NCBI GenBank assembly: GCA_050011565.1 | Contig: JBEKIW010000004.1 | Location: forward strand, 60,553 to 124,552 | Direction: 5' to 3' | Length of the DNA: 64,000 bases | Source: Dehalococcoidia bacterium | GTDB lineage: Bacteria > Chloroflexota > Dehalococcoidia > GIF9 > UBA5629 | Shown here: positions 1 to 64,000 of the stretch, one piece after another | Numbering within the stretch: position 1 is the stretch's first letter | Layout: each line of letters begins with the position of its first letter | Position numbers and translations under genes: made by a program | Notes under the pieces: model-generated | What the model was told of the DNA's origin: nothing | Database searches by the model: none | Seen by the model: the letters and a program-made list of their open reading frames with translations, nothing else

Positions 1-96
1 ATAGACAAACGACCAAGCTAGCCGTTCTGGAGTTGGGTGTACAATTCTGGTTCTAAACGCGCAAATTTCTAGCAGATGGTGCAGAGGTATACTGGC

Positions 97-333
97 TCAG
101 CTAAGTTCCAGTACCGAATCTGGACTATTGAATGGTTCGCCGGTTGCTTGACTGTGTCCTATTGACCAAGGTGCTACTGTTTCACCGCAATACGGGCAAC
201 TTCTCATAGCGGGGTCAACATCAACATGGCAATGAACACATTTATGTGCCAAGCTCTCACCACAAAACCGGCAAAATAGCTGACCCCATCTGTTGGCTCC
301 GCCGCATTTTGGACAAGCTAATATATGTTCCAT
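97..333 (-). CDS. small double zinc-ribbon protein (hypothetical)
   Basis: 78-aa ORF with CPKCG...CRFCG and CVHCH...CPYCG cysteine pairs (two Zn-ribbon-like motifs). No other homology recognised. Confidence 0.35.
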   Translation of the reverse strand: MEHILACPKCGGANRWGQLFCRFCGESLAHKCVHCHVDVDPAMRSCPYCGETVAPWSIGHSQATGEPFNSPDSVLELS

Positions 334-629
334 GCTCTTTTTCGTTCCCCGTTTGCCAATCTAATCAGCTACGCATTTTCCGACGCCAATTGGGTACGCG
401 ATTCGCACTAGCTGATTTACCCCGTTTTTGGCTTCTTCTATATACAATAACGTGAATCAAAGCATTTTGGTTTAGGGACGATACTAATCACATTTATTGT
501 TCACTTCGGTAAAAAAAGAGTATGAATTAGTTGGACAGTATTTTCCCGCAAAGAAAGAGTTAAATAAAAGCAATCGCAAAACAGGCAAAATGCTTTACGG
601 CATGTTAAAATGTTAATCAGTTCAAGTTT

Positions 630-711
630 GGGGAAGTGTCGGAACTGGCAGACGAGCATGACCTAGGATCATGTGCCGCAAGGCGTAGGGGTTCGAGTCC
701 CCTCTTCCCCA
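630..711 (+). tRNA. tRNA-Leu (anticodon TAG)
   Basis: GGGGAAG acceptor stem pairing with CTTCCCC, D-loop AACTGGCAGA, anticodon loop CCTAGGAT, long variable arm, T-arm GGTTCGAGTCCCC. Resembles class II tRNA-Leu. Confidence 0.85.
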
Positions 712-804
712 GAATTGGATACAGTCCTACATATTTCTGTGCATCTGATTTTTTACTGTGTATAAACTGAGTCGAGCAACAGTTAAAATTGGAAGGAGAA
801 AGAA

Positions 805-1563
805 ATGGCTTATGAGAATCTGATATATGAAAAAAAGGATAGTGTGGCTAGGATAACTATCAATCGTCCCAGCGTGATGAATGCTATAACGCCGACGCTC
901 TTAGCGGAAATGAAGGCGGCGGTGCTGGAAGCTGGGAAGGACAGCGAGATAAAGGTGATAGTGCTCACCGGAGCCGGCCGTGCCTTTTCCGCGGGAGTGG
1001 ATTTAATAGCTCTGGGAGACCGCAAACTGGAAAGAGGAAAGGTGGGGCCTATATTGGATGACCCGGCTAGAGCTCTTATAGACACCATACAGGAGGTTCC
1101 GAAGGTTGTCATAGCTATGGTCAACGGATTTTGCATAACTGGGGCCATGGAAATCGTATTGGGCTGCGACCTGGTTGTGGCCGCGGAAGAAGCGAAATTC
1201 GGAGACACTCATGCCCGCTGGGGACTGCGACCTACCTGGGGCATGAGCCAGCGTTTGCCTCGCGCTATCGGAATGTTGAAGGCTAAAGAGCTATCATTCA
1301 CGGCTGATTTGATTACAGGAAAGGAAGCACAGCAATTAGGCCTGGTAAATATGGCAGTTCCGGCAGACAAACTGGAAGAGACTGTGCAAGAGCTGGTAAA
1401 GAAGTTGATGGCGAATAGCATGGCATCTCTGGCCGCTTACAAGTATCTTTACAATCAAGGCGCGAAAGATACACTGAAAAAGGGCCTGGAACTTGAAGCC
1501 AAGAGCGAGTTCGATATTAAGGATACAGAGGAGAGGCTGGCGAAGTTCAGGAAGAAAGACTAG
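805..1563 (+). CDS. enoyl-CoA hydratase/isomerase (crotonase family)
   Basis: 252 aa with crotonase-fold motifs (VIVLTGAGRAFSAGVDL, oxyanion-hole region GFCITGAMEIVLGCD). RBS GGAAGGAGAAAG 8 nt upstream of the ATG. Confidence 0.85.
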   Translation: MAYENLIYEKKDSVARITINRPSVMNAITPTLLAEMKAAVLEAGKDSEIKVIVLTGAGRAFSAGVDLIALGDRKLERGKVGPILDDPARALIDTIQEVPKVVIAMVNGFCITGAMEIVLGCDLVVAAEEAKFGDTHARWGLRPTWGMSQRLPRAIGMLKAKELSFTADLITGKEAQQLGLVNMAVPADKLEETVQELVKKLMANSMASLAAYKYLYNQGAKDTLKKGLELEAKSEFDIKDTEERLAKFRKKD

Positions 1564-1611
1564 GCCTTAGCGCTGGCTTCGACATAGACCTGGTGCAATT
1601 AGCGTAAGGAA

Positions 1612-2355
1612 TCAAAACACAACCTGGCAATTAACGCCCTGTTTTTTAAAGGCTGAGGCAAGCTCTTTACCTGTCAGAGAAAAGAAATCATCGTTCATTG
1701 CACCCTCTAACTTACATTTCCGATATACCCAGTCGCTGTAGTGATAGTTCATTCTGTCAATCAATACGTAATCCACCTTTCCCGATAGTAAGGCAGACAG
1801 TTCCTCGGCATGGGGAAGCATCGGCGCAATCATGGCAAAAGTCCTGATTCCCGCCTGATGTAGCTCATTCAGCGCGTTTATTCTTTCCTTAATCGGCGGC
1901 GTGTTTGGTTCGAAAAGTCGCCTTATATTATCATCTGCCGTAGTAACCGTTAGTCCAACTTCAATATCGCTAGCTTTTATAATCAATTCCTTATCACGTA
2001 AGACAAGCGGCGACTTGGTCTGGATGGTGATTGGCCAATCGTGTGCAACCAAGATTTCAAGGCACTTTCTTGTCAGTTCATATTTTGCTTCTATCGGCTG
2101 ATAGGCATCGCAGACTCCGCTTATCCACACCCTACCGCGTGGCTTCTTGTTTATCTCTTTCTGCAGCAGTTCCGGCGCATTAATCTTAACATCAACGAAT
2201 TCGCCCCAAGGTTCAATGTGACCGGTGGTCCTTTTCATAAACCGGGCATAGCAGTAAGTACAAGCATGCTGGCAGCCGGTATAGGCGTTGATGGTATAGT
2301 CGTAAACTTTTGATTTAGACAGGATACTTTTAGCGTAAATTTCTCGTACAATCAT
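1612..2355 (-). CDS. radical SAM protein, SplB/DNA-repair-photolyase-like (COG1533 type)
   Basis: N-terminal CQHACTYCY (CxxxCxxC) radical-SAM cluster motif. 247 aa, typical size for the SplB-like family. Confidence 0.65.
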   Translation of the reverse strand: MIVREIYAKSILSKSKVYDYTINAYTGCQHACTYCYARFMKRTTGHIEPWGEFVDVKINAPELLQKEINKKPRGRVWISGVCDAYQPIEAKYELTRKCLEILVAHDWPITIQTKSPLVLRDKELIIKASDIEVGLTVTTADDNIRRLFEPNTPPIKERINALNELHQAGIRTFAMIAPMLPHAEELSALLSGKVDYVLIDRMNYHYSDWVYRKCKLEGAMNDDFFSLTGKELASAFKKQGVNCQVVF

Positions 2356-2426
2356 GGATACAGAACTTTCAACGATGAATATTGTTTGGCCTATTAATAG
2401 GTGTGTATGTGGGTGGTATGGTAAAG

Positions 2427-3878
2427 CTATACTTTACCGAATTGGATACCGCATTTATATAGAATGAAAAGGGCTTTGATCGAGTCTCTTAGTGTAGGAT
2501 ATACCGGAAATCGCTCGTCCTCGAAAGCCTTTTTTACCATCAGATGATATCTTCTATCCTCTTCGTCCTCTGAATAGGCCTCCAGCGAAATGCATATCAT
2601 CACGGGTTTGCCGATTTCATCCCGGGCATAGCGGCAGCCATTAACCAGGAGTTCAACAAGCTCCTTAAAGTGTGCTTCAAAAGCTCCACCCAGTACATGC
2701 CTGAGATAGTTAATCTCATCGAGGTGCAGTACTATTGAATGTATTTTGCTATCCTGAGCCAGGATTTTTATGACGTCGGCAAGATTACCTGATGTCCCCG
2801 ACAAATTGTAGAATATAGGCCAGGCATCCAGGGGATTCCCGATGCTGGTTCCGGCTATCGGCACTATCTTCCTAAGTTCGGCTAATGTTTCTTTCTGGAA
2901 TTGGGGAACTTCCAGTCCGGCCTTTACACACACGTCGGTTTCGAGCACACTGAAACCACCGGAGTTCGTAATAATAGTGGTGCCTTTTCCGGTAGGAAAG
3001 GGTGAAGAGGTGAGTGCTAAGGTACCGTTTAGTAATTCGTCGAAGTCCTCGACTTGGGTTACGCCGGTCTGTTTGAAAATCGAGCTCCAGATTTCCGGCG
3101 AACCGGCAAGTGAACCTGTATGAGAGGACGCAGCCCGGCTACCGTGCTCGGTTACACCGCCTTTTAAGGCCAGGATCGGTTTTTTCCTGGCAGCTTCAGC
3201 CAAAGCCGATTTGAGTCGCTTACCGTTTCTCGTACCTTCCATGTATAAAGCTATGACTTTAGTGTCGGGGTCGTCTGCAAGATATTCCAGAAAATCGGGA
3301 CAGTCAAGGTCTACGGCATTACCGTAGCTGATTACCTTACTAAACTTCAGGTTTCTTATCTTCCCGAGGTTCAGGAATTCTACCCCAAAGGTGCCGCTTT
3401 GCGAAATGACTCCTATCGAACCTTCTTCAAACGAGGCATTGAAAGTGAAGCTTAACCCGGATTTGGAGCAATAGATTCCCATACAATTGGGGCCGATCAG
3501 TCTAATCTTGCCTTTAGCAATGTCTTTTACCTCGTTTTCTAACTTTTTCCTTTCTGGAAGCCCGGTCTCGCTAAAGCCTGCCGTGAAAATGTGTGCTGTC
3601 TTGACACCTTTTTCTATGCACTCGGCCAATACCTTCGGAACTTGCGTTGCCGGGACAGCAATGACAACATAATCGATGTTATCCTGGATATCGAGGATAC
3701 TGGGGTAGCATTTTTTGCCAGCAAGTTCACTATATCTTGGGTTCACCAGATACAGCTTGTCCCACATCTTCGAGTTCGTTAAAGATTGTGCGAATCCATT
3801 ATCCGTAGACGCGCCTATTAAGGCAACCGCTCGTGGGTTGAAGATATATTCAAATTCGACGGCGTCCTGTGTTTTCAT
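2427..3878 (-). CDS. acyl-CoA synthetase (NDP-forming) alpha-type / CoA-binding domain protein
   Basis: 483 aa. N-terminal CoA-binding Rossmann motif (AVALIGAS), then a succinyl-CoA-synthetase-like flavodoxin domain and ligase-CoA domain (GPNCMG, SQSGT). No ATP-grasp beta subunit gene is adjacent. Confidence 0.7.
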   Translation of the reverse strand: MKTQDAVEFEYIFNPRAVALIGASTDNGFAQSLTNSKMWDKLYLVNPRYSELAGKKCYPSILDIQDNIDYVVIAVPATQVPKVLAECIEKGVKTAHIFTAGFSETGLPERKKLENEVKDIAKGKIRLIGPNCMGIYCSKSGLSFTFNASFEEGSIGVISQSGTFGVEFLNLGKIRNLKFSKVISYGNAVDLDCPDFLEYLADDPDTKVIALYMEGTRNGKRLKSALAEAARKKPILALKGGVTEHGSRAASSHTGSLAGSPEIWSSIFKQTGVTQVEDFDELLNGTLALTSSPFPTGKGTTIITNSGGFSVLETDVCVKAGLEVPQFQKETLAELRKIVPIAGTSIGNPLDAWPIFYNLSGTSGNLADVIKILAQDSKIHSIVLHLDEINYLRHVLGGAFEAHFKELVELLVNGCRYARDEIGKPVMICISLEAYSEDEEDRRYHLMVKKAFEDERFPVYPTLRDSIKALFILYKCGIQFGKV

Positions 3879-4137
3879 TATTGCCTCCGATACATTTATA
3901 TCTCAAATTCACAGAGTTATTAGACAGCAGGCAGGCCCAGCTAGGCAAAAAGCGACACACTATTATAGTCCTGATTTTAAATTCATACAATTTGAGAGCC
4001 GGAATGCTAAGCTTGACTCATCATCGTAGCATTGATAAAATGCGACTATTAAGGCCGGTTAGCTTAACGATAGGGGACCTTTCCAGTATTGTTTTGTCAC
4101 TGCCAATTAGTTTACCAGCATTTTTGGTCCGTGATTG

Positions 4138-4180
4138 ACCTCTCGCTGATAAATGGCGCGAGGTTTTTGTTTGATTTAAT
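4138..4180 (+). terminator. hairpin plus T-tract in the thrS 5' leader (candidate attenuator)
   Basis: ACCTCTCGC-(9 nt loop)-GCGCGAGGT stem (9 bp, one mismatch) followed by TTTTTGTTTGATTT, about 25-50 nt upstream of the thrS start codons. The upstream gene is divergent, so this cannot be its terminator. Confidence 0.3.
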
Positions 4181-4187
4181 ATAGAAA

Positions 4188-5936
4188 TTGGAAATGGCTA
4201 TGGAAGAGAAAGAAGCGAGATTGGAAAAGATGCGGCATTCGGCGGCTCACGTGATGGCTGAAGCTGTCAAGGCCCTTTTTACGGGAGTTAAATTTGGCAT
4301 TGGTCCGGCTATTGAGGATGGTTTTTACTATGATTTTGAGCTTCCCCGACCTCTTGTGCCAGATGATTTGATAGCAATTGAAGCCAAGATGCGAGAGGTA
4401 ATTACCGGTAATTTTTCTTTTTCTCGAGAGGAGATAGGCAAAGCGAAAGCACACAAGTTATTTGCCGAGCAGCCTTACAAGTTGGAACTAATTGATGAGC
4501 TTTCGGATAAGAAGGTGACAATATATCGCCAGGGCTCTTTTGTCGACTTGTGCCGTGGTCCTCATGTAAATTCAACCGGCGAGATTAAAGCTTTTAGGCT
4601 TACCAGCATTGCCGGAGCCTACTGGCGAGGTGATGAAAGACGCCCCATGTTGCAAAGGATTTACGGGGTTGCCTTCGAAACCGATGCTGAGCTAGAGGGT
4701 TACCTCGCCCGGTTGGCTGAGGCGGCCAAGAGAGACCACAGGAAGTTGGGTAAGGAGCTCGACCTATTTAGCCTTCATGAAGAATTCGGCCCGGGATTGG
4801 TCCACTGGCACCCTAAAGGTGCTCTGGTTCGCCAGATTATTGAGGATTTCTGGAAAGCGGAGCACAGGAAACGAGGTTACGAAATCGTTTACACGCCACA
4901 TATAGCCAAGCTGAATTTGTGGAAAACCAGCGGGCACTGGGACTTTTATCGGGAGAATCTGTATTCGCCGATGGACGTGGAGGGACAGGAGTACATTGTC
5001 AAACCGATGAACTGCCTGGGGCATATCATGATATACAAGACCCAGTTGCGGAGTTATCGCAATCTACCCCTTCGCTATGCTGAACTGGGTACGGTTTATC
5101 GTTACGAGCGTTCTGGGGTATTGCACGGGCTGGCGCGGGTGCGTGGTTTCACCCAGGATGACGCTCATATTTTTTGTCGTCCTGATCAGATTGAAGCCGA
5201 AGTATCCGAGGCAGTGCGCCTGGCTAGATTTATGATGAAGACCTTTGGCTTTAATGAGTATGAGCTTCTCCTATCTACACGCCCCGACCATTATGCCGGC
5301 ACTATTCAGATTTGGGAAGAGGCTACGGAGGCACTGCGAAAGGTACTGGAAAGCCTTGGCCTTAAGTATACGATAGACCCCGGCGAAGGCGTCTTTTATG
5401 GCCCAAAAATCGATGTCAAGCTCAGGGATGCCTTGGGCCGCTTGTGGCAGGGGCCAACCATTCAAGTCGATTTTAATTTGCCTCAGCGTTTCGATGTCAA
5501 TTATATTGGTGAGGATGGCCTGGAACATCAAGTGGTTATGGTACATCGAACCGTTTTGGGAAGTATGGAACGTTTTATGGCCTGCTTGGTCGAAAATTAT
5601 GCCGGCGCTTTCCCCGTTTGGCTGTCACCAGTTCAGGTGGCTATCATACCTATCGCCGACCGTCATCTCAGCTATGCGAACCAGGTGGCGGATGAACTCA
5701 GAGAAAATGGCATCCGTGTCCAGGTTGATGCCCGCTCGGAGAGAATGAACTTAAAGATAAGAGAGGCGCAATTGATGAAGATCCCTTATATGTTTGTTGT
5801 TGGGGATAAAGAAATGGAGGCTTCTCAAGTCTCTCTTCGATTAAGGAGTGGAGAAGACTCAGGTTTGCTGCCGGTTTCTAAGTTCTTAGATAGAGTTAGA
5901 CCAATTATTGAAACTAAAGCGCCAGATAAACTTTGA
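4188..5936 (+). CDS. thrS: threonyl-tRNA synthetase (no N-terminal TGS domain)
   Basis: 582 aa. HxxxH editing-domain motif (HSAAHVMAEAV), class II aaRS motifs, anticodon-binding C-terminus. The start could be TTG at 4188 or ATG at 4194 or 4200. Confidence 0.9.
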   Translation: MEMAMEEKEARLEKMRHSAAHVMAEAVKALFTGVKFGIGPAIEDGFYYDFELPRPLVPDDLIAIEAKMREVITGNFSFSREEIGKAKAHKLFAEQPYKLELIDELSDKKVTIYRQGSFVDLCRGPHVNSTGEIKAFRLTSIAGAYWRGDERRPMLQRIYGVAFETDAELEGYLARLAEAAKRDHRKLGKELDLFSLHEEFGPGLVHWHPKGALVRQIIEDFWKAEHRKRGYEIVYTPHIAKLNLWKTSGHWDFYRENLYSPMDVEGQEYIVKPMNCLGHIMIYKTQLRSYRNLPLRYAELGTVYRYERSGVLHGLARVRGFTQDDAHIFCRPDQIEAEVSEAVRLARFMMKTFGFNEYELLLSTRPDHYAGTIQIWEEATEALRKVLESLGLKYTIDPGEGVFYGPKIDVKLRDALGRLWQGPTIQVDFNLPQRFDVNYIGEDGLEHQVVMVHRTVLGSMERFMACLVENYAGAFPVWLSPVQVAIIPIADRHLSYANQVADELRENGIRVQVDARSERMNLKIREAQLMKIPYMFVVGDKEMEASQVSLRLRSGEDSGLLPVSKFLDRVRPIIETKAPDKL

Positions 5937-5991
5937 TTTCATCTCGTGAATATGGTATATTTTTGCTCGATGGTTCCCTTCGTGTAAGGAG

Positions 5992-6552
5992 GTGAGGAGA
6001 AACATAGTCAAGGAATTACGCGTTAATCGACAAATTAGGTCTAAGGAGGTTCGACTTATAGGGGAGACAGGCGCACAGATGGGAGTATTTCCTGTTGAGA
6101 AGGCGTTACAGATGGCTAGTGAACGCAGTCTTGACCTGGTAGAGGTGGCGTCAAATTCAGTTCCTCCTGTATGTCGAATTCTTGACTATGGTAGGTACAG
6201 ATACGAGCAGACCAAAAAGGAGCGTAAAGCCCGCAAAAGTCAGAGAAATATTGTACTCAAGGAGATCAGAATCAGGCCTCGGGTGAAGGAACATGACCTC
6301 GATACCAAAATTAAGATAGCGCGGAAATTATTGGAGGATGGCGATAAAGTAAAGGTATTTGTGGTTTTTCGAGGGCGTGAGTTTACGCATCCTGAACTTG
6401 GTTTGAAACTTCTCAGAAAAGTGGCGGATGATTTGAAAGATATAGCGATGTTTGATGGCGCTCCGTCTTCAGCGGACCGTTTTATGAGCCTGGTGCTGTC
6501 ACCGAGTTCAAGTAAACACATTAAGAAACCAGCTATAGAGGAGAAAGTATAA
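5992..6552 (+). CDS. infC: translation initiation factor IF-3
   Basis: EVRLIGETGAQMGV and C-terminal domain typical of IF3. The start codon is uncertain (see findings). Confidence 0.85.
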   Translation: MRRNIVKELRVNRQIRSKEVRLIGETGAQMGVFPVEKALQMASERSLDLVEVASNSVPPVCRILDYGRYRYEQTKKERKARKSQRNIVLKEIRIRPRVKEHDLDTKIKIARKLLEDGDKVKVFVVFRGREFTHPELGLKLLRKVADDLKDIAMFDGAPSSADRFMSLVLSPSSSKHIKKPAIEEKV

Positions 6553-6756
6553 TTGCCGAAGCTTAAGACACATAAAGGGGCCCAGAGTCGATTGCACATC
6601 ACCGGCACGGGCAAAATAATGCGAGTTAAAGTTGGTAAAAGCCATTTAAGGCGTAAGAAACCGGCCAGGACCAAGCGTCTTTATGACGAGATGATTCCGG
6701 TTCAACCTGCTGATAAGGTTAGATTGAAGAAACTACTGCCTTACGGCATTAAATAG
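6553..6756 (+). CDS. rpmI: 50S ribosomal protein L35
   Basis: MPKLKTHKGAQSR...RRKKPARTKR, 67 aa. Follows infC directly. Confidence 0.85.
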   Translation: MPKLKTHKGAQSRLHITGTGKIMRVKVGKSHLRRKKPARTKRLYDEMIPVQPADKVRLKKLLPYGIK

Positions 6757-6771
6757 ATTAGGAGGAATTGA

Positions 6772-7131
6772 TTGCCACGAGTTAAAGGCGGAATAGTCAC
6801 CCATCGAAGACATAAAAAAGTATTAAAGTTAACAAAAGGGCATAAGGCTACCAGGCATTCTCTATTTCGACGTGCTCACGAGTCAATGTTGCATGCTTTA
6901 TCTTATGCCTATAGGCATCGCCGAGAGCGAAAGGGTGATATGAGGCGGTTGTGGATTGTAAGGATAAATGCTGCTGCCCGTGCTGAAGGGCTTTCTTACA
7001 GCCAGTTTATGGACGGGCTGAGAAAGGCCAATGTGGAAATCAACCGTAAAGCCTTGGCAGACATGGCAGTAAATGACCCGTCCAGCTTCTCCACGTTACT
7101 TTCGCTAGCTTCATCCAAAATTAAGAGCTAA
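6772..7131 (+). CDS. rplT: 50S ribosomal protein L20
   Basis: [23 protein letters not shown]..., 119 aa. TTG start preceded by TTAGGAGGAA. Confidence 0.85.
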
Positions 7132-7154
7132 AATCACCCTCACGTAGTGAGAAT

Positions 7155-8192
7155 ATGCTAAATCAAGTTGAAGAGCTTGCCTCTAAAGCTCTTGATGAGC
7201 TAGCTAAAGTCACCAATGTCAATGAGATTGAAGCGTGGCGAATCCGTTATTTAGGCAGAAAAAGTAATTTAATACATATTCTGCGTTCGTTGGCAACTGT
7301 GCCAATAAATGAAAGGCGTGAAGTCGGAGCCCGAGCCAACGAACTAAAGAAATCTCTGGAAACCGCTTTTGAAGAGAAGAAGGTTGATTTAGAAAGCGAT
7401 TCAGCCCTTCTCACCGGGCGTGAGACTTTAGATGTCACCTTACCCGGTCAGCAAATTCCCCTGGGCCGTCTCCATCCAACAACTCAAATACTTGAGGAGA
7501 TTTGTGACATTTTTAGCAGCATGGGTTTTCAAGTAGTGGAAGGGCCGGAGGTAGAATGGGACTATTATAATTTCGAAGCCCTCAACATGCCGGCAGACCA
7601 TCCGGCACGTGATATGTTTGCTACATTATGGGTGGACTTTGAGACTAAAACCGGCGACAGACCTATGCTCTTGAGGACTCACACTTCTCCAGTCCAGATA
7701 AGAGTAATGGAGAAAACACCTCCACCGATCAGAATAATAGCACCGGGGCGAGTTTATAGATACGAAGCCACAGATGCCACGCACGAGTGGATGTTTTATC
7801 AAGTTGAGGGGTTGGCAGTCGATAGAAACATAACCCTGGCCGACTTAAAAGGAACATTGTTTGAATTTGCTCGCCGCCTTTTTGGCGAGGACAGGAAATG
7901 TCGTTTTCGTTGTGATTACTTTCCTTTCGTAGAACCTGGCGTTGAGGTGGCTATTGATTGTCTGGTGTGTCATGGTGCTGGATGCAGGCTGTGCGACAAT
8001 AGCGGCTGGATTGAAATTCTGGGTGCGGGGATGGTGCATCCCGAAGTTCTTCGACGCCTTGGTATTGACCCTCAGATTTATTCAGGTTTCGCCTTCGGTA
8101 TGGGGGTGGAGCGTATTCCTATTCTTCGCTACGGCATAGATGACATTCGCCTTTTTTATGGTAACGACCTCAGGTTTCTGAAGCAGTTTTGA
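7155..8192 (+). CDS. pheS: phenylalanyl-tRNA synthetase alpha subunit
   Basis: 345 aa. Class II motifs ([29 protein letters not shown]). Conserved position after rplT. Confidence 0.9.
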
Positions 8193-8217
8193 GTCTATTT
8201 ATTGCCGAGACCTTAAT

Positions 8218-10623
8218 ATGAAAGTTTCACTTCGCTGGCTAAAAGAATACGTCGACTTTTCACTGCCGGTTGAGGAGTTGTCTGAACGGCTGACCATGGC
8301 AGGGTTAGAAGTTGGTGAGACAAAGGTAATTGGTGTAAATTGGGATAACATAGTAGTTGGCAAGATAATCGATGTTAATCCACATCCAAATGCCGACCGG
8401 CTGAAATTAGTAACCGTAGATTTAGGCAAACAGCATTCCACCGTGGTCTGCGGCGCACCTAACGTGGCCGTTGGTGACAAGGTGGCTTTTGCCCGGGTTG
8501 GAGCTCAACTCATAGATGGTCATAGCGGCGAAATGGTGCAATTAAAGCCAGCCAAGATTCGGGGCATTGTTTCTGAAGGGATGGTCTGCTCTGAGAAAGA
8601 ATTGGGGATTTCTGACAGTCATGAAGGTATTATGATTCTTCCCGGAGAAGCGATTATTGGTACTCCTTTGTCTGAATATATTGGCGATACGATTCTTGAC
8701 CTTGACATAACGCCAAACCGCCCCGATTGTCTATCCGTGATTGGTATCGCCAGGGAGATAGCGGCTCTAACGGGAAGCAAGATGAACGTTCCCGAAATTC
8801 ATTACAATGAGTCGGAAAGAGCGGTAGATTCCTATGCCGCTGTGCAAATAGTCGAACCGAACTTGTGTCCCAGGTATTGTGCCAGCTTGATGGCTGATAT
8901 CAAGGTAACTGAATCGCCGCAGTGGATGCAAGGAAGGCTGTTAGCTTGCGGTATGCGTCCCATTAATAATATCGTTGATGTTACCAACTATGTGATGCTG
9001 GAATACGGTCAGCCGCTTCATGCCTTCGACTTCAACGAGATACGCGGTAAACAGATTATCATACGCCGAGCTGCAAATGGTGAAGCCATAACTACGTTGG
9101 ACGGGGTACAGAGGACTCTCAACTCGAATATACTGGTGATTGCCGACAAAGAGAGAGCCATCGCTATTGCCGGTATAATGGGAGGAGCAGATTCTGAAGT
9201 TACAGAGAATACTACAACTGTTCTGATAGAGTCGGCGAATTTCAATCAGGCTGTTATTCATCGAGGAAGCCTTGGCCTCCGGCTGAGCAGTGAAGCATCG
9301 CTACGTTTTGAGAAAGGTCTTAGCCGAGACTTACCGCTAATAGCATTGAAACGGGCTACACAATTGTTGGCGGAGCTGGCTCAGGGCAAAGTGGCCAAAG
9401 GCATTATCGATGTTTATCCTGGCAAACAGCAGAAGGAGCCTATATTTTTTCCTGTCTCTGATGTTAGACGCCTTCTCGGAGTGGAGTTAAAGGCAGGCGA
9501 CGCATGCAAGACTTTGGAGCTACTTGGGTTTGGTTGTCGACAAGTGGAATATAATTCGCAACTTCAAGTAGTGGTCCCCTGGTGGCGCACGGACGTAAAT
9601 TGCACTGCCGATTTGGTTGAAGAGATAGCTCGCATTATAGGTTATGATAAAATCCCGACTACTATGCTGAGTGCCACGTTGTCAAGGTACGAGCCAGTGC
9701 CGATGCTGCATCTCAGACGACAACTGCGTAATATCCTTATCAGTTGTGGTTTTCAGGAAGTACTTACCTATTCCTTGACCAGTTTAGAGATGTTGGGGAT
9801 GCTTTCACCAGAGCTTCGTTTAATAGGCCCCAATCCGATGAAGGTGGCTAATCCGATGTCCAGAGAGCAAGAATATCTTAGGACCAGTCTAAGGGCTGGC
9901 CCGCTATCAGTTCTAGCTCGCAATGAAAGATATGAAGAGAACGGCATAAGACTTTTTGAGATTGGCAAGGTCTTTATGCCCAGGGAAATGGATTTGCCTG
10001 AAGAACACGAGATGCTTTGCGCTGTACTTAGTGGTTCCCAGCGCAGCTTATCCTGGCGCGGCGAAGAAGAGCCGGTTGATTTCTTCGTTGCCAAGGGAGT
10101 GGCAGAAACCATTTTATCACGGTTAGGAGTAGGGGTGAGATTTGAGTCAAGTCAAGACGAAAGCCTATTCCCCGGCAGAATCGCTGATATAGTGGTCGAA
10201 ACCCATAAATTGGGTACAGTTGGGGAACTGCACCCTAAAGTATCAAAAGCATTTGGAATTTCCGGGACTGCTTATCTTATTGAAATCGATTTGGATAAAT
10301 TATCATCCTTTACGGTCACTCTCAAAACATTTCAAGCCATCCCTCGATATCCGAGCACAAGTAGAGATATTGCGCTGCTGGTAGATGAAAAAGTAACATA
10401 TCAACAGATTTGTTTCATCATCCAGAGCTTTTCTCTAGTAAGCTCGGTTGTCCTTTTCGACTTCTATTTGGGAAAACAGGTGCCAGCGGGTAAGAAATCG
10501 CTGGCTTTCAGAATCGTTTACCAATCATCGACTCATACCTTGACCGATGGTGAAGTCGACGAAGTCCAGCAGCAAATTATCGATAAGCTGCAGCGCGAAT
10601 TAGGGGCCGTTTTGAGGAGTTGA
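8218..10623 (+). CDS. pheT: phenylalanyl-tRNA synthetase beta subunit
   Basis: 801 aa. N-terminal tRNA-binding (EMAP-like) domain, B3/4 and B5 domains, C-terminal FDX-ACB-like domain. Confidence 0.9.
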   Translation: MKVSLRWLKEYVDFSLPVEELSERLTMAGLEVGETKVIGVNWDNIVVGKIIDVNPHPNADRLKLVTVDLGKQHSTVVCGAPNVAVGDKVAFARVGAQLIDGHSGEMVQLKPAKIRGIVSEGMVCSEKELGISDSHEGIMILPGEAIIGTPLSEYIGDTILDLDITPNRPDCLSVIGIAREIAALTGSKMNVPEIHYNESERAVDSYAAVQIVEPNLCPRYCASLMADIKVTESPQWMQGRLLACGMRPINNIVDVTNYVMLEYGQPLHAFDFNEIRGKQIIIRRAANGEAITTLDGVQRTLNSNILVIADKERAIAIAGIMGGADSEVTENTTTVLIESANFNQAVIHRGSLGLRLSSEASLRFEKGLSRDLPLIALKRATQLLAELAQGKVAKGIIDVYPGKQQKEPIFFPVSDVRRLLGVELKAGDACKTLELLGFGCRQVEYNSQLQVVVPWWRTDVNCTADLVEEIARIIGYDKIPTTMLSATLSRYEPVPMLHLRRQLRNILISCGFQEVLTYSLTSLEMLGMLSPELRLIGPNPMKVANPMSREQEYLRTSLRAGPLSVLARNERYEENGIRLFEIGKVFMPREMDLPEEHEMLCAVLSGSQRSLSWRGEEEPVDFFVAKGVAETILSRLGVGVRFESSQDESLFPGRIADIVVETHKLGTVGELHPKVSKAFGISGTAYLIEIDLDKLSSFTVTLKTFQAIPRYPSTSRDIALLVDEKVTYQQICFIIQSFSLVSSVVLFDFYLGKQVPAGKKSLAFRIVYQSSTHTLTDGEVDEVQQQIIDKLQRELGAVLRS

Positions 10624-10730
10624 TTTATCGGTGACAGAAGTCTTCAAAAATTTTCTCTAATAAGCGAAAATTTTGATTTGATTTGCGTTATAATTGGATG
10701 TGATTATTTACAGGAAAGGGGTAGACAAGC

Positions 10731-12482
10731 GTGAAAACTAAAGTTTTCGCTCCGGTTTTATGCCTGGCTTTGCTTTTGACTATTTGTTTGGTAAGTCCTG
10801 TTCAGGCTGCAGCGGCAATGGCTCCTAATACTGGTGTGGTTGGGGCTACGGTGACCGTATCGGGACTGTTAAAAGGTACTTATTCTATTAAATGGGACAG
10901 CGTGGGAATCAAGAGTGGCAATCTATCTGGAGATGGTAGCGTCAGCTTCACAGTGCCTGATACCGCCGGAGGTAATCATATAGTTACAGTAGACAATCCG
11001 ACTGGTACTCAGGTATTGTCTGATACTTTCTCTGTTCTTCCGTCTCTAAGTGTCAGTCCAGATTCAGGTGTAGTCGGTGATGAAATCACTGTCAGCGGTA
11101 AGGGCTTCTTAGTCAGCGAAAACAACATTGTAGTTTCTTACGATGGCACAAGTGTGAAGACAGGAATCGCGGCCGGTAATACGGGCTCGTGGGAAACAAC
11201 TTTTTCCTTGCCAGCCTCTGCAAAAGGAAGTCGCACGGTCGATGCATCGGGGCAAACTACCAAGGCAAGTGACGTTCCCGATGTCACCGTGACCATAAAT
11301 CCCACCATCAGTATGACTCCTGTATCAGGTAATGTTGGCACCTCAGTTACCGTTAGCGGTACCGGCTTTGGCAAGAGTGAAGAAAGCATTCAAGTTACCT
11401 ACGATGGTGCCAGTGCTAAGACCGGGCTCAGTGCCGACACCAAAGGGTCTTGGAGTGCTGTCTTCAATATTCCTAACTCAACCAAAGGCGGGCATACAAT
11501 AGACGCCTCGGGTGCTTCCACAAATGCCGGTGATGTTCCGGATCTCACTTTTATCGTGTCTTCGGCCGTGACTGTTAAGCCCGCGTCCGGATCTGTAGGT
11601 GATGCTATCACCGTCGCCGGCTGCGGTTTCGGCGGGAGTGAAAGCGGCATTACAATAACGCTTGACGGTAACATTGTCAAGAGCGATATCGTAGCTAATA
11701 GCGAAGGATGCTGGAACTCATCTATGACAGTACCGTCAACTACCGCAGGCAATCATGTGATAGATGCCTATGGCGCTTCAACCACGGCCTCTGAAGTTGC
11801 GGATACTAAGTTGGTTGTTTTGTCCAAGATGACTCTGGAGCCTGCTGAGGGCCATGTGGGCAGTAATATAGCGATAAACGGTGCTGGTTTCGGAGCAGGT
11901 AAAGTGGTGACTCTTAAATATGACAGTACTGCCCTGGTTAACGAATACACCACCGATGATAAAGGCAATTTTCAGGCGAGCCTGGTAGCTCCTAAAAGTC
12001 CTGGCGGTAAGCATAACTTAACTGCTACCGATGCCGGCGGCGCCTCAGCCACAGCAGTTTTCAATATGGAAACAACTCCACCGTCAGTGCCACAAATTGT
12101 GTCGCCGAAGGAAGGCAGCAGGGTAGGCCTTTTCGACCGTATTACTGCTACTTTTGAGTGGGCTGCTGTTTCTGACCCCAGCGGTGTTAGCTACAGCTTG
12201 CAGATATCTACTCAATCTGATTTTGCAACTACGCTGCTGAGTAAGGAAAACCTGGCTGAGCCTAAGTATACTTTGACTGATGAGGAGGCTTTATCGCGAG
12301 GAAAATATTATTGGCGAGTTAAAGCTATAGATGGCGCCAGTAATGATAGCGGCTGGGCTCAGTCCATAGAATTTAAAGCCGGGCTAATGCCTCTATGGGC
12401 ATTCATACTTATCGTCATCGTTGCCGCCCTTTTCTTGACTCGTTTGTTTTTCTTTGTGCGTAATATGAGAAAGGAACACTAG
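10731..12482 (+). CDS. cell-surface protein with tandem Ig-like (IPT/TIG-like) repeats and a C-terminal TM anchor
   Basis: 583 aa. GTG start, signal peptide (LCLALLLTICLVSPVQA). At least five repeats of about 90 aa (consensus P.SG.VG..VTVSG.GF...E..I.VTYDG...KTG..AD..GSW...F.IP.ST.GGH.IDA.GAST.A..V.D). Conserved C-terminal module (YYWRVKAIDGASNDSGW), then a TM helix and a basic tail. Confidence 0.6.
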   Translation: MKTKVFAPVLCLALLLTICLVSPVQAAAAMAPNTGVVGATVTVSGLLKGTYSIKWDSVGIKSGNLSGDGSVSFTVPDTAGGNHIVTVDNPTGTQVLSDTFSVLPSLSVSPDSGVVGDEITVSGKGFLVSENNIVVSYDGTSVKTGIAAGNTGSWETTFSLPASAKGSRTVDASGQTTKASDVPDVTVTINPTISMTPVSGNVGTSVTVSGTGFGKSEESIQVTYDGASAKTGLSADTKGSWSAVFNIPNSTKGGHTIDASGASTNAGDVPDLTFIVSSAVTVKPASGSVGDAITVAGCGFGGSESGITITLDGNIVKSDIVANSEGCWNSSMTVPSTTAGNHVIDAYGASTTASEVADTKLVVLSKMTLEPAEGHVGSNIAINGAGFGAGKVVTLKYDSTALVNEYTTDDKGNFQASLVAPKSPGGKHNLTATDAGGASATAVFNMETTPPSVPQIVSPKEGSRVGLFDRITATFEWAAVSDPSGVSYSLQISTQSDFATTLLSKENLAEPKYTLTDEEALSRGKYYWRVKAIDGASNDSGWAQSIEFKAGLMPLWAFILIVIVAALFLTRLFFFVRNMRKEH

Positions 12483-12575
12483 AGATCGTTTCGCCGGGCA
12501 GGTTTATTTTTCTTAAAGTTGGTTAGTTTTGTCGGCAAAGAATAGGTCTGAGCAGCGTGTAAAAACGAGCGTGCC

Positions 12576-14285
12576 TTAATTCCCGCTAGCTTCACGGATT
12601 AACTTATCAATTTTCAAGGCTATCGCTTCCAATGGCACCAGTTCGGCTTGCTTTTCCTTGCGCCATTTTAGCTCTATACTCTGGCTTTGCAGAGTGCGGG
12701 GGCTTATGGTTAGGCGCAGCGGTATTCCCAGAAGGTCTGCATCGTTGAATTTGACACCCGGGGAATCGTCTCTGTCATCGTAGAGAACTTCAATGTTTCG
12801 ATTCGTCAGGTCCTGATAGACCTTCTCAGCAGCTTCAGCAACATCTGGATTTTCCAGACGGAGAGGGCAAAGGTAAACTTGATAAGGGGCAATGCTTAAG
12901 GGCCAGATAATACCTTTATCATCATGATTCTGCTCTATTGCTGCTGCCAGCAGCCTGCCAAGCCCGATGCCGTACGTACCCATGATAATTGGGCGCGACA
13001 CCCCATTTTGATCAAGAAAGGAGGCGCCAAGTTTCTCACTTAGAAAAGTGCCCAGTTTGAAGACATGGCCGACCTCGATTCCGAGGCTAGAAAAGAGTTT
13101 ACCACTGCATTTTGGGCAACCATCCTCGGGCCGAGCCGTGGAAATATCAGCTATTATGCTGACCTCGAAATCGCGGGGATAGTTAACGTTTTTGAGGTGA
13201 GTGTCCGGTTTATTGGCACCGGCAACGAAATTGGAGCCCAGGGTTATCGAATCATCGGCGATAATCTTGATTCCCTTCAAGCCAACCGGCGAAGCCGCAC
13301 CAGCAACTAACCCGGCTGTACTCACTTCGGCTTCCGTAGCCAGGCGCAATTCGGAGGATTTCAGGAGATTTCGGAGTTTCGTCTCGTTGACTTCCATATC
13401 ACCTCTGATGACCACGAAGACGAGCTCGCCATCAGCAGAATAAAAGACGGCTTTAAGCGTCTGATGTGGTGCCACGCCAACAAAATTAGCTACCTCTTCG
13501 ATGGTTTTTATATTCGGGGTCGATATTTCCTCGACAGGTAAAGCTGTTTTCATCTCGAATTTGGTTTTTTCGCTCTGAGCTTTTTCCAGGTTCGCGGCGT
13601 AGTCGCAGTTTACGCAATGGATGATTCCATCTTCACCGGTCTCGGCAATGAGCATAAACTCATGAGACTCCTTGCCGCCTATAGCGCCGCTGTCAGCTTC
13701 CACTATCGAGGCCGGTAAACCGCAGCGGGAATAAACGTTCTTGTAGGCCTGTATCATTTCTTGATATGTTCTATCTAAATCTGCCTCATCCGTATGGAAA
13801 CTGTAGAGGTCTTTCATAATGAATTCACGGACACGTAACAGCCCGCCTCGAGGTCGAGGTTCATCGCGAAACTTATTTTGGATTTGGTAGAGCAGAAGTG
13901 GTAAGTCGCGATAGCTTTGCACAAAATGTGCAACAAGGTCTGTAATGACCTCTTCATGGGTAGGCCCCAAGACTAATGTGTGTTCTCGTCGGTCGGTAAT
14001 AGTGAACAGTGTTTTGCCGAAAGCAGTATATCTGCCTGATTTCTCCCATAGTTCGAAGGGCTGGAGTGAAGGCAACATCAATTCCTGCCCTCCCGCTTTA
14101 TCCATTTCCTCTCGAATTATTTGCTCAATTTTCTTGAGCACCCTCCAACCCAAAGGCAAATAGGAATAAACACCAGCCGCTACCTGTTGAATCATGCCAG
14201 CCCGGAGTAACAACTGATGACTGGCGGTATCAGCTTCTGACGGTATTTCCTTTAGCGTTTTGCCAAACAAATTGGAAAATCTCAT
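12576..14285 (-). CDS. proS: prolyl-tRNA synthetase (bacterial type with INS editing domain)
   Basis: 569 aa. Class II motifs, inserted editing domain, C-terminal anticodon-binding domain. Confidence 0.9.
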   Translation of the reverse strand: MRFSNLFGKTLKEIPSEADTASHQLLLRAGMIQQVAAGVYSYLPLGWRVLKKIEQIIREEMDKAGGQELMLPSLQPFELWEKSGRYTAFGKTLFTITDRREHTLVLGPTHEEVITDLVAHFVQSYRDLPLLLYQIQNKFRDEPRPRGGLLRVREFIMKDLYSFHTDEADLDRTYQEMIQAYKNVYSRCGLPASIVEADSGAIGGKESHEFMLIAETGEDGIIHCVNCDYAANLEKAQSEKTKFEMKTALPVEEISTPNIKTIEEVANFVGVAPHQTLKAVFYSADGELVFVVIRGDMEVNETKLRNLLKSSELRLATEAEVSTAGLVAGAASPVGLKGIKIIADDSITLGSNFVAGANKPDTHLKNVNYPRDFEVSIIADISTARPEDGCPKCSGKLFSSLGIEVGHVFKLGTFLSEKLGASFLDQNGVSRPIIMGTYGIGLGRLLAAAIEQNHDDKGIIWPLSIAPYQVYLCPLRLENPDVAEAAEKVYQDLTNRNIEVLYDDRDDSPGVKFNDADLLGIPLRLTISPRTLQSQSIELKWRKEKQAELVPLEAIALKIDKLIREASGN

Positions 14286-14343
14286 ATATTTTTATCCCTA
14301 CCAGCGTTAAAGAAAGTTCGCAAGCTACGTCATTACTAACAAG

Positions 14344-14625
14344 TTATTCTATACTAAAGGGAGGATATTTGTCAGTTAGAAGCAGATAATAGCTGCTTAC
14401 CCTCGTATACCAGCGGACATAGCCGGCGACAAAAGTGAAAGCCCATTTGGGATATTTACCGGTAAAGAGAATAGCCCACCAGGAGATGAAGGCGATAACA
14501 CCGGAAGCAATGCCTAGAGCCCAAAGAATAATCGCGTGAGGTATAACCATGAAGGCTCTAAAGAAGGTGGTTAGCCGTGAAAGCTTCTCCGAATAACTTG
14601 TGCCGACGGTTATTGGGTATTCCAC
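14344..14625 (-). CDS. small membrane protein (DUF4389-like)
   Basis: 93 aa with two predicted TM helices. No catalytic motif. Confidence 0.4.
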   Translation of the reverse strand: MEYPITVGTSYSEKLSRLTTFFRAFMVIPHAIILWALGIASGVIAFISWWAILFTGKYPKWAFTFVAGYVRWYTRVSSYYLLLTDKYPPFSIE

Positions 14626-14708
14626 TTTATTCTCCTTTTTGTTTATATATGTTTACAAATGTCTTTATATTCTGTTCGGATGAAGTTTAGCTACAGGAAT
14701 ATATCTGT

Positions 14709-15761
14709 TTAATTTAGTAGGTTTTTAACTTCTGCCATAAGTGCCTTCAAGAAGTCTTTTTCAGCTACGGTGCTGACAACTTTGCCTTTTCTAAAAATGG
14801 CACCTTTGCCTCTGCCGCAGGCAATGCCGACGTCAGCTTCTTTCGCTTCGCCGGGACCATTGACAACGCAGCCCATAACAGCAACCTTGATGGGCTGGCT
14901 TATATCTCTTAAGCTGCTGTCTACGGATTCAGCAAGGCCGATAATATCGACTTCAGCCCGCCCACATGATGGGCAGCTTATCAAAGTAGGGCCGTGTTGG
15001 CGAAGACCAAGAGTTTTCAAAATCTCGTAGGCAGTGTTGACCTCTTCACATGGGTGGGCACTAAGAGAGACCCGTATGGTGTCGCCAATACCTTCATCAA
15101 GTAGTATACCAATACCAACAGCACTGCGGACAGCACCGGCTCTGGGGAGTCCCGCCTCAGTTATGCCCAGGTGCAAAGGATAAGATATTTTGGCGGCTAT
15201 TGCCCTGTAAGCTTCAACAGTAGTAGGCACGTCAAAGGCTTTCAGCGATACTTTGATCAAATCAAAGTCTAAACTTTCCAGCAGCTTGATTTGCTCCAGA
15301 GCTATATTCACCATGTGCTTAGAGGTAGATATGGATGGCTTCGATGCAGGCGGTAGGCTTCCTGCATTGATGCCGATACGAATGGGCACTTGCCTTTGCC
15401 TGGCTGCCTTTACTACTTCGGTAACTTGTTCCGGCTCTCGTATATTACCGGGGTTCAGACGAAGCCCATCGGCACCTGCTCTTAAGGACTCGAGGGCAAG
15501 CCGATAGTCGAAATGTATATCAGCAACAATTGGGATGGATGTTTTCTTCTTGATGTTTGAAATAGCCTGCGCAGCTTCAGAATCCGGTACAGCTACTCTG
15601 GCTATCTCACAGCCACAATCGGCGAGTTCATTAATCTGATTTACAGTAGCTTTTATATCTCTGGTGTCGGTTTTGGCCATTGATTGGACTGCAACAGGAG
15701 CATCACCGCCTATGGTTACGTCTCCAATTCTGATAGGTTTTGATTGCCTGCGTACTATCAA
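14709..15761 (-). CDS. ispG: 4-hydroxy-3-methylbut-2-en-1-yl diphosphate synthase (flavodoxin)
   Basis: 350 aa. TIM-barrel N-domain and C-terminal 4Fe-4S domain with CPSCGR...GCVVNGPGE. MEP pathway. Confidence 0.9.
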   Translation of the reverse strand: MIVRRQSKPIRIGDVTIGGDAPVAVQSMAKTDTRDIKATVNQINELADCGCEIARVAVPDSEAAQAISNIKKKTSIPIVADIHFDYRLALESLRAGADGLRLNPGNIREPEQVTEVVKAARQRQVPIRIGINAGSLPPASKPSISTSKHMVNIALEQIKLLESLDFDLIKVSLKAFDVPTTVEAYRAIAAKISYPLHLGITEAGLPRAGAVRSAVGIGILLDEGIGDTIRVSLSAHPCEEVNTAYEILKTLGLRQHGPTLISCPSCGRAEVDIIGLAESVDSSLRDISQPIKVAVMGCVVNGPGEAKEADVGIACGRGKGAIFRKGKVVSTVAEKDFLKALMAEVKNLLN

Positions 15762-16828
15762 GGTAAAATACTCTCTCCCTGAATAATATGTGTAACATCA
15801 AAGTAGCTTACCACAATAATCAGAAGCATTAGCACCGCGAAGCCTATAAGGTGGACAAGGCCCTCTCTTTTTGGGGATATCCTTTTTCCTCGCCGGACCC
15901 ATTCTAAAGCCACAAAGATTAGTCTGCCCCCATCGAGACCCGGGAAGGGGAAGATGTTAATTATGGCCAGGTTTATACTGATTAGCGCGGCAAATTCCAG
16001 CAGGGGGCTTATGCCGGCTTTAGCAATCTGACCGGTGATTTCGGCAATACCTATCGGTCCGGTTACTTGAGGTGGTGTTCCTCCAATGAACCACCCTACC
16101 ACTTCATTACGGAATAAAACGAGTATTTCCCAGCAATGAACTATACTTGAAGGCACCGCTTTCCAAATAGGGTCCGATTGGCGGACTGTTGTACTGTCTA
16201 CACCGATGATATTGATGCCGGTTGCCCCTTGCCCCTCAGGCGGATTCCATCTTGGCTTCAAACTTAGTTCCTTAGGAGGGAGTTCGTCGCTTTGAAGCAA
16301 AATATTTACCTGTGAGCCTAGGTAAAGCTGGATAAAATAACCAACATCGCTACGATTTTTAATTGTGTGACCGTTTATTGCTAGGATTGTATCTCCCGGC
16401 TCAATTCCAGCCATCTGAGCTGGTGAACCTGGGGCAACTTCTTGTACCTGTACTTTCTCGAGAATCATATTGTGCGGGATCATAAAACTGATAGAAAACA
16501 GTAATATGGGTAGCAAAATATTCATCAACGAGCCGGCACTGAGAACCAGAATTCGTACGGGGATGCTCTTGCTGGCGAGGCTTCCCGGCAGTGTTGGGTC
16601 TTCTTCTCCGACCATCTTGGTAAAGCCACCCAGAGGTATTGCATTTATAGAATACGTTGTCTCCCCTCGCCTGAAGCTGATGATCCTGGGCGGAAAACCT
16701 ATGCCGAATTCCTCCACCTTTACTCGAGCAAGCTTGGCGGTGATGAAATGCCCAAATTCATGGGCGAAGACAAGTAATATTAGTATGCCTATAAAACTGA
16801 CAATTGTAAGTACTATTGTTTCAATCAT
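15758..16828 (-). CDS. rseP: RIP metalloprotease RseP (M50 family)
   Basis: HEFGHF zinc motif at the N-terminus, PDZ domain, multiple TM helices. Overlaps ispG by 4 nt. Confidence 0.8.
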   Translation of the reverse strand: MIETIVLTIVSFIGILILLVFAHEFGHFITAKLARVKVEEFGIGFPPRIISFRRGETTYSINAIPLGGFTKMVGEEDPTLPGSLASKSIPVRILVLSAGSLMNILLPILLFSISFMIPHNMILEKVQVQEVAPGSPAQMAGIEPGDTILAINGHTIKNRSDVGYFIQLYLGSQVNILLQSDELPPKELSLKPRWNPPEGQGATGINIIGVDSTTVRQSDPIWKAVPSSIVHCWEILVLFRNEVVGWFIGGTPPQVTGPIGIAEITGQIAKAGISPLLEFAALISINLAIINIFPFPGLDGGRLIFVALEWVRRGKRISPKREGLVHLIGFAVLMLLIIVVSYFDVTHIIQGESILP

Positions 16829-16832
16829 AAAT

Positions 16833-17960
16833 TTACCTTGCTGCTGACTTCAGCGCCGTGTCTCTTGCCCACTCATCAGCTATTAAAATTTCTTCCAGAG
16901 TAGGGCTATCTATGCTCTGGTGTAAGCTAATGGTCTTGTCTATGATTTCTGCGATTTGGGGGAAAGCGATGCGCTGTTCAAGAAAAAGTTGGATAGCAAT
17001 CTCATCGGCGGCACAAAGTACAGCAGGGTAGGTTCCTCCTTTTTTCCCGGCATCCAATGCTAGTTGTAGGCAGGGAAACATGGCACAGTTTATTGTCTCA
17101 AAGGTCAGCGAATTCAATCGTGCGAGGTTCATGCGAGGCAAATTATCGTTGGCTAGCCGCTCGGGATACGACAAAGCATATTGAATGGCGAAACGCATAT
17201 CGGGGACACTAAGTTGAGCCTTAAGTGAGCCGTCAATAAATTCTACGAGAGAATGAATTATGCTCTGTGGATGAATTACTATTTCGATTTTGTTAAGGGG
17301 TATAGAAAAAAGCCAGCTAGCTTCGATTGTTTCCAGTCCCTTATTCATCAGGGTAGCCGAATCAATAGTAACTTTTTTCCCCATTTTCCATACCGGATGT
17401 TCTAGAGCTTCATCAACTGTAACCTTAGATAATCTTAAAGGTGAATGATGATAGAAAGGCCCTCCCGAAGCGGTGAGGATAAGCTGAGCTACCCCACCTT
17501 TCTCTCCTTGCAGGCATTGGTGTATGGCGCTGTGTTCGCTATCAATAGGCAGGATTTGTGCCTGCCGGAGTTTAGCCTCCTTCATAATAATTTCGCCTGC
17601 CATGACCAGCACTTCTTTATTGGCCAGAGCTATTTTTTTTCCTGACCTTATGGCTGCTAATGTCGGGGTCAGTCCTATTTTACCTGACGTGGCTACGACT
17701 ACCATGTTGACTTCTGGATGAGTGGCAACCTCTTCCATCGAAGAGAATTTGGTGTTGCCCGGAAGATTGAATCTGTGGGGTGAGTATACTAGTTTAGGCT
17801 GAAATTGACTTATTTGATCGCTGAGTAGGCTGGCATTTTTCCCACCGGCTAAACCTATTATCCTGAATTTGTCAGGGAAATCTCTTACTATGTCCAGGAC
17901 TTGCTGACCTATAGAACCTGTTGAGCCTATAACGGCTAGTTTTTTAATAACTTTACTCAT
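16833..17960 (-). CDS. dxr: 1-deoxy-D-xylulose 5-phosphate reductoisomerase
   Basis: 375 aa. N-terminal NADPH motif (LAVIGSTGSIGQQ), DXR catalytic and C-terminal domains. Confidence 0.9.
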   Translation of the reverse strand: MSKVIKKLAVIGSTGSIGQQVLDIVRDFPDKFRIIGLAGGKNASLLSDQISQFQPKLVYSPHRFNLPGNTKFSSMEEVATHPEVNMVVVATSGKIGLTPTLAAIRSGKKIALANKEVLVMAGEIIMKEAKLRQAQILPIDSEHSAIHQCLQGEKGGVAQLILTASGGPFYHHSPLRLSKVTVDEALEHPVWKMGKKVTIDSATLMNKGLETIEASWLFSIPLNKIEIVIHPQSIIHSLVEFIDGSLKAQLSVPDMRFAIQYALSYPERLANDNLPRMNLARLNSLTFETINCAMFPCLQLALDAGKKGGTYPAVLCAADEIAIQLFLEQRIAFPQIAEIIDKTISLHQSIDSPTLEEILIADEWARDTALKSAAR

Positions 17961-18751
17961 AATTTTGCCAGTTCTACGAAATAGTATACTATAACTCCCG
18001 TGAATATGAGACTGTCCACACGATCCAGCACGCCACCGTGTCCCGGTACTAGGTTGCCTGCGTCCTTGACGCCTGTGTTACGCTTAAGCAGTGACTCCAC
18101 TAAATCCCCAAGCTGTGCGAATATGCTGATAATGAAACCCGCAAGGGCTATCTGCCAGTAGCTGAAGGGCAACGTAAAGATTAAGCCGATAGTGAGAGAA
18201 GCCACAATACTGACTAACAGCCCGCCCATAGCTCCTTCCCAGGTTTTTCCGGAGCTTATTGACGGGGCAAGTGGGTGTTTGCCCCAGGCTCTGCCGACAA
18301 AAAAGGCGCTGGTATCATTGGCAAATGTGGTGAACATGGCCAAAAATACTAATTCCCTGCCCGATTCCAAGCCTCTGAGTTGGACCCAGTAGCTGAGCAT
18401 CCAGCCGATATAGAGGATAGCGGCCATCGTCCATACCCAGTTGGTAAAAGCCTGGTCTCTCGGGCGACGAAATAACAGCCAGATCAGGGATATAATTATT
18501 GCTGAGGTAATCAGGAAAGGTAATGTAGCCGGATATGGGCAGTGAGGACTGGCGATTATAAGTAGTACCCAGGCGATACCGAAATAGGTGATTGGCTGCA
18601 CTTTTAACCCGCCTGCCATTCGGTAGAACTCCCAGCTCGCAAGACCAGCCATGGCGGCTATTAAAAGTGTAAACCACGGTTCACCGAACCATATTATGGC
18701 GATCAGGAGTGGTAAGCCGACAAAAGCAGTTAGAATTCTATGCCTGAGCAT
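17957..18751 (-). CDS. cdsA: phosphatidate cytidylyltransferase
   Basis: 264 aa polytopic membrane protein with C-terminal CTP-transferase signature (GHGGVLDRVDSL). Overlaps dxr by 4 nt. Confidence 0.8.
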   Translation of the reverse strand: MLRHRILTAFVGLPLLIAIIWFGEPWFTLLIAAMAGLASWEFYRMAGGLKVQPITYFGIAWVLLIIASPHCPYPATLPFLITSAIIISLIWLLFRRPRDQAFTNWVWTMAAILYIGWMLSYWVQLRGLESGRELVFLAMFTTFANDTSAFFVGRAWGKHPLAPSISSGKTWEGAMGGLLVSIVASLTIGLIFTLPFSYWQIALAGFIISIFAQLGDLVESLLKRNTGVKDAGNLVPGHGGVLDRVDSLIFTGVIVYYFVELAKL

Positions 18752-18889
18752 ATTAATTCTTTGGCTCTGCGTGTCTTAAGTAGAGTTGGCCGCAGCGAGG
18801 GGCGTCAAATGTTGGTAGGGCTTGATTCATTGCATTTAACGTTTAGATTTATTTGCTGAAAAGGTGAGGGCTCGAAAGTTACGGAGTTC

Positions 18890-19447
18890 TTAGACCTCCA
18901 TTATCTCCTTTTCTTTGGTTTGTCCTATATTGTTTATTTTGTCCACGAAGTTGTCAGTAAGCTTTTGAAGCTGTTCAGAAGCACGTGCGCATTGGTCTTG
19001 TGATATTCCCTTGTCCTTTTCTGACTGCCTCAATTTTTCGATACCTTCGCGTCTTAAATTACGAAGAGCAATCCTAGAGTCTTCCAACCTTTTGTGAACT
19101 GCTTTGGTTAACTCTTTACGGCGTTCTTCGGTGAGCGGCGGAATGGGTATGCGCAGAACACGGCTGTCGCTTATTGGATTCAGGCCGAGGTCAGAGGTGA
19201 GAATGGCTTTCTCAATGCTTTTGATTGAACTACTGTCCCAGGGCTGTATAAGTATCATTTTGGCATCAGGGATTGAGATAGAAGCCATTTGGTTGATTGG
19301 AGTGAGGATGCCGTGATAATCAGCTTTTATATGCTCTACTAGAGCCGGTGAGGCACGTCCCGTTCGGATGGTCGCCAGGTCTCGGGTCAAAGCTTCGACA
19401 GCCTTTTGCATTTTGCCGTTGATTTCAGTGAGTATTTGCTCAATCAT
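18890..19447 (-). CDS. frr: ribosome recycling factor
   Basis: 185 aa, typical RRF sequence (LRIPIPPLTEERRKEL). Confidence 0.9.
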   Translation of the reverse strand: MIEQILTEINGKMQKAVEALTRDLATIRTGRASPALVEHIKADYHGILTPINQMASISIPDAKMILIQPWDSSSIKSIEKAILTSDLGLNPISDSRVLRIPIPPLTEERRKELTKAVHKRLEDSRIALRNLRREGIEKLRQSEKDKGISQDQCARASEQLQKLTDNFVDKINNIGQTKEKEIMEV

Positions 19448-19449
19448 TT

Positions 19450-20692
<1,243 letters not shown>

Positions 20693-20731
20693 GTTTCTCC
20701 TCCTTAATATATGGGTGGTATTATTGCTTTC

Positions 20732-21517
20732 CTATTTATTTTCATCTGGTGTAAAGATATGTGATTCCAGTAGTTGGCCCGGTTCTGTATCGGTTGGAGT
20801 GAGCTCAGCCCTTCCTATTTCGCCGGTCTCTTTAATCATCTTGCCTTCAAGAACGGCATCAGCTATCTTGCTGCATATAAGTTTTATAGCCTTTATGGCA
20901 TCATCGTTAGCTGGAATCAGGTAATCGATATCTTCCGGATCACAATTAGTGTCCACAATAGCCACTACCGGTATGCCGACCTTTTTTGTTTCAGCCAGAG
21001 CTATCTTTTCCTTAGTTGGGTCTATGATAAATATGGCGCCAGGAAGGGTAGTCATTTCCTTAAAGCCGCCAAGAAGCTTATTTAGCCGGGCTATTTCCTT
21101 TTCAACCTTCATTTTTTCTTTCTTAGACAGGTAATCTAACTCACCTTTATCCCTTTGGTCTTCGAGACGCACCAGATAATCTATTCTCGCCTGGATAGTG
21201 CTGAAGTTAGTTAACATTCCGCCCAGCCATCTTTGGTTGACATAATACATACCACACCGTTTGGCTTCATCTTCTACTATTTCCTGAGCTTGCTTTTTAG
21301 TACCCACAAAGAGAATGCTTTGCCCATTGCTGACCAAATCTCTAACATAATTATAGGCCCTGTCCAGCATGACTACGGTCTGTTCTAAGTCGATAATGTG
21401 GATACCGTTGCGCTGTGTAAATATATAGCTTTTCATACGTGGATGCCAGTGGCCCGTGAGGTGTCCGAAATGAGCCCCGGCTTCCAGTAGTTGTTTAACT
21501 GAGATAGACTCCGCCAA
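20732..21517 (-). CDS. rpsB: 30S ribosomal protein S2
   Basis: 261 aa, typical S2 sequence ([10 protein letters not shown]). Confidence 0.9.
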
Positions 21518-21743
21518 ATTGTAACCTCCTAATCATATTAAACAGGTGAAACCAAGTTTTTGCGACTTACATAGGATTTTTGCCAAAGCCGCTCATCAGT
21601 ATAACATAAGGTGATTTCTGAGGCAATTGAACACATGGGACGTTCATTTAAAATTAAGGTGGTCTGATAACCCAAATGAGATGATTCAGTCACCCAGGAC
21701 AATTTAGTAGATATGTCAAAACCTTTCAACGTTAAGGTAAAGA

Positions 21744-21772
21744 CTTAGCCCCTCTAGATAAGAGGGGCTAAG
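21744..21772 (-). terminator. perfect 11-bp inverted-repeat hairpin downstream of an acyl-CoA dehydrogenase gene
   Basis: CTTAGCCCCTC-TAGATAA-GAGGGGCTAAG. Lies just past the stop of the minus-strand gene ending at 21799. The U-tract is weak. Confidence 0.35.
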
Positions 21773-21798
21773 TGAAGTGCCCTTGCAGCGGGAAGCTC

Positions 21799-22932
21799 TT
21801 ATTTTAAACCAATTTCCCGGGCTACCAGCTCCCTGTGGTAGTCAGTACTACCGAAAGAGGTGTCTGCAGCTTTTGACCTGCGATAATAAAGTGGTATATC
21901 GTGGTCATAGCTGGTGGCAATACCGCCGTGTAATCTTATTGCCCATTGTCCCACATCCTTATAAACCTCGTTGATATATGCCTTTGCCAAGGAGGCTTCT
22001 TTGGCACAGGGTTGTCCCTCTGATTCCATCCAGGCTGCCTGATAGACTAAATAACGGCCGGTTTGCATTGACGTCCACATGTTAGCCATTATGTGCTGAA
22101 GTGCCTGGAAGGCTCCGATAGGTCTTTCGTACTGAACCCTTTCTTTTGAGTACGCGACGGTCATTTCGATGCATGTTTGCATGGCCCCGACGGACTCTGC
22201 GCACTTAGCAATAGACCCTTTGCGCAACATCATTTCCACAATAGGCCATCCTGCGTCTATCTTGCCCAGCATGTTTTTCTTGGGTACAGCTACGTTCTCA
22301 AAGCGCACCTCGCACAGTTTATCTGCGCCTATAGTTGGTATTACTTCGCAGTGTATTCCAGGGGTCTTGGAGTTCACTAGAAACAGTGTGATTCCTTTCT
22401 CTGGAGAATCCCCGTCTTTGGTTCGGGTAACACAGACGATATAATTAGCAACATGGGCCATTTCAACAAAGAGCTTTGTGCCATTTATTATGAAGTCATC
22501 CCCTTTAGGTGTTGCTTTGACGGAAATTCCAGAAGCATCGAAGGTCCCTTCAGCCTCCAGAAGCGCCATAGTCATAATCAAACCTCCGCTGGCTATTTTG
22601 GGTAGGAACTCTTTCTTTTGTTCCTCGGTCCCGGCTTCCAGGATAGGGAAGGTACTTATTACCGTAGGAATCAGCGGTCCCGGGAGTATATTTCTGCCTA
22701 CCTCCTCTAACAGGACTGTCAGGTCCTGGAAGGTATAACCAATACCCTCGTATTGTTCAGGGATAACCAACGCCATCCATCCCAGCTCAGCCATCTTCTT
22801 CCAGAGCTCGGGGGAATATCCCTTCTCACTCTTTTCAAGCTCTCTCACCAGAGTTTTTGGGCATTCCGTGGTAAGGAAGTCCCGTGATGCTTTCTTCAGA
22901 ATCTCTTGTGCTTCAGTAAATCTAAGGTCCAT
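21799..22932 (-). CDS. acyl-CoA dehydrogenase
   Basis: 377 aa with N-terminal alpha, middle beta-barrel and C-terminal alpha ACAD domains. Confidence 0.85.
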   Translation of the reverse strand: MDLRFTEAQEILKKASRDFLTTECPKTLVRELEKSEKGYSPELWKKMAELGWMALVIPEQYEGIGYTFQDLTVLLEEVGRNILPGPLIPTVISTFPILEAGTEEQKKEFLPKIASGGLIMTMALLEAEGTFDASGISVKATPKGDDFIINGTKLFVEMAHVANYIVCVTRTKDGDSPEKGITLFLVNSKTPGIHCEVIPTIGADKLCEVRFENVAVPKKNMLGKIDAGWPIVEMMLRKGSIAKCAESVGAMQTCIEMTVAYSKERVQYERPIGAFQALQHIMANMWTSMQTGRYLVYQAAWMESEGQPCAKEASLAKAYINEVYKDVGQWAIRLHGGIATSYDHDIPLYYRRSKAADTSFGSTDYHRELVAREIGLK

Positions 22933-22955
22933 GATTCCTCCTATCGAAACTTAAT

Positions 22956-24140
22956 TTATTTCATCCGGGGTAAGCCCAAGCCGTACCAGGCGATGATATT
23001 CCTTTGTATCTCGTTTGTACCCATGGAGATTATGGTTACGAAACACTCTTGGAATTTTTTCTCCCAGGCTCCGTGCATTGGGGCCCAGCGGGAGTTTTTG
23101 ACCTGACCATACGGGCCTGCGATGTCAGTGGCAACGAAAGCGAAGCGCTCGCCTAGCTCACTATAGAATATCTTTGCTGCTGACGCATCCATCAGTGCCA
23201 TCTCGTTCCTGTTTTGCAAGTCAGCTATTCGATAGGCGATGGCTTTGGCTGCTTCCAGTTCGCAGGCTAGCTGTGCCACCCGGTTGCGTACCAACGGGTC
23301 TTTCGACAGAAGTTTCCCGTTCCGTTTGGTTGTATTACAAAATTCGACCAGCTCTTCTAGTTCGCGGTACATGCCCATGATTTCACCCATTCCAGACCTC
23401 TCGAAGCCGGCTAAGAGATTGACTATAGCCCAGCCTTCGTTTTCCTGGCCCACGATGTTTTTCGCCGGCACATGAACATCATCGAAGTAAACTTCAGCAA
23501 ACGGGGCATCGCCATCAATATAGGGAATGGGTCGTACTGTTACGCCAGGGGTTTTCATATCGAGCAAGAGGAAGGTGATATTGTGGTGTTTGCGAGCTGC
23601 TGGGTCTGTCTTAAATACTCCAAACCCCCAATCAGCCCGATGAGCACCGGTATTCCAGGTCTTCTGGCCATTAATAACGTATTCATCACCCTTTTTTATT
23701 GCGGTGGCTGACAGAGTGGCCAAATCCGAGCCCGCATTTGGTTCGCTCCACAATTCGCACCACATAACCTCTCCTCGTGCAATGGGCGGCAGAAATTCTT
23801 TCTTTATTGGGTCGCTTGCCGCCTGTAGAAGGGTAGGAGCGAGCATTTGGATTCCAAAGATATCGACTCCAGGAATCCCGTGATATCCTCTTGCTTCGGC
23901 GAAGAGGACTTTGTCCATCATGGTGCCACTACCGCCGTATTCAGCGGGCCAGGCTAGACCAAGCCATCCCTTTTTAGCGAATTCCTTGGCGCAGTAAAGG
24001 TGGAATTGCCAGCATTCATCAACCTCAAACACGGCCTCCAATCCGATAAAACTTGCCGGCCTTTTTTTCTCGAGCTCCTTACAGAAATCGAAATACTCCT
24101 TTCTGTGCGCCTTTTCTTCTTGTGTTAGCTCAAAATCCAT
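22956..24140 (-). CDS. acyl-CoA dehydrogenase
   Basis: 394 aa, ACAD fold. Adjacent paralog of the previous gene. Confidence 0.85.
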   Translation of the reverse strand: MDFELTQEEKAHRKEYFDFCKELEKKRPASFIGLEAVFEVDECWQFHLYCAKEFAKKGWLGLAWPAEYGGSGTMMDKVLFAEARGYHGIPGVDIFGIQMLAPTLLQAASDPIKKEFLPPIARGEVMWCELWSEPNAGSDLATLSATAIKKGDEYVINGQKTWNTGAHRADWGFGVFKTDPAARKHHNITFLLLDMKTPGVTVRPIPYIDGDAPFAEVYFDDVHVPAKNIVGQENEGWAIVNLLAGFERSGMGEIMGMYRELEELVEFCNTTKRNGKLLSKDPLVRNRVAQLACELEAAKAIAYRIADLQNRNEMALMDASAAKIFYSELGERFAFVATDIAGPYGQVKNSRWAPMHGAWEKKFQECFVTIISMGTNEIQRNIIAWYGLGLPRMK

Positions 24141-24413
24141 GTGTGCCTCCTTTAAATGTTAAACTCCCTATGAAAGTGCCGCTGACAAGAGTTGATGTCG
24201 ACCATCGACCACTAGTCAATCGCCGCACCTAGGTTTCTAATCCATCTCAATTTGCTGTATCTAGTCTCAATTCCGAAGATTACCGACAATCTTCGTACGG
24301 GCAAATGCACTGATTGAGTCTCGGAAAAACCTTCTAAGCTCAACCCTCAATTACGCCCGTATATTATAATATAGATTTCGTCGTTTGGAAAGTATCTGAT
24401 ATCTCGTACTTAC

Positions 24414-25244
24414 CTAGGTCGACCGGTGATGGATTTCTTCAATTTTGTAATGCAGGATACCGGCCGGTGCCTTTACCTCGACGTTTTGCCCTTTTATACA
24501 TCCGAGCAAGGCTTGACCCATGGGTGAGGCAACTGAGATTTTGCCTTCCATTGCATTAGCTTCACTGATATCAACAAGTGTATAGCGTACCTGTTCTCCT
24601 GAAGCTATATCCCGTAGCACCGCCGTATCACCAAAACTTATTTCTCGGCTACCGGCTTGTTGCTCGTCCACTAAAGCAACCATTTTCAGAGTTGATTCCA
24701 GCTGTTTAATACGCGCCTCTACGTGTCCTTGATGCTCCCTGGCCGCTTCAAGAGGCGCATTTTCGCGGAAATCCTTATCTGAGGCAGCTTTCTTCAGTTC
24801 TTCAGCTATACGCGGGCGACCTTTTTTAAGGCTGTTAAGCTCCGCCTGTAAATCAGTGTAACCTTGATTAGTCAGCAATACCTTCCGGTAGGAGCGCCGT
24901 TTTATAGACGTAGATTTGGGTGGTGTTTTTTTGCTCTTCAGATGGACTGCAAGGTTCTTTTTGGTCATGCCCTGCTTGTGTATGTAAGTAAGAAAGTTTT
25001 TAATTATCCCTAATTTCTCGGCTACTTCAGTCGTTGAAGAGGTGATCTGCTCAGCATAGTTGGCGACTTCCGGAATGGTTAGCCCGATCAGCGGGCGTTT
25101 TTCTCCATACCAACGTACAAATTTGTATACTTCTTGTTGGGCTTTTAGCCTTTCGTCTGAGGATAATGTTAGAAGAAACTGAGTGGCAGCCTCTCCTAGA
25201 CTATAATCAGATAGAGCTGAATCAGGTGTGTTTTTTGAGGCCAT
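24414..25244 (-). CDS. GreA-family transcription elongation factor with an N-terminal extension of about 120 aa
   Basis: C-terminal 150 aa matches GreA (coiled coil DKDFRENAPLEAAREHQ, FKBP-like domain GDTAVLRD...GKISVASPMGQALLG). N-terminal 120 aa unrelated to GreA. Confidence 0.7.
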   Translation of the reverse strand: MASKNTPDSALSDYSLGEAATQFLLTLSSDERLKAQQEVYKFVRWYGEKRPLIGLTIPEVANYAEQITSSTTEVAEKLGIIKNFLTYIHKQGMTKKNLAVHLKSKKTPPKSTSIKRRSYRKVLLTNQGYTDLQAELNSLKKGRPRIAEELKKAASDKDFRENAPLEAAREHQGHVEARIKQLESTLKMVALVDEQQAGSREISFGDTAVLRDIASGEQVRYTLVDISEANAMEGKISVASPMGQALLGCIKGQNVEVKAPAGILHYKIEEIHHRST

Positions 25245-25329
25245 CCCTTTGCTCTAAGACGGCGTTAATAATAGAACATGGAGACGGGCTGTGTCAAATA
25301 TAGCGGGAATTCAGGTTTCTGATACCTCG

Positions 25330-26214
25330 CTATGATGATACTGCGTAGCCTATAAACTTGTAGGCCAGTTTAGCTGCCAGAAAGGCGCAGGAATCGGTGT
25401 AGTCCTTGGGGCACAGTTCCACCAGGTCGAAACCAATGACACGTTTATGACGAGTTACATAACTTAATAAATTCAGGACTTCGTGCCATTGCATTCCGCC
25501 TGGTTCAGGAGTGCCCACTGCCGGCATAACTGAAAGGTCAAAGACGTCTAAATCGATTGATACGTACACGTTGTCGCTTAATGAGGTTGTTATATTCTCA
25601 GGTGGAGCTAAATCTGAGCTTGATGTTGTGATATAGAAGGGATGCATTTTATTTTGGGTTAAAAACTCCCGCTCCTCCAAACTTAAGCTTCGTACTCCAA
25701 CTTGCACGATAGGGCAGAGTTCATGAATACGGCGCATTACGCAGGCATGGCTATATTTGGTTCCTAAATATTCGTCTCTGAGGTCGGCATGTGCATCTAG
25801 CTGCAGCACACAAACATCCTGCATCTTTTCTTTCAGGGCTTGAACCATGCCGAGGCTAAGGGAGTGCTCACCGCCAAACATTACAGGGAATTTCCCTTGT
25901 TTTACCAGTTCACCCGCAATACGATAAACCCGTTCAATCATCTTTTCCGGGCTATTTAACAAGGGTTGGACTGCCGGTAAAGTATGAATTCCGACTTTAT
26001 ATATCTCGCGGTTGAGTTCAATATCATAAAGTTCTAAATATTGCGAAGCGTTGATAATAGCCTGCGGCCCTTCGCGCGTGCCGCTATGCCATTCGGTAGT
26101 GCTGTCATAGGGCACTGGTAAAATCACCACTCTGGCAGTTTGCACGTCGGAGTAAGGGGATGACAATCCGGCGAAGTTTTGCCCGGGGGAGAGCAGGTCC
26201 TCTATGTTTTCCAT
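25330..26214 (-). CDS. speB: agmatinase (arginase/ureohydrolase family)
   Basis: 294 aa. Mn-binding motifs (GGEHS, DAHADL, SIDLDVFD). Confidence 0.8.
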   Translation of the reverse strand: MENIEDLLSPGQNFAGLSSPYSDVQTARVVILPVPYDSTTEWHSGTREGPQAIINASQYLELYDIELNREIYKVGIHTLPAVQPLLNSPEKMIERVYRIAGELVKQGKFPVMFGGEHSLSLGMVQALKEKMQDVCVLQLDAHADLRDEYLGTKYSHACVMRRIHELCPIVQVGVRSLSLEEREFLTQNKMHPFYITTSSSDLAPPENITTSLSDNVYVSIDLDVFDLSVMPAVGTPEPGGMQWHEVLNLLSYVTRHKRVIGFDLVELCPKDYTDSCAFLAAKLAYKFIGYAVSS

Positions 26215-26217
26215 ATC

Positions 26218-26613
26218 TCAAACTGAGCGGAGTTGAGCCGTATCCGCAACTTCGGGGAGTTCAGCCATCTTCCAATCGCGGTTTATAAGGCGACTTGACA
26301 GTCTAGTTAGTTGAAATTTGTCCTTGAAGTCCTTCACGACCTGCTCGGCATTAAAATTCTTGCAGGAGAAAACGTCTATATTTATGTAACAACGTTCGAC
26401 GAAAGTATGAATGCTGACATGGCTTTCGGCGATAAAAACGAATCCGGATATTCCCCAGTCTTCAGGCTTCGAGCCGATGTATTTAAAAACGTGCGGAGAT
26501 GAAATCTTTGTCATGTCAATCCGGGCAGGATATGAGTCCAACAGTTGATAGATAAATTGCTCATCCTGCATTAATCTTGGATTATCTCCATAGCCATCAA
26601 TAGTCAGATGCAT
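26218..26613 (-). CDS. speH: S-adenosylmethionine decarboxylase proenzyme (small pyruvoyl-dependent type)
   Basis: 131 aa. Self-cleavage motif FIAESHVSIHTFVE (the E-S site gives the pyruvoyl group). Confidence 0.85.
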   Translation of the reverse strand: MHLTIDGYGDNPRLMQDEQFIYQLLDSYPARIDMTKISSPHVFKYIGSKPEDWGISGFVFIAESHVSIHTFVERCYINIDVFSCKNFNAEQVVKDFKDKFQLTRLSSRLINRDWKMAELPEVADTAQLRSV

Positions 26614-26621
26614 GGTTCCCC

Positions 26622-27845
26622 CTAAAGCAAAATTCTCCTTAGCTCGAAAAGTGCTGCCGTGACCGCTCTTTGCTTTATTTGTAGGCGGTTACCAGGGTAG
26701 TTTTTAGCAAAACTCTGCTTACTCCGCCCGTCATCAAGGCTAACAAAGATGGTACCGATTGACTGCCCCTCAATTTCAGCGGGCCCCATTACCCCGGTGA
26801 GACCGACACCGATAGATGTCCTGAGCGTTTCTCTAGCCGTTGTTGCCATAGCCTCGCATGTTTCCATGCTTACAGTTCCGTATCGAGATATACACTGCGG
26901 GTCAAGGCCGAAAGCCGCTCTCGACGCTTCGCTATAAGCAACCAGTCCTCCCGCAAAATATTTAGAGCTGCCGGGAACATTGGTGATAACATTGGCTAAA
27001 GAACCACCAGTATAAGACTCCATAGTGGCAAGGGTTAGCTTTTTGGACGACAGTAAATTTCCGACGATGCTCTCCAGTGTTTCAGGGTCTGTTCCCCATA
27101 TATAATCATTTAAAATCCCCCTGATGTCACTTTCTCGTTGGTTAATAAGCTTTTGCGCTTTGTCTTCGGTCTGTGCTTTAGCCGTGATGCGCAGGTAAAT
27201 GCCATCAATTTTAGCATACGTAGCCAATGTCGGATTTGTAGAGGGAAGAAACGGGCTTGCTCTCTCGTCTACCTCTGCTTCGGTCAGGCCGAAGGTCTTA
27301 AGGGTTTTGGAAACAATTACAGCGCCGGATGACCTCTGTTGCAACCTGGGCACTATTTCTTTCGTCCACATCAATTCCATCTCACGTGGTGGGCCAGGCA
27401 TGGTAATAATTATTCGATTATCGTTTTCCACCCACCAGCCCGGTGCGGTGCCCCTGGGGTTCGGGACAATTTCTGCTGAGGGAATTACTGTAGCCTGCTT
27501 GATGTTGCTTGGTGGCATTTCTCTCTTGAAATATCTGAATAGCTCTTCGAATTTCTGGACGAGAGCGTAGTCAACCGTAAGTTTTTCTCCGAGGAACTCA
27601 GCTATTGCTTCTCGAGTGATATCATCTTGGGTCGGTCCTAAACCGCCGGTAGTGATAATGATATCGGATCTTTGCCATCCTTGCTTTAAGGTTTCGATTA
27701 GCCTGCCCTGGTTGTCGCCAACCATTGATATAAAGTTAAGGTCAAGGCCAAGCAAAGGTAGCTGGCTCGCGAGATAAGCGGAATTTGTATCGATGATGTC
27801 CCCCAAAAGAAGCTCGGTGCCAATCGAGATTATTTCTGCCTTCAT
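26622..27845 (-). CDS. cinA: CinA-family protein (competence/damage-inducible; MoCF-binding domain plus NMN deamidase domain)
   Basis: 407 aa. N-terminal MoaB/MogA-like domain (MKAEIISIGTELLLG), C-terminal CinA domain. Confidence 0.85.
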   Translation of the reverse strand: MKAEIISIGTELLLGDIIDTNSAYLASQLPLLGLDLNFISMVGDNQGRLIETLKQGWQRSDIIITTGGLGPTQDDITREAIAEFLGEKLTVDYALVQKFEELFRYFKREMPPSNIKQATVIPSAEIVPNPRGTAPGWWVENDNRIIITMPGPPREMELMWTKEIVPRLQQRSSGAVIVSKTLKTFGLTEAEVDERASPFLPSTNPTLATYAKIDGIYLRITAKAQTEDKAQKLINQRESDIRGILNDYIWGTDPETLESIVGNLLSSKKLTLATMESYTGGSLANVITNVPGSSKYFAGGLVAYSEASRAAFGLDPQCISRYGTVSMETCEAMATTARETLRTSIGVGLTGVMGPAEIEGQSIGTIFVSLDDGRSKQSFAKNYPGNRLQIKQRAVTAALFELRRILL

Positions 27846-27865
27846 CGTAAGTCGTGCCCGTTACG

Positions 27866-29161
27866 TCAACATCTAATCGTAGAAATTCCCAAGTATTTCT
27901 CTACCAATGCCATGGCGCAGTACTTGCCGCACATACTACAGGCTGGCCCGCCAGCGCTATATTTACTATGAATTGTTTTAACTTTTTCAGGGTCTAAAGA
28001 CAGCTCGGCCTGCAATTCCCAATCAAGGTTCTTCCTGGCCATTGACATTTTCCTATCCCATTCACTGGCTCGTTTTGTGCCTCTAACGATGTCGGCGGCG
28101 TGGGCGGCAATGCGCGAAGCTATTACACCGATTTTTACATCTTCAACATCCGGTAGTGAAAGATGTTCTGTGGGAGTGACATAACATAGAAAATCAGCTC
28201 CCGAAGCGGCAGCAATGGCACCGCCGATAGCTGCTGTAATGTGGTCATAGCCGGCACCGATGTCTGTTACCAGCGGGCCGAGAACATAAAACGGAGCGCC
28301 GTGACAGAGGCTCTTCTCTAGCTGAACATTAGCGGCAATTTGATTTAACGGTAGGTGTCCTGGTCCCTCAACCATTGTTTGCACCCCGGCTTCTCTACCA
28401 CGATCTACGAGTTCTCCGAGAGTAATCAGCTCTTCAACTTGAGCCCGGTCGGTGGCATCAGCTATGCTGCCGGGACGCATGCCATCACCCAGACTTAGAG
28501 TTACGTCAAATTTACGGGCTATATCTAACAGACGGTCAAAGTATTCATACAGCGGGTTCTCGCGGTCGTTGTATAATATCCAACCGATAAGAAATGCGCC
28601 TCCACGGGAGACAACATCGGTTAATCTTTTCTGATGTTTTAATCGGGCTATGGCGGCTCGAGTGACGCCGCAATGTACAGTCATAAAGTCGACGCCATCC
28701 TTTGCCTGCTGCTCAATAACAGAGAAGATTTGGTCTACAGACATGTTTACAATTGCACCATATCTTTCAATGGCTTCAATCCCTGTTTGGTATATCGGCA
28801 CAGTACCTACAGGTAAAGTACTGGCAGCTATGATAGATTGGCGGATCGCTGAGATGTCGCCCCCGGTACTCAGATCCATAACCGCATCAGCACCAAAGCG
28901 TGTAGCGGTAAGGAGCTTTTCCAGCTCGCTGTCCATGTTGCCATACTCTGACGAAGTGCCGATGTTGGCATTGACCTTAACCGAAAGCTCTACACCAATG
29001 CCACGTGAAACCAGGCTAGTATGATTAATGTTAGACGGGATTACTATTTTACCTTCAGCCACGTATTGCCCGACAATCTCAGGGCTTACGCTTTCCTGTT
29101 GCGCTACGTGTTTCACTTGGGGTGATAGTATACCCCGGTTTGCCAACTCCAATTGACCCAT
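27866..29161 (-). CDS. thiC: phosphomethylpyrimidine synthase
   Basis: 431 aa. Conserved ThiC core (HCGVT, C-terminal CSMCGKYCA cluster motif). Confidence 0.9.
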
Positions 29162-29174
29162 GTTATCTCCTAAA

Positions 29175-29222
29175 GAAAAAAACCAAGAGCTTTAGTAACC
29201 ACTACTAAACCCTTGGTTTGAT
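29175..29222 (-). terminator. intrinsic terminator forming the expression platform of the thiC TPP riboswitch
   Basis: Minus strand reads AACCAAGGGTTTAGTAGTGGTTACTAAAGCTCTTGGTTTTTTTC (imperfect stem with U7 tract), then RBS TAGGAGA and the thiC ATG. Confidence 0.6.
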
Positions 29223-29227
29223 TTACC

Positions 29228-29330
29228 GCTTCCCTACGCTTGTATTACCAAGGTCAGGTTCTGACGGTTCTCCGCAATAACGGAGTCTCAGCCTGGTTTA
29301 TTTTTCTGGGCACCCCTAGCGGTTAGCTAA
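29228..29330 (-). promoter_or_regulatory. TPP (THI-box) riboswitch aptamer
   Basis: Minus strand reads ...CTAGGGGTGCCCAG...GGCTGAGAC...CGTCAGAACCTGACCTTGGTAATACAAGCGTAGGGAA. Contains the invariant THI-box elements (GGGGUGCCC, CUGAGA, ACCUGAUCUGGAUAAUGCCAGCGUAGGGAA-like 3' half). Lies directly 5' of thiC. Confidence 0.8.
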
Positions 29331-29399
29331 AACCAATATTAAATATATCATATAACGACGCTGAGAAACAAGTAAATTTTTAGCGAAACCATTGCTTGA

Positions 29400-31025
29400 C
29401 TATCTTCTGGCTTTATATCGCCGCCAGGTTATTGTCGCCAAGCCCACTATCCCAGCGATAAACACTAGTGGGATAACCAGAGACAAAATAAGGACTCGAC
29501 TTGACATGGGTATTACTTCAAATTCGTTAGCATCTGACCACAACCCTTCATTGCCGATGTCATCCACAGCCATTACTCGCCAGGTATAGCTGCCTATAGT
29601 TACGATGTCATCTCTGGATAAACTGTACTCTGAATCTACCAGCCCTTTCTTTAAGACAGTCGGTGATGAAAAGTCATTACCATTGGCAATCTCCAAGTTG
29701 TACGTTGTTTTACCCTGGACTTTAATATCCGACCAATCAAATGTAACATCAGGCGCCACAAGTCCTCGTTTGTCAGCGCTTTGAAACGAGATGATTCCCA
29801 TCAGTTGCTTGGCTGTCCCAAGAAATACATCACCAACTGAATCAAAAACCGCTAATTTAGCTCCCTGCGCGGGGGATACTAGCGATGGTGCAGTAGGTGT
29901 GACTTTGTCGATTATGAAAATAGTTTCTGCCGAACCGCCTGCTCCTCCTGTAGCTTTCACTTTGTTTTCTTTGATAGTACTTTGAGGGGCTTCAAAACTG
30001 GTACTAAAGCTACCTTTATCGTCGGCAATGGCATTTGTACTGAGGTTAGTTCCTTCAAAGCTCAAGCTAATAGCTTCATCCTTGTTGAAGCCTGTTCCGT
30101 TAACAATGACCTTTGTCCCCTTGTTTCCCGAAGGCGGCTCTAATTGGATATTTGGAACCACGTTAAAATCCATATCAGGGATGATTCCTTTAGGTGTGAA
30201 ATCGCTACCAAAGATGCCAAGCAGGTGAGGTCCTTTAGTGGTGGGTGGAATATTCAAAGTAGCATTCAAGACTCCATCTGTGCCCGCTATAAGATTGACC
30301 AGGAATATTTGATTATCCCATGTAAAGGTGATCCCGTCCTCACTGGTTCGGAAGCCATATCCTTCTACTGTAATCTCCGTTCCTACCGGACCGGAGTTCG
30401 GTTGTATCTTAACAAATGGTGCAACAATGAATTTGTGCTCGCCGATTTCAGAGGCATCAGTCGAACTGCTGAAAGCACTGATATAGTATTCACCCTTAGT
30501 CGGCTCGGGGGCGTCAAAATTGACGCTCCACATACCGAGATGGTTGGCAGTAGCAGAAAACGGGAGGGCGGTTTTATTCCACGTTACTTTAATATCTTTT
30601 TCGAAGCAGACGAAGCCGTTACCAGTAACCGTAAGCGATGTATATGGCCGGCCAATACGCGGAAATATTTCTATTCCGGGCAATACGGTGAATGTAGCTG
30701 ATGCGGTGCTGCCGGTCCAATTGCTGTCGTCTGTAATTCTAATGGTGTAGCTGCCTCGACAGACTGTTGGTACCTGCAAATCGAATGCTAACTCACCAGT
30801 GTCAGATATAGGTACCTTGCTCAATATAATTTGTTTATCCCAGTAGATGGTAGCCAATCGGCCGGAGAATCCATCACCGCTGATATGCACGGATGTATTG
30901 ACGGTGCCTGACGTAGGCGCTATCGTAATATTAGAAGCATGAGTGGGTACAGGGGAGGCCAGAAATATGAGCGGGAGAACAATAATTATAGCTAAGAACG
31001 TAAGTAAAACTTTAGAATGTGCCAA
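29400..31025 (-). CDS. cell-surface protein with tandem Ig-like repeats and a C-terminal TM anchor (paralog of 10731..12482)
   Basis: 541 aa. Signal peptide, repeated GxGF...T(F/W)D...G domains, C-terminal module YTWRVMAVDDIGNEGLW matching YYWRVKAIDGASNDSGW of the paralog, terminal TM helix and RRYKARR tail. Confidence 0.6.
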   Translation of the reverse strand: MAHSKVLLTFLAIIIVLPLIFLASPVPTHASNITIAPTSGTVNTSVHISGDGFSGRLATIYWDKQIILSKVPISDTGELAFDLQVPTVCRGSYTIRITDDSNWTGSTASATFTVLPGIEIFPRIGRPYTSLTVTGNGFVCFEKDIKVTWNKTALPFSATANHLGMWSVNFDAPEPTKGEYYISAFSSSTDASEIGEHKFIVAPFVKIQPNSGPVGTEITVEGYGFRTSEDGITFTWDNQIFLVNLIAGTDGVLNATLNIPPTTKGPHLLGIFGSDFTPKGIIPDMDFNVVPNIQLEPPSGNKGTKVIVNGTGFNKDEAISLSFEGTNLSTNAIADDKGSFSTSFEAPQSTIKENKVKATGGAGGSAETIFIIDKVTPTAPSLVSPAQGAKLAVFDSVGDVFLGTAKQLMGIISFQSADKRGLVAPDVTFDWSDIKVQGKTTYNLEIANGNDFSSPTVLKKGLVDSEYSLSRDDIVTIGSYTWRVMAVDDIGNEGLWSDANEFEVIPMSSRVLILSLVIPLVFIAGIVGLATITWRRYKARR

Positions 31026-31213
31026 TTTATACCCTTCCTCAATATTTTGTCGTTAAACAAAGTAGTTTATAGTGGTGGGAAGGAAAAATCAAATCAAAAT
31101 CCTTGGGGATGTCAAAACTTGTGCTGGGGTTATCGCTACCATTAATACGAAGTTGGCTTGACAATGCAAACGTCATATTGATAGACTTTCGCCGGTTGGG
31201 TATTTCTTAGCGT

Positions 31214-31287
31214 GGCCCCGTGGTGTAGCGGACTAACATGCCACCCTGTCACGGTGGAGATCGTGGGTTCGAATCCCATCGGGGTCG
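31214..31287 (+). tRNA. tRNA-Asp (anticodon GTC)
   Basis: GGCCCCG acceptor stem pairing with CGGGGTC, D-arm GTGGTGTAGCGG, anticodon loop CTGTCAC, T-arm GGTTCGAATCCC. Confidence 0.85.
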
Positions 31288-31367
31288 CATTCTTTATGTG
31301 CAAGTGGAATTTCCGAACCCGGATTCATTCAATCAAGATATTGCCAGTTACCTGATTTTAAAAGCAA

Positions 31368-32966
31368 TTAGCCCAGCTTACGCAGTTCCGCTCTCAAAAC
31401 TTTGCCTAAAAGGTTCTTAGGCAATGCGTCAATAAATTCTACACTCTTAGGCGTTTTAAAGGTGGGCAGGCATTCCTTGCAAAAAGCTATCATCTCTTGT
31501 TCGTTAGCTTGCTCCTGCGCTTTGAGCACAACGAAAGCCTTTATTTCTTCTCCATAGGTCTTATCCGGGACGCCGATAACACCGGCTTCGGCAACCTTGT
31601 GATTTCGATAAAGAACCTCTTCTATTTCTCGTGGAGATACATTTTCTCCCCCACGGATGATAATATCCTTTTTCCGATCAGTGATGTACAGATAACCGTC
31701 TTCATCCATATAGCCTATATCACCTGTGTAAAGCCAGCCGTTCCTGATAGCCTGTGCTGTATCCTCAGGCAGGTTCCAGTAGCCTTTCATCAAAGTAGGG
31801 CCCTTTACTACGATCTCGCCTCGTTGTCCCTGCGGTAGCTCGTGGTCGTTGTCGTCAAAAACTTTGATAACGTTGCATCTTAACAGGTTCTTGCCGATAG
31901 AGCCGTATTTAGGCGGGAGGTCAACCGGTTGTCCGGTGGTAGTGGCTCCCGATTCGGTTAGCCCCCAACCTTCTTTTATATCCACTCCTGTCTTTTCTTT
32001 CCACCTCAAGGCGATTTCCACAGGAAGTGCTGCTCCGCCGGAATTGCAGGATTGAAGTGAACTTAAATCGTATTTGTCCAGGTCTGGGAAATCCAGCATC
32101 TGTATGTACATGGTGGGCACCGCTGCCATATGTGTAATCTTAAATGATTGAATCGCTTTCAGGGCTTCCTCGACATTCCACCACCTGAGCACGACAGCTC
32201 TTCCACCTACGAAGGAACCCATAATGCTGAAGGCAATGCCATATGAGTGAGAAAGAGGCAGCACCCCCAGGCTGATCGTGGTCCGACTAACGCCGGTAAT
32301 ACCCAGCGATTCTTCGATTGGTTTAAGTGTCTTGGGGTCTATGGAATAGATTGTTGAGCGAACAGTCAGTGGCAGGTGGATGAGGACATATTCAAAAAAG
32401 CATAGGGCATTGATGTAAAGAGAATAGTGGGTATGCATCACTCCTTTAGGCTGACCTGTGGTGCCGGCAGTGTAGATTAAAGCTGCAACATCATTGTTAT
32501 CGGTTTCTTCTGCAATTAGTTCGTCTGAGCTATCGGACATCAGTTTACGGTATGAGAGCGTCCCGGGAATGTCATCTTTGTCGGTCAAGATGATATATTT
32601 CAACTTGGGAGCCTGTTTCTGTGCCTCTAGAATCCATCCCAGATAATCCGAGCTGGTAAGTAAAGCTTTGGCTCCGCAATCGCGATATATATAAGAGGCC
32701 TGGTCAGGCCGAAGCAGCGGATTTAAAGGTACTACTATGCCACCTATCTTGTATATGGCAGGGAAAGCTGAAAATACAGGCGGGCTGTTTGGCATCTGCA
32801 CCGCTACCTGGTCCCCTTTGCCGATTCCAAGCCCCTTTAATGCATTGCCCAGTTGATTGGCGGTGCGATTTGTTTCAGCGTTGGTATACCATCTGCCTTC
32901 GAAGTAGATACTCTCATACTCCCCGAACCTTTTAACATTGTCCTCGATGAGACTACCGATATTCAT
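31368..32966 (-). CDS. AMP-dependent acyl-CoA synthetase/ligase
   Basis: 532 aa. AMP-binding motif (YTAGTTGQPKGV), TGD and C-terminal lysine region. Confidence 0.85.
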   Translation of the reverse strand: MNIGSLIEDNVKRFGEYESIYFEGRWYTNAETNRTANQLGNALKGLGIGKGDQVAVQMPNSPPVFSAFPAIYKIGGIVVPLNPLLRPDQASYIYRDCGAKALLTSSDYLGWILEAQKQAPKLKYIILTDKDDIPGTLSYRKLMSDSSDELIAEETDNNDVAALIYTAGTTGQPKGVMHTHYSLYINALCFFEYVLIHLPLTVRSTIYSIDPKTLKPIEESLGITGVSRTTISLGVLPLSHSYGIAFSIMGSFVGGRAVVLRWWNVEEALKAIQSFKITHMAAVPTMYIQMLDFPDLDKYDLSSLQSCNSGGAALPVEIALRWKEKTGVDIKEGWGLTESGATTTGQPVDLPPKYGSIGKNLLRCNVIKVFDDNDHELPQGQRGEIVVKGPTLMKGYWNLPEDTAQAIRNGWLYTGDIGYMDEDGYLYITDRKKDIIIRGGENVSPREIEEVLYRNHKVAEAGVIGVPDKTYGEEIKAFVVLKAQEQANEQEMIAFCKECLPTFKTPKSVEFIDALPKNLLGKVLRAELRKLG

Positions 32967-33073
32967 GATTCCTCTTTCCCCGGCTTTCTAATTTTAGGCG
33001 GTAACCGATTTTAACTGCCCTGAAGGTTGATAGGATAGTACACTTGTAGATTTTCAACGTCAAGTCTTGTGAA

Positions 33074-33099
33074 ATATATAGGAATTTATTCCTATATAT
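33074..33099. promoter_or_regulatory. perfect inverted repeat (candidate operator) in the divergent intergenic region
   Basis: ATATATAGGAA-TTTA-TTCCTATATAT: 11-bp arms, 4-nt spacer. Sits between the divergently transcribed CoA ligase (start 32966) and the HMGCS-like gene (start 33200). Confidence 0.35.
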
Positions 33100-33199
33100 A
33101 CTTGTCTGAAGTTGCAAAGGTTTGACTGGTAACGGGGGCTGTGCTAGTCTACAGTTACTGTTTTTTCCGTCCAACAATTGTTAATCAGGAGGTTAATTA

Positions 33200-34642
33200 A
33201 TGGTAGGCATTAAATCATACGGCGCTTACATCCCAAGGTATCGGATAAATCACAATACAATCTTTTCTGCAGTAGGGTTCCTTGGTACTTTTCCGCCACC
33301 GGGTGAGAACGCAGTTGCCAACCATGATGAGGATACGCTTAGCATGGCAGTAGCTGCCGGCGTTGATTGCTTGAATAGCATGAAAAGAGAGGAGATAGAA
33401 GGACTCTATCTGGCAACCACCAGCCAGCCCTATATGTTAAGGCAGAACTCAGCATTAGTGGCGGCTGCACTGGACCTGCAAAATAATATTAGAACTGCAG
33501 ATTTCCTTGGCTCTAACAAGGCAGGAACGGGTGCACTTCTTTCTGCCTTTGACGCCGTCAAAGGCGGTACATTAACCAATGTACTGGTCTGTGCCTCTGA
33601 TTGCCGTGTAAGTAAACCGGGTAGCTCGCAAGAGCCTCTATATGGTGATGCCGCTGCCGCTGTCCTTATGAGCAGTGATGACGTCATTGCTACACTCGAA
33701 GGTCACTTTTCTATATCTTATGATTTTCCTGACCGCTGGAAAGCAACCAGTGATAAATTTGAACATGCCTGGGAAGATAGGTTTATTCGCGACGCGGGCT
33801 ATACCAAGATTATACCCGAGGCAATTTCCGGCCTGCTGAAAAAGTACAACTTAGCTATTACTGACTTCACCAAAATTGCATTTCCTGACCTTTATCCTAG
33901 AGAACATGCCGCGATAGTCAAACGATTGGGCGCCGACCCTCGCCAGATTCAGACATCGTTGCTGGATAAAGTCGGTGATAGCGGTGCGGCTTCGCCCCTG
34001 ATGATGCTGGTGGCAGCGCTGGAAGATGCCAAGCCAGGGGATAAGATAATGGTTGCCAGCTTCGGAAATGGCAGCGATGCTATGTTTTTCCAGGTAACTG
34101 AAAAGATTAAGAAGATAGGTGATAGGCGTGGCATAAAGAAGAATTTGGAGACGAAAAAGGAGCTTGCCAGTTACGAAAAATACCTCGCCTTTCGTAATCT
34201 GACACCTGTGGAGTTGGGGATGCGGGGTGAAATAGGTTTTCGCACTCCCATGTCTACATTGTTCAGGGAACGAGAAACAGTTTTGGCCCTGTGCGGCTCT
34301 AAATGTAAGCGTTGCGGGACGCCGCAATATCCACGCCAAAGAATATGCGTTAATCCTGACTGTGGTGCTGTAGACCAAATGGAGGGCTATCGTTTTTCTG
34401 ATAAAAAAGGTGTGCTGTTTACTTATACAGGTGACAATCTGGCAGCCAGCATTGACCCGCCCGCGATTTATGGGTTCGTAGATTTTGATGGCGGAGGAAG
34501 GTTCTGGTTTGACATTACTGATTGCGACCTGGACTCGACTAAAGTGGGCATGCCTGTGGAGATGACCTTTCGCAGGAGATATGTTGATGAGAGCGGTGGT
34601 GTTTATGGCTATTCCTGGAAAGCAATGCCAGTGCGTGCCTAA
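33200..34642 (+). CDS. HMG-CoA-synthase-like (UPF0219 / archaeal-type) domain fused to a C-terminal DUF35 (Zn-ribbon plus OB-fold) domain
   Basis: The N-terminal MVGIKSYGAYIPRYRI opening and thiolase-like fold over about 350 aa resemble archaeal-type HMGCS. The C-terminal 130 aa have CGSKCKRCG...CVNPDCG (Zn ribbon) followed by an OB-fold (FVDFDGGGRFWFDI...MPVEMTFRR), typical of DUF35. Confidence 0.7.
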   Translation: MVGIKSYGAYIPRYRINHNTIFSAVGFLGTFPPPGENAVANHDEDTLSMAVAAGVDCLNSMKREEIEGLYLATTSQPYMLRQNSALVAAALDLQNNIRTADFLGSNKAGTGALLSAFDAVKGGTLTNVLVCASDCRVSKPGSSQEPLYGDAAAAVLMSSDDVIATLEGHFSISYDFPDRWKATSDKFEHAWEDRFIRDAGYTKIIPEAISGLLKKYNLAITDFTKIAFPDLYPREHAAIVKRLGADPRQIQTSLLDKVGDSGAASPLMMLVAALEDAKPGDKIMVASFGNGSDAMFFQVTEKIKKIGDRRGIKKNLETKKELASYEKYLAFRNLTPVELGMRGEIGFRTPMSTLFRERETVLALCGSKCKRCGTPQYPRQRICVNPDCGAVDQMEGYRFSDKKGVLFTYTGDNLAASIDPPAIYGFVDFDGGGRFWFDITDCDLDSTKVGMPVEMTFRRRYVDESGGVYGYSWKAMPVRA

Positions 34643-34674
34643 GCGTCAAAACTGACTTTACGGAGGATACGAAA

Positions 34675-35877
34675 ATGGCAGAAGGTATTAGAGATAAGGT
34701 AGCTATCATCGGCATGGGCTGTACAAAATTTGGTGAGTTGTGGGATAAAGGCGCTGAAGACCTGATGGTGGACGCCTTCCAGGAATGCATTGAGGACGCC
34801 GGTATGGAAAAGAAGGATATCCAGGCAGCCTGGTTTGGCGTGCATTTTGAGGAGCAAAGTGTGGGAAAAGGGGCTACCTCTATGGCACTAGCGCTAAAGC
34901 TTCCTTTTATTCCTGTTACCAGGGTTGAAAACTTCTGCGCTACCGGCACGGAAGCTCTGAGAGGGGCTTGTTACGGCGTAGCTTCGGGGGCATACGATAT
35001 CGCTTTAGCCTTAGGTGTGGAAAAGCTAAAGGATACCGGGTATGGCGGCCTTCCCGGCGGCCAGGGCCTTTTAGGGTCCAGAAATGCGCTTATAATGCCT
35101 AAAATAACAGCACCGGGAAGTTTTGCCATGCTGGCGACGAGGTATTTCGCAGTGTACAGCCTCAGCCCCGAAGAAGGTAAGAAAATGCTGGCCAGGGTAT
35201 CAGCCAAAAGCCATCATAATGGTTCTTTGAACCCCAAGGCACATCTGCGACGCGAAATAACTGTGGAGCAGGTTATGAATGCTCCAATAATTGCCTGGCC
35301 GCTGGGGCTTTTCGATTGCTGCGGTGTCAGCGATGGTTCGGCAGCAGCTATCGTAACCACAGCTGAGCTGGCTAAAAAGTTCAGGCCTGACCCCGTATAT
35401 ATCAAATCTCTCCAGATTGCCTTAAGTTCGGGCGAGGAATTGATGTATACCAAATGGGATGGCGCGCATGTCGAGACCGGATTTCGCGCCGGAGTTCAAG
35501 CCTATAAAGAGGCCGGAGTTAAAAATCCGCGTAAAGAAATTAGCATGGCTGAAGTACATGACTGCTTCTCCATAACCGAAGCGGTAACTATGGAGGATTT
35601 GCAGTTCAGTCCCCGAGGAAAGGTTAAAGAAGATATCGAGGCTGGACGTTTCAATCTGGACGGCGAGCAGCCTGTTCAGCCCGACGGCGGATTGAAATGT
35701 TTCGGGCATCCTATCGGTGCCTCCGGCCTGCGTATGATGTACGAGATGTATAAGCAGCTGCAGGGCAAAGCCCAGTTGCCGGAACGACAGTTAAAGAACC
35801 CCAAGCTGGGATTAACTCATAATATGGGTGGCTTTCCGGCCATGAATATTGTTAGCGTGGCCATTGTTGGGTTATAA
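34675..35877 (+). CDS. thiolase-like protein (SCP-x / nonspecific lipid-transfer-protein type)
   Basis: 400 aa. N-terminal catalytic Cys region (VENFCATGTEALRGA), C-terminal GHPIGASGLRMM and CCGVSDG motifs. Confidence 0.8.
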   Translation: MAEGIRDKVAIIGMGCTKFGELWDKGAEDLMVDAFQECIEDAGMEKKDIQAAWFGVHFEEQSVGKGATSMALALKLPFIPVTRVENFCATGTEALRGACYGVASGAYDIALALGVEKLKDTGYGGLPGGQGLLGSRNALIMPKITAPGSFAMLATRYFAVYSLSPEEGKKMLARVSAKSHHNGSLNPKAHLRREITVEQVMNAPIIAWPLGLFDCCGVSDGSAAAIVTTAELAKKFRPDPVYIKSLQIALSSGEELMYTKWDGAHVETGFRAGVQAYKEAGVKNPRKEISMAEVHDCFSITEAVTMEDLQFSPRGKVKEDIEAGRFNLDGEQPVQPDGGLKCFGHPIGASGLRMMYEMYKQLQGKAQLPERQLKNPKLGLTHNMGGFPAMNIVSVAIVGL

Positions 35878-36202
35878 GACGGAAGAATGAACTTAAAAGG
35901 CAGGCTGTGGCTGATGGTGCGCCGGCGATATTTGACCTATATCAGGAAAGGGTATATGCTGGGCAGTAATTTACGTCTGATGCTATTGACATGCTGTGGT
36001 ATAATATTTGCCGTACCTCCGATTGTATTTTGTATTGAATATGCTATAAACTGGTCACATGAATAAAAAACAAATCTTATTAGTGGAAGGGGGTGGTCGT
36101 ATCGAGTGAATAAGACCAAGCATGCCGGGGCAAACATCGGTCGATGGTGTTTGTCAGCAAATTTGTCCTTAAGAGGAAATGTTTTAGGAGGTTAATGGCT
36201 AA

Positions 36203-38092
36203 GTGAAAAAAGTTCTGTTCTTATTGTTTACCTGTCTCTTACTTGTAGCGATTGTACTTCCTGCCTGTAAGCCTGGTCCAGCAGTTACCGGGCCAGTAAT
36301 AAAGATAGGCGTCATCGGGCCGATGCAATATATACAGGGCGAGCATCACTGGTGGGGTGCTGAGATGGCTCGTGATGAAATAAATGCGGCAGGTGGTGTA
36401 AAGGTCCTCCCTGACCAGCCCCCGTATATGGTTGAGCTAATCAAAGCAGACTCCAATGAAATAAACAGCATTACCGATGCCTCCGCGGCCATGGAAAAGT
36501 TGATAACGGTAGACAAGGCACAATTTGTGGTCGGGGGCTTCAGGACGGAAGCTGTCTTCCCCATGCAGGAAGTCGCCATGGACAACAAGATAATTTTCAT
36601 GAATTGTGGCGCGGCTACACTTGCACTACAAACGCCGGTGTTGACGAATTATGACCGCTATAAGTACTACTTCAGAGTCACTCCATTCCAATCCGGCTAT
36701 CTAGTCCAGAATGTGTTAATGTCAATGTCAATGGCCGAAAAAATAATAAAAGAGGATACCGGGATACAAAGGCCGTTGAATGCTGCTGTCTTTACTGAAG
36801 GGGCGCAGTGGGCTGATGCCATAACGTCAATCATGCAATCGCTGATTCCTACGAAGCTGGGTATGAAAGTCGTTGGCACATGGAGACCATCGCCTACAGC
36901 CACAGATTGTAATGCCGAGATGGCAGCTATACAAGCTGCTAACACCGACATTATCGGTGAAGTTATATCCGGCCCGCTTGGTGTACCATATGCCAGGTCA
37001 TGGGGCGAGCTGAAAGTACCGGCAGCTTCAGTGGGCATTAACGTTGAGTCCCAGGCTTTCACCTTCTGGGAAGCGACTCAGCATTTCGGCAACTTGGAGA
37101 CTGGCCTGGTTACATTAGCTGAGAACACAGCGGTTACGCCGAAGACTGTCCCGTTCTACAATGCCTTTGTAGCGAAGACCGGACAGCCACCCATATATAC
37201 TGGTGCCGGCACTTACGATGCCGTCTATACCTTGGCAGAAGCCATAACCCGGGCAGGGACTCTGGATTCAGATGCCGTGGTTGCTGAGCTGGAAAAGACG
37301 GATAGAGTTGGGGCTGGGGCCCGCCTTGTATTTACGGGTATTGATGATCCGTCGAAGGATCCTCACGACGTGACCTACGGTCCCGGATTTTCAACGGGTA
37401 TCGCCGGGCAGTGGCAGGATGGAAAATTGGTAGGTGTCTGGCCGAACCCTAACTATGTCGGGTATGTTCCGAATGATGCCTGGAAAACGGTGTCATATGA
37501 GGGAATGGTTAAGTGGATACCACGCCCCGAGCTAATCGACAAGTTGAAGGCCGAGGCGGCTACGCAACCGGCGGCACCCCCAGCGGGAGAACAACCTGCA
37601 GCACCTCCGGCGGGAGAACAGCCGGCAGCACCTCCAGCAGCAGGATTAGCGACTTACACCAACACCGAGTATGGTTTCTCCGTTCAATATCCTGGTGACT
37701 GGGTAGCGCGACCAGAGCTCATCATTAAGCCTGAATTCCAAAAGGCTGCATACGGTGTATCTGGCTTTGTTCCAGGGTTTGTTGCTTATGCCTTTGCTAA
37801 TCCTCCGGAGGAGTCTAAAGATTGGATCGTTACGTCTTTCAAGGCGACAGGCAATACAATGCCTAAAGTGACCTCAGACATCAAACAGGAGACTCTGGCG
37901 GATGGTACTCAAGCTTACACGTATAAAGCAAGCTATGTATCTGCCACTGGATATGGGATAGAGTCGTACGTCCTCGATGCAGATAAGGGAACCACCCGGT
38001 TTCGTGTGAATGTATTTACTATACCTGATATGGCTCCTATGGATGAGGCGCTGGCTTCGCAAGTTGCTCACTCTTTGACCTTTACAAAGTAA
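36203..38092 (+). CDS. Liv-type ABC transporter substrate-binding lipoprotein fused to a Pro-rich linker and a PsbP-like C-terminal domain
   Basis: 629 aa. GTG start, lipobox LPACK. Residues 30-440 are a periplasmic-binding-protein type I (LivK family) fold. Residues 455-480 are PAGEQPAAP x3. The C-terminal 150 aa begin YTNTEYGFSVQYPGDWV (PsbP-like hallmark). Confidence 0.7.
   Translation: MKKVLFLLFTCLLLVAIVLPACKPGPAVTGPVIKIGVIGPMQYIQGEHHWWGAEMARDEINAAGGVKVLPDQPPYMVELIKADSNEINSITDASAAMEKLITVDKAQFVVGGFRTEAVFPMQEVAMDNKIIFMNCGAATLALQTPVLTNYDRYKYYFRVTPFQSGYLVQNVLMSMSMAEKIIKEDTGIQRPLNAAVFTEGAQWADAITSIMQSLIPTKLGMKVVGTWRPSPTATDCNAEMAAIQAANTDIIGEVISGPLGVPYARSWGELKVPAASVGINVESQAFTFWEATQHFGNLETGLVTLAENTAVTPKTVPFYNAFVAKTGQPPIYTGAGTYDAVYTLAEAITRAGTLDSDAVVAELEKTDRVGAGARLVFTGIDDPSKDPHDVTYGPGFSTGIAGQWQDGKLVGVWPNPNYVGYVPNDAWKTVSYEGMVKWIPRPELIDKLKAEAATQPAAPPAGEQPAAPPAGEQPAAPPAAGLATYTNTEYGFSVQYPGDWVARPELIIKPEFQKAAYGVSGFVPGFVAYAFANPPEESKDWIVTSFKATGNTMPKVTSDIKQETLADGTQAYTYKASYVSATGYGIESYVLDADKGTTRFRVNVFTIPDMAPMDEALASQVAHSLTFTK
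37571..37645 (+). repeat. 27-nt tandem repeat (about 2.7 copies) encoding the PAGEQPAAP linker
   Basis: GCGGCACCCCCAGCGGGAGAACAACCT / GCAGCACCTCCGGCGGGAGAACAGCCG / GCAGCACCTCCAGCAGCAGGA. Confidence 0.7.
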
Positions 38093-38234
38093 CCATTTTA
38101 AATATTAGCGAGACCCCAGGCCAACGCCTGGGGTCTCGCCAGAGGCTTATCAGACGAATTGCCGGTCGGCAGTTTTTGAGGACGGCAAGCCTAGATTGAG
38201 AATGTTATATGGCAAATTAGCAAAAGGAGATGCG

Positions 38235-38879
38235 ATGACGAACAAGACATACAAATTCGTAACAGTGTTAATGGTCATGCTGCTTGTTCTGGGTCTGGCC
38301 TTAGTGGCCTGCAAGGCACCGGCTGAAACAGTAACGCCACCGGCTCCACCCGAACAACAAGCGACGCCACCGGCTGAACAACAAGCGACGCCACCGGCTG
38401 AACAACCAGCTACACCGCCGGCTGCACACCAACTGACATATACAGCTAAAACATATACTAATAGCCAGTATGGCTTCTCAATCCAGTACCCAAAGGATTG
38501 GGTAGAGCGCCCCGAAATCGCCAATGGGAGCCTTATCATTGCCTTCGGTGTACCCGGGTTCGTTCCTGGCGTAAGTATGAGTGTACGTGATGCAAATGAA
38601 CCTATGACTGCCGATTGGGTCGTGGCAGCGAATACGGCTGAGGGGAACACGAAGGTTAAAGTTACGTCACCTCCGACAGAGACAACTCTGTTTGACGGCA
38701 CGCCGGCAGTTCAGTACGTATCGAAGTTTACGTCTGGACAATACGACATTGTTTCTTTTGCCACCAGCACAGACAAGAACGGCAAGCGGATTCGTGCCAC
38801 TGTATGGACTATAGACGCGTTCTCTCCTTACGATGAGGCACTGTTCTCTGAGATAGCACACACCTTGTCAGTTAAATAA
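38235..38879 (+). CDS. PsbP-like domain lipoprotein with a Pro-rich linker
   Basis: The start is more likely the ATG at 38235 (RBS AAAGGAGA) than the ORF-track 38196. Lipobox LALVACK, PPAEQQAT x3 linker, then YTNSQYGFSIQYPKDWVERPE... This is homologous to the C-terminal domain of the upstream SBP. Confidence 0.6.
   Translation: MTNKTYKFVTVLMVMLLVLGLALVACKAPAETVTPPAPPEQQATPPAEQQATPPAEQPATPPAAHQLTYTAKTYTNSQYGFSIQYPKDWVERPEIANGSLIIAFGVPGFVPGVSMSVRDANEPMTADWVVAANTAEGNTKVKVTSPPTETTLFDGTPAVQYVSKFTSGQYDIVSFATSTDKNGKRIRATVWTIDAFSPYDEALFSEIAHTLSVK
38333..38420 (+). repeat. 24-nt tandem repeat (about 3 copies) encoding the PPAEQQAT linker
   Basis: CCACCGGCTGAACAACAAGCGACG repeated, with minor variation. 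Confidence 0.7.
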
Positions 38880-39013
38880 GAAATCGTTTTAGTCCTGTAT
38901 GGAGGCTGCAGGCCGGTTACAGTCTGTAGTCTCCATGAAGGTTAGCGGAACAAGTATGCCGTTTGGTACCGTAGAGTTAGGCAAGTAAGATTGAAGGTTA
39001 GGTAAGATAAGAT

Positions 39014-39886
39014 ATGGTTGAAGGAATTATAGTTCAGACTCTGGTGAAAGGAAGTGTATATGCGCTCCTGGCTCTCGGTTTCGCCCTAATCTTTGGGGTA
39101 GCCCGGGTGCTACAGCTGTCGCATACCGCGTTTTACATGCTGGCAGCCTACGGGATATTTGCTTTCGCCAGCTTACTCGGTTGGAGTCCGATTGTGTCCA
39201 TTATCCTGTCTATAGTCATTACTACCGGGCTGGGGCTTCTGGTGTACAAGCTACTTATCGACCGTGTACGTGAGCACCACGTAACCGTGATGCTGATAAC
39301 CCTGGCTGTAGCCATGATGTTTCAGCAGATCATGATTATTGCCTTCTCAGGTCAATATCGTTCAGCGCCGGCTTTTGTCACAGGATACTGGGAAATACTC
39401 GGCGTAAAAGTCGTCTTCCAGAATTTGCTGGTATTTGCTGGTGCGGCGGTTGTTCTGCTCATCGTATGGGCGCTTTTGTCAAAGACAAGACTGGGTATTG
39501 CCATCAGGGCTACCGCTCAGGACACCGAAATTGCCAATCTAATGGGGATAAATGTCTCCACTATACTGTTCACGGTTATGGGTATTGCCGCGGCACTGGC
39601 CGCGGTTGCCGGCGTGCTGGTGGCTCCAACGTTGGTCCTTGAACCTGGTATGCTGTGGCCTCCATTCGTCATGGTCATGGCGATAATTACTCTGGGTGGT
39701 CTGGGAAGCGTCAAGGGAAGTGTCATCGGAGCTTTTATTCTGGCCCTGGTTGAAACCCTGGTTGTTTTCTTGCTGCCTACCGGTGCCTTTCTTAAGGGGG
39801 CCGCCGCCTTGCTGGTCATGGTGATAGTACTCATTGTAAGGCCTGAGGGTCTATTTGGCGTAGTTTTCGAAGAGGAGAGATTGTAA
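39014..39886 (+). CDS. branched-chain-amino-acid-type ABC transporter permease (LivH family)
   Basis: 290 aa with about 8 TM helices, LivH-like. Confidence 0.85.
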   Translation: MVEGIIVQTLVKGSVYALLALGFALIFGVARVLQLSHTAFYMLAAYGIFAFASLLGWSPIVSIILSIVITTGLGLLVYKLLIDRVREHHVTVMLITLAVAMMFQQIMIIAFSGQYRSAPAFVTGYWEILGVKVVFQNLLVFAGAAVVLLIVWALLSKTRLGIAIRATAQDTEIANLMGINVSTILFTVMGIAAALAAVAGVLVAPTLVLEPGMLWPPFVMVMAIITLGGLGSVKGSVIGAFILALVETLVVFLLPTGAFLKGAAALLVMVIVLIVRPEGLFGVVFEEERL

Positions 39887-39887
39887 A

Positions 39888-40937
39888 TTGCTAAGTAGAT
39901 TATTTAAAGATTTTCAGGGCGATGTAGTGGCCATACCGGGCAGGTTAATAGCTTTAATTTTCTTTGTGCTCTTGTTTCTAATTCCTGCATTTACACAGCA
40001 GCCTTACATACTGCGTATGCTGATTTTTACGAATATGTTCGTTATCTTCGCCGTAAGCTGGGATTTTATATCCGGCTATACCGGCCAGTTGAACTTCGGT
40101 CATGCCCTCTTCTTCGGGGTGGCCGCCTACACGACAGCTTTGCTGAACAGGGGAGGCGACCTGGGCCCGCACTGGCCAATATGGGTAACCATACCGCTGG
40201 GTGCCATTGCAGCGGTAATAGCCGGCGTTGTCATGTGTTTGCCGGCATTGAGGTTGAGGGGACCCTATCTGGCTCTGGTAACCCTGGCGTTTCCACTTAT
40301 TCTTCTCGGGGTTATTTTCTCTTTTACCAAGTTTACCGGTGGTGAGTTAGGAATTTCCGGTATTGACCGCATTTCCGATTCCAGAACAGTAGAGTACTAC
40401 ATCTCAGTGCTCGTCATGATCGTCTCGGTATTCATAATGTGGAAGCTTACGGATGCCCAGAGCGGCCTGGTCAGGACAGGGATTATTCTTCATGCTATAC
40501 GCGAGGATGAAATTGCAGCTCGCGCCAGCGGAATAAATACAATACGATATAAGCTGTTCGCCTTTGCTGTAGGCGGCTTCTTCGCCGGAATAGCAGGCGG
40601 CTTTTATGCGCACTTCCTGAGAATTGCCGGTCCTTCCTCCCTGGACCTTACATTGTCGTTCCAAGCCATAATATGGACTGTTTTCGGAGGTATTGTTAGC
40701 ATTTACGGGGCGGTGGTGGGGGTTTATATACTTTATCCTCTGATGGAGTCCCTGCGTTCTATCTCGGAGTACCGGATGTTAATCTTTGCCGTCATAGTGA
40801 TACTGATTCTTCTTTTCATGCCTGAAGGCATTGCCGTCTGGATACGGGACAAGATTGAGAGACAATGTCCACGTTGCAAGCTGACTAATGTGTCATGGCG
40901 TCATACCTGTAGAGCTTGCAGCGCTGACCTGTACTAG
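39888..40937 (+). CDS. ABC transporter permease (LivM family) with a C-terminal CxxC..CxxC tail
   Basis: 349 aa polytopic. Last 30 aa: CPRCKLTNVSWRHTCRACSADLY. Confidence 0.85.
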   Translation: MLSRLFKDFQGDVVAIPGRLIALIFFVLLFLIPAFTQQPYILRMLIFTNMFVIFAVSWDFISGYTGQLNFGHALFFGVAAYTTALLNRGGDLGPHWPIWVTIPLGAIAAVIAGVVMCLPALRLRGPYLALVTLAFPLILLGVIFSFTKFTGGELGISGIDRISDSRTVEYYISVLVMIVSVFIMWKLTDAQSGLVRTGIILHAIREDEIAARASGINTIRYKLFAFAVGGFFAGIAGGFYAHFLRIAGPSSLDLTLSFQAIIWTVFGGIVSIYGAVVGVYILYPLMESLRSISEYRMLIFAVIVILILLFMPEGIAVWIRDKIERQCPRCKLTNVSWRHTCRACSADLY

Positions 40938-40989
40938 GGGATGCTTGGATAAGTAAAAGCTTACAATCTTCTGGGAAAAGCTAGAGATT

Positions 40990-41739
40990 CTAGAGGCCGA
41001 GATACGTCTTTCTGATAGTTTCGTCTTTGAGCAACTCTGCAGCTGTTCCTTGGGCGATGATATGGCCTCTTGACATAACGTAATTTCTTACTGAGAGGCT
41101 AAAAGCGAAACTGACATCTTGTTCAGCCAGTAAAATAGTAACACCCAGTTCGCGGTAAATCTCTTCTACACGTTTAAACAGGTCCTGCTTTAATTTTGGT
41201 GCCAGGCCGCTTGAGGGTTCGTCAACCATCATGAACTTAGGGCGACGCATCAACGACCTGCCAATAGCCAGCATTTGACGTTCACCGCCGGATAGTGTTC
41301 CCGATATTTGATTCTGTCGTTCTTTCAGTCTGGGAAAGAGCTCATAGACCTTTTCCATGCTACTATTAATTGCCTTCTGGTCCTTGACAAGATAAGCGCC
41401 GGCCAGCAGGTTATCTTTAACCGTCATTTCAACAAATGGCCTGCCTCGCTCCGGGCAAAGGAGCAGACCTCTTTTGGCTATATCAGATGCCGACAGATTT
41501 TCAATCCTCTCACCCTCGAACTCTATAATCCCATCGAAGGTTATATCAGCCTGTCTGGTTCCTTTTGAGACCTCTTTCTCCCACTTTATTAATCCTGCCA
41601 TAGCCCTGAGTAAGGTGCTCTTTCCGGCACCGTTGGGGCCGACAAGGCTCACCAATTCGCCTTTTTCTACATTAAGGCTGGCGTCATCCAGCACCGTGGC
41701 CGTGTCGTAACGGACGGTTACGTTTTTAACTTCCAGCAA
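40990..41739 (-). CDS. ABC transporter ATP-binding protein (LivF family)
   Basis: Walker A GPNGAGKST, signature LSGGERQ, Walker B MMVDEPS. Confidence 0.85.
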   Translation of the reverse strand: MLEVKNVTVRYDTATVLDDASLNVEKGELVSLVGPNGAGKSTLLRAMAGLIKWEKEVSKGTRQADITFDGIIEFEGERIENLSASDIAKRGLLLCPERGRPFVEMTVKDNLLAGAYLVKDQKAINSSMEKVYELFPRLKERQNQISGTLSGGERQMLAIGRSLMRRPKFMMVDEPSSGLAPKLKQDLFKRVEEIYRELGVTILLAEQDVSFAFSLSVRNYVMSRGHIIAQGTAAELLKDETIRKTYLGL

Positions 41740-42499
41740 TGAGCACCTCCTTACCTGTGTAAGCTTCGATTACTACGGGGTTTTTGGATATTTCTTCAGG
41801 TGTGCCTGTAGCGATGATTTCGCCAAAGCAAAGTACAATTACTCTGTCTACTATCTTCATCAGCTCACTAAGCTTGTGCTCTATGATAAGCATAGCCGGC
41901 CCTTCACTATGAAGCCGGCCGAATCTCCCGCCTTTGTGTAACCGTTTCATTGATTTGGCCACAAGCTCGGTTTCGGCTGGGTTCAATCCGCCGAAAGGCT
42001 CATCGAGGATAAGCAACTCCGGTTCGGTGGCAATAGCTCTGGCTACCTCCAGCCGCTTTAAATCCCCGTGTGCTAGAATAGAAGCCGGTTCTAGAGCCAT
42101 GTCGGCGATACCTACGAATTCCAAAGCGTCTCGTGCCTTTACCTCGACTCTTTTGACCCATTCGCCTCGCTTGGATATCCTCGGGCAGAGACAACCTACC
42201 ATAACGTTAGCTATGATAGGCAAATGGCGGAAAGGTTTTACTACCTGGAAAGTTCCCACCATACCTCTCTGGACAATATCCCACGATCGTTTTCTGGTTA
42301 TATCTTTGCCGTCAAGTATGACTTTTCCTGAATCCGGCCTCAATATGCCGAGTAAGCAGCGTATGAGTGTGGTCTTGCCCGAACCGTTTGGCCCAATCAG
42401 GCCGACGATTTCATCTCTTTCTATCTTGAAGCTCACATTATTAACAGCAGATAGACCGCCGAAGGTCTTGGTTAAATTTTCGACTTCTAGAAACGCCAT
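41726..42499 (-). CDS. ABC transporter ATP-binding protein (LivG family)
   Basis: Walker A GPNGSGKTT, Walker B LILDEPFGGLNP. Its start lies 7 nt after the upstream CoA ligase stop. Confidence 0.85.
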   Translation of the reverse strand: MAFLEVENLTKTFGGLSAVNNVSFKIERDEIVGLIGPNGSGKTTLIRCLLGILRPDSGKVILDGKDITRKRSWDIVQRGMVGTFQVVKPFRHLPIIANVMVGCLCPRISKRGEWVKRVEVKARDALEFVGIADMALEPASILAHGDLKRLEVARAIATEPELLILDEPFGGLNPAETELVAKSMKRLHKGGRFGRLHSEGPAMLIIEHKLSELMKIVDRVIVLCFGEIIATGTPEEISKNPVVIEAYTGKEVLIAGS

Positions 42500-42506
42500 T
42501 TTATAG

Positions 42507-44216
42507 CTACTCCTCTCTCAGCTCACGACGAGATACTTTGCCGACATCTGTTTTAGGCACCTCGCCTCTGAACTCGACGATTGTGGGACACTTATAATCA
42601 GCTAGCCTCTCCTGGCAATATTTCATGATATCCAGCTCTGATAGCTTCCCTCTGGCTTCTGTCTCGAGGACAACTACTGCTTTTACTTTCTCTCCAACCT
42701 CGGGGTCGGGAACTCCGATTACACCCGTCTCCTTGATTTGAGGATGAGCCGCCAGGACTTCTTCTACCTCCCTGGCATATACAATCTTGCCCTTGTGCTT
42801 AATCATATCACGTTTTCTGTCGTAGAAAAAGAAATAGCCGTCTTGATCCATTCTGCACAAGTCGCCGGTACGAAGCCAGATTTCACCGTCTATATTGACA
42901 AATGTTTCACTGGTTGCCTCCGGGTTTTTCCAGTATCCTTTGGCTACTTGTGGACCCTTTATTATAAGCTCGCCTATCTCGCCAACAGAAAGAAAATTGT
43001 TGCTATCGGGGTCGACTATGGCAGCCACGGTATTAGGTAGAGGTACACCGAAAGAGCCGACTTTTGTTTTGCCGAATGGGTTGACAATTCCCACAGAAGT
43101 TGTTTCAGTCATCCCCCAGCCCTCGTGGATTTTGGAGCCCGTCCTTTTCTCCCAGCCTTTAGCCGTGTCCTCAAGTAGGATGTCGGCGCCGGAGATAAGA
43201 ACTTTGACGCGCTTCCAATTGACTCTGTCGGTGCGGTGGTAATCTCGAAGATATTCATATAAGGCCGCCACGCTGTAGAAAATAGTTGCATGGTAAGTTT
43301 CCATGGCGTTGAGTAAGTCGTCAAGGTCGATGGTGGTGAATATCACCAGGGTGTATCCCTGCGCCAGACCACCCGCCACCAACACCGCCTGGCCATAGAT
43401 ATGATAGAAGGGCAAATAAGCTAAAATGGTTTCCTTGCCTTCTTGCGTAACATCGCCCCAGAAATTTGCGGCTATATGTTCGGATACGTTAATGTTTTCG
43501 TGGGTTATCATAACACCTTTGGGTAGTCCCGTTGTCCCTCCGGTGTAGGGAAGAGTTACCAGGTCCTCCTTATTGTTGAATTCGATTTTCGGTGGATTGG
43601 GTGGATATTTCTTAATCAAGTCTTTGAATAGATAGAATCCCTCTCTATGGTAGAGCTCGGCAGGCGGTGCTGCCATCTTCTGGTAGACGGCACGGAGTAC
43701 GCTGCTGCCCATGAACCTTTTCAGCCACGGTATATAATCGGCGATATTTACCAGGATGACCTTATCCAGCTTGACTTCTGCCCGTTCGACGTTATCATAG
43801 AGATTATCCTGGCAGATAATTATGGTGGCGCCGCTGTCTTCAATTTGATGTTTGATTTCGGGGCTGACATAGAAAGGACTGATGGCAGTTAAAATGGCTC
43901 CAGCCTTTAAAGCTCCGAAAAAGGCTATGATGAACTGGGGTGAGTTCAGAAGTAGTAAAGCGACTCTATCCCCCTTTTTAACTCCTAAGTCCTGGAGAGC
44001 TGTGGCGAATCTATCGACATGGTCTCTTAGCTCGCGGTAGCTCATCTTCCTGCCATAGAATATTACGGCAGTTCTATCCTTCCATTTGTCTGTGGCTTCG
44101 TTAAAGATGTCAACTGCGGACTTATCCGCCATTTTTATGTCCGCCGGCACCTCCGGGAGATAGAACTTCAGCCACGGTCTGGATTCGTATATTGCCTTGT
44201 TGGTATCGGCCGCCAT
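42507..44216 (-). CDS. AMP-dependent acyl-CoA synthetase/ligase
   Basis: AMP-binding motifs (YTGGTTGLPKGV, GWGMTE, TGD). The start is taken at the internal ATG (44214-44216), which has a perfect RBS AAAGGAGGAGGTGA. The ORF-track 5' extension MLYFAPNKGGGDI appears to be leader sequence. Confidence 0.85.
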   Translation of the reverse strand: MAADTNKAIYESRPWLKFYLPEVPADIKMADKSAVDIFNEATDKWKDRTAVIFYGRKMSYRELRDHVDRFATALQDLGVKKGDRVALLLLNSPQFIIAFFGALKAGAILTAISPFYVSPEIKHQIEDSGATIIICQDNLYDNVERAEVKLDKVILVNIADYIPWLKRFMGSSVLRAVYQKMAAPPAELYHREGFYLFKDLIKKYPPNPPKIEFNNKEDLVTLPYTGGTTGLPKGVMITHENINVSEHIAANFWGDVTQEGKETILAYLPFYHIYGQAVLVAGGLAQGYTLVIFTTIDLDDLLNAMETYHATIFYSVAALYEYLRDYHRTDRVNWKRVKVLISGADILLEDTAKGWEKRTGSKIHEGWGMTETTSVGIVNPFGKTKVGSFGVPLPNTVAAIVDPDSNNFLSVGEIGELIIKGPQVAKGYWKNPEATSETFVNIDGEIWLRTGDLCRMDQDGYFFFYDRKRDMIKHKGKIVYAREVEEVLAAHPQIKETGVIGVPDPEVGEKVKAVVVLETEARGKLSELDIMKYCQERLADYKCPTIVEFRGEVPKTDVGKVSRRELREE

Positions 44217-44246
44217 TATGTCACCTCCTCCTTTATTTGGAGCAAA

Positions 44247-44256
44247 GTATAGCACA
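44247..44256 (-). promoter_or_regulatory. extended -10 promoter element TGcTATACT for the downstream CoA ligase
   Basis: Minus strand reads TGTGCTATACT, about 30 nt upstream of the ligase ATG. A duplicate sits at 46366-46376. Confidence 0.35.
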
Positions 44257-44500
44257 GTGTTTGTATTTTGCCAATGTGACTGAGATGTTTGGTGGTTATA
44301 TTAAAGTACGAACGAAATATACGCAGGATTGAGTTTTGCGAATTTAACAGCGTTCGCCCTGGTACTTTCATAACAGCACCAAATTCTAAGCTAGAGCAGA
44401 TTGTTGCCCATTTCTTTTGTTCGGTTGATAGGCTCTTTGCCGGCATCTAAGGCAGGCTTGTGAAAGGCTACATCAGTATCGCTTCAATGTCAAGCCGGTT

Positions 44501-46333
44501 TTACAGCTCGTCCTCTCTCAATTCCCGCCTAGATACTTTGCCGACATCTGTCTTTGGCACTTCACCCCTGAACTCTACGATTCTGGGACATTTATAGTGC
44601 GCCATATGTTCCGCGCAATATTTCATGATTTCTTCTTCGGAGACTTTGCCTCTGGCGTCCGTCTCGAGGACGACGATGGCTTTGACTTTCTCTCCGACGT
44701 TTTTGTCGGGAACCCCGATTACACCCGCCTCTTTGACCAGTGGATGCGCTTTCAGTACCTCCTCCACCTCCCTGGCGAATACCGCCAGGCCCTTATATTT
44801 AATCATGTCACGTTTTCTATCGTAGAAAAAGAAATAGCCTTCTTTGTCCATTCTGGCCAGGTCGCCGGTTCGAAGCCATGTTTCGCCGCCGATTTTGACG
44901 AACATTTTCTTCGTCTCTTCCGGATTATGCCAGTATCCTGGGGATATTTGTGGACCCCTGACGGCAAGCTCGCCTATCTCGCCAACAGGCAGAAATTTGG
45001 TGCTTTCAGGACTGAGTATTCCAGCTACTGTGTTACACATGGGGACGCCGAAAGAACCGACCTTCGGCCTGCCGTATGGACTACCCATTCCAATAGAGCT
45101 AGTCTCAGTCATACCCCAGCCCTCATGTATTTTAGTATTTGTCCGTTTCTCCCAACCTATCGCCGTATCTTCAAGAAGGGCATCGGCGCCGGAGACGAGA
45201 ACTTTGAGGCGCTTCCAGTTAATTCTGTCCGTACGTTGATAATCTCTGAGGTACTCATACAAAGACGGGACGCTGAAGAAAATAGTTGCCTTGTAGCTTT
45301 CGATGGCATTTAAGATGTCGTCGAGGTCGGGGGTGGTGAATATCACCAGGGTGTAGCCCTGAGCCAGACCACCCAACATAATCACTGCCTGACCGTAGAT
45401 ATGGTAAAAGGGCAAATATGCCAGTATGGTCTCTTTGCCTTCCTGGACAATATTTCCCCAGAACTCTGAGCCTATGTACCTGGCTGCAGTGATATTATAG
45501 TGGGTTATCATAGCTCCTTTGGGAAGTCCTGTTGTGCCGCCGGTATAGGGCAGGGTTACCAGGTCCTCATGAATATTGAACTTGATTTTTGGCGGCTTGG
45601 GCGGATATTTCTTAATCAAGTCCTGTAATTGATAAATTCCTTCTCTTTCATATATCTCAGAAGGTGGTGCTGCCATCTTCTGGTATACAGCCCTGAGTAT
45701 GCTGCTGCCCAGGAACTTTTTTAGCCCGGGTAAATATTCTGCAATACTGGTCAGGATAACCTTATCCAGTTTGACTCCTGACCGTTCCACATTTTCATAA
45801 AGTATATCCTGGCAGACGATTATCCGGGCGCCGCTGTCTTCAATTTGATGTTTGATTTCGGGACTAACATAAACAGGACTGATGGCAGTCAGTATAGCTC
45901 CAGCCTTCAGGGCGCCGAAATAGGCTATGATGAATTGAGGTGAGTTCAGGAGCAGTAAAGCAACCCTATCACCTTTTTTGACTCCCAGGTCCTGCAAGGC
46001 TGTGGCGAATCTATCGACGTGGTCTCTTAATTCGCGGTAGCTTATTTTTCTACCGTAGAATATTACGGCGGTCCTATCCTTCCATTTAGTTGTAGCTTCA
46101 TCGAAGGTTTCGACTGCGGATTTTTCCGGTATTTTGACATCCGCGGGCACCTCTTTGAGGTAAAACTTCAGCCATGGTCTTTTTTCATATATTGCCTTGT
46201 TTGGGTCAGCCTTTGGAGCAGCTTTCTTTACTTGAGCTTTCTTTAGTTGAGCTTTCTTTAGTTGAGCTTTCTTTAGTTGAGCTTTCTTTGGGTGAGCCTT
46301 CTTTGGGTGGGACTTCTTTGGGTGAGCCTTCAT
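44501..46333 (-). CDS. AMP-dependent acyl-CoA synthetase/ligase with a lysine-rich N-terminal repeat tail
   Basis: Paralog of 42507..44216, about 75% identical by eye. The start is taken at ATG 46331-46333, preceded by TTAGGAGGAGACGACACA. The N-terminus is MKAHPKKSHPKKAHPKKAQLKKAQLKKAQLKKAQVKKAAPK. Confidence 0.8.
   Translation of the reverse strand: MKAHPKKSHPKKAHPKKAQLKKAQLKKAQLKKAQVKKAAPKADPNKAIYEKRPWLKFYLKEVPADVKIPEKSAVETFDEATTKWKDRTAVIFYGRKISYRELRDHVDRFATALQDLGVKKGDRVALLLLNSPQFIIAYFGALKAGAILTAISPVYVSPEIKHQIEDSGARIIVCQDILYENVERSGVKLDKVILTSIAEYLPGLKKFLGSSILRAVYQKMAAPPSEIYEREGIYQLQDLIKKYPPKPPKIKFNIHEDLVTLPYTGGTTGLPKGAMITHYNITAARYIGSEFWGNIVQEGKETILAYLPFYHIYGQAVIMLGGLAQGYTLVIFTTPDLDDILNAIESYKATIFFSVPSLYEYLRDYQRTDRINWKRLKVLVSGADALLEDTAIGWEKRTNTKIHEGWGMTETSSIGMGSPYGRPKVGSFGVPMCNTVAGILSPESTKFLPVGEIGELAVRGPQISPGYWHNPEETKKMFVKIGGETWLRTGDLARMDKEGYFFFYDRKRDMIKYKGLAVFAREVEEVLKAHPLVKEAGVIGVPDKNVGEKVKAIVVLETDARGKVSEEEIMKYCAEHMAHYKCPRIVEFRGEVPKTDVGKVSRRELREDEL
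46221..46333. repeat. 15-nt tandem DNA repeat (about 7 copies) encoding the K-K-A-(Q/H)-(L/P) tail
   Basis: GCTTTCTTTAGTTGA x3, then GCTTTCTTTGGGTGA / GCCTTCTTTGGGTGG / GACTTCTTTGGGTGA. Confidence 0.7.
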
Positions 46334-46365
46334 TGTGTCGTCTCCTCCTAATTTGCTAAGCGTCA

Positions 46366-46376
46366 AGTATAACACA
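46366..46376 (-). promoter_or_regulatory. extended -10 promoter element TGtTATACT for CoA ligase paralog 2
   Basis: Minus strand reads TGTGTTATACTTGAC... followed by the RBS and ATG, matching the architecture of the leader at 44217-44260. Confidence 0.35.
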
Positions 46377-46580
46377 TTATACTCGTATTTTGCTACTGTG
46401 TATGAAGTGCTGGTTATGCTGTTTTTAAGTCCGGAATATCCGGTTTATTGCCACGCAGGCTCTGGAATTGATAAAATACGCTACTATAGATGATTGCGGC
46501 TTAAATTAGCAGGTAATACCTGGCGCCGTTCACAATATAATCAGATGGGTTCGTCAAACATTAACCACAAGGAGGCTCGA

Positions 46581-47078
46581 GTGAGAAACAATAAAAAACA
46601 TTGGTTTCTGCTTTTGGGACTTATCGTCCTGCTGCTCAGTTCTGTCGTCGGTTGTGGTCAGCCGGGATTCACGGCATATACCAATGATTTGGGAGGGTAT
46701 AGTATTAGTTATCCGCTCAGTTGGAAGGGCGAGGTTTCTAAAGACGGGACAACATTCCTAATAGCATCTCCGACCCGCGTGGCTTCGGTCATGATATATG
46801 TAGCAGATTCCATGTCAGCTCAAACTGCTGCCCAACGTTGGCTTATGTCATTGGGAACACATTGGTCTGAAATAGCTCAAATAGAAAATAAACCAATGGA
46901 AGGCTTCTGGAACTGGTATGTTTCATATGACTATAATGCGGATACTGGCCCGTTTCACGGAGAGGCTTACTTCAAGAGCACTGCAGACCACCTCTATAGA
47001 TTGGATACGGCAGCAGATTCGGCTGGATACAAGAATTATCCCTTCTCTATGATAATCTCATCATTTAAGCTGAAGTGA
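46581..47078 (+). CDS. PsbP-like domain lipoprotein (third paralog)
   Basis: Probable GTG start at 46581 after GGAGG. Lipobox VVGCGQ. YTNDLGGYSISYPLSWKGEV... is homologous to the domains at 38235..38879 and the SBP C-terminus. Confidence 0.55.
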   Translation: MRNNKKHWFLLLGLIVLLLSSVVGCGQPGFTAYTNDLGGYSISYPLSWKGEVSKDGTTFLIASPTRVASVMIYVADSMSAQTAAQRWLMSLGTHWSEIAQIENKPMEGFWNWYVSYDYNADTGPFHGEAYFKSTADHLYRLDTAADSAGYKNYPFSMIISSFKLK

Positions 47079-47249
47079 TTCATTCCGCTATAAATCACTC
47101 AGTCTAAATTTAACGGCCGCTATACATCCTCTTTAGATAGGGCTTCACCTTATCAAGGTAACCAGCCATTTCTATAGGCTTCCGGTGACCGTCTATAACC
47201 CAATCTTCACCTAATTTTCACGCAATATTTGTATTTTCTTCGTCGTATT

Positions 47250-47277
47250 TTCACATTTGTCTGTTATGCTATATAGT
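47250..47277 (+). promoter_or_regulatory. sigma70-like promoter for the CBS-domain gene
   Basis: TTCACA, 16-nt spacer, TATAGT. Lies 43 nt upstream of the ATG at 47321. Confidence 0.3.
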
Positions 47278-47320
47278 CAAAGGTCGAAAAGTTAAAGTAG
47301 AAAAGAATAAGGAGGCAGCC

Positions 47321-47764
47321 ATGTTGATACGTGACATAATGACAACTAACGTAGTCTCGATTCCAAGCACTACTTCGTTAGCTGATGCCAGGAGAATAAT
47401 GGATGTCCACGGGGTGAAGCATTTGCCGGTAATAGATAAGGAAAAACTGGTAGGCATGGTCACCCTGAATGCGCTGGACAAAGCAGGACCCTCTGCCATA
47501 ACCACTTTCAGCAAGCAAGAGCTTAATTACCTGTTAAACAGGTTGACTGTCAAGGAAGTCATGAGCAGGGACCTGATCACCATTTCTCCAGATGACACCG
47601 TTGTGGAAGCAGTGGCTTTAGCCCGACTGAATAAGTCGAGGTTATTGCTGGCCATGGAGGACGGTCACCTGGTAGGGATAGTTACTACCAGCGATTTCTT
47701 CTATAACGTGCTTGACCGAATACTGGGTATAGGCCAGACCGATGCCATGGTTTTAGCGCACTAA
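47321..47764 (+). CDS. CBS-domain pair protein
   Basis: 147 aa with two CBS motifs (IMTTNVVSIPSTTSLADARRIMDVHGVKHLPV; VMSRDLITISPDDTVVEAVALARLNKSRLLLA). Confidence 0.7.
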   Translation: MLIRDIMTTNVVSIPSTTSLADARRIMDVHGVKHLPVIDKEKLVGMVTLNALDKAGPSAITTFSKQELNYLLNRLTVKEVMSRDLITISPDDTVVEAVALARLNKSRLLLAMEDGHLVGIVTTSDFFYNVLDRILGIGQTDAMVLAH

Positions 47765-47789
47765 GTCAAAGGGGAGAGCTGAAATAGAA

Positions 47790-47833
47790 GGCGGATATCT
47801 GGTTTCGATGTCAGGTATCCGCCGCTATTTTTG
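47790..47833 (+). terminator. intrinsic terminator after the CBS gene
   Basis: GGCGGATATCTGG-(8 nt)-TCAGGTATCCGCC forms a 13-bp stem (two G-U pairs), followed by GCTATTTTTGTG. Confidence 0.6.
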
Positions 47834-47860
47834 TGCGAGCACGGATACCAGCCGCCTTTC

Positions 47861-47903
47861 CTAAAAGACGAGAAACCAGCGCTGGTCACGACGCTGGTTT
47901 CTC
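47861..47903 (+). terminator. second hairpin with a 12-bp stem
   Basis: GAGAAACCAGCG-CTGGTCACGA-CGCTGGTTTCTC, then TGTTTGGTT. It contains the self-palindrome CCAGCGCTGG. Confidence 0.4.
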
Positions 47904-48264
47904 TGTTTGGTTAAGGGGGCGATGACTCGCCTAATTAGTACAACGTAATAAATCGACGAAAGTTTAGGCCGGCTACGGTTGAGGTTCAGAAAAATTTATA
48001 ACTGCTTTGGGATAATCATTTGTTCAGACCGCGAGCCACGAGCTCCCGGGAGAACACCCTTCCAGAACGCTCCTGGCATGGCTCACCTCCTGTGACGTTA
48101 AGGTTCCCCTGAGAAATAAGATATCATACAAGCCCGCCAATAGCCATAGTGGGTTATATAATTGTCCGTTCGCTACTGCTAATGCCATTGCCCAAAATAT
48201 ACTTTAAAGACTATATATTTGTGTTGATTACGAGTCATAGAGAGTAATTAAAGTTTGTTAGTAA

Positions 48265-49107
48265 AAATGGGTTAGTTCATTTGTAGAACTCTATTATTTC
48301 TCCTCTCCTAGGTTAATCTTTAGAGAAATTACTGATGAGCCACCCCATCGTCTGTTGGCGACTTACGTAACTGAAACATTTGTACACAACCCAAGTGTTC
48401 TAAACGCCTGTTTTATAGAAACAGATTATTCTCACCTTTACTTCCTTGCATTGATAAACTCGTCACTTTTGTCTGAATATTTTTATCGAACAAGTCCAAA
48501 GTCGGGCAAGGGACTATTTCCGAAAGTATTAGTCGAAGACATTAGGAGATTTCCCATACGCCGCGTCTCCTTTACCACACTTCGTGAACGGCGTGAGGCA
48601 TTGGTCGGTCAAGGCCGCCAGCTTTACGAGGTAGATCCGTCAAGCGTAGTCGCGTTCGTGGAAGAGCGTCTTTCCGCTCAACCGGAAGAATCAGATGTGG
48701 TGCATGACCTGCTGGCTTTCCTGGCGGAGGAGATGATACGGCTCAACAAAGAGAAGCAGTCCAGGATTAAAGTGTTTTTATCCTGGCTTGAGAAGGAGAT
48801 ACTGAAAGGCTCCGTTGAAGACCAGAAGAACAAGACAAAGATAAAGGACTTCTATAACAATACCTTTGAGGATTTGCTGGATGTGCTTAAGAAAAATAAG
48901 ATTATCCCGGACCCGTGCCCGTCCAACATACGGGACATTATAGCCAGTGAATTTTCGGCGGCTGTGAATGCCCTTACTCCACTAAAGACTCGAATCAAAG
49001 TAACCGATGACCTCATTGACCAGATAGTCTATAGACTCTACAGCCTTACCGATGATGAAATATCCATCGTGGAAGGCAGTATTACCACGACAACTCGAAC
49101 AAAATGA
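48265..49107 (+). pseudogene. fragment of a type IIG restriction-modification / BREX PglX-like protein (C-terminal TaqI_C-like specificity region only)
   Basis: The translation (..PRLIFREITDEPPHRLLATYVTETFVHNPSVLNACF...FLALINSSLLSEYFYR...FPKVLVEDIRRFPI...) resembles the C-terminal specificity region of gamma-class N6-adenine methyltransferase / type IIG enzymes. The reading frame is closed by TAA at 48262, there is no ATG, and the N-terminal methyltransferase domain is absent. Upstream is 590 nt of AT-rich non-coding DNA. Confidence 0.5.
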
Positions 49108-49210
49108 GTTTGTGAGATTGCCACGTCGCTACACTCCTCGCAATGACATGGGGAGAGAGTTCGCAATGACAGGTTAGGGCTTGGCGGTTATTTACCGGCA
49201 GGTTAGTAAA

Positions 49211-50359
49211 TCAGATTTTGGAGAACAACCTTCCCAACAAGGGACTTTCTATTAGAATGGCTCCATCGGGGCAGGTTTCCTGACAGCAGTAGCAGCGGAT
49301 ACAGCGGTCGTAGTTGTGCCTGGGCGGCTGGGACCTGTCACCTTCATACCAATCGACGGCTTTGGGGTGGACGGGACACATCTTAACGCAGATACCGCAT
49401 AGGTCACACCTGGCTTTATCGATAACGGGCCTCTGGGTTATTCTGTTTTTGATGAAGGTACTGAACCGGCCGCCGGTACTATGGGCTGGAGGCGTTCGGT
49501 TTACCTCAAAGCTGGGGTCGAAAAAGGAATCTATGTCTCCGCCTGTCAGCTCAATATTCTCAGCGTGGTATGTTCCCAGCTTGGCTGCTTCACCCGGCTG
49601 GCTGGTGGGTACGATGGCGGGATTAAGGTTAATAATACGGCAGGCTGTGGCATCCAGGGCTATGGGGTCGCTGGAGAATAACAGGACATTTAACTGCTTC
49701 GGCTTGCCGCTCCTGGGACCGTTACCCTCCATGGCTGTAATCCCATCCAAAATGTAAAGGCGTGGCTTTATAAGCGTATTCAAATCAACCAGCATGGTGG
49801 CGAAATCGTAGGGGTCAGGCAGTTTAACGTGGTACTGGCTCTTGAGCAGGCCAGGGATGCAGCCGAATTGATTCTTTACGGCTCCGGTAAATAGCGTAAG
49901 GCCGTGCGTTTTGAGCCGGGGCAAGCTTACCAGGCCGTCAGCCTCCAGCACGCCATTGGCAATGACGAATTTCTTGACCAGCAGGGCATTCTTATGGCTG
50001 ACCGACTTCCCGGAATCGAAATCGGCTAATTTGAGCTCCAGCTCGTCACCAACCTGCTTCAAGCCGGCTCGTCTGATATTGGGCTCGCATTTGCCGAAGG
50101 CCGGGGAGTCGCCATAAGACACGACGGCGCCGGCTTCTTTGAAGAGGCCGGCTACGGCTCTGAATACGGCAGTATGCGTGGTCACGCCGTTATTGGGACT
50201 GGTGCCAATCAATACATTGGGTTTCAGTACGATTCTGTCACCGGATTTGACGAAGGCGGAGACGCCACCGAGCAGGTCGAGCCCGGCTCGAACGGCTGTC
50301 AACACCTCATTACTATCGTAGGAAACGCATTTAACGAGCGCGACTTTTGATTTATTCAT
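49211..50359 (-). CDS. DUF362-domain protein with a C-terminal 2x[4Fe-4S] ferredoxin domain
   Basis: 382 aa. C-terminal CDLCGICVKMCP and CIRCYCCQETCP motifs. Confidence 0.7.
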   Translation of the reverse strand: MNKSKVALVKCVSYDSNEVLTAVRAGLDLLGGVSAFVKSGDRIVLKPNVLIGTSPNNGVTTHTAVFRAVAGLFKEAGAVVSYGDSPAFGKCEPNIRRAGLKQVGDELELKLADFDSGKSVSHKNALLVKKFVIANGVLEADGLVSLPRLKTHGLTLFTGAVKNQFGCIPGLLKSQYHVKLPDPYDFATMLVDLNTLIKPRLYILDGITAMEGNGPRSGKPKQLNVLLFSSDPIALDATACRIINLNPAIVPTSQPGEAAKLGTYHAENIELTGGDIDSFFDPSFEVNRTPPAHSTGGRFSTFIKNRITQRPVIDKARCDLCGICVKMCPVHPKAVDWYEGDRSQPPRHNYDRCIRCYCCQETCPDGAILIESPLLGRLFSKI

Positions 50360-50468
50360 GGGTGGTTCTTCCTGTCGGGTGAATGTTAAGACGATGGGGG
50401 AACAAAAGTCAAAAGTTAAAAGCTAAAAGTCAAAAATTGGGGGATAATTTTTACGTCAGCGTGCGGAG

Positions 50469-51719
50469 TCAGGCCTGGCTGTCCTTTTTCAGGATATAGT
50501 CCCGGACAATTTTAAGAGATGCTTCAACCAGCTCCGGTTCAATAGATTCAGGGACATCATCCGGTGTGTGATACACGAGGTCCTCACCGAATTTTCCGAT
50601 ATCAAAGCTAATACCCGCCATATTGATGGCTTCAACGCCGAGCTTGCCGAATTCAGCGGCATCCGTGCTGCCGGCACCGAAGGGCATAGAGGCGATTCGG
50701 GCGGGATAACCCAGCGATTTAGCAGTATCCACACAATCCTGCGCCATGGCACGGGACAGCCTCACGGTTGAATTCAGGTCTTTGTCCAGAAAAGTGAGGT
50801 CTTTGAGCTTGTAAAGCGTGTCGATATTAAAGACATAGGTCTTGGTGTTCAGCAATTCTTGGCCGTGTTTATTACAGAAGGCACGCGCGCCGCGGAGCCC
50901 GGCTTCCTCGGCATCGAAAGAGGCTACTATTAAGCGGGTGTGACGCAGAGGATTTTTGCCCGCTTTTTTAGCCTGATGGAATAGCCGGGCCGTCTCGCCG
51001 GCAACGGCTACGGCAATCATGTCATCGCCGGCAGCGGGAGATACCTCTCCCGTGGTGAAGAAGGCCAGCGGCAGCTGGAAAATGCCGCCGACCATCAGGG
51101 CCACAGGTACCCAGAGTAGGATCCCGTCGGGAACAGGGACTTGAAACAAGGCCAGCACGATCCAAATCAGCGAGACGAGGAAGCCGAGCAGCAAAAACAG
51201 TATGCCGGCGTTGATTAGCCTGGCATAGTATTTCGGGGCATAAGCCAGTAGCTGAAAGACATAGGCGGCGTCATGATGGGCGCTGACCACGACCTGCTGC
51301 TTTACCTCGCCTTCAGGTTCGATAGAGCCGTAGACGTTGTAGCCGGTGGCTTTGGGGAAATAGGGGTCGAGCAATTCCCAGTAGCGGACAAACTGGGCAT
51401 AAAACATGAAGATTGCCAGGCCGTAGACGACAAGCGCCGTCAGCGGGAGCCCGAAATATAATAGAACAGCGCCGGCAAAATAAAGGACGACGAGGGCGGG
51501 GATATATTTCAGGAAGCTCTTAGGGTGGACCGTGAAATCTTCCACGTGCACCGAGCCCGGGTCACAGTGCTTAATGAATTCCTGTTTTATGCGGTCGGCG
51601 GCATTTTTACAGGCTTCCGTTCCAGCCAGGCGGTTGGGGTAGTTCTGAACGACTTCATCGGTGAAGTTGAAGACTCGACGGACGTGGGTTTTGGTTATGT
51701 TCAGGCTGCGGGTTTTCAT
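50469..51719 (-). CDS. M28-family zinc peptidase with membrane-spanning insert
   Basis: 416 aa. SAHHDAAY and DAEEAGLRGA metal-binding motifs. A central block of TM helices is present. Confidence 0.65.
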   Translation of the reverse strand: MKTRSLNITKTHVRRVFNFTDEVVQNYPNRLAGTEACKNAADRIKQEFIKHCDPGSVHVEDFTVHPKSFLKYIPALVVLYFAGAVLLYFGLPLTALVVYGLAIFMFYAQFVRYWELLDPYFPKATGYNVYGSIEPEGEVKQQVVVSAHHDAAYVFQLLAYAPKYYARLINAGILFLLLGFLVSLIWIVLALFQVPVPDGILLWVPVALMVGGIFQLPLAFFTTGEVSPAAGDDMIAVAVAGETARLFHQAKKAGKNPLRHTRLIVASFDAEEAGLRGARAFCNKHGQELLNTKTYVFNIDTLYKLKDLTFLDKDLNSTVRLSRAMAQDCVDTAKSLGYPARIASMPFGAGSTDAAEFGKLGVEAINMAGISFDIGKFGEDLVYHTPDDVPESIEPELVEASLKIVRDYILKKDSQA

Positions 51720-51767
51720 GGCGTTGTCTGCTGCCTATGTTAAGGCGCAGGTGGATGGTTGTCAACT

Positions 51768-51875
51768 GGAAATCCCCCTTTATCCCCCTTTTTCAAAGGG
51801 GGAAATAGGCTTCTCCCTTTCCTAAAGGGAGATTGAGAGGGATTTTACCTTCTTACAAATCCCCCTTTATCCGCT
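51768..51875. repeat. structured intergenic repeat element, copy A (one full unit of about 77 nt plus a partial unit)
   Basis: AATCCCCCTTTATCCCCCTTTTTCAAAGGGGGAAATAGGCTTCTCCCTTTCCTAAAGGGAGATTGAGAGGGATTTTA, then CAAATCCCCCTTTATCC. Nested palindromes: CCCCCTTT/AAAGGGGG, TCTCCCTTT/AAAGGGAGA, outer AATCCC/GGGATT. Confidence 0.65.
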
Positions 51876-52024
51876 CGAGCGCATTTCCGTTATTTTTGAC
51901 ACTTTACTGAATAGGTTGTACCATTCTCTGCCCAATGATATGTATTTCCAACGACCGAGCGAGTCAAGATTCGGATGGCTTTCAGCTATTCGACCTTTCG
52001 CGAAGTCTATTTTAAGGAGGACTA

Positions 52025-52801
52025 ATGAAGCGTTATAAATACCTGTTATTGTGTCTAACTATTGTCGTGTCTATTGTCTCACTGGGTGGTTGTCTTGTAT
52101 CATCCTCTACTCAGTCTGAAATCCAACTACCAACCCCAAGCAGTACACCGGCGATGCCGCAGATTGGGGCACTGGTTACCTTGCCCAGCTTTGCCGATTT
52201 GACGGATACCGTTAAGCGTTCGGTGGTAGCCATTGACACCGAGACCGTTGTTACCAGAAGATATATTCAGCGCACTATCCCGGGTGCCGGCTCGGGATGG
52301 ATAATCGATGAAAGCGGCATCATCGTAACCAATAATCATGTAATCGAAGGTGCACAAACTATTACGGTGGAACTGGAAAACGGTAAGACGTACACTCCAG
52401 TAAGCATCAAAACTGACCCCGATTCCGATATAGCGATACTTAAGATTAATGCCGGGAAGCTACCGGCTCTCAAAGTTGGTGATGCCTCGAAGCTGAGGGT
52501 TGGGGATTGGGTGGTAGCGGTAGGAAACGCGCTGGGAATGGGCATAAGTGTTAAAGACGGTATCGTCAGTCGTCTCGGCGTGAGCATTCAAATATCTCCA
52601 AGTGAAACGTATTCCAATCTAATTGAAACCAATGCCGCAATTAATCCCGGCAACAGCGGCGGTCCGCTGGTCAACCTGGCGGGAGAGGTAATCGGCATAA
52701 CCAGCCTGAAACTCGCTATTGGCGGCGTCGAAGGGATGGGATATGCCATAAATATAGAAGATGCGCTGCCGGTGATTCAGAGGCTATTCAAATCAATTTA
52801 G
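52025..52801 (+). CDS. secreted trypsin-like serine protease (S1C/HtrA-like, no PDZ domain), lipoprotein
   Basis: 258 aa. Lipobox LGGC. His (TNNHV), Asp (DIAILK) and Ser (GNSGGPLVN) catalytic triad motifs. Confidence 0.8.
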   Translation: MKRYKYLLLCLTIVVSIVSLGGCLVSSSTQSEIQLPTPSSTPAMPQIGALVTLPSFADLTDTVKRSVVAIDTETVVTRRYIQRTIPGAGSGWIIDESGIIVTNNHVIEGAQTITVELENGKTYTPVSIKTDPDSDIAILKINAGKLPALKVGDASKLRVGDWVVAVGNALGMGISVKDGIVSRLGVSIQISPSETYSNLIETNAAINPGNSGGPLVNLAGEVIGITSLKLAIGGVEGMGYAINIEDALPVIQRLFKSI

Positions 52802-52886
52802 TTTACCCGCTTAAATAGAAGCGATGATTTATGATTCTTGCTAATTGTGGTAAATTTTAGGCTGAATGAAATCAAAGGAGGGCTAT

Positions 52887-53084
52887 ATGGCGGCAAAAAG
52901 TGAATATCAACGGCAGCTAACTATTCTTTTAATATCTTTTCTGGCAGGCTATTTCGGTCTGGACCGTTTCTACCGGGGAGAAATAGCACTGGGCGTTATT
53001 AAGATGATAACATGTGGCGGCCTTGGAGTGTGGTATTTAGTGGATGTAGCTATTGCTGCCTATCAATTTGGAAAGCTTGACTAA
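52887..53084 (+). CDS. TM2-domain small membrane protein
   Basis: FGLDRFYRGEIALGVIKMITCGGLGVWYLVD matches the TM2 domain signature. The start is likely the ATG at 52887 after AAGGAGGG (the ORF track begins at 52866). Confidence 0.6.
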   Translation: MAAKSEYQRQLTILLISFLAGYFGLDRFYRGEIALGVIKMITCGGLGVWYLVDVAIAAYQFGKLD

Positions 53085-53110
53085 TCCCGAAGCTAACCGT
53101 TAAATTAAGG

Positions 53111-53138
53111 CCTTTTCACCTGAGGGCAGGTGACAGCT
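53111..53138 (+). terminator. hairpin after the TM2 gene
   Basis: TCACCTG-AGGG-CAGGTGA. 7-bp stem with no clear U-tract, so it is weak. Confidence 0.25.
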
Positions 53139-53143
53139 AGAGC

Positions 53144-53289
53144 AAAAATCCCCCTTAATCCCCCTTTTTCTAAGGGGGAGACGAAGAATAAAAGTTAGAA
53201 GTAGGGATTTAAGATCCCCCTTAACCCCCCTTTTCCAAAGGGGGAAATAGACCTCTCCCTTTCGTAAAGGGAGATTGAGAGGGATTTTA
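53144..53289. repeat. structured intergenic repeat element, copy B (a diverged partial unit plus one full unit)
   Basis: ...AAAATCCCCCTTAATCCCCCTTTTTCTAAGGGGGAG...TAGGGATTTAAG ATCCCCCTTAACCCCCCTTTTCCAAAGGGGGAAATAGACCTCTCCCTTTCGTAAAGGGAGATTGAGAGGGATTTTA. The full unit is about 90% identical to copy A. Confidence 0.65.
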
Positions 53290-53290
53290 G

Positions 53291-54580
53291 CTACATTGCC
53301 GGGTTCGTGACGTGTCCGAGAAATAAGATCGCCCCTGTTTGAATGTCCCGAATTAGAAAGATAAAGGGGCGGTCAATGGTCACATCAACAACGTTCAATT
53401 GTAACGATGTGGTTGTCATAACAACCGCCGTAGCGGCGGCTGCCTCCGTGCCGACTTCGTCGACAGAAACAAATGCCTTATGAATCACGTCCGATATGTA
53501 TAGATCGCGCTTGCCGTCCATGCCTGAAAAATCAGCGTTCTCGGTAAAAGCCACCGGCATACCCATAGCACTGAGGGCTTTCTTCAGGCTGAAGTCGGAG
53601 GAGAATTCGTATTTGGGCATAGTCAACACGACTCGCTTGGAAGCTAAGCTGGCAATAATTCCGTCGACCTTACCGGCATCCAGAGACCTTTCAAACGTAG
53701 TGAACTGGCCGGGCTGAGGCAGCAGAATCACCATGGAAAGCTCGCTTCCGTCATAGGGCAATTCCACCGCCTGATAATCATCACCTTCTGCATAGGCAAA
53801 CGATTTTGTCTGTTTCATCATTGGCACGGTGACTTCACTGCCGGAGAGCAAGTGAAAGGTGCCATCGGCGGTGGCATCTTTCTCGAAGGGGAACTGCCAG
53901 GCGGCGTTGAAGTAGATGGCGTTGGTCAGGACCAGGCGGGTCATGGCGTCGATAGCGCCCGGTGGAATCAGGTCTTTAATCCTGCCTTCCGTCTGGTCGC
54001 TTACCCAGTCGTTAATAGTGACGCGCGATGGTTCAGGTGCGTTTATGAAATCGAGCGTTCTGATGCCGGCGCCGTAGTTCTCAGCCAGGATATCGAGGAA
54101 CTCCTGGAGAAAGGCGTAGCCCTTTTGTCCCCAGATGGCATTTACGATATTGAGTCTGAAGCCTTTCTCATCCTTGCCTTTGGCGCCCTGGCCACGCTGG
54201 CTTAGTTCTATATCCAGGCTATTGAGCGCCGGGTGAAGCAGTTCCTGCGGCAGAGTATAGTGGAGCGTGTTTGCCATTTGCTGCGCCGTATCGCCGCGGG
54301 CGCCGGCATAGGTCATAGCCAGTGCCAGCGAAATGCTGTAGGGTGAAAAGAAAACGTTTTCATCTCCTTTGATTTGTTGATAGGCGTCAAAGGCAAATGC
54401 GTTGTTGCCGTTTACCAGCGCGGCCAGGTCAGCCTGACTGGCGACTGGAGAAGTTATTCTTTGCTTATCCGATTTTACTGTCTGGCTTACCGGCTGCGCA
54501 CCAGGCGGCACGATACAGGCTGAACTGCCAATCAACATCATAGCAACTAAAATAACCGAAACCAGCAAATTGTTTTTCAT
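53291..54580 (-). CDS. serpin (serine protease inhibitor), lipoprotein
   Basis: 429 aa. Lipobox GSSAC. Serpin core motifs (FNAAWQFPF; hinge EVGTEAAAATAVVM typical of inhibitory serpins; C-terminal PFIFLIRD). Confidence 0.8.
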   Translation of the reverse strand: MKNNLLVSVILVAMMLIGSSACIVPPGAQPVSQTVKSDKQRITSPVASQADLAALVNGNNAFAFDAYQQIKGDENVFFSPYSISLALAMTYAGARGDTAQQMANTLHYTLPQELLHPALNSLDIELSQRGQGAKGKDEKGFRLNIVNAIWGQKGYAFLQEFLDILAENYGAGIRTLDFINAPEPSRVTINDWVSDQTEGRIKDLIPPGAIDAMTRLVLTNAIYFNAAWQFPFEKDATADGTFHLLSGSEVTVPMMKQTKSFAYAEGDDYQAVELPYDGSELSMVILLPQPGQFTTFERSLDAGKVDGIIASLASKRVVLTMPKYEFSSDFSLKKALSAMGMPVAFTENADFSGMDGKRDLYISDVIHKAFVSVDEVGTEAAAATAVVMTTTSLQLNVVDVTIDRPFIFLIRDIQTGAILFLGHVTNPAM

Positions 54581-54668
54581 GTTTTATTCCCTCCTAGTCT
54601 ACTCTATCACCATGAATAACGAAGCGGCCTGGCAAAGGTTTAGCAAGCCACAGTGCGCAGGCGGTTTC

Positions 54669-55112
54669 TCAAGGTACACATATGATTTCCGGCTCGTGTT
54701 CCGGCTGCGGACGGGCACCTCCTTCAGCGAAGATGTGTACCGCCTGATAAACATAGCACGCCCTGGACTTACACATACCATCCTCAAGGCAGATTTCCCT
54801 CAGAATTTCATCAGCCCGCTGCCGGTGAACCCTATAATCGAGGACGCCTTCCCGCATCAACTGATACAGGGCGTCGTGAACGAGAGAGCCACGCATGAAG
54901 TCTCTGGTATCGATGGTCGGTCCGCTGGGCCCGTCCCAGGCATAATACTTGTTGATAGATAAAATCCCCTGCGGGGACAAGGACAGGAATTTAGCCAGTT
55001 TGCGCCTGATAGCCTTGAGAGGTTTGAGGTCGATTTTAATCGTGTAGTCTTTCATCACCTGGTACTTATAACTCGTCAGGTTCCTATAACAAACCTTTGA
55101 CATGTTCACCAC
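54669..55112 (-). CDS. DUF1353-like hypothetical protein
   Basis: 147 aa. YAWDGPSGP...SLVHDALYQ resembles the DUF1353 family, which is often phage-associated. Weak call. Confidence 0.4.
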   Translation of the reverse strand: MVNMSKVCYRNLTSYKYQVMKDYTIKIDLKPLKAIRRKLAKFLSLSPQGILSINKYYAWDGPSGPTIDTRDFMRGSLVHDALYQLMREGVLDYRVHRQRADEILREICLEDGMCKSRACYVYQAVHIFAEGGARPQPEHEPEIICVP

Positions 55113-55170
55113 CTCCTATATTCCTTCAGTAACAGTGCCTTGTACGGCTCGCCTAAGAGGATTCATAAAT

Positions 55171-56118
55171 CTAGGTAACAGACTCCAGCACCTCTTGTAT
55201 GGCTCTCTCTGTCAATTGCAGGAATGTATCATACGCTCCTAAATCCAATTTCCCTTCCGCTATAATTTTACCGATAGGTCTATCCATAATGTTGGCTATA
55301 ATATACTGACACAATGGGTCCATTAATTTCAGTGCCCAAAGTTCCCTCTCTGTAGGCGGCTCAATTATCTTCAGTTCCTCGGCTACTTTCAAATCCCATG
55401 GAATACTATTTTTCACATCCTCAACGTCTGCCTCATCCTGCCAGGGGAATACCTCAGCTAAATACAGCACATGGGTATGAGGGTCGAATCTGAAAACTCC
55501 TCTGTCAGTGACCACGGCTGAAGGTCCTCCTCCAACTAAATTCGCCTTCTTCCTGGCATCGGGACTGCCATCGAGGAAACCTGCCTCGGTCATGTAGTCG
55601 AGTTTTTCCACCCATTGCCTTGGGTTAAACTCCGCGGTATACACTATTCTCCCCGCCGATGATGCTATGTCGGCTCCGCCGCCGCTACCATTCATCTTCA
55701 TTTGTCGTCCAATTATATAACTAACATTAACATTTCCAAACATATCCATTTGGGCAAACCCCAGATAAGACATATCAATAAAGCCCGATTGTTGGTCTAT
55801 GAACGTCTCAGGAAGGCCCTGATGACACATAGCCATGGCGCCTGCCGAGTTATCAGCCGGGCTGATCAGGACGGAAACGCTGGCAAATCCCACATATCCT
55901 GCCTCGGCCACCAGTACTACATTTGGCGTATGTACCAGCTTGGCTATGGCACCGGCGAGGTCCGAAATGCCAATGCCAACAAACACAGTCTCTCTATCTT
56001 CCACTTCCCTTGACCCGGCGCAGCATACCAGCACCGGCGGCTCATATCTCTTCTTCATTGCATCGAGCTGCCGCCGTGAATATTTCTCTCGCGTGGTATA
56101 TAAATGTCCCATTTTCAT
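55171..56118 (-). CDS. CoA-transferase family I, beta subunit (GctB / 3-oxoacid CoA-transferase B like)
   Basis: 315 aa. VFVGIGISDLAGAIAKL...VAEAGYVG region typical of beta subunits. Confidence 0.7.
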   Translation of the reverse strand: MKMGHLYTTREKYSRRQLDAMKKRYEPPVLVCCAGSREVEDRETVFVGIGISDLAGAIAKLVHTPNVVLVAEAGYVGFASVSVLISPADNSAGAMAMCHQGLPETFIDQQSGFIDMSYLGFAQMDMFGNVNVSYIIGRQMKMNGSGGGADIASSAGRIVYTAEFNPRQWVEKLDYMTEAGFLDGSPDARKKANLVGGGPSAVVTDRGVFRFDPHTHVLYLAEVFPWQDEADVEDVKNSIPWDLKVAEELKIIEPPTERELWALKLMDPLCQYIIANIMDRPIGKIIAEGKLDLGAYDTFLQLTERAIQEVLESVT

Positions 56119-56146
56119 ACCTCTCTTATATTTTTATTAATATCCC

Positions 56147-57199
56147 TCACCCGGGTATATTGTTTAGCTTATGTTCTGCTTTAGCCAGTCTATCCAGTTT
56201 TTCCCATCCTATCTTGTCGCAATATCCGAAGTGAGTTTTGGGGCCATAAACCCATTCATCGATCCACTTCAAAGCTCCTTCGCGACTCTGCCTCTGTAGT
56301 AAGAGTGACACGAAGCTTAGACCGTCCATTGTATAGCATCCAAAGCAACCTGCAGGATGGCAATTAAAGGGAAGGTGGACAACGGCATCGGTGCAATAGG
56401 CTGGTATCACCGTCAGCCCCGGGTTCTCATATATCTTTTCGGTGGGAACAATTTCCTCAGCAAGCAGCACTACATGTTTAGCTGCCCTGGCTTTCCAGTA
56501 ATCCGTTCCTTTAAAGCCCCATATCTGACCATTTCCTCTTCGGTCTGCCTTCTGAACTGAGATGAAGGCGACATCCGGTTTGTAAGCCGGGATAAGCAGC
56601 AGCGGCTTGTTCTCATACGGGTCATTTATGACCTTGATATCTTTATTGTATTTGGGGATATCGGTGCCAAGTGAGGAGCGGCAGGGCATGAAGGGGACAT
56701 TGATTGCCCCGGCCATGAGTCTCAGCGAAATTTCAAAATTCGTCCAGTCTACGATCTTGAGCCAGGGTAAATCAGACTTAACCTTATCTTTCGGCGTGGC
56801 TAAAACACCACCCGCCTCAACCGGGCGCGGTACACCCTCCTTTATACCGCGCTCCAGCGCCGGCGTGCCGGAAATACCACCCACCTGGCGCGTCATGTTA
56901 TACGCTATATCTATCCTATCGAGCACCCCCAACTCTACCAGCAGGTCTATACCCTCAAAATTTCCGCTCTCATCTATAATAGATAAATTTTTCTTTCCTT
57001 GACGTGCTATCTCCCTCATAATGGCTTCAGGCTGCCTGCACATGACAAAACCACCTATACAAAATGAATCTCCATCATGCAGAAACGTTTCCACTGCTTC
57101 CTTCTCCGTCATCACCTTACGCAATCTCTTTTTGTAATGTGCGTCTTTGGCTCTCTCCTCATAATTTATTGTTTCAAGCCCTTTTATTGCCATTTTCAC
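56147..57199 (-). CDS. CoA-transferase family I, alpha subunit (GctA-like)
   Basis: 350 aa. GDSFCIGGF and PYENKPLLLIPA regions typical of alpha subunits. Adjacent to the beta subunit. Confidence 0.7.
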   Translation of the reverse strand: MKMAIKGLETINYEERAKDAHYKKRLRKVMTEKEAVETFLHDGDSFCIGGFVMCRQPEAIMREIARQGKKNLSIIDESGNFEGIDLLVELGVLDRIDIAYNMTRQVGGISGTPALERGIKEGVPRPVEAGGVLATPKDKVKSDLPWLKIVDWTNFEISLRLMAGAINVPFMPCRSSLGTDIPKYNKDIKVINDPYENKPLLLIPAYKPDVAFISVQKADRRGNGQIWGFKGTDYWKARAAKHVVLLAEEIVPTEKIYENPGLTVIPAYCTDAVVHLPFNCHPAGCFGCYTMDGLSFVSLLLQRQSREGALKWIDEWVYGPKTHFGYCDKIGWEKLDRLAKAEHKLNNIPG

Positions 57200-57398
57200 A
57201 ATGCCCCCTTTTATAAATTTTCTAGAAACTAGATTATCCAGTAGCTTTAAGGTTTTTTACTTCGATGGAGAACACCTGGTTTCTGGAATACCATGAGTTA
57301 GATAATCCGGTATCGACTTCAGGTGGGTTATACTATATCTCGCCAGCTTGTGATTACTGAGCTACTCAGGTTGTCACTACTAGGTCTTCTACGAATGG

Positions 57399-57472
57399 TC
57401 GGGGTGGCCGGATTCGAACCGGCGACCACCTGAACCCCATTCAGGTGCGCTACCAGGCTGCGCTACACCCCG
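57399..57472 (-). tRNA. tRNA-Pro (anticodon GGG)
   Basis: Reverse complement CGGGGTGTAGCGCAGCCTGGTAGCGCACCTGAATGGGGTTCAGGTGGTCGCCGGTTCGAATCCGGCCACCCCGA. Anticodon loop ATGGGGT. Confidence 0.85.
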
Positions 57473-57567
57473 CGTGGCTTTGAATTAGTCAATATGGTAT
57501 CATAAGTCCCTAATTAGAACAATCCAGGTTTAGCTTCAGTTAGTTTAAGCAGGAGAGGGTTCGAAAG

Positions 57568-58842
57568 TTGGCTAAGAAACATATTAAAACCGAAGTAAAA
57601 CCGCTGCCTACCAAGCGGCAGTTGTCCAGGCACCGTCGCCAGCAGCGTATCCAGCACATCATTTACATTGCCGGGACCGTATTTTTAGCTTTGCTCATTG
57701 CTTTCGTCGCCTATGGATACTGGGACGTTCAGATTAAACCGTTTCATCAGCCGGCGGCGAAAATTAATGGTACCACCTATGATATGGGCTATTACGTAAA
57801 GATGCTTGAGCTTTATAGTAAAGGGCAGGATGCTTCCCAGACCGCGACCATGGCAGATAACCTTATCAAAGTCATGCAATATAACGAGGCAGTGGCTAGG
57901 TCAGCGCCGGAAGTCGGTATAAGTGTTAGCAATGATGAGATAAATAGCACTTTGAAGACTTTGACACTTCCAAATGAGAAGGTGTACAGGGACGCAATTG
58001 GTTCTACAACTCTGGCAAACAAATTAGTTCAGAACTATTTTGATAAGGAAGTGCCGACCAGCACCGAACAGGTGGAGGTCCAGGCATTGTTCGTGGAAAG
58101 CGCCGATGTAGCCGACAAGCTAGCAGCCAGGATTGCGGCAGGAGATAATTTTACGGCACTGGCGGAGGAATATTCGCTGGAACCGATTACTAAGGATAAT
58201 GGCGGGAACCTGGGCTGGCTGCCTAAAGGTTTCGCCGATATGTTGCTGGGGAATTTAGGCAATTCGGCGCTCAAGGACCTTCCATTTACACTTGAGCCGG
58301 GACAGCTCAGCCAGCCGACTTTTGATGGGATGGTCAGTAAATCAATCGGTTACTGGGTGGTGCTAGTGACTGAAAAGGACCCTACAAAGGGTAGCCATGT
58401 CAGGGCTATTCTAACAGGAAGCCGGCATGATGCCGAGGCGATAAGAGCCAAGATAGTTGCCGGGGAGGATTTTGCGAGTCTGGTTAAAACCTATTCGCAG
58501 GATTACACTAGCGCTTCCGATAATGGCGATATGGGCTGGACGGGAGAAGGTACAATCACCAACAGGCTGGTTAGGGGGATGGCAGTGCCTCTCGAAATTG
58601 GCGCTGTAAGTCAACCGGCGGCTGATAGCTCTGTTCAAACCCTGGGAGGTTTTTGGCTGGTCAGAGTGTTGAACAAAGATGAAAACCGGGTGCTGGATGA
58701 CAGTACCAGGCAAACGCTGAGAACGGGACTCTTTGAAAAATGGATGACTGAGAAAATGAAGGATGATTCGGTGGAAACGTTACTAACCGAAGACCAGAAA
58801 GCGTGGGCAATAAACCTCGTTGTTAAGAGCAGGGGTCAATAA
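57568..58842 (+). CDS. membrane-anchored peptidyl-prolyl cis-trans isomerase (PrsA/SurA-like, parvulin domains)
   Basis: 424 aa. N-terminal TM helix. Two parvulin-like segments (GGNLGWLPKGF..., GDMGWTGEG...). Confidence 0.7.
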   Translation: MAKKHIKTEVKPLPTKRQLSRHRRQQRIQHIIYIAGTVFLALLIAFVAYGYWDVQIKPFHQPAAKINGTTYDMGYYVKMLELYSKGQDASQTATMADNLIKVMQYNEAVARSAPEVGISVSNDEINSTLKTLTLPNEKVYRDAIGSTTLANKLVQNYFDKEVPTSTEQVEVQALFVESADVADKLAARIAAGDNFTALAEEYSLEPITKDNGGNLGWLPKGFADMLLGNLGNSALKDLPFTLEPGQLSQPTFDGMVSKSIGYWVVLVTEKDPTKGSHVRAILTGSRHDAEAIRAKIVAGEDFASLVKTYSQDYTSASDNGDMGWTGEGTITNRLVRGMAVPLEIGAVSQPAADSSVQTLGGFWLVRVLNKDENRVLDDSTRQTLRTGLFEKWMTEKMKDDSVETLLTEDQKAWAINLVVKSRGQ

Positions 58843-58844
58843 CT

Positions 58845-60143
58845 ATGGCGGCCAGGAAGAGTATTAATATCGGTTTGATGGGGTTGGGTGTAATCGGCGG
58901 TGGCATGGTCAAGGTCCTGATGAATAAACCGGACACTTTGGCCAGAGAAGCCGGCAGCAAGCTGGTTCTTAAAAAGGTGTTGGAGAAGGACCTGGCTAAG
59001 CATGGCGCATTAGGCGTCGACCGCGCTATTTTTACCACAAGGGTCGAAGACCTGGTGGAGAACCCGGAAATAGACGTAATCGTGGAGCTTATGGGCGGCG
59101 AACATCCTGCCTTTGAATATATAAGGGACGCTCTAGCCCATGGCAAGCATGTGGTTACCGCCAACAAAGAGGTCATGTCCAAGCACTGGGCGGAGCTTTT
59201 GACTGCAGCTCGTGACCATAACGCTTGTCTTCGCTATGAGGCAAGCGTTGGCGGAGGCATACCTCTAATTGCTCCCTTCCAGGAAGACCTGGTGGCTAAC
59301 GATGTTTCAGCTATCTACGCCATCGTAAACGGCACTACCAACTATATTTTGACTCGAATGGCCAAGGAAGGGCTGGATTTTGCCGTGGCTTTGAAAAATG
59401 CGCAGGAATTAGGCTATGCCGAGGCTAACCCGACAAATGATATAGAAGGAATAGATGCGGCTTATAAGCTGGCTATATTAACGACCATAGCTTTCGGTAC
59501 CGAAGTAAAGCCGGACAATGTGTATCACGAGGGAATTTCGCGGCTTCAGGCCCGTGATTTTCGCTATGCACGTGAACTGGGCTATGCCATAAAGCTGCTG
59601 GCTATTGCCAAAGGAAATAAGGATTCCATCGAAGCTCGTGTTCACCCTGTCTTTATACCGGAGGACTCGCTGCTGGCCAAGGTAGACGGAGTTTATAATG
59701 CCATTTTGGTCGAAGGCGACCTGGTCGGACAGGTTATCTTCTATGGTGAGGGAGCCGGTCCCAGGGCAACTTCGAGTGCCGTTGTTTCGGATATAATCAA
59801 GATAGCCCAGGATATTAATAACGGGAAACCCAGTGCACCGAGATTGCCTTTTGCCAGCGGGCGGACTGTTATGCCCATGGCCGAGATAAAGACTCGATAC
59901 TATATGAGGATGAGCGTGGCTGACCAGCCGGGAGTTTTAGCACAGATTTCCAGGATACTGGGCGACCATGCCATCAGTATTTCTTCAGTGATTCAGAAGG
60001 AGACCGACGCGTCTACCAGGGTTGCCGAGATTGTGATAATGACTCATCCGGCGGAAGAGCAGGCAGTTCAGCAGGCGCTTAAAGAGACCAAGCATCTGGG
60101 TGTGGTCAAAGAAATCAGCAACTTCGTCAGAGTTGAGGCTTAG
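58845..60143 (+). CDS. hom: homoserine dehydrogenase
   Basis: 432 aa. NAD-binding N-domain ([14 protein letters not shown]), catalytic domain, C-terminal ACT domain. Confidence 0.9.
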
Positions 60144-60151
60144 GTGTAACC

Positions 60152-61204
60152 ATGGAACGCGGAGTTTTGTTCAGATACCGTGATTTGCTACCGGTTACTC
60201 AAGCCACGCCCATGATAACCCTGGGTGAGGGCAGTACCCCCCTGGTCAGGTCGCTTTACCTGGAGAAGGAGCTTGGCTGCGGCGGGCTTTATTTTAAGCT
60301 CGAGGGGTGTAATCCTACCGGCTCTTTCAAGGACCGGGGCATGGTGGTGGCTATAGCCAAGGCTGTGGAAGAAGGCAGTCGCAGCGTCATTTGTGCGTCT
60401 ACCGGAAATACCAGCGCCTCGGCTGCTGCCTACGGAGCCAGATTCGGCCTCGATGTGGTGGTTATGGTGCCCAAAGGTAAGATAGCCCTGGGTAAGATGG
60501 CTCAGGCGATTGCTTACGGGGCCAAGATTATCGCCGTACAGGGCAACTTCGACCAGGCGCTGCAGATAGTCCGCAGCCTGGCGGAAAAGCATCCGGTTAC
60601 GCTGGTCAATTCGCTAAACCCGTATAGAATTCAAGGTCAGAAGACGGCGGCGTTTGAGATTGTGGATGATTTGGGTGATGCTCCCGACTACTTTTTTATC
60701 CCCGTTGGTAATGCCGGAAATATTACCGCCTACTGGAAAGGTTTTGTAGAATACAAAAAGGCGGGCAGGGCTAGCCGGACTCCGAAGATGATGGGCTTTC
60801 AGGCTGAAGGTGCCGCGCCCATAGTCAAGGGCAAGGTCATCGACAGGCCGAAAACCTTAGCGACGGCAATCCGCATCGGTAACCCAGCCAGCTGGAAGGG
60901 GGCAGTGGCGGCTCGAGATGAATCCGGCGGCGTAATCGATTCAGTGACTGACGATGAGATTCTGGCTGCCTATAAGCTTCTGGCGAGGAAGGAAGGCGTT
61001 TTCGGCGAACCGGCCTCAGCGGCGTCGGTGGCCGGGCTTATCAAGATGGTCAAACAGGGGTTGAATCTTTCCGGTAAAAAAGTGGTCTGTATCATCACCG
61101 GCACCGGGCTGAAAGACCCAAACCTGCCGGCAAAGTTCGCCGAGCCTTTTCCAGAATTGCCCGCTGACATAAAAGCAGTTGAGCGAACCTTAGGGTGGAG
61201 TTGA
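60152..61204 (+). CDS. thrC: threonine synthase
   Basis: 350 aa. PLP-lysine motif ([10 protein letters not shown]), glycine-rich loop. Confidence 0.9.
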
Positions 61205-61240
61205 CATTAGCCGCCACCGCAAGTATAAAGAGACCTGCCA

Positions 61241-61819
61241 ATGCCTAGAGTAAGAACAGCCAGCGTCGGTGAATTCTATCAGCATTATCCCAAAGTAGCG
61301 GCTATACTTACGGTAAACGCCGGAGGCAAGAAGAACGCCATGGCCGCCGCCTGGCACAGCGCCATTTCCTATAAGCCTCCGCTTTATGGAGTGGCTGTAT
61401 CACCCAAGAGGTATACTTATAAACTTATCGTAGAATCCGGAGAGTTCGGCATTAACTTCATGCCCTTTGAAGCTGCCGAGCTTATCGCTTCGGTCGGCGG
61501 CAGCGGCGGCAGTGAAATGGATAAGTTTCGTAAGTTTAATGTAGCGGAAGAGAAGCCCTTGAAAACGACGGTGCCAATACTGAGAGAGGCATATGCCGCT
61601 TATGAGTGCAAACTTGTGGATAATAAAACCTATGGCGACCATGCCTGGATGGTGGGTGAAATTGTGGCGGTGCATTTTACCGACGATTTATTCACTGACA
61701 AGGGAACACTTGATGTTAGCAAGCTGAATCCGGCGCTTTATCTGGGAGCTGAACTTTACATAACTGCTAAGAGAGAATCGGTTCGATTGCTGGACCGGGA
61801 GACTTACGGAAGGCGTTAG
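61241..61819 (+). CDS. flavin-reductase-like domain protein
   Basis: 192 aa split-barrel FMN-binding fold ([15 protein letters not shown]). Confidence 0.7.
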
Positions 61820-61847
61820 AAAAAAGTTATCTAAGAGGAGGGCAGCA

Positions 61848-62414
61848 GTGGTTGACATGCCTAAGATCGAAGCCGCGGTACTTTCTATAATTAAGGCCAT
61901 CGGGGAGGACCCTCAAAGGGAAGGCCTGCGGGATACGCCGCAGCGCATTGCTGACATGTATACTGAGCTTTTTTCGGGTTTGAATATGGATGCCAAAGCG
62001 GAGTTGACCGTGGGTTTTGAGGTGGGACATCATGAAATGGTGATACTCAGAGATATTCCTTTTTACTCTATGTGCGAGCATCATTTTTTACCGTTTTATG
62101 GAGTGGCTCATGTGGGCTATATTCCCAGTGAAGAGGGGCGGGTTGTCGGGGTGAGCAAGCTGGCGCGGGTAGTGGATATCTTTGCTAAACGGCTTCAATT
62201 GCAGGAGCGGATGACGTCACAGATTGCCGATGCCATTTGCGAAGCTCTGCAACCGGACGGTGTGGCGGTGGTCATTCAAGCCGAGCATTTATGCATGACC
62301 ATGCGCGGCATTAAGAAGCCGGGGAGCAACGTTATAACTTCGGCCACCAGGGGACTTTTCCGCAGCAGAGCGGCCACACGCGCCGAGTTCCTGTCGTTAG
62401 TCCAAGGCAGATAA
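61848..62414 (+). CDS. folE: GTP cyclohydrolase I
   Basis: 188 aa. CEHHFLPF and catalytic His/Cys motifs. Possibly a GTG start. Confidence 0.9.
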
Positions 62415-62437
62415 TTTATTCATGGCGCAGGGACTCG

Positions 62438-63106
62438 ATGGGTACTGTATCGAAAGCTAAAATGGAAGCTAAAAACCTGATACCACCGTTTATCTCAGAG
62501 GTCAAGGGATTTCTTGACGAGGACGAGGGCTTAAGGTTGTTTGAACTGGCCTCCGAAGCTTGTTCGCTTGGCCCCTGTCTCGAGATTGGCAGCTTTTGTG
62601 GGAAGTCCACTATATATATTGGGACTGCCTGTAAAATAAAGGGGAGGACGTTGTTCTCAATCGACCATCATCGAGGTTCGGAGGAACAACAACCCGGCCA
62701 GCCTTACTTCGATTCTGACCTTATGGATAGCGAGTCCGGCCTGATTGACAGCCTTCCTTATTTTCGTGCCGTCATAAAAAAGGCCGGATTGGACGATGTT
62801 GTGGTGCCCATGGTAACCAAATCCCATGTCGCAGCTAAAGATTGGGAGACGCCTTTGGGCTTAGTGTTCATAGACGGTGGCCACAGCTACGAAACAGTTA
62901 TTACAGACTATGAGTGCTGGTGTCCGCATTTGCTGCTTGGTGGGTTCCTTGTCTTCCATGACGTCTTTTTAGACCCGGCTGAAGGCGGGCGGGCTCCTTA
63001 TGAAGTTTACAAGCTGGCGCTGGCCTCAGGTCAGTTTGAAGAACTGCCGATGACGAAGACATTAGGTGCGCTACGGTATTGCCAGCCCATGATGGTCAAG
63101 AAGTAG
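62438..63106 (+). CDS. class I SAM-dependent methyltransferase (Methyltransf_24/CmcI-like)
   Basis: 222 aa. LEIGSFCGKST SAM-binding motif I, VFIDGGHSYE motif. Confidence 0.6.
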   Translation: MGTVSKAKMEAKNLIPPFISEVKGFLDEDEGLRLFELASEACSLGPCLEIGSFCGKSTIYIGTACKIKGRTLFSIDHHRGSEEQQPGQPYFDSDLMDSESGLIDSLPYFRAVIKKAGLDDVVVPMVTKSHVAAKDWETPLGLVFIDGGHSYETVITDYECWCPHLLLGGFLVFHDVFLDPAEGGRAPYEVYKLALASGQFEELPMTKTLGALRYCQPMMVKK

Positions 63107-63958
63107 ACTTGTCGCCGACATAGGCCGGAGCATATCGGCCGCTAGGACTACCGCTGCCGATGTCCAGGTTGGCTTTTCTTCAGGCCAGATCTCCTTGGTT
63201 GGCAATGCTATGCCGTAGAAGTAGGCGCCGTCATCATCCCGCAACTGGTGAATCCAATTATAAACAGTTGCCGAGTCTTTGTATTCGCCGTGTACAGCCA
63301 GGGCAATAGACAGCTCACTTGTTTCAGCGGCCGTGACCCATCCCTGTTCCAGGCTACAGAGACAGCCAAATCCATCGATGACGAATTTATCCCACCAACT
63401 GGACAAACGACGCTTGGCATCGTCGCCGTCGACGACACGGCACATCGCCGGGTAATACCAGTCCATAGCAAATGTAAATCTATTTTCCTGCGGTGTGGTA
63501 AGTACACAGGGCAGTTTATTAATTGCTTTTACCAGAGCGGCATTTGCCATTTTCCAGTCAGTTCTGTCCTCCTCCAAGATTGAGGCAATAGAAAGAGCGC
63601 TCTTAATACTCAAATATGTTGAGCTACAACTACTTATTAATGCCGTGGGATATATAGTGCCGGCGCTATCTCTAGCCCAGTAGATTTCGCCATTAGGTCC
63701 TCTCATATCTAGTACGAAGTCGATAGCAGCCCGTACAGCCGGCCACACCTTCTTGAGAGAAGCAACATCACCGGTGCTCAGGTAATGGTGCCATACCCCT
63801 ACGGCAATATATGAAATGCTATGTGAAACCTTGTAGGTTTCAAGCGGTTCACCATCTTTGTACGACGCATACCAGCTCCCATCCTCAAGTTGAATTTCGG
63901 ATAGCCACTCATAGGCTCGCCGTGCTTCGCCATGAAAATTCCCCACATCTAACGCCAT
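63071..63958 (-). CDS. hypothetical alpha/alpha-toroid-like protein (prenyltransferase/squalene-oxidase-repeat-like?); N-terminus may lie beyond the window edge
   Basis: 295 aa with repeated aromatic-rich QxxxDGSW-type segments (LEDGSWYASY, DDDGAYFYG). Overlaps the 3' end of the methyltransferase gene. Weak family assignment. Confidence 0.4.
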   Translation of the reverse strand: MALDVGNFHGEARRAYEWLSEIQLEDGSWYASYKDGEPLETYKVSHSISYIAVGVWHHYLSTGDVASLKKVWPAVRAAIDFVLDMRGPNGEIYWARDSAGTIYPTALISSCSSTYLSIKSALSIASILEEDRTDWKMANAALVKAINKLPCVLTTPQENRFTFAMDWYYPAMCRVVDGDDAKRRLSSWWDKFVIDGFGCLCSLEQGWVTAAETSELSIALAVHGEYKDSATVYNWIHQLRDDDGAYFYGIALPTKEIWPEEKPTWTSAAVVLAADMLRPMSATSLLLDHHGLAIP

Positions 63959-64000
63959 CGCGTTTTCAACATGTGTCCACGTGTCTGTAATCCCCCCCTG

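Follow-up and report, generated by a model that had tools for sequence, protein, structure and literature searches.

The 64,000-nt stretch of DNA analysed here (the window), which comes from an uncultured Dehalococcoidia bacterium, encodes two large proteins, P1 and P2, and both open reading frames lie exactly where an earlier note on this DNA had placed them (Table 1). P1 is 100% identical over its full length to 'IPT/TIG domain-containing protein [Dehalococcoidia bacterium]' (P0001), and P2 likewise to 'hypothetical protein ABSB38_08125 [Dehalococcoidia bacterium]' (P0279). The paralogy proposed for the pair is confirmed by BLASTP, which aligns them at 29% identity over 494 aa (E 1e-78), far beyond chance; tblastn found no third copy in the window. 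P1 and P2 are anciently duplicated members of one protein family that, in the matches found here, is almost confined to Dehalococcoidia, and their close relatives carry the label Dehalococcoidales.

Table 1. Features of the P1 and P2 genes, in window coordinates.
Feature	Position	Strand	Residues (aa)	Basis and remarks
P1 TATAAT box, likely own promoter (-10)	10689..10694	+		read from sequence
P1 Shine-Dalgarno-like GGAAAGGGG	10713..10721	+		9 nt before GTG start
P1 gene	10731..12482	+	583 aa in all	GTG start; ORF list and translation; signal peptide, five TIG repeats, FN3-like domain, TM helix, basic tail
P1 signal peptide	10731..10811	+	1-27	KTK, hydrophobic core, VQA before and AA after the predicted cleavage site
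P1 TIG repeat 1	10812..11039	+	28-103	AF2 beta-sandwich strands 29-102
P1 TIG repeat 2	11040..11303	+	104-191	Pfam TIG match; AF2 strands 105-189
P1 TIG repeat 3	11304..11567	+	192-279	best Pfam TIG stretch 194-263; AF2 model
P1 TIG repeat 4	11568..11825	+	280-365	AF2 strands 278-364
P1 TIG repeat 5	11826..12068	+	366-446	AF2 strands 366-446
P1 membrane-proximal FN3-like domain	12069..12386	+	447-552	the 'C-terminal module' of the earlier note
P1 transmembrane helix	12387..12455	+	553-575	Kyte-Doolittle peak 2.83 over 545-579
P1 basic cytoplasmic tail and stop codon	12456..12482	+	576-583	part of RLFFFVRNMRKEH; translation
P2 promoter-like region	31066..31100	-		TTGATT, 15 nt, TATAAA
P2 Shine-Dalgarno-like GAGGAAGGG	31032..31040	-		6 nt before TTG start; read from sequence
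P2 gene	29400..31025	-	541 aa in all	TTG start; ORF list and translation; signal peptide, four TIG repeats, FN3-like domain with insertion, TM helix, basic tail
P2 signal peptide	30936..31025	-	1-30	...PVPTHA before and SN after the predicted cleavage site; hydrophobic window 1-31; translation
P2 TIG repeats 1-4	29910..30935	-	31-116, 117-204, 205-291, 292-372
P2 FN3-like domain	29511..29909	-	373-505	aligned to the P1 module
P2 linker (PMSSR) and transmembrane helix	29424..29510	-	506-534	Kyte-Doolittle peak 2.91 over 502-535
P2 basic cytoplasmic tail (RRYKARR) and stop codon	29400..29423	-		translation

The architecture read earlier, namely a signal peptide, tandem TIG repeats, a conserved module, a transmembrane (TM) helix and a basic tail, is present in full in both proteins. 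Each has only two hydrophobic segments. The N-terminal one spans residues 1-32 in P1, where the AF2 model has a helix at 6-19 and then low confidence (pLDDT) at 20-26, and A27 is nearly invariant among family members. The C-terminal one (545-579 in P1, 502-535 in P2) precedes a basic tail, RNMRKEH in P1 and RRYKARR in P2, and the AF2 model of P1 has a C-terminal helix at 555-581. The P1 tail varies within the family (42% identity in the close clade); P2 orthologues keep IPMS(N/S)QV, the hydrophobic stretch after it and the tail pattern WRR(Y)K(A/T)RR. With cleavage and orientation as predicted from sequence and model, P1 and P2 are single-pass type I membrane proteins (N-out, C-in) that would be exposed at the surface, with a plain C-terminal helix as their anchor. 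We considered and rejected a bacterial lipoprotein: no conserved lipobox was found, and neither protein fits the pattern [LVI][ASTVI][GAS]C. The LTIC of P1 does not count as a lipobox because its Cys is unconserved in orthologues and position -1 is Ile, and the signal peptide of P2 contains no Cys. True lipoboxes occur elsewhere in the window, for example LPAC at 36203.. and LVAC at 38196...

Outside the membrane, the chain consists of Ig-like domains, six in P1 and five in P2 when the C-terminal module is included. The 'five or more' repeats claimed earlier hold for P1, which has five TIG repeats, but not for P2, which has four; these align in register with P1 repeats 2-5. Both proteins pass the Pfam IPT/TIG gathering score (PF01833, 20.9 bits), P1 with 68.5 bits in 5 stretches and P2 with 47.3 bits in 3. 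In the AF2 model of P1 (mean pLDDT 90.2), six all-beta domains follow one another and a helix closes the chain; all six are plain beta-sandwiches, and none forms a distinct tip or lectin domain. Conservation along the rod is even (66-75% per domain), with no variable tip. Identity between repeats inside P1 ranges from 24 to 51%, with repeats 2 and 3 sharing 51% and repeat 1, the most divergent, sharing 24-32% with the others; judged by sequence, the internal repeats are old and diverged. The only ectodomain cysteines of P1, C298 and C327, both fall in repeat 4, where the pattern GCGFG...EGCW is conserved within the close clade, and repeat 5 gives weak Big_6 and CarboxypepD_reg matches at 383-442. 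P2 also passes the NCBIfam choice-of-anchor Z repeat model CoaZ_rpt_PGGG (NF058597; 33.2 bits in 3 stretches, cut-off 30 bits), which P1 does not match, and both proteins match the NCBIfam model GxPGS_dom below its cut-off. The ectodomain is acidic (pI 4.6).

The membrane-proximal module, which the earlier note put at about 100 aa, is indeed ~105 aa long in P1 but ~130 aa in P2, because P2 carries an insertion of ~28 aa (roughly aa 393-420, FDSVGDVFLGTAKQL...). This insertion appears as a 28-residue gap in the P1 alignment and is specific to the P2 subfamily, being kept in 13 P2 orthologues. The motif quoted for the module occurs as YYWRVKAIDGASNDSGW in P1 and YTWRVMAVDDIGNEGLW in P2, and its core (Y526, W528, D534, N538, W542) does not vary among 64 family members. 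The view that the module cannot be assigned is not borne out. In P1 it matches PF25788 Ig_Rha78A_N with 24.5 bits (E 3.4e-5, residues 475-553), just below the gathering score of 27.4 bits, and in P2 with 13.9 bits (E 0.066), also below. Because many P1 orthologues carry precomputed PF25788 matches (carriers at 74-83% identity; in others or in addition PF19077), we take the module to be a near-threshold PF25788 member and not a different domain. It is a seven-strand beta-sandwich that superposes on solved fibronectin type III (FN3) domains, and its closest solved relatives are domains located N-terminally in the glycan-degrading enzymes exoHep, Atu3025 and GH78 rhamnosidases. Fold and signature (W...Y...YxWRV.A.D..GN.S.WS) are those of the N-terminal domain of GH78 alpha-L-rhamnosidase (PF25788), and are shared by the related Big_13 (PF19077), DUF4962 N-terminal and SusE-type domains. 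As an extracellular repeat it is reused across many proteins, with matches in 13,559 representative proteins at E<=1e-3 and 677 at E<=1e-30, and it recurs in giant proteins with up to 42 matched stretches each; six of the top module-bearing proteins match Big_13 and Ig_Rha78A_N, and some also DUF4962, SusE or fn3. Whereas PF25788-type domains elsewhere stand first in an enzyme or serve as units in long tandem arrays, the P1/P2 module is the last extracellular domain before the membrane helix. It is a common FN3-like spacer domain of the Ig_Rha78A_N/Big_13 kind, among the commonest bacterial extracellular repeat domains, and no anchoring device. The earlier note had foreseen that the module might prove to be a known anchoring domain and the repeats standard adhesin repeats; the former fails because the module is a spacer, not an anchor, and the description of the repeats as standard is largely right.

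Both genes sit in housekeeping surroundings with expression signals of their own. In each of the eight close-clade loci P1 comes after thrS-infC-rpmI-rplT-pheS-pheT, and its TATAAT box and flanks are conserved in 7 orthologous, pheT-linked upstream regions; a consensus scan called no full sigma-70 site at the box. We grade its Shine-Dalgarno sequence as strong, and orthologues keep it as GGAAGGGGGG, together with the GTG start. P2 lies upstream of a TPP riboswitch and thiC, both in the window and in a related locus (L037), where the P2 orthologue has a similar TTGATT-15 nt-TATAAG ahead of it. Exact copies of the 15-mer ATTTTGATTTGATTT occur only twice in the window, once in the P2 promoter-like region and once ahead of P1 at 10670-10684 (+). 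On a CAI-like index P1 scores 0.748 and P2 0.735, and rpsB, tsf and frr reach 0.80-0.83; this ranks P1 and P2 mid to lower among window genes, within a narrow range (0.71-0.83) and in a genome of weak codon bias. Among the matches listed, most P1-type proteins have 581-584 aa and 63 of the 120 P2-type proteins have exactly 541 aa. The two are separate, length-invariant orthologue groups, each with a constant repeat number, and they often co-occur on one contig in Dehalococcoidia MAGs: nine contig sizes (49,711-1,759,528 nt) are common to both match lists, apparently the same contigs.

What might such proteins do? Dehalococcoidales are reported to be monoderms that have lost peptidoglycan synthesis (PMC10284905). 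From the order-level labels of its relatives and the literature, the host is probably wall-less as well. With no peptidoglycan and no outer membrane, surface proteins can be held only by the membrane, and P1 and P2 are therefore most likely structural coat or spacer proteins. Membrane helices are a recognised mode of S-layer anchoring (bioRxiv 10.1101/2024.05.28.596244). We lean, tentatively and with slightly less than even confidence, toward a constitutive role for P1 and P2 as membrane-anchored coat or spacer proteins on the surface of a monoderm that is probably wall-less, in a design resembling archaeal envelopes. As predicted from sequence and model, the Sec signal peptide directs export of the chain, four or five IPT/TIG beta-sandwiches and then one FN3-like beta-sandwich beside the membrane make up the ectodomain, and the C-terminal helix with its short basic tail retains the protein in the cytoplasmic membrane. 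Such membrane-rooted Ig rods would build or support a proteinaceous envelope, comparable to archaeal membrane-anchored S-layer proteins and stalks, with P1 and P2 each having its own fixed geometry.

The likeness to Haloferax volcanii csg (PDB 7PTP) lies in the signal peptide, the chain of about six Ig-like beta-sandwiches, the acidic ectodomain and the C-terminal attachment to the cytoplasmic membrane of a cell that lacks peptidoglycan. Foldseek matches of the full P1 model include 7ptp_A (E 2.1e-12), although this match is generic (TM-score 0.16) and P1 and P2 have no sequence relationship to csg. Csg uses a PGF-CTERM signal and lipid for its anchoring, whereas no signal of that type was detected in P1 or P2; nor are N-glycosylation sequons enriched in them, unlike in many archaeal S-layer glycoproteins. 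Closer to home, the S-layer protein modelled for Dehalococcoides mccartyi belongs to the same class and has the same task of attaching a coat to a wall-less monoderm, but it is a beta-propeller protein and not an Ig rod, and we detected no homology to it. If the MAG has a homologue of that protein, P1 and P2 are likelier to be accessory or supporting than to form the lattice. We count this different fold against the coat reading, along with the mid-to-low codon index (in a genome of weak codon bias), the lack of sequon enrichment and the generic 7ptp match, and some other protein may form the envelope coat.

Rods of TIG and FN3 domains are just as characteristic of adhesins. P1 and P2 could instead be adhesins or ligand-binding receptors, in which the Ig rod holds a binding surface off the membrane for attachment to particles, polysaccharides or partner cells, with a different ligand for each paralogue. 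We consider this rather unlikely. Chains of TIG, Big and FN3 domains are the usual build of bacterial adhesins, and multi-Ig adhesins with IPT/TIG or Big repeats, and the Ig-like repeat proteins that NCBIfam calls 'choice-of-anchor Z' and 'PGS family', likewise have tandem TIG-type sandwiches behind a signal peptide. The weak matches to Ca_tandemer, Big_6, GxPGS and CoaZ repeats, the glycan-degrading enzymes whose N-termini resemble the module, and the presence of the family in many unrelated gene contexts with several copies per genome all point the same way. However, the repeats of P1 and P2 are few, fixed in number within each orthologue group and old, the rod is uniformly conserved with no hypervariable region and no tip domain, and length is strictly kept. 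The anchor is a plain helix and not LPXTG, PEP-CTERM, T9SS or an outer-membrane barrel, and the genes lie among housekeeping genes and not in islands. We count fixed length, uniform conservation, old repeats and shared contigs as structural behavior, and a variable adhesin role as less likely than a structural coat or spacer role.

A third subfamily raises another model. Of 80 related loci from different species, 33 carry a family member directly upstream, on the same strand, of a gene for a 393-aa tubulin-superfamily protein that matches Pfam Tubulin and CetZ_C (best solved relative 4b46, E 1.3e-40); the gap is 37-350 nt, or about 1.1 kb in 2 of the 33. It is conceivable, though improbable, that the family forms the outer part of a membrane-spanning connection to a cytoskeleton of CetZ-like tubulin that steers shape or division in wall-less cells, with P1 and P2 as paralogues working in the same system. 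The linked proteins have conserved aromatic-plus-charged termini, ...WK or ...YD, which suggests a cytoplasmic partner. In a fuller version, which we hold to be just as much of a long shot, these termini would be docking peptides of the CetZ-coupled subfamily, the housekeeping paralogues P1 and P2 would be the remaining surface scaffold, and the whole family would provide the membrane-rooted, extracellular half of an archaeal-style system for envelope and shape in wall-less Dehalococcoidia. But the window contains no CetZ-like gene, P1 and P2 lack WK or YD termini and lie beside pheT and thiC instead, cytoplasmic tails are just 7-13 residues long, and adjacency by itself is no proof of interaction.

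Least probable of all, at a very low likelihood, is that the C-terminal helix serves as a cleavable sorting signal of sortase, exosortase, archaeosortase or rhombosortase type, from which the mature protein would be moved to lipid or another envelope polymer and so not be type I: the three-part layout (G-L-M-P in P1 or I-P-M-S in P2, hydrophobic helix, basic cluster), a nearly invariant Met just before the helix and the P2 score for a 'choice-of-anchor' repeat family are compatible with it, but NCBIfam sorting-signal models match neither full P1 and P2 (E<=1) nor their isolated last 36/40 residues (E<=10), no LPXTG, PEP or PGF motif was seen in the two sequences, helix and tail (30-40 aa) exceed usual sorting signals, the pre-helix motif differs among subfamilies, and no sortase-like gene adjoins P1 or P2.

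Having favored a coat or spacer role, we should say why it would matter. The parts of P1 and P2 are ordinary: a membrane helix carrying TIG and FN3-like domains is a standard build. Sediments, aquifers, peat and oceans all harbor abundant Dehalococcoidia, most orders of which have lost peptidoglycan; to our knowledge, how their cells build and shape an envelope is poorly known. Conserved, length-invariant and encoded next to core translation genes, P1 and P2 make reasonable candidates for components of an envelope scaffold. The CetZ-like pairing of the sister subfamily, outside the window and across many species, is the more interesting lead: we know of no description of an Ig-rod surface family paired with a CetZ-like tubulin, and if the link were true, bacteria would have a counterpart to the archaeal S-layer-cytoskeleton link.

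P1 and P2, the two large surface proteins of the window, are paralogues, as the earlier note had claimed: BLASTP aligns them over 494 residues at 29% identity (E 1e-78), and a second, register-shifted alignment (E 1e-44) exists because of their internal repeats. A tblastn search found no third paralogue in the 64-kb window. Both have full-length identical counterparts from a Dehalococcoidia MAG, P0001 ('IPT/TIG domain-containing protein') for P1 and P0279 ('hypothetical protein ABSB38_08125') for P2, which places the window in an uncultured member of this class. The layout proposed for them, with a signal peptide, Ig-like repeats, a C-terminal module and a transmembrane helix, also stands, since hydropathy, Pfam and an AlphaFold2 model of P1 agree on it. 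Each protein has one hydrophobic segment at either end by hydropathy, and the N-terminal one resembles a Sec signal peptide (KTK, a hydrophobic core and VQA followed by AA in P1; ...PVPTHA followed by SN in P2). IPT/TIG matches in Pfam are far over threshold, at 68.5 bits over five stretches in P1 and 47.3 bits in P2. The P1 model, predicted from a family alignment of 64 sequences (mean pLDDT 90.2), consists of six all-beta domains in series (28-103, 104-191, 192-279, 280-365, 366-446 and 447-552) and then a helix (555-581); in the BLASTP alignment P1 repeats 2-5 are matched in register by P2, which accordingly carries four TIG domains and the module. Identity among the P1 repeats is 24-51%, which marks them as duplications of long standing and not as an array that has been growing of late.

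Features of the window and of one related locus (L085, from another genome)
Feature	Coordinates	Strand	Remarks
15-mer copy upstream of P1	10670-10684	+	exact
P1 ORF	10731..12482	+	GTG start, 583 aa
P1 C298	11622-11624	+	TIG repeat 4
P1 C327	11709-11711	+	TIG repeat 4
ThiC_Rad_SAM gene	27866-29161	-	
TPP riboswitch	29214-29327	-	Rfam RF00059, 69 bits; directly downstream of P2, before ThiC_Rad_SAM gene
P2 ORF	29400..31025	-	TTG start, 541 aa
P2 insertion	29844-29927	-	aa 393-420, within FN3-like domain
15-mer copy upstream of P2	31086-31100	-	exact
Solute-binding lipoprotein	36203-38092	+	branched-chain type (Peripla_BP_6)
Small lipoprotein	38196-38879	+	next gene
Proteolysis-related cluster	50469-54580		extracellular
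Peptidase M28	50469-51719	-	
Trypsin-like protease	52025-52801	+	
Small TM2-domain protein	within 50469-54580		
Serpin	53291-54580	-	429 aa
TIG-FN3-helix family member	L085:7001-8791		CetZ-linked example pair
CetZ-like gene	L085:8973-10154		same pair, 393 aa

The ectodomains are acidic (pI 4.6), with two cysteines in each. In P1 these are C298 and C327, which occupy sites that are Thr/Lys/Ala and Ser in the other repeats (GCGFG...EGCW vs GTGFG...KGSW), are kept across the close clade and could possibly form a disulfide unique to one repeat. We rejected lipoprotein anchoring because neither protein has a conserved lipobox, and genuine lipoboxes are present in other proteins encoded by the window; sortase-type anchoring was likewise rejected, as neither the whole proteins nor their isolated tails match any curated C-terminal sorting-signal model. 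In the architecture shown, the predicted exported chain is an acidic rod that strings together five or six beta-sandwiches, with one C-terminal helix in the cytoplasmic membrane and only 7-13 residues predicted inside the cell; we estimate that six extended Ig domains would reach ~20-25 nm. Foldseek comparison of the full-length P1 model with the PDB returned just generic multi-Ig chains (DSCAM, alpha-2-macroglobulins and cytokine receptors; TM-scores 0.12-0.21), which give no pointer to function.

The C-terminal module, which contains the motif quoted in the earlier note, with a core that is invariant across the family, had been described as unassignable, and this was not borne out. The P1 module matches Pfam PF25788, the Rha78A-like N-terminal Ig domain, at E 3.4e-5 (24.5 bits, against a gathering score of 27.4), the P2 module does so at E 0.066 only, and matches to PF25788 and/or PF19077 (Big_13) are precomputed for many orthologues. 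With the module (111 residues) as query, an exhaustive HMMER search of 1.84 billion representative proteins gave 13,559 matching proteins at E<=1e-3, of which 677 reached E<=1e-30. The best-scoring proteins hold up to 42 matching stretches, and six of them have strong Big_13 and Ig_Rha78A_N scores, some also with DUF4962, SusE or fn3. A word-index search with the module alone returned only 8 short same-family fragments and is uninformative on distribution, and phmmer found no match among PDB sequences even at E<=10. When the module and helix were modelled separately (AF2, pLDDT 88.6), FN3 domains ranked first in a Foldseek search of the PDB (7y8h, 3mpc and 2rb8, target TM-scores 0.74-0.78), along with FN3-like N-terminal domains of Atu3025 alginate lyase, exoHep and lambda gpJ. 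From the domain-library, distribution and Foldseek evidence together, we conclude that the module is an extracellular spacer domain of a common FN3-like kind, and that the anchor is the helix. No literature was found joining Dehalococcoid* with 'TIG domain', or Rha78A with FN3. Within its membrane-proximal FN3-like domain P2 has a partly hydrophobic insertion of ~28 residues (FDSVGDVFLGTAKQLxGI...), kept in 13 aligned P2 orthologues and absent from the P1 type; it could touch the membrane or bind a partner.

The P1-type proteins are a close-knit set of orthologues, 581-584 aa long for most of the matches listed and with identity down to ~60%, and the P2-type proteins are a second such set, exactly 541 aa long in 63 of the 120 matches listed and with conserved ends (IPMS(N/S)QV-helix-WRRYKxRR). 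Nine contig sizes are common to the two match lists (49,711; 68,547; 74,058; 81,789; 82,645; 177,521; 317,721; 586,297 and 1,759,528 nt), one of them CP070642.1, a complete 1.76-Mb chromosome, and we read this as a sign that each of these contigs carries both paralogues. The duplication is therefore old, with both copies retained. In the close clade all domains of the P1 rod are conserved to a similar degree (66-75%), and none forms a variable tip. A locus scan that took a single genome from each species gave 80 best loci, every one from Dehalococcoidia or Chloroflexota MAGs apart from one bin labelled Thermodesulfobacteriota; the nearest relatives at species level carry Dehalococcoidales or Dehalococcoidia labels.

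P1 lies 3' of thrS-infC-rpmI-rplT-pheS-pheT, directly after pheT in 8/8 close-clade loci, and is followed by convergent proS. Its 107-nt 5' spacer holds a conserved TATAAT box and a strong Shine-Dalgarno sequence, so P1 probably has its own promoter; the GTG start is also conserved. P2 is flanked by tRNA-Asp and by a TPP riboswitch with thiC, an arrangement repeated in the related locus L037, and as the regulatory RNA separates P2 from thiC, the two are not co-regulated as one unit. These flanks led us to reject an operon with informative neighbours for either gene. Between P1 and P2 lie housekeeping genes (rpsB, tsf, pyrH, frr, cdsA, dxr, rseP, ispG, greA, speB, speD, cinA and acyl-CoA dehydrogenases), and no secretion, sortase, glycosylation or regulatory genes are linked to either paralogue. 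No intrinsic terminator was found on the coding strand after P1 or P2, and the codon-adaptation index spans so narrow a range in this genome that it is uninformative as a proxy for expression. The 15-mer ATTTTGATTTGATTT has only two copies in the window, 46 nt before the P1 start and 61 nt before the P2 start, where it overlaps a -35-like TTGATT. We do not claim it as a common regulator site, because P1 orthologues do not preserve it in this form, the distance from it to the -10 box is unequal (4 nt in P1 vs 14 nt in P2), and 2/100 shuffles had at least two matches when up to 2 mismatches were allowed.

Elsewhere in the window, the solute-binding lipoprotein (lipobox LPAC) has a linker of Pro-rich repeats (PAAPPAGEQ x3) and, at its C-terminus, an additional domain of ~150 aa without a Pfam match. 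The small lipoprotein after it (lipobox LVAC) also has a Pro-rich repeat, similar to the first, and a paralogue of the additional domain (YTN.EYGFS.QYP.DWV.RPE...). The proteolysis-related cluster includes a serpin; serpins are uncommon in bacteria.

What might such rods do? Dehalococcoidales are monoderm, and peptidoglycan synthesis was lost once, at the ancestor of the order and the marine radiation (PMC10284905), so in a wall-less cell of this kind, as in archaea, the membrane would be the only place where surface proteins can be rooted. Anchoring by transmembrane helices is an established mode for S-layers (bioRxiv 10.1101/2024.05.28.596244). With somewhat less than even confidence, we favour the reading that P1 and P2 coat the surface, act as spacers or form stalks that support an S-layer. 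Against a coat, N-glycosylation sequons are not significantly enriched (5 vs 5.6 expected in P1; 7 vs 4.5+-1.8 in P2), and the D. mccartyi S-layer protein is a beta-propeller when modelled, not an Ig rod (bioRxiv 10.1101/2024.05.28.596244). The closest functional analogues are archaeal membrane-anchored Ig-domain S-layer proteins, but the likeness is architectural only: Foldseek gives a TM-score of only 0.16 to 7ptp, and P1 and P2 lack both a PGF-CTERM signal and the sequon enrichment. That the two are adhesins or ligand-binding proteins is a serious rival, if a less likely one, and a constitutive structural role fits better than a fast-evolving adhesin because of the fixed length, even conservation, two retained paralogues and housekeeping neighbourhoods.

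A third TIG-FN3-helix subfamily is paired, across species, with a CetZ-like tubulin gene downstream. In 33/80 species-representative loci (33 of L003-L082: L012-L019, L021-L025, L027-L029, L034-L036, L040, L042-L047, L052, L057, L060, L062, L068) a family member sharing ~31-46% identity with P1 has a 393-aa tubulin-superfamily gene downstream on its own strand, usually 37-350 nt away, and rho is directly upstream in 14 of the 33; L084 and L085 also carry the pair, beyond the 33. The 393-aa protein matches Pfam Tubulin and CetZ_C, scores 58.5 bits against NCBIfam FtsZ, far under the 295.2 cut-off, and has as its best solved relatives 4b46 (E 1.3e-40), 4b45 and 3zid, which we take to be archaeal CetZ structures. 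Among paired species the CetZ-like proteins are 52-93% identical. CetZ-linked surface proteins have two kinds of conserved aromatic-plus-charged end, ...WK or ...YD (...RFVSVSRRDEWK in the L085 protein, ...IIRDRVGLYD in the L047 protein), which would be in keeping with a peptide that docks onto a partner in the cytoplasm. Neighbourhoods of other subfamily members (P0100, P0103 and P0111) are unrelated and uninformative. CetZ-like proteins in Dehalococcoidia were noted earlier (PMC9871819), and we found no mention of a neighbouring surface protein in the literature on them. A CetZ link for P1 and P2 themselves has low probability, since the window has no CetZ-like gene and their ends (...RNMRKEH and ...RRYKARR) are neither WK nor YD; the pairing bears on the family, not directly on these two.

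By domain content P1 and P2 are ordinary TIG/FN3 surface proteins, and P1 already carries an IPT/TIG name in databases. The family is uncharacterised, built of standard domains and found here almost only in Dehalococcoidia, and what could raise interest in it is the CetZ pairing outside the window.

Follow-up and report, generated by a model that had tools for sequence, protein, structure and literature searches.

The window analysed here (the whole stretch of 64,000 nucleotides of Dehalococcoidia DNA) contains a 233-bp gap between two divergent transcription units, and a palindrome lies inside this gap. On one side is a gene for an AMP-binding acyl-CoA ligase (31368..32966, minus strand), which is nearest to long-chain-fatty-acid-CoA ligase models, just under their cut-off. 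On the other side is a gene for an HMG-CoA-synthase-like (HMGCS-like) condensing enzyme with a C-terminal DUF35 region (OB_ChsH2; zinc ribbon plus OB fold; 33200..34642, plus strand), preceded by a Shine-Dalgarno (SD) sequence, AGGAGG, at 33187..33192 (plus strand) and followed by a thiolase gene of the archaeal/SCP-x type (34675..35877, plus strand). The nearest solved relatives of the two plus-strand proteins are the archaeal thiolase/HMGCS/DUF35 complex (PDB 6ESQ) and PhlA/PhlB/PhlC. The HMGCS-like/DUF35 fusion is PhlA/PhlB-like and similar to archaeal HMGCS/DUF35, and the thiolase is of the type that is the partner in 6ESQ. The divergent arrangement of a CoA ligase and an HMGCS-like/thiolase operon, proposed in an initial annotation made from the sequence alone, is therefore borne out by gene identification. 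Genes for a Liv-type binding protein, two permeases, two ATPases and two further ligases follow 3' of the thiolase. As a conserved extended -10 promoter and a long leader precede the binding-protein gene itself, the plus-strand unit adjoining the palindrome comprises only two genes in this genome; the annotated operon is present, with this limited extent.

The region between the thiolase gene and the gene for the 629-aa binding protein (35990-36205) carries the strongly conserved extended -10 promoter (CTATTGACAT..CTGTGGTATAAT). The ~190-nt leader that follows has invariant blocks ACCUCCGA, GUGGAAGGGGGUGG and GGCAAAC...GUUUGCC, an SD sequence, and an ACCUCC complementary to the SD region. It has no Rfam match at E≤1, and the 8 sequences compared show almost no covariation; it may regulate the Liv-type transporter genes in cis. 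The window also carries an rpsB-tsf-pyrH-frr-cdsA-dxr-rseP-ispG-proS block, thrS-infC-pheST, and a known element, the TPP riboswitch (RF00059, 69 bits; 29214-29327, minus strand), 5' of thiC. Two copies of a ~70-nt element (51760-51840 and 53220-53290) flank trypsin-like protease/TM2 genes beside a serpin gene; each has two hairpins, CCCCCTTT-N3-AAAGGGGG and TCTCCCTTT-N3-AAAGGGAGA, followed by TTGAGAGGGATTTTA, and the element is either an intergenic repeat present in dispersed copies or a terminator/operator common to both sites. Another acyl-CoA ligase ORF (44501-46375, minus strand), counted from the first GTG, has a lysine-rich repetitive N-terminal extension (KKSHPKKAHPKKAQLKKAQLKKAQLKKAQVKK); the JGI call is 14 codons shorter (610 versus 624 residues). 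A 250-aa ORF at 48355-49107 (plus strand), whose only matches are to a fragment of the TaqI_C specificity domain and, weakly, to Ydc2-like proteins, looks like the remnant of a type II restriction-modification gene.

Sequence reading and a repeat finder define the palindrome as ATATATAGGAAT-TT-ATTCCTATATAT (33074..33099), 26 bp in length, with a left arm ATATATAGGAAT (33074-33085) and a right arm ATTCCTATATAT (33088-33099) of 12 nt each, 100% complementary, and a spacer of 2 nt. The perfect 11-N4-11 inverted repeat originally described here is thus correct but not maximal, the full structure being 12-2-12. No second match to the 26-mer occurs in the 64-kb window at up to 3 mismatches, and the 16 specified bases of TATAGGAA-N4-TTCCTATA are likewise single in the window with up to 3 mismatches allowed. 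Perfect inverted repeats with arms of at least 12 nt and spacers of at most 6 nt were counted in the window and in 60 dinucleotide-preserving shuffles of it; the window has three, each shuffle has none, and the analytic expectation is ~0.03 per window. The suggestion that such a repeat is unlikely by chance is upheld by these counts and by its uniqueness in the window. The other inverted repeats in the window, including the other two with arms of at least 12 nt, are G+C-rich, terminator-like hairpins at gene ends; 33074-33099 is the only A+T-rich one among them, and it is placed where two genes diverge. As a non-random dyad, it falls in the size range (~14-26 bp) of operators of dimeric helix-turn-helix (HTH) proteins. 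As single-stranded DNA it folds into a hairpin of modest stability (-7.1 kcal/mol, z = -5.7) with an 11-bp stem and a 4-nt loop. An intrinsic terminator can be rejected, as none was found in the scan, the stem is rich in A+T, and the genes on either side are read away from it. A dif/Xer site is rejected too, as the palindrome is lost in syntenic close relatives and there is no GC-skew switch here.

Two sigma70-type promoters are predicted in the gap. The ligase promoter (33035..33063, minus strand) has a -35 hexamer TTGACG (33063..33058), a 17-nt spacer and a -10 hexamer TACTAT (33040..33035). Its consensus-scan match is not significant by itself, but the block is 88% identical across 12 orthologs, and the hexamers are also kept in a sister clade with a MarR gene. 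The HMGCS-like operon promoter (33122..33150, plus strand) has a -35 hexamer TTGACT (33122-33127), a 17-nt spacer and an extended -10 element TGc-TAGTCT (33142-33150). It was read from the sequence and not called by the scan tool, its -10 matching at just 3/6 positions; in a 12-sequence alignment of orthologs its -35 is 97% and its extended -10 is 93% identical. The elements of both promoters are conserved in all relatives, clades without the palindrome included. With usual spacing, transcription would start at ~33028 (minus strand) for the ligase and at ~33157 (plus strand) for the HMGCS-like operon. Across the clade the ligase promoter hardly varies, even in its 17-nt spacer (ATAGTACACTTGTAGATTTTnnACGTCAAGTC), which exceeds what promoter function alone needs, and the region contains a small dyad, TACA-CT-TGTA; it may hold a second operator overlapping the core promoter.

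The palindrome lies between these promoters, 10 bp and 22 bp upstream of their -35 hexamers, and overlaps neither. Its centre (33086.5) is at ~-58.5 for the ligase and ~-70.5 for the operon, relative to the predicted start sites. Among lineages that keep the palindrome the spacing to both -35 boxes is constant within 1 bp, so that it has a fixed phase to the predicted promoter elements, as an operator would. The location between divergent promoters of acyl-CoA genes is therefore as first annotated. However, the position was also said to be that expected for the operator of a TetR/IclR/FadR-type repressor, and this is not supported: the conserved promoters, as predicted, flank the palindrome, which does not overlap a -35, -10 or +1 element. 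A site so placed would be more usual for a class-I-type activator, or for an upstream repressor that blocks the polymerase alpha-CTD or forms a loop. A MerR-type arrangement, with the palindrome within an over-long spacer (TTGTGA-20-TATATA), was rejected because these hexamers are not conserved, and a downstream sigma-54 promoter was rejected by eye, as the spacing and GG/GC elements do not fit.

To follow the palindrome through related genomes, orthologous loci were gathered with exact-protein look-ups and one metagenome scan, giving 13 distinct loci. The palindrome clade comprises those with the ligase and HMGCS-like genes divergent and immediately adjacent, with 84-100% protein identity to the window. 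In all of these orthologs the element is located 121-125 nt from the ATG (121-124 nt where the site is kept). The conserved core is TATAGGA-N6-TCCTATA (7-6-7; 33077..33096), the inner six and the outer ATA/TAT varying between lineages. The core is intact (14/14) in the window (100% protein identity), L003 (96%), L010 (95%), L085 (93%), L096 (88%), L017 (86%) and L018/L062 (84%), and nearly so in L013 (13/14, 90%) and L016 (12/14, 86%). It is degraded in L005/L095 (11/14; 89% and 90%, respectively), L015/L086 (11/14, 87%) and L087 (10/14, 86%), and is largely erased in L011/L012 (95%). Where it is kept, the core is 91-95% identical (95% over the two 7-mers), versus 53-57% in the adjacent spacers. 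The window and L018 are identical at 20/20 core positions, although identity falls to 38-48% in the spacers next to the core and to 49% at the third positions of codons in the neighbouring genes; at a background identity of ~45% the probability of 20/20 by chance is of the order of 1e-7. Only four conserved islands are seen in the intergenic region: the palindrome, the two promoters and the SD sequence. A lack of conservation in orthologous intergenic regions had been proposed as grounds for dismissing the palindrome; it passes this test, being conserved far above the surrounding DNA.

The changes that are tolerated affect the six inner positions (AATTTATT, AATTTTGT, AATTTCTT, AAATTATT) or the outer ATA/TAT; the two 7-mers are held. 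Mismatches in a single arm are found in L013 and L016, and no compensatory double changes were seen in the palindrome across the orthologs. This is the pattern of variation that would be expected for two symmetric protein-DNA contact patches, and not for a hairpin stem. Taken together, the palindrome is real, is under selection, and is placed and phased as a cis-regulatory site common to the two divergent promoters would be.

The presence of the site is related to the gene content of the operon. In every lineage with an intact site, the HMGCS-like and thiolase genes are directly followed by the binding-protein gene; in L010, a 35-codon SDR remnant persists. In every degraded-site lineage an SDR gene is retained after the thiolase, and in L011/L012 both MaoC genes are as well. 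Palindrome integrity and an SDR gene (with or without MaoC) after the thiolase are mutually exclusive in 13/13 distinct orthologous loci (degraded-site L005, L011, L086 and L087 versus intact L003, L010, L016-L018, L085 and L096), corresponding to ~6-7 independent lineages. L096, obtained in a further look-up that served as a blind test of this exclusion, fitted (site intact, SDR absent); L095, from the same look-up, is the L005 lineage again. In a tree of concatenated HMGCS-like and thiolase sequences, the site-keeping lineages are monophyletic in 0/200 bootstraps, and single-gene trees agree. L011, which has lost the site and kept MaoC and SDR, is nested in the window's own group (88-100% support). 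Thus, the split is not explained by shared ancestry. The simplest reading of these trees is that the site was ancestral to the clade and has decayed at least three times, each time in an SDR-keeping lineage. The promoters of site-lost lineages are unchanged, with no visible compensating change, and so the site is dispensable in some genomes.

Relatives with 82-83% identity (L008/L009 and L090/L091) do not carry the palindrome and instead have a divergent MarR gene and a FabK-like enoyl reductase gene at the junction. TTGTGYACA repeats in these loci (L008 5800-6000, L090 7800-8000) overlap the predicted -10/+1 of marR (TTGACA-17-TATAAT). The operon of this sister clade encodes the HMGCS-like protein, thiolase, MaoC, MaoC and SDR (then SDR, ACAD and ACAD). 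It resembles the KT/DUF35-reductase-dehydratase module of a proposed archaeal fatty acid synthase (bioRxiv 10.1101/2024.07.05.601840). A MarR gene with different repeats at the same intergenic position suggests that this junction is a regulatory hotspot of the cluster. In relatives with 75-78% identity the palindrome is also absent, and other conserved elements are found instead.

A search for the regulator itself was made in the window, in its flanks and in the related loci. No DNA-binding transcription factor was found with Pfam among all window ORFs of at least 150 aa, and none of the small ORFs in the window's gene gaps resembled a regulator when translations were inspected by eye; on both counts, the observation that the window lacks a regulator gene holds. 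No regulator is present among the gene calls in the 10 kb past each window end (84 kb examined in total); the sole signalling gene found is a PAS histidine kinase ~14 kb to the left of the window start. A TetR, IclR or GntR gene is adjacent in none of the orthologous loci. The adjacent regulator gene that would mark a local repressor of the TetR, FadR or IclR type is thus absent from the window, from the 10 kb on either side and from the palindrome-clade orthologous loci. The sister-clade MarR was considered as the missing factor and rejected, as its intergenic repeats differ and the examined DNA of the palindrome clade contains no MarR homolog. The TTGTGYACA regions of L008 and L090 match the core at best at 9-10/14 positions, so no motif is shared. 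A literature search returned nothing on the motif or on regulation of this cluster in Chloroflexota.

Further copies of the site, which had been proposed as a way to define a regulon, were sought at two levels of stringency. In the first, the exact 9-2-9 core TATAGGAATNNATTCCTATA was scanned over 185,579 species-representative genomes, an exact-match search that misses imperfect sites. It returned 37 loci, and the only one from Dehalococcoidia is L062, the orthologous locus itself. The remaining exact matches are heterogeneous: most are long A+T-rich hairpins with T-runs in Clostridia, or sites in high-GC genomes beside plasmid or transposon genes, among them sites adjoining genes for resolvase, RepA or DnaA-C-like proteins, and one is a 443-bp satellite; their neighbours point to no common family of regulators. 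In the second, matches of at least 12/14 with spacers of 3-9 were allowed across the window, a further 20 kb of the source contig and every related locus (558 kb). Beyond the orthologous sites this gave one 12/14 match in a coding region (L008/L009) and three off-spacing 12/14 matches (window, L092 and L093), and thus no convincing second site in the 84 kb of source contig or the 558 kb of related loci. The regulon search therefore found no second copy, either in these sequences or, for the exact core, in the Dehalococcoidia representatives. Dispersed copies, as would be seen for a MITE or REP element, are not found either: the palindrome is single-copy in 84 kb, and exact matches in Dehalococcoidia representatives are orthologous only.

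In a viral collection, one phage contig carries six tandem ATAGGAAT-AT-ATTCCTAT palindromes (L094 115-320, IMG/VR UViG_3300022744_000703) beside genes for a 71-aa HTH protein and for the small and large terminase subunits. The array, which has the same dyad, probably serves in phage packaging or partition; it is unrelated to the present locus, and indicates that the dyad can serve as a protein-binding repeat. A contig labelled as a Chloroflexota MAG (L076, JAAENC010000568.1; 1.28 kb, 30% GC) consists of a 443-bp tandem repeat with TATAGGAATAAATTCCTATA in each unit, and resembles a satellite or a contaminant more than it does DNA of a Chloroflexota genome.

The palindrome is probably the operator of a homodimeric sequence-specific DNA-binding protein that is encoded elsewhere in the genome. 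Each monomer would read one TATAGGA half-site, the key TAGGA/TCCTA pentamers being ~11 bp, or one helical turn, apart. The dimer would be bound between the back-to-back sigma70-type promoters, upstream of both -35 boxes, and would modulate both units together, the centres at ~-58 (ligase) and ~-70 (operon) being roughly one helical turn apart. It might contact RNA polymerase from upstream (class-I-type activation) or, alternatively, block upstream polymerase contacts or form a loop (upstream repression). The sequence, non-randomness and position of the palindrome, its selective conservation and that of the flanking promoter elements are observed, whereas protein binding, the start sites and the sign of regulation are inferences; on the sign, we lean slightly towards negative or non-essential modulation. 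This is because the promoters look self-sufficient (near-consensus -35 hexamers, and an extended -10 for the operon) and are unchanged where the site has decayed. Several points count against an operator: no regulator gene lies in the 84 kb examined, a single distant target is less usual for a transcription factor than a neighbouring one, a regulon is without support as there is no second site, and the site has decayed in at least three lineages.

Other explanations can be weighed against the same data. A TetR/IclR/FadR-type dimer on the palindrome could act as a steric repressor by occluding one or both core promoters, as would suit an acyl-CoA divergent promoter region, a perfect dyad of operator-like size, and A+T-rich arms with TATATA strings that are conceivable -10 boxes. 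However, the palindrome is flanked, at the distances given above, by the promoter elements that every clade conserves, the TATATA ends and the sole upstream -35-like TTGTGA (20-nt spacer) are not conserved in the core-keeping L013, L017 and L018, and genes of the TetR, IclR and GntR families adjoin none of the orthologous loci, which makes occlusion rather unlikely. We also think it unlikely, and a little more so, that the palindrome is the cis element of a regulatory rewiring that followed splitting or truncation of the operon, being dispensable and decaying while the operon is intact; the idea comes from the mutual exclusion of the palindrome and the in-operon SDR and MaoC genes, which the gene trees show to be repeated and not inherited. 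Breakage of an ancestral HMGCS-like/thiolase/MaoC/SDR operon would then have created a need for a trans factor, for example to co-regulate relocated partner genes; in an exotic version, the palindrome could be the target of a recombinase and itself mediate the cassette losses. A role independent of protein, as a cruciform-prone or bent A+T-rich palindrome that senses or relieves negative supercoiling, or as a shared UP-like element, is suggested by the perfect A+T-rich dyad, by its predicted single-strand fold (z = -5.7) and by its site between diverging promoters, where, according to the established twin-domain model, negative supercoils accumulate and might be expected to do so here. Yet conservation extends to the identity of the bases, including the G/C pairs of GGA/TCC, and goes beyond pairing potential or A+T richness. 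L010, L013, L016 and L096 have unpaired inner positions or mismatches in one arm with no compensatory changes, and an 11-bp stem is short for cruciform extrusion in vivo; such a role is improbable.

Recombination has to be considered because the 12-2-12 inverted half-sites are those of serine invertase/resolvase crossover sites (hix, gix), because the same 20-mer occurs beside a gene for a resolvase in one Caulobacter genome and beside one for RepA in a genome of the Terriglobales, and because the palindrome is at a junction of clade-variable gene blocks (marR-fabK-like present or absent), with gene content differing on both sides. That it is a recombination site or the relic of a mobile element is nevertheless very unlikely. 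There is no recombinase gene and no partner copy in the 84 kb of source contig, the related loci also lacking a second copy, and the sister clade has no such site flanking its extra genes. A relic would be expected to decay neutrally, but the core shows no change between lineages that are saturated at silent sites, and the constant distance to both promoters points to a role in transcription. It is just as doubtful that the palindrome works at the RNA level, forming an attenuator hairpin or a site of processing within a transcribed leader or an antisense transcript. A stem of 11 bp closed by a 4-nt loop is possible, but the palindrome is upstream of both conserved promoters and hence probably untranscribed, its A/U-rich stem has no T-run and is unlike the G+C-rich terminators of the genome, and 33074-33099 has no Rfam match and no covariation. 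Finally, a functionless chance palindrome would fit with decay in several lineages, but its absence from all 60 shuffles and the 20/20 identity despite saturated silent sites and flanks of 38-48% identity make this extremely unlikely, and the conservation data effectively refute it.

Regulation in non-dehalogenating, uncultured Dehalococcoidia is almost unexplored, and candidate cis-elements with comparative support are very few. TATAGGA-N6-TCCTATA provides a concrete 20-bp bait for factors cloned from MAGs, and the site-kept and site-lost genomes are a natural set for phylogenetic profiling of the missing factor. The product of the flanked genes is a thiolase/HMGCS-like/DUF35 complex, with PhlABC and the archaeal complex that channels acetoacetyl-CoA as its relatives, in bacteria that use the MEP pathway (dxr and ispG are in the same window). 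Once known, the control of these genes would help to assign a role to the complex in these bacteria.

Among known systems, ArsR/SmtB-type operators and hix/gix recombination sites have the same 12-2-12, 26-bp geometry as the palindrome. However, an ArsR/SmtB operator overlaps its target promoter, that of a neighbouring metal-resistance operon which also encodes the regulator, an arrangement absent here, and hix/gix sites are paired and accompanied by an invertase gene, neither of which is found here. The MarR operator of the sister clade (L008/L009, L090/L091) belongs to the same gene cluster and intergenic junction, with a local regulator, but differs in having the MarR gene adjacent and in the sequence and position of its TTGTGYACA repeats. 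The GalR operator OE is an upstream repressor operator centred at -60.5 of galP1. Its likeness to the present site is that a dimeric HTH protein upstream of -35 acts on polymerase from a distance, a mode that fits the loss of the site here with no promoter changes; unlike the present case, GalR loops with a second operator, none being found here, and the sequences are unrelated. Class I activator sites of the CRP/FNR family that divergent promoters share are 22-bp dyads, TGTGA-N6-TCACA (5-N6-5, or else 5-N4-5), centred near -61.5 or -71.5. The palindrome resembles them in its 5-6-5 core (TAGGA-N6-TCCTA) and in its dyad of 20-22 bp, and its predicted location upstream of the -35 boxes of two back-to-back promoters would be similar, with centres at ~-58.5 and ~-70.5 that rest on predicted start sites. 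However, its half-site is TAGGA and not TGTGA or TTGAT, no CRP/FNR-family gene is known for this genome, and the near-consensus -35 boxes of both predicted promoters are unusual for activator-dependent promoters. The element is thus an ordinary operator-like palindrome in kind, although it has stronger support than the majority of predicted sites: it adds an orphan case to a very familiar type, and shows a curious anti-correlation with operon content.

Follow-up and report, generated by a model that had tools for sequence, protein, structure and literature searches.

A pair of adjacent genes in the window, by which we mean the whole 64,000-nucleotide stretch of Dehalococcoidia DNA analysed here, encodes, with a probability that we put at roughly 75%, a thiolase complex acting in thiolytic acyl-CoA cleavage together with a non-catalytic partner, a fusion of an HMG-CoA synthase (HMGS)-like domain to DUF35. 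Enzymes of this type, a thiolase with an HMGS-like partner, are on record in the literature from 2020 and 2026; this kind of complex is already known, and the result for this window is chiefly a corrected annotation and not a discovery. A sequence-only reading of the same DNA had proposed a 480-aa HMGS-like::DUF35 fusion followed by an SCP-x-type thiolase, and both open reading frames and their domains were confirmed. The module consists of the following features:

33200..34642, plus strand: HMGS-like::DUF35 fusion gene, 480 aa (open reading frame; domain matches; AlphaFold (AF2) pLDDT 94; identical database protein)
33200..34204, plus strand: HMGS-like thiolase-fold domain, residues 1 to about 335 (phmmer alignment to 6esq_I and PhlA; Foldseek)
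34295..34369, plus strand: DUF35 zinc ribbon, residues 366-390, with Cys369, Cys372, Cys383 and Cys388 (Pfam zf-ChsH2)
34379..34630, plus strand: DUF35 OB-fold, residues 394-477, with invariant R458, Y471, W473 and K474 (Pfam OB_ChsH2_C; alignment to 6esq_E and PhlB)
34662..34666, plus strand: ribosome-binding site GGAGG of the thiolase gene (sequence)
34675..35877, plus strand: SCP-2/archaeal-type thiolase gene, 400 aa (NF004810; 6esq_A; motif positions)

The fusion gene is preceded by a Shine-Dalgarno sequence, AGGAGG, at 33187-33192, and its product is an archaeal-type HMGS fold joined to a DUF35 zinc-ribbon/OB-fold. Residues 1-333 match the NCBIfam archaeal HMG-CoA synthase model NF003274 with an E value of 1e-63, at a score of 215 bits that is under the cutoff of 244, and the score against TIGR00748 is likewise under threshold (136 against a cutoff of 353). 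The DUF35 identity of the C-terminal part was borne out by Pfam OB_ChsH2_C, which residues 401-458 match above cutoff (40.8 bits), by zf-ChsH2, for which residues 366-390 score slightly below the cutoff (21.1 against 23.2 bits), and by the best alignment of this part, which is to 6esq_E, the DUF35 subunit of the archaeal complex (E 3.5e-14; 56 bits). The FRR...Y.YK tail of the OB-fold is common to the 6esq_E and PhlB alignments. The AlphaFold model has a pTM of 0.94; its top Foldseek matches are PhlA (9skh, 5mg5), archaeal HMGS 6esq_I/J and MucA, and its HMGS fold superposes on 6esq_I/J with a TM-score of 0.92 and an rmsd of 1.5 Å. The protein is 100% identical to P0001 from a Dehalococcoidia MAG, every one of its best 120 database matches is at least 75% identical, and automatic pipelines name it hydroxymethylglutaryl-CoA synthase.

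The fusion and thiolase genes are probably co-transcribed because the gap between them is only 32 nt; a promoter and terminator scan gave counts no greater than those of shuffled sequence. The thiolase scores 627 bits against NF004810 (cutoff 403), which places it in the NCBIfam 'acetyl-CoA acetyltransferase' equivalog; among solved structures it is closest to the archaeal acetoacetyl-CoA thiolase 6esq_A. It carries the nucleophile Cys88, H295-D-C297-F (HDCF, 295-298) and G344-H345-P (GHP). None of these varies among the adjacent partner thiolases (55/55), and they are likewise present in five thiolases from cultured organisms. SCP-2 thiolases are told apart from aldolases by HDCF and the nucleophilic cysteine (PMC12329534), and the 400-aa protein has both.

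Relatives of the fusion protein were found in at least 597 loci of species-representative genomes, mostly of anaerobes, by a scan run with a 10-sequence alignment, a diverse 42-sequence alignment being too divergent; with E<=1e-30 there are 609 clusters at 50% identity. Identity to the 480-aa protein is 33-42% for relatives from cultured Proteobacteria. Pairing and context were counted in the 42 loci that span 12 kb of sequence or more: the thiolase was found in 39 of them, mostly immediately downstream, and an acyl-CoA dehydrogenase (ACAD), SDR or hydratase in 34. The operon of close relatives (L004, L009, L011 and L012) runs from HMGS::DUF35 and the thiolase through a HadA/HadB-like (hot-dog hydratase) pair and one or two SDRs to a PimC/D-like ACAD pair, and L007 has the same order with one SDR. 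A divergent ligase lies upstream of the operon in L003, L008, L012 and L014. The order SDR-MaoC-HMGS::DUF35-ACAT was seen on Variovorax and Sphingomonas replicons, and family neighbours also include ETF, CoA ligases or CoA transferases and uptake systems. The literature was also searched for links between HMGS-like/DUF35 proteins and either anaerobic hydrocarbon metabolism or that of sulfate reducers, with no relevant result.

Natural fusions also occur in the family: P0122 is HMGS-like+DUF35+SDR+SCP2, P0124 adds 2xSCP2 and P0156 adds SDR. Such SDR and SCP2 fusions of the scaffold hint at a metabolon hub. P0201, an HMGS-like N-terminus with ATP-grasp and molybdopterin-binding domains, was set aside because DUF35 is missing from it and the gene call may be a chimera.

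The surroundings of the module in the window contain the following features:

21799..24140, minus strand: PimC/PimD-like acyl-CoA dehydrogenase pair (NCBIfam matches; BLAST to loci)
31368..32966, minus strand: AMP-forming acyl-CoA ligase, divergent from the fusion gene (Pfam AMP-binding; NF004837, 461 bits)
35907..35946, plus strand: deletion scar, made up of what remains of a hot-dog hydratase gene start (ATG -> GTG) and then the junction (DNA alignment)
36203..40937, plus strand: Liv-type ABC uptake system (Pfam Peripla_BP_6, BPD_transp_2)
40990..46375, minus strand: two ABC ATPases and two more acyl-CoA ligases (Pfam and NCBIfam matches)

The divergent ligase is presumed to be the activating enzyme, and orthologues 70-90% identical to it occupy the same position in L003, L005, L008, L010, L012 and L014. 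The uptake system comprises a 629-aa substrate-binding protein, a 227-aa copy of its C-terminal domain and two permeases, and its synteny is confined to the closest relatives (L003, L005); the ATPases and ligases that follow are probably part of the same uptake/activation module. Compared with syntenic L003, the window lacks about 1.9 kb, with two genes for hot-dog hydratases and one for an SDR (DNA alignment and L003 gene coordinates), and tblastn with these three L003 proteins gave no match in the whole 64 kb. The window copy has lost its hydratase and SDR genes through this deletion. The sequence-only reading had described the module as flanked by acyl-CoA ligases, CoA-transferases and ACADs; this holds only loosely. 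A single ligase, the divergent one, is adjacent; the remaining two are found 7-10 kb further downstream, the ACAD pair is 9-11 kb off on the upstream side, and the CoA-transferases are at a distance of 20 kb, each separated from the module by unrelated genes. The acyl-CoA genes of the window are mostly outside one single operon. The ACAD pair is paralogous, at 37-51% identity, to the pair in the relatives' operons, and its partnership with the thiolase module is possible but unproven. With the hydratase and SDR genes deleted and the remaining acyl-CoA genes dispersed, the local route has gaps, which paralogues located elsewhere may fill.

Since thiolases can work in either direction, we considered whether the complex might run in the condensing direction in vivo. 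It would then supply fermentation, chain elongation or a storage polymer with acetoacetyl-CoA or longer 3-oxoacyl-CoAs, and the dead HMGS domain would only stabilise the thiolase. The equivalog name of the thiolase and the anaerobic host, in which reverse beta-oxidation is conceivable, speak for this direction. However, the PfACAT/HMGS-DUF35 complex of Pseudomonas fluorescens (Nat Commun 2026;17:2196) carries out thiolysis of acetoacetyl-CoA and gave no acetoacetyl-CoA from acetyl-CoA in vitro (PMC12960953), the family's neighbours (ACADs, ETF, CoA ligases/transferases, uptake systems) are typical of catabolism, and one homologue sits within an estrogen-degradation operon, all of which make a condensing role unlikely.

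The archaeal HMGS tetrad is lost from the fusion protein. In the phmmer alignment, T74, N106, P229 and D260 stand opposite E82, C114, H238 and N270 of 6esq_I, so that the HMGS-like domain would be unable to make HMG-CoA. The sequence-only reading had concluded by eye that the catalytic cysteine is absent; the conclusion holds, with the register of that alignment off by one residue, since HMMER pairs the archaeal 'FACKAGT' with 'GSNKAGT' in the window and places the cysteine opposite N106. Among 132 diverse full-length relatives, chosen as representatives of 50%-identity clusters, none has Glu at the E-equivalent position (0/132). The eight commonest residues at the C-equivalent position are L, Q, M, P, T, R, V and A, with no Cys, and the H-equivalent is P, Y, A or S, with no His among the eight commonest residues listed. 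Judged from this alignment, the family appears to have fixed no substitute catalytic residue at the C- and H-equivalent positions. The four ribbon cysteines are 95-98% conserved across the 132 relatives, and the R458, Y471, W473 and K474 columns are invariant in the family alignment. Against the 93%-identical orthologue in L003, dN/dS is 0.09 for the HMGS-like domain, 0.01 for DUF35 and 0.025 for the thiolase. Purifying selection acts on all three modules and is strong on the dead domain, and the value of 0.09 indicates a functional scaffold and not decay. The earlier suggestion that the domain is a non-catalytic scaffold is supported by replacement of all four catalytic residues, in this protein as in the relatives.

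The same selection could be taken to mean that the HMGS-like domain has acquired a new catalysis at or near its old pocket, for example as a decarboxylase, hydrolase or isomerase, and invariant or near-invariant polar residues are available family-wide (R15, D43-E44-D45, D101, R136, E145 and a WEDRF.RD.GY motif). Yet the old catalytic positions vary among relatives; YIPxYR and DED, which are among the invariant motifs, are present in active archaeal HMGS too, which fits a structural or interface role; and thiolysis is the sole activity reported for the P. fluorescens complex (PMC12960953). We regard a new activity in this domain as distinctly improbable.

Among solved proteins, PhlA matches the HMGS-like domain best, by sequence and by structure, and PhlA and MucA are also without the tetrad (PMC12960953), which raised the question of a Friedel-Crafts-type C-acyltransferase that, like PhlACB/MucABC, would place acetyl onto a phenolic or tetramic-acid acceptor. 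The thiolase component argues otherwise: it retains HDCF, whereas PhlC and MucB are without the HDxF motif (PMC12960953), and it is far nearer the archaeal ACAT (204 bits) than PhlC (only about 80 bits). Moreover, domain annotation of the long open reading frames detected no PKS or NRPS genes (type III PKS or NRPS-PKS) in the window, and DUF35 is fused here and not a separate subunit. This chemistry is highly unlikely and was rejected.

An ordinary mevalonate module of the archaeal kind, with the thiolase supplying acetoacetyl-CoA and the HMGS domain HMG-CoA, would agree with the pipeline name and with the fact that all three modules are closest to the three subunits of archaeal 6ESQ. It is scarcely credible given the replacement of Glu, Cys, His and Asn and the under-threshold HMGS scores: whole-tetrad substitution in archaeal HMGS abolished HMG-CoA formation, and the fused P. 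fluorescens complex of the same architecture makes no HMG-CoA either (PMC12960953). As the sequence-only reading had noted in doubting a mevalonate unit, the MEP-pathway genes dxr (16833-17960) and ispG (14709-15761) are both inside the window, and domain annotation of its long open reading frames found no mevalonate genes, including HMG-CoA reductase and mevalonate kinase, in the 64 kb. That reading had instead favoured C-C chemistry on an acyl-CoA in the style of BbsAB or ChsH/Ltp, of which the thiolytic variant agrees with the SCP-2 residues and the beta-oxidation neighbours. The retro-aldol variant, in which a protein like Ltp2-ChsH2 or Sal-Shy, DUF35-associated thiolase-fold proteins found beside MaoC hydratases in steroid side-chain degradation, would split a 3-hydroxyacyl-CoA, is dismissed as very unlikely because Cys88 and HDCF are present here and the aldolase-like Ltp2, Sal and SLP proteins have YDHF (Ltp2), YDCY (Sal) or YDCF and, in Sal, Gly at the nucleophile position (PMC12329534).

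The preferred reading is that of a thiolytic complex. It would descend from the archaeal thiolase/HMG-CoA-synthase/DUF35 complex, with the HMGS module turned non-catalytic and fused to DUF35. Most likely the thiolase dimer is docked through the zinc-ribbon/OB-fold of the fusion protein, which probably also contributes part of a shared CoA-binding chamber, a scaffold and chamber role suggested by structures known for the archaeal, Phl and Muc systems, and all chemistry would take place in the thiolase, with Cys88 as nucleophile and HDCF and GHP present. Physiologically, the complex most likely performs the final thiolysis when a carboxylic acid is degraded by (R)-specific beta-oxidation. This acid would be imported by the neighbouring ABC transporter, converted to its CoA ester by the divergent ligase and processed by a heteromeric ACAD together with a hot-dog hydratase and an SDR dehydrogenase. 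Gene context and analogy with the steroid, Bbs and peroxisomal MFE-2/SCPx systems suggest that it is probably a bulky, branched or alicyclic compound; on a relative, acetoacetyl-CoA is the one substrate that has been tested. We infer complex formation in this organism, as well as the in vivo direction and the substrate class.

A wider proposal, which we consider rather unlikely, is that dead-HMGS::DUF35 serves as hub for a metabolon of (R)-specific beta-oxidation, in which one chamber would hold the CoA end while the acyl end visits SDR, hydratase and thiolase, and which abundant anaerobes, among them Dehalococcoidia, Desulfobacterota and Syntrophales, would use on branched or alicyclic acids in peat and sediments. 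In any case, the family is a clean case of a pseudo-enzyme retained under strong selection as the partner of an active enzyme, and the label 'hydroxymethylglutaryl-CoA synthase' would wrongly give Dehalococcoidia and many sulfate reducers and syntrophs a mevalonate step.

Among known systems, the P. fluorescens type resembles the module in architecture and motif pattern as published: HMGS and DUF35 form one polypeptide, the E-C-H-N tetrad is lost, and the adjacent ACAT has Cys, HDxF and GHx, with no PKS/NRPS neighbours. The host here differs in being an uncultured anaerobic Dehalococcoidia. The authors of that work see in their complex an evolutionary intermediate that belongs to no pathway (PMC12960953). 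In contrast, the family here shows strong selection and beta-oxidation operons, and these conserved contexts argue that the class is the thiolase unit of specialised beta-oxidation and offer a concrete route to its substrates.

A homologue on plasmid p3 of Novosphingobium sp. ES2-1 lies in an estrogen-catabolic cluster beside SDR and ACAD genes. It aligns over 100% of the query (34-35% identity for the scaffold, 45% for the thiolase), has no tetrad, a four-Cys ribbon and a YFWK tail, and its partner thiolase has Cys, HDCF and GHP. The p3 gene order is that of the E2-induced edc OpA operon of N. tardaugens, an equivalence drawn by gene order only; there the pair is the thiolase EGO55_13550 and the 'HMG-CoA synthase' EGO55_13555, the latter assigned no step (PMC7793797). 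The edc cluster has P450, dioxygenase, Ltp/DUF35 and FadD3 genes for steroids, whereas none of these was found in the window. The actinobacterial estrogen aed cluster was rejected as a homologue, as it uses AedL, a ChsH2-like MaoC-DUF35 protein, and no HMGS fusion.

The archaeal complex 6ESQ has the same three modules and is the best solved match for the thiolase and for DUF35, but its HMGS is an active, separate subunit feeding the mevalonate pathway, whereas in the window the tetrad is gone, the HMGS module is fused to DUF35 and MEP genes are present. PhlACB/MucABC (PDB 5M3K/5MG5, 9VBO/9VBT) share a tetrad-less HMGS-like partner of a thiolase-fold enzyme with DUF35, but differ in the lost HDxF, the acylation of aromatic or tetramic acceptors, the three separate subunits and the secondary-metabolite context. 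BbsAB (PDB 7PXP) is likewise a DUF35-assisted SCP-2-type thiolase with HDxF serving the final step of a specialised beta-oxidation, but has no HMGS-like module; the BbsA/BbsB equivalogs score far under cutoff here (NF053627, 21.8 against 250; NF053628, 134.5 against 750), and a bbs-type operon is absent from the window. Peroxisomal MFE-2/SCPx beta-oxidation combines a D-specific hydratase/dehydrogenase with an SCP-2-type thiolase. The relatives' operons, with hot-dog hydratase and SDR alongside an SCP-2-type thiolase, resemble this D-specific pathway, and the metabolon hub, if real, would be its prokaryotic counterpart.

The two ORFs of the sequence-only reading are present on the forward strand (480 and 400 aa), separated by 32 nt:

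33200-34642, + strand, fusion gene (480 aa), an ORF with a good ribosome-binding site
34675-35877, + strand, thiolase gene (400 aa), an ORF with a good ribosome-binding site

Residues 1-333 of the fusion protein matched the archaeal HMG-CoA synthase (HMGS) model NF003274 with 215 bits (E 1e-63), which is under the curated cutoff of 244 bits. At the C-terminus both halves of DUF35 were matched, Pfam zf-ChsH2 (366-390) and OB_ChsH2_C (401-458). The claimed fusion of an HMGS-like domain to DUF35 is real. The DUF35 part is most like 6esq_E (E 3.5e-14), the DUF35 subunit of the solved thiolase/HMGS/DUF35 complex of the archaeon Methanothermococcus. The AlphaFold model of the fusion protein is confident (pLDDT 94, pTM 0.94), and its best structural matches are PhlA (9skh, 5mg5), archaeal HMGS 6esq_I/J (TM 0.92, rmsd 1.5 Å) and MucA; PhlA and MucA are HMGS-like subunits of Friedel-Crafts acyltransferases. 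The 400-aa protein is a thiolase by model NF004810 (627 bits, cutoff 403), and among solved proteins it is closest to 6esq_A, the acetoacetyl-CoA thiolase of the Methanothermococcus complex (204 bits). A protein from a Dehalococcoidia MAG is 100% identical to the fusion protein.

A 2026 study of such complexes defined E-C-H-N as the HMGS tetrad and showed that the archaeal enzyme no longer makes HMG-CoA once the tetrad is replaced (PMC12960953). The tetrad positions were read from a HMMER alignment of the fusion protein to 6esq_I, and all four are replaced:

Residues of the fusion protein at the HMGS tetrad positions
Glu82 (6esq_I, GSESHPY): T74 (fusion protein, ATTSQPY)
Cys114 (6esq_I, FACKAGT): N106 (fusion protein, GSNKAGT)
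His238 (6esq_I, VFHQPNG): P229 (fusion protein, AFPDLYP)
Asn270 (6esq_I, LGNTYS): D260 (fusion protein, VGDSGA)

A role in the mevalonate pathway is thereby excluded at the level of catalytic residues, and the earlier non-mevalonate interpretation holds. Conservation was examined in an alignment of the window protein with 132 full-length members taken from the best 150 representatives of 50%-identity clusters. The Glu position is Thr in 116 of 133 sequences and Glu in none of the 133; among the relatives, the commonest residues are L, Q, M, P, T, R, V and A at the Cys position and P, Y, A and S at the His position, and neither Cys nor His is among the eight commonest at these two positions. 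HMGS chemistry was thus lost long ago, a loss common to every fused relative examined, and the old catalytic positions have gained no newly fixed residue. The four zinc-ribbon cysteines are 95-98% conserved, and P12, R15, D43-E44-D45, G259, L270, G291, P421, R458, Y471, W473 and K474 are invariant; R136, E145 and WEDRF (191-195) are invariant or nearly so. The proposal that the HMGS-like domain is a non-catalytic scaffold is supported by the loss of the tetrad in the window protein and in the relatives examined.

The dead HMGS-like domain is not decaying. In a comparison with the orthologue at the syntenic locus L003 (93% protein identity, dS 0.5-0.65), the HMGS-like domain has a dN/dS of 0.09, DUF35 one of 0.01 and the thiolase one of 0.025. 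The best 120 database matches to the fusion protein are all 75-100% identical to it and nearly all exactly 480 aa long.

The thiolase is intact, with Cys88 (NFCATG), H295-D-C-F and G344-H-P. All 55 thiolases whose genes directly follow a fusion gene have identical motifs, as do five thiolases from cultured bacteria. HDCF with a nucleophilic Cys is the SCP-2 thiolase signature; among the related aldolases, Ltp2 has YDHF, and Sal has YDCY and a Gly in place of the nucleophile (PMC12329534). Friedel-Crafts acylation, the activity of the PhlA and MucA complexes, fails on the kept HDCF motif and on gene context. The acyl-CoA C-C chemistry envisaged in the sequence-only reading was either aldolytic or thiolytic; the aldolase part fails on Cys88 and HDCF, which together with the gene contexts support the thiolytic part. 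We conclude that the two proteins most likely form a thiolase complex, with the fossil HMGS, fused to DUF35, as its non-catalytic partner. If it is built like the archaeal, Phl and Muc complexes, DUF35 would clamp the subunits and the HMGS-ACAT interface would form a CoA chamber, and from this we infer that the scaffold probably stabilises the thiolase and helps to bind CoA.

An exhaustive search of representatives yielded 3247 relatives of the fusion protein at E<=1e-3 and 609 at E<=1e-30, with full fused length in about 130 of the best 150, and a one-genome-per-species scan gave at least 600 stretches, of which at least 597 were confirmed as loci. The best 80 of these lie in Dehalococcoidia, other Chloroflexota, Desulfobacterales, Syntrophales, Desulfatiglandales and one Hadesarchaeon. 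Cultured aerobes carrying the pair on plasmids or chromids include Variovorax, Sphingomonas, Sphingobium, Novosphingobium, Rhodococcus, Azoarcus and Mycobacterium. Several MAGs have at least two paralogous loci (e.g. L005/L013, L015/L020), and in Desulfosarcina alkanivorans PL12 the two copies (L063, L069) lie some 30 kb from each other. Some genomes contain tandem duplicates (scaffold-thiolase-scaffold-thiolase), and in others the fused pair is immediately preceded by a second thiolase and a stand-alone DUF35, often with ACAD-EtfB-EtfA following (L022, L076; L023, L027, L028, L033, L037).

ORFs were called and clustered in the best 80 of the at least 597 loci, and gene content was counted in the 42 with at least 12 kb of sequence. 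A thiolase is present in 39 of the 42, an ACAD, SDR or hydratase in 34, and three or more of the four functions of beta-oxidation (activation, dehydrogenation, hydration, oxidation) in 17. Close relatives (76-93% identity) have in common the core HMGS::DUF35 - thiolase - small hot-dog - small hot-dog - SDR, which L004, L009, L011 and L012 extend by a second SDR and an ACAD pair; in L007 a single SDR precedes the ACAD pair. Upstream of the fusion gene, L003, L008, L012 and L014 have a divergent ligase. In L004 the hot-dog proteins are a HadA/HadB-like pair (FAS1_DH_region and MaoC_dehydratas), the two SDRs are FabG-like (259 and 308 aa), and the ACADs are a PimC/PimD-like pair followed by a Peripla_BP_6 binding protein. 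Variovorax and Sphingomonas share the gene order SDR - MaoC - fusion - 'acetyl-CoA acetyltransferase', and only in Variovorax do an ACAD and a CoA transferase come next. Longer natural fusions of the dead HMGS::DUF35 also occur, with SDR and SCP2 (P0122), two SCP2 (P0124) or SDR (P0156). MaoC-type hydratase, SDR dehydrogenase, SCP2 domain and SCP-2-type thiolase are the parts of D-specific beta-oxidation, which handles 2-methyl-branched and steroid-type acyl-CoAs. The conserved gene contexts make it likely that the thiolase performs the final, thiolytic step in a specialised and probably (R)-specific beta-oxidation of an acid taken up from outside.

In the window, DNA alignment of 35878-36202 with L003 10680-12860 showed that about 1.9 kb is missing between the thiolase and ABC binding-protein genes, a clean deletion that took two hot-dog hydratase genes and one SDR gene. 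After the thiolase stop, the ribosome-binding site and first codons of the first hot-dog gene remain (ATG changed to GTG at 35907), and the alignment resumes about 1.9 kb further on in L003, ahead of the binding-protein gene. Neither the two hot-dog proteins nor the SDR of L003 had a match anywhere in the 64-kb window. Given this deletion and the lack of a match, the genome at this site keeps the ligase (31368-32966, - strand), the scaffold-thiolase pair and the Liv-type ABC transporter, and has lost the cognate hydratase and dehydrogenase. L005 (80% identity) represents an intermediate state with the SDR only. The PimC/D-like ACAD pair at 21799-24140 is paralogous to the operon ACADs of the relatives (37-51% identity).

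The Liv-type substrate-binding protein (36203-38092) is unusually long at 629 aa; a Pro/Ala-rich linker leads to its C-terminal domain of about 140 aa. This domain is duplicated, with a weak PsbP_2 match, in a separate 227-aa protein encoded just downstream at 38196-38879 (46% identity, E 5e-41). The MEP genes lie within a conserved housekeeping string at 14709-21517 (- strand; rpsS2 (ribosomal protein S2), several ORFs, cdsA, dxr, rseP, ispG) that is unrelated to the thiolase locus. Also among housekeeping genes are two large paralogues with IPT/TIG Ig-like domains (29400-31025, - strand; 10731-12482, + strand), 29-32% identical to each other via the L003 orthologue and probably surface proteins. 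A bacterial serpin (53291-54580, - strand; Pfam Serpin, E 7.5e-119) adjoins a trypsin-like protease (52025-52801, + strand) and an M28 peptidase (50469-51719, - strand). A 250-aa ORF (48355-49107, + strand) combines a TaqI_C-like specificity domain with a Ydc2/RuvC-like resolvase domain and is possibly what is left of a mobile or restriction element.

Protein pairs of this kind have already been described in two papers (2020, 2026); new here are the corrected annotation, the natural SDR and SCP2 fusions, the local deletion, and evidence that the family is under selection and embedded in a pathway rather than an evolutionary leftover. The 2026 study mined 1,030 bacterial HMGS/ACAT/DUF35 loci, 1,001 of them without PKS or NRPS neighbours, and purified one such PKS/NRPS-free complex, from P. 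fluorescens (Nat Commun 2026;17:2196, PMC12960953). In that complex the HMGS is fused to DUF35 and lacks the tetrad, and the ACAT keeps Cys, HDxF and GHx. It made no HMG-CoA but did thiolyse acetoacetyl-CoA, its HDxF His mutant is nearly dead, and its authors regard it as an evolutionary intermediate still outside any pathway (PMC12960953). In Novosphingobium tardaugens, thiolase EGO55_13550 adjoins the 'HMG-CoA synthase' EGO55_13555, a 3-hydroxyacyl-CoA dehydrogenase and an ACAD within the estradiol-induced edc operon, and the authors could assign no step to EGO55_13555 (Front Microbiol 2020;11:588300, PMC7793797). The same gene order is found on a plasmid of the estrogen degrader Novosphingobium sp. 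ES2-1. The fusion protein encoded there aligns full-length with the window protein at about 34% identity, and its pair has lost and kept the same residues as the window pair.

Follow-up and report, generated by a model that had tools for sequence, protein, structure and literature searches.

A Liv-type substrate-binding protein with a C-terminal PsbP-like domain in Dehalococcoidia: a new architecture built of known parts

Introduction

What would a domain of the PsbP type be doing at the end of a transport receptor? The binding proteins of ABC importers mostly consist of one receptor module. In a 64,000-nucleotide stretch of contig JBEKIW010000004.1 from a Dehalococcoidia bacterium (the window), an initial annotation singled out a gene whose product seemed to join a LivK-family binding protein, through a proline-rich repeat, to a PsbP-like domain. 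We asked whether this architecture is real, where else it and its parts occur, and which function would best account for it.

A substrate-binding protein in three parts

The reading frame runs for 629 codons without interruption from a GTG start, which lies 10 nt further on from an AGGAGG ribosome-binding site at 36187-36192. An identical 629-aa protein is present in the NCBI, ENA and JGI collections (MGD0353447.1, "ABC transporter substrate-binding protein", Dehalococcoidia MAG). The gene and its parts are as follows:

36203..38092 (+): SBP::linker::PsbP-like gene, encoding a 629-aa probable lipoprotein, stop codon included (open reading frame list)
36203..36268 (+): signal peptide with a lipobox-like LPAC and Cys22 at its end (read from the translation)
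36293..37558 (+): type I periplasmic-binding (Liv/Peripla_BP_6) domain with a C-terminal extension, residues ~31-452 (Pfam, AF2, Foldseek)
37559..37645 (+): Ala/Pro/Glu-rich flexible linker, residues 453-481, 29 aa (TRF; AF2 pLDDT)
37646..38089 (+): C-terminal Mog1/PsbP-fold domain, residues 482-629

This three-part architecture is shared, without a break, by all ~66 listed homologues of at least 575 aa, which were recovered from many different samples with various assemblers; as the fusion is present in many independent assemblies, an artefact of assembly or frameshift is ruled out. The N-terminus, MKKVLFLLFTCLLLVAIVLPAC, is a hydrophobic signal peptide closing in LPAC, and residues 2-22 form a helix in the AF2 model. 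Among 65 homologues Cys22 is invariant and P20 and A21 are nearly so. Since proline is unusual at position -2 of a lipobox, lipidation is something we infer, and the protein is best described as a probable lipoprotein.

Residues 33-372 match Peripla_BP_6 (PF13458; E 1.9e-27, 97.3 bits against a cut-off of 31.7), and the AF2 model of the domain (pLDDT 91, mostly >90) has the two-lobed type I periplasmic-binding fold. Foldseek aligned it to LivJ, UrtA and the pyroglutamate and 4-hydroxybenzoate/aromatic-acid SBPs (TMt 0.74-0.87, E ~1e-19), sequence identity to any solved SBP being only 15-20%. Thus, by Pfam and fold comparison, the LivK-family domain first annotated here is indeed a Liv-type (type I, cluster B) binding protein. 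Orthology to LivJ/LivK was rejected (NF011933, 35 bits against a cut-off of 477), and on these scores the term "branched-chain amino acid transport" in the sources is best taken to denote the family alone. With the Liv/HAAT SBPs (LivJ/LivK, UrtA and the R. palustris SBPs), the protein shares the two-lobed fold, the presence of genes for LivH/LivM permeases and LivG/LivF ATPases beside its own and, probably, a lipoprotein-type signal peptide; it differs from all solved SBPs in its extra C-terminal PsbP-fold domain, which none of them has (best TMq 0.52).

The linker peptide reads TQPAAP-PAGEQPAAP-PAGEQPAAP-PAAG and is encoded by a 27-nt tandem repeat at 37565..37638. The proline-rich repeat is therefore real, but the three copies of PAGEQPAAP originally counted were slightly too many, TRF giving 2.7 copies (85% match). 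The AF2 model is disordered here, with pLDDT <50 for residues 462-479. Across 54 fused homologues the linker measures 17-42 aa and its sequence varies, the Ala/Pro/Glu/Thr composition alone being conserved.

The tail is homologous to PsbP-like domains

As the initial annotation had proposed, a domain of about 150 aa follows the linker: it comprises 148 aa (residues ~482-629), begins YTNTEYGFSVQYPGDWV, and is homologous to PsbP-like domains. It has the Mog1/PsbP fold, with an antiparallel β-sheet, flanking helices and PsbP topology. Its identity was established through structure and profile-profile comparison; direct Pfam and NCBIfam scans of the tail returned sub-threshold motif matches only. 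PsbP_2 (PF18933) scored 16.2-20.9 bits, below its 27-bit gathering threshold and over profile positions 43-65 only, PSII_PsbP (NF040946) reached 11.7 bits on the fused protein against a cut-off of 60, and a profile search of PDB sequences with the tail gave no significant match. Relatives with tandem copies (P0150, P0151, P0153, P0155 and P0204) pass the PsbP_2 threshold by their summed score. P0204 itself matches PsbP_2 at 2.1e-63 and PsbP at 3.1e-34; the tail profile, A3, matches it at 1.5e-35, and hhalign of A3 against its six repeats gave a probability of 96.6% and an E-value of 6.5e-10 over 140 columns. The tail is thus homologous, over its full length and at the profile level, to bona fide PsbP_2 members. 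Among 1.84 billion proteins, the tail profile finds 1309 representatives (taken at the 50% identity level) at E<=1e-3, 70 of them at E<=1e-30, and the family is therefore far beyond chance. The scanned members of these ~1300 either fall below the PsbP_2 threshold or exceed it via summed tandem copies only. In domain numbering, the conserved positions P22, W25, P49, T131, P137, L90, D92 and G93 are invariant.

No unrelated family claims the domain in the Pfam and NCBIfam scans. Of the combined "PsbP/DUF1795" label, the PsbP half describes the fold of the tail; membership of DcrB/DUF1795 (PF08786) was rejected, that family being clearly more distant than PsbP, and this half is right at the superfamily level only. 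The Eag chaperones/SciW (DcrB/DUF1795) are also cytoplasmic, unlike the extracytoplasmic tail. Compared with PsbP, CyanoP and PnsL, the tail shows 10-17% identity and scores below Pfam gathering, resides in a host that is presumably non-photosynthetic and lacks a PSII or NDH partner, and is a mobile module found on the SBP and many other proteins. The profile search revealed no relationship in sequence to the mycobacterial PsbP-fold envelope proteins LpqN, MTC28 and Apa; LpqN partners RND exporters (MmpL3/11), as a separate protein, rather than ABC importers.

Free-standing paralogues and an acyl-CoA ligase at the transporter locus

Downstream of the fused gene, the following features were identified:

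38235..38879 (+): free-standing paralogue, a 214-aa lipoprotein with an LVAC lipobox, a Pro-rich stalk (8 aa x 3.4) and a PsbP-like domain
39014..39886 (+): LivH-type permease (Pfam BPD_transp_2, E 4.4e-37)
39888..40937 (+): LivM-type permease (Pfam BPD_transp_2, E 1.7e-44)
40990..41739 (-): LivF-type ATPase (Pfam ABC_tran; position kept in related loci)
41726..42499 (-): LivG-type ATPase (Pfam ABC_tran and BCA_ABC_TP_C)
42507..44255 (-): AMP-forming acyl-CoA ligase (Pfam AMP-binding, E 2.6e-92)
46494..47078 (+): possible third, divergent PsbP-like lipoprotein, with a VVGC lipobox followed by FTAYTNDLGGYSISYPLSW (weak match)

The paralogue, immediately downstream of the fused gene, is "hypothetical protein" MGD0353448.1 in NCBI, from which its start was taken. 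Its domain is 45% identical to the fused copy (BLASTP, E 7e-36) and its stalk repeat lies at 38352..38432 (TRF); standalone copies elsewhere have stalks after the lipobox comparable to the fused linker. The candidate third copy matches the domain HMM at E 2.2e-5 over profile positions 8-64 only, and has no Pfam or NCBIfam match. The ligase is directly upstream of livG-livF, co-directional with them, and a conserved partner of the transporter. Its top NCBIfam matches are fatty-acid-CoA ligase models, every one below cut-off. The genes upstream encode an HMG-CoA-synthase::DUF35 fusion and a thiolase, which resemble mevalonate-pathway enzymes of the archaeal type and not those of beta-oxidation.

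The arrangement recurs. In 9 distinct Dehalococcoidia loci the module consists of SBP::PsbP, 1-2 PsbP lipoproteins, LivH and LivM, with LivF, LivG and the acyl-CoA ligase on the opposite strand, and the ligase is co-operonic with livGF in ~10 distinct loci (L001-3 being near-identical). One unfused relative has a standalone PsbP-like copy directly upstream of its SBP gene, an association of the Rosetta-stone type.

A recurrent fusion and a promiscuous domain

At least 60 protein clusters (90% identity) carry the fusion, and in the source annotations it is named SBP or "branched-chain amino acid SBP" only, the free copies being "hypothetical protein". The PDB holds no solved structure with the SBP::PsbP fusion, and the searchable literature contains nothing relevant on PsbP-like domains with SBPs or in Dehalococcoidia. 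The suggestion that the architecture was undescribed thus stands: the fusion is recurrent in sequence collections, but is annotated there as an SBP only. SBP::PsbP-like is a new architecture built of known parts.

The domain extends well beyond transport. In the Dehalococcoidia lineage it forms the C-terminal part of Ser/Thr kinases with a TM anchor and of TIR proteins; other fusions join it to peptidase C11, CotH and beta-lactamase-type hydrolases, and its further partners include PD40, FN3/CARDB and InlB repeats. It is thus a promiscuous domain, borne extracytoplasmically by a wide range of unrelated membrane and surface proteins of the lineage.

A possible accessory capture module

Our preferred reading, to which we assign a probability of roughly 0.4, is that the tail and the free PsbP-like heads form an accessory tethered capture or docking module of a Liv-type carboxylic-acid importer. 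We take the fused product to be the SBP lipoprotein, anchored in the membrane, of a Liv/HAAT-type ABC importer. The importer would take up a fatty, dicarboxylic or aromatic acid, which the co-operonic ligase would then convert to its CoA ester. Fused and free heads, held a few nanometres off the membrane on their Pro-rich stalks, would bind a sparingly soluble substrate, either directly or by way of a surface partner that carries it, making more substrate available to the SBP and the LivHM permease. The PsbP-like domain would be an auxiliary binding module, outside the core transport cycle. This reading draws on the 9 distinct loci in which at least one standalone copy follows the fused SBP, and on the flexible linker. 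It also draws on the dispensability of the domain within the SBP clade: close relatives at 57-63% identity are without it or, as in L016, retain a decayed C-terminal remnant only, and L018 has a full transporter and zero copies.

That the substrate is probably a carboxylic acid is suggested by the ligase co-operonic with livGF and by the ligands of R. palustris SBPs. The COG0683 "branched-chain amino acid" SBPs of that organism have mostly aromatic, fatty and dicarboxylic acids as ligands, and where they adjoin the pimA ligase their ligands match the ligase substrates (PMC3223731); the SBP of the pim cluster adjoins an acyl-CoA ligase, as here (PMC3223731). The substrate class is tentative, since the nearest solved SBPs, at 15-20% identity, bind ligands as different as pyroglutamate, urea, Leu and 4-hydroxybenzoate. 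Two further observations speak against the capture reading. Firstly, the ligases fall below every NCBIfam cut-off and the upstream genes are mevalonate-like. Secondly, most of the Mog1/PsbP-fold proteins characterised so far bind proteins rather than small molecules. The promiscuity of the domain fits a generic binding or sensor role, but its presence in the operon could also reflect a general surface role and not one specific to transport.

A parallel for the capture reading is the NEAT-domain haem relay to IsdE in Gram-positives, where surface-tethered modules pass a poorly soluble ligand to an SBP. There, as here, extra surface-tethered modules are encoded with an ABC importer; the likeness is an analogy only, the NEAT fold being unrelated to the PsbP-like fold. 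Dehalococcoidia are wall-less monoderm bacteria. A bolder, decidedly speculative and in our estimate unlikely extension is that the stalked PsbP heads, fused or free, are a hitherto overlooked accessory of ABC importers in these bacteria, forming a surface layer that captures hydrophobic organic acids and relays them. The module would at the same time be the general extracytoplasmic ligand sensor of the lineage, on Ser/Thr kinases and TIR-domain transmembrane proteins. If so, one ligand-recognition fold would link uptake, signalling and possibly TIR-based responses.

More generally, the conserved fusion and the free paralogues in the operon suggest an additional surface layer for substrate acquisition in some uncultured Chloroflexota of the subsurface, the substrates probably being organic acids that are scarce and dissolve poorly. 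The PsbP-like domain defines a large family and, in Dehalococcoidia, seems to act as a general-purpose sensor or anchor outside the cytoplasm. The source annotations overlook this domain, as well as a substrate that is likely not an amino acid. Because the organisms are uncultured, the value of the finding lies mainly in annotation and hypotheses, and it resolves no long-standing question.

Alternative explanations

The tethering or envelope contact suggested in the initial annotation is plausible. A tenable alternative, if a somewhat unlikely one, is that the domain is a lineage-wide anchoring or positioning module with no direct substrate role. It would dock onto a surface component (an S-layer protein, glycan or envelope protein), fixing the stalked lipoproteins and the SBP in position, or spacing them, with respect to the surface layer. 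Its attachment, mostly at the C-terminus, to many unrelated extracytoplasmic proteins is a pattern common among domains for anchoring or targeting, its structural neighbours PsbP, CyanoP, PnsL, Mog1, Eag and Tsi3 act mainly through protein-protein contacts, and an envelope-binding domain could double as a kinase sensor. However, the SBP already has its probable N-terminal lipid anchor, the kinases and TIR proteins carry their own TM helix, and a general anchor would leave unexplained the 1-2 free copies inside the operon of ~10 distinct loci.

We give poor odds to an intramolecular regulator, in which the tail would dock on the SBP lobes or hinge and tune either their opening and closing or the contact of the SBP with the permease, while the standalone paralogues would compete or act in trans. 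The full-length AF2 pTM of 0.79 is, by our estimate, somewhat above expectation for independent domains, although the value is silent on docking of the tail onto the SBP. Fused and neighbouring standalone-A copies are 85-95% identical within a locus (60-68% between loci), which is compatible with a shared binding surface. But a fixed docking geometry is hard to reconcile with a long, disordered and highly variable linker, the same domain works in many proteins without an SBP, and close SBP relatives function without the domain.

Equally improbable, to our mind, is a neutral by-product, arising by tandem duplication and read-through of SBP and PsbP-lipoprotein genes followed by drift in one clade. 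In its favour, the domain has decayed or disappeared in close relatives such as L016, copy number per locus ranges from 0 to 3, and adjacent copies undergo duplication or gene conversion. Against drift, the fused domain is intact at 29-71% identity over the clusters carrying the fusion, in which SBP parts go down to 45%, its invariant core and motif residues are kept, and the linkers of the 54 fused proteins contain 0 stop codons and 0 frameshifts. This pattern of conservation indicates purifying selection on the fused domain.

A photosystem-related function, for which fold similarity to PsbP/CyanoP is the sole argument, or an annotation or assembly artefact, such as the many independent assemblies exclude, has virtually no chance of being correct: PSII involvement is effectively refuted by the taxonomy and architecture of the carriers, which are all Dehalococcoidia or other Chloroflexota MAGs, Dehalococcoidia are not, to our knowledge, oxygenic phototrophs, and none of the ~20 annotated window genes is a PSII gene.

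Scope of the homology searches

The genome scan for the domain used a closer alignment (A1) and was pattern-limited, giving a lower bound. A word-indexed search with the tail alone returned 29 standalone proteins and missed every fusion, including the query's own protein; it was therefore unfit for an architecture survey, and the exhaustive representative search was used instead. A precomputed Pfam match, PF27998.1, is present on one of these 29 close standalone homologues, P0125, which has the longest Pro/Thr/Ala repeat, and we suspect that it reflects the low-complexity stalk.

A substrate-binding protein fused to a PsbP-like domain

The window encodes a Liv-type ABC substrate-binding protein (SBP) that continues, after a Pro-rich linker, into a PsbP-like tail. 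The genes of the locus are listed below.

Genes of the SBP::PsbP locus
36203..38092, +: SBP::PsbP gene, an uninterrupted 629-codon ORF with a GTG start
38235..38879: standalone PsbP-like lipoprotein, 214 aa (MGD0353448.1, ‘hypothetical protein’), directly downstream of the fused gene
39014..39886, +: LivH
39888..40937, +: LivM
40990..41739, -: LivF, convergent to LivH/LivM
41726..42499, -: LivG, convergent to LivH/LivM
42507..44255, -: AMP-forming acyl-CoA ligase, convergent to LivH/LivM
46494..47078: third PsbP-like lipoprotein, weak match (domain E 2.2e-5, N-terminal part only)

The GTG start of the fused gene is preceded by AGGAGG at 10 nt, and an identical protein is found in public collections (MGD0353447.1, ‘MAG: ABC transporter substrate-binding protein [Dehalococcoidia bacterium]’). 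The protein begins with a hydrophobic signal peptide that has LPAC at its end, and Cys22 is invariant across 65 homologues. Pfam Peripla_BP_6 matches residues 33-372 (E 1.9e-27), which bears out the SBP fold proposed in the initial annotation. By Foldseek, the binding domain is located among type I SBPs with ligands as diverse as L-pyroglutamate, urea, Leu and 4-hydroxybenzoate, all at 15-20% identity. LivJ orthology was rejected, as the LivJ model scores only 35 bits where its cut-off is 477. Because this score is so far under the cut-off and the structural neighbours have very different ligands, ‘branched-chain amino acid’ in source names denotes the family and does not identify the substrate.

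The Pro-rich repeat read by eye is real, with a 27-nt unit at 37565..37638, although its 2.7 copies fall slightly short of the three initially counted. The C-terminal domain described as starting with YTNTEYGFSVQYPGDWV is likewise present, at aa about 482-629. In a full-length model (pLDDT 91.2, pTM 0.79), the two-lobed binding domain and the tail are both confident, while the linker has a pLDDT <50 at residues 462-479. Among 54 fused homologues, the linker measures 17-42 residues (median 31) and is rich in Ala (28%), Pro (26%), Glu (13%) and Thr (10%). Its sequence is not conserved and the repeat units differ; in effect it is a spacer or leash. Taking the 120 top-ranking homologues of the full protein, we saw the tail in every one of the ~66 with ≥575 aa. 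Their overall identity is 45-95%, and the precomputed Pfam matches that the sources give for them are to binding-protein families only.

The tail is assigned to the Mog1/PsbP superfamily

Pfam PsbP_2 scored 16-21 bits on the tail (cut-off 27), confined to a 21-residue motif; NCBIfam gave nothing useful on it, and a profile search with it against all PDB sequences was negative. An AlphaFold2 model of residues 476-629, with 27 homologues as input, reached a pLDDT of 94.1 and a pTM of 0.90, and Foldseek gave a TM of about 0.7. Profile A3, built from 27 trimmed copies of the domain, matches the representative protein P0204 at E 1.5e-35. P0204 contains six tandem copies and passes PsbP_2 (2.1e-63), PsbP (3.1e-34) and DcrB (2.6e-15); hhalign of A3 against its six repeats yielded a probability of 96.6% (E 6.5e-10, 140 columns). 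Sequence libraries alone being insufficient, it is the structure model together with the P0204 bridge that identifies the tail as a divergent Mog1/PsbP superfamily member closest to PsbP/PsbP_2. The PsbP/DUF1795 label first proposed is right at superfamily level, but DcrB/DUF1795 is not the specific family, PsbP/PsbP_2 being nearer. One standalone homologue, P0125, has a precomputed match to Pfam PF27998.1; since 28 close homologues are without it, we suspect that the match is to the Pro/Thr/Ala stalk rather than to the PsbP-like domain.

Distribution and other fusion partners

A profile search of 1.84 billion representatives with the domain returned 1309 proteins at E<=1e-3 (237 at <=1e-10, 70 at <=1e-30), 57-1328 aa long. 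SBP fusions account for two of the top 150 representatives (P0018, P0185). Pfam scans of 30 multi-domain matches located the domain C-terminal to TM-anchored Ser/Thr kinases, in many cases across an FN3/Pur_ac_phosph_N spacer and in some as tandem copies (e.g. L013:3976-6441), and to TIR-domain proteins called transmembrane on an assumed membrane segment. Other partners are peptidase C11, CotH kinase, beta-lactamase-type hydrolases, DUF1254, PD40, TPR, CARDB, InlB B-repeats and a DnaJ-domain protein. Such promiscuity makes any single fusion less surprising. A scan of 185,579 species-representative genomes, pattern-limited and so a lower bound, recovered 10 loci, every one of them in a Dehalococcoidia, Dehalococcoidales or other Chloroflexota MAG.

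The L013 kinase (+; CAYNVO010000006.1, Dehalococcoidales MAG) is composed of a zinc-ribbon, the kinase, a TM helix, a Pro/Thr linker, an FN3-like domain and the PsbP-like domain outside. P0175, P0178 and P0280 are similar receptor Ser/Thr kinases, with one or two PsbP-like domains per kinase in this group. From these fusions, the module would also serve as a putative extracellular sensor. P0160, P0174 and P0197 have an N-terminal TIR and a C-terminal PsbP-like domain, with an FN3-like domain between them in P0174 and P0197; a cytoplasmic TIR with an extracytoplasmic PsbP-like sensor would, if true, be an unusual pairing.

A conserved operon module

The standalone protein directly downstream of the fused gene has a canonical LVAC lipobox followed by a Pro-rich stalk (8 aa x 3.4), and its domain is 45% identical to the fused copy. 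Annotating 19 fetched loci with the window's proteins and the domain HMM, we found one or two standalone copies after the fused SBP in nine distinct Dehalococcoidia/other Chloroflexota loci (the window, the L001-3 group, L006, L007, L008, L010, L011, L012 and L014). In most of these, the order is fused SBP, standalone copies, LivH and LivM, then, on the other strand, LivF, LivG and the AMP-ligase. In L007 (CAVSBU010000037.1, labelled ‘uncultured Chloroflexia’), the SBP, PsbP copies, LivH, LivF and ligase are split into short frames, which looks like error-prone assembly rather than real pseudogenes.

Two types of standalone copy were distinguished. Type A is 85-95% identical to its own locus's fused domain (L001, L006, L011), whereas orthologous copies compared between these loci are only 60-68% identical; this excess of within-locus identity indicates either concerted evolution (gene conversion) or recent duplication that has occurred repeatedly. 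Type B, an older paralogue (44-58% identity), is the only type kept in the window. Relatives with unfused SBPs show several arrangements. The P0068 clade (L004/L005) has the domain in a 259-aa lipoprotein encoded directly upstream of the SBP. In L016 (6289-6678, +; JGI 3300028162, Ga0268278_1000004), a remnant covering only the last 50 positions of the domain (E 4e-15) comes after the orphan unfused SBP P0071 (474 aa), which is next to a ribosomal-protein operon; here the fusion appears to have decayed. No PsbP-like copy lies near P0075 (L017), P0089 (L018) or P0098 (L019) in those loci; L018 has a full transporter and ligase. Given these varied states, the module is a frequent partner of this transporter clade, fused or adjacent, but dispensable.

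Both parts are known folds, and what we describe is a domain architecture restricted to one lineage and accompanied by a conserved operon partner. The combination was found neither in the PDB (no chain with both domains by Foldseek, best TMq 0.52), nor in the source annotations examined or searchable literature. The fusion is a clean, verifiable annotation gain and supplies a reasonable hypothesis, with function predicted, on nutrient capture in uncultured Dehalococcoidia.

Possible role of the tail

In R. palustris, aromatic, fatty or dicarboxylic acids are the ligands of most COG0683 ‘BCAA’ binding proteins, and the ones adjoining the pimA ligase have ligands matching its substrate range (PMC3223731). 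With this precedent, the conserved co-operonic acyl-CoA ligase suggests that the transporter may import a carboxylic acid, which would be activated on entry by the ligase. The PsbP-like heads, fused and free, would be tethered at similar distances from the membrane and could provide the transporter with an accessory layer for capture or docking; we give a probability of roughly 0.4 to the tail being part of such a layer. LpqN offers the nearest functional parallel: this lipoprotein has the PsbP fold, binds a lipid mimic and is a partner of the MmpL3/MmpL11 transporters (PMC7458404).

The main alternative, which we rate somewhat less probable, is that the domain is a general module for docking to the envelope or S-layer and takes no direct part in substrate handling. 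This agrees with its promiscuity and with the protein-binding habits of the superfamily, but accounts less readily for the retention of free copies within this operon. Intramolecular regulation by the tail is unlikely, being ill-suited to a long, variable linker and to a domain also used in SBP-free proteins. A neutral fusion is equally unlikely, as an intact tail is conserved across deep divergence. Both an artefact and a PSII function of the tail are excluded.

Neighbouring genes

A second AMP-forming acyl-CoA ligase (44501..46375, -) has an N-terminal extension of ~60 residues with Lys-rich repeats (KAHPKK..., KKAQLKKAQLKKAQLKKAQVKK), absent from the paralogous ligase at 42507..44255. Upstream of the fused gene, 33200..34642 (+, 480 aa) has an HMG-CoA-synthase-like domain (NF003274 215 bits, narrowly under the 244 cut-off) fused to a DUF35/OB_ChsH2_C domain, and 34675..35877 (+) encodes an acetyl-CoA acetyltransferase (NF004810 627 bits vs 403). 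The pair resembles the archaeal thiolase/HMGCS/DUF35 complex, except that two parts are fused here, and its synteny with the transporter is kept in the majority of related loci. A TPP riboswitch (RF00059, 69 bits; 29214..29327, -) lies upstream of the minus-strand genes 27866..29161 and 26622..27845. Finally, the product of 53291..54580 (-; 429 aa) has a lipoprotein-type signal (GSSAC) and looks serpin-like by eye (e.g. ‘DRPFIFLIRD’ near the C-terminus).
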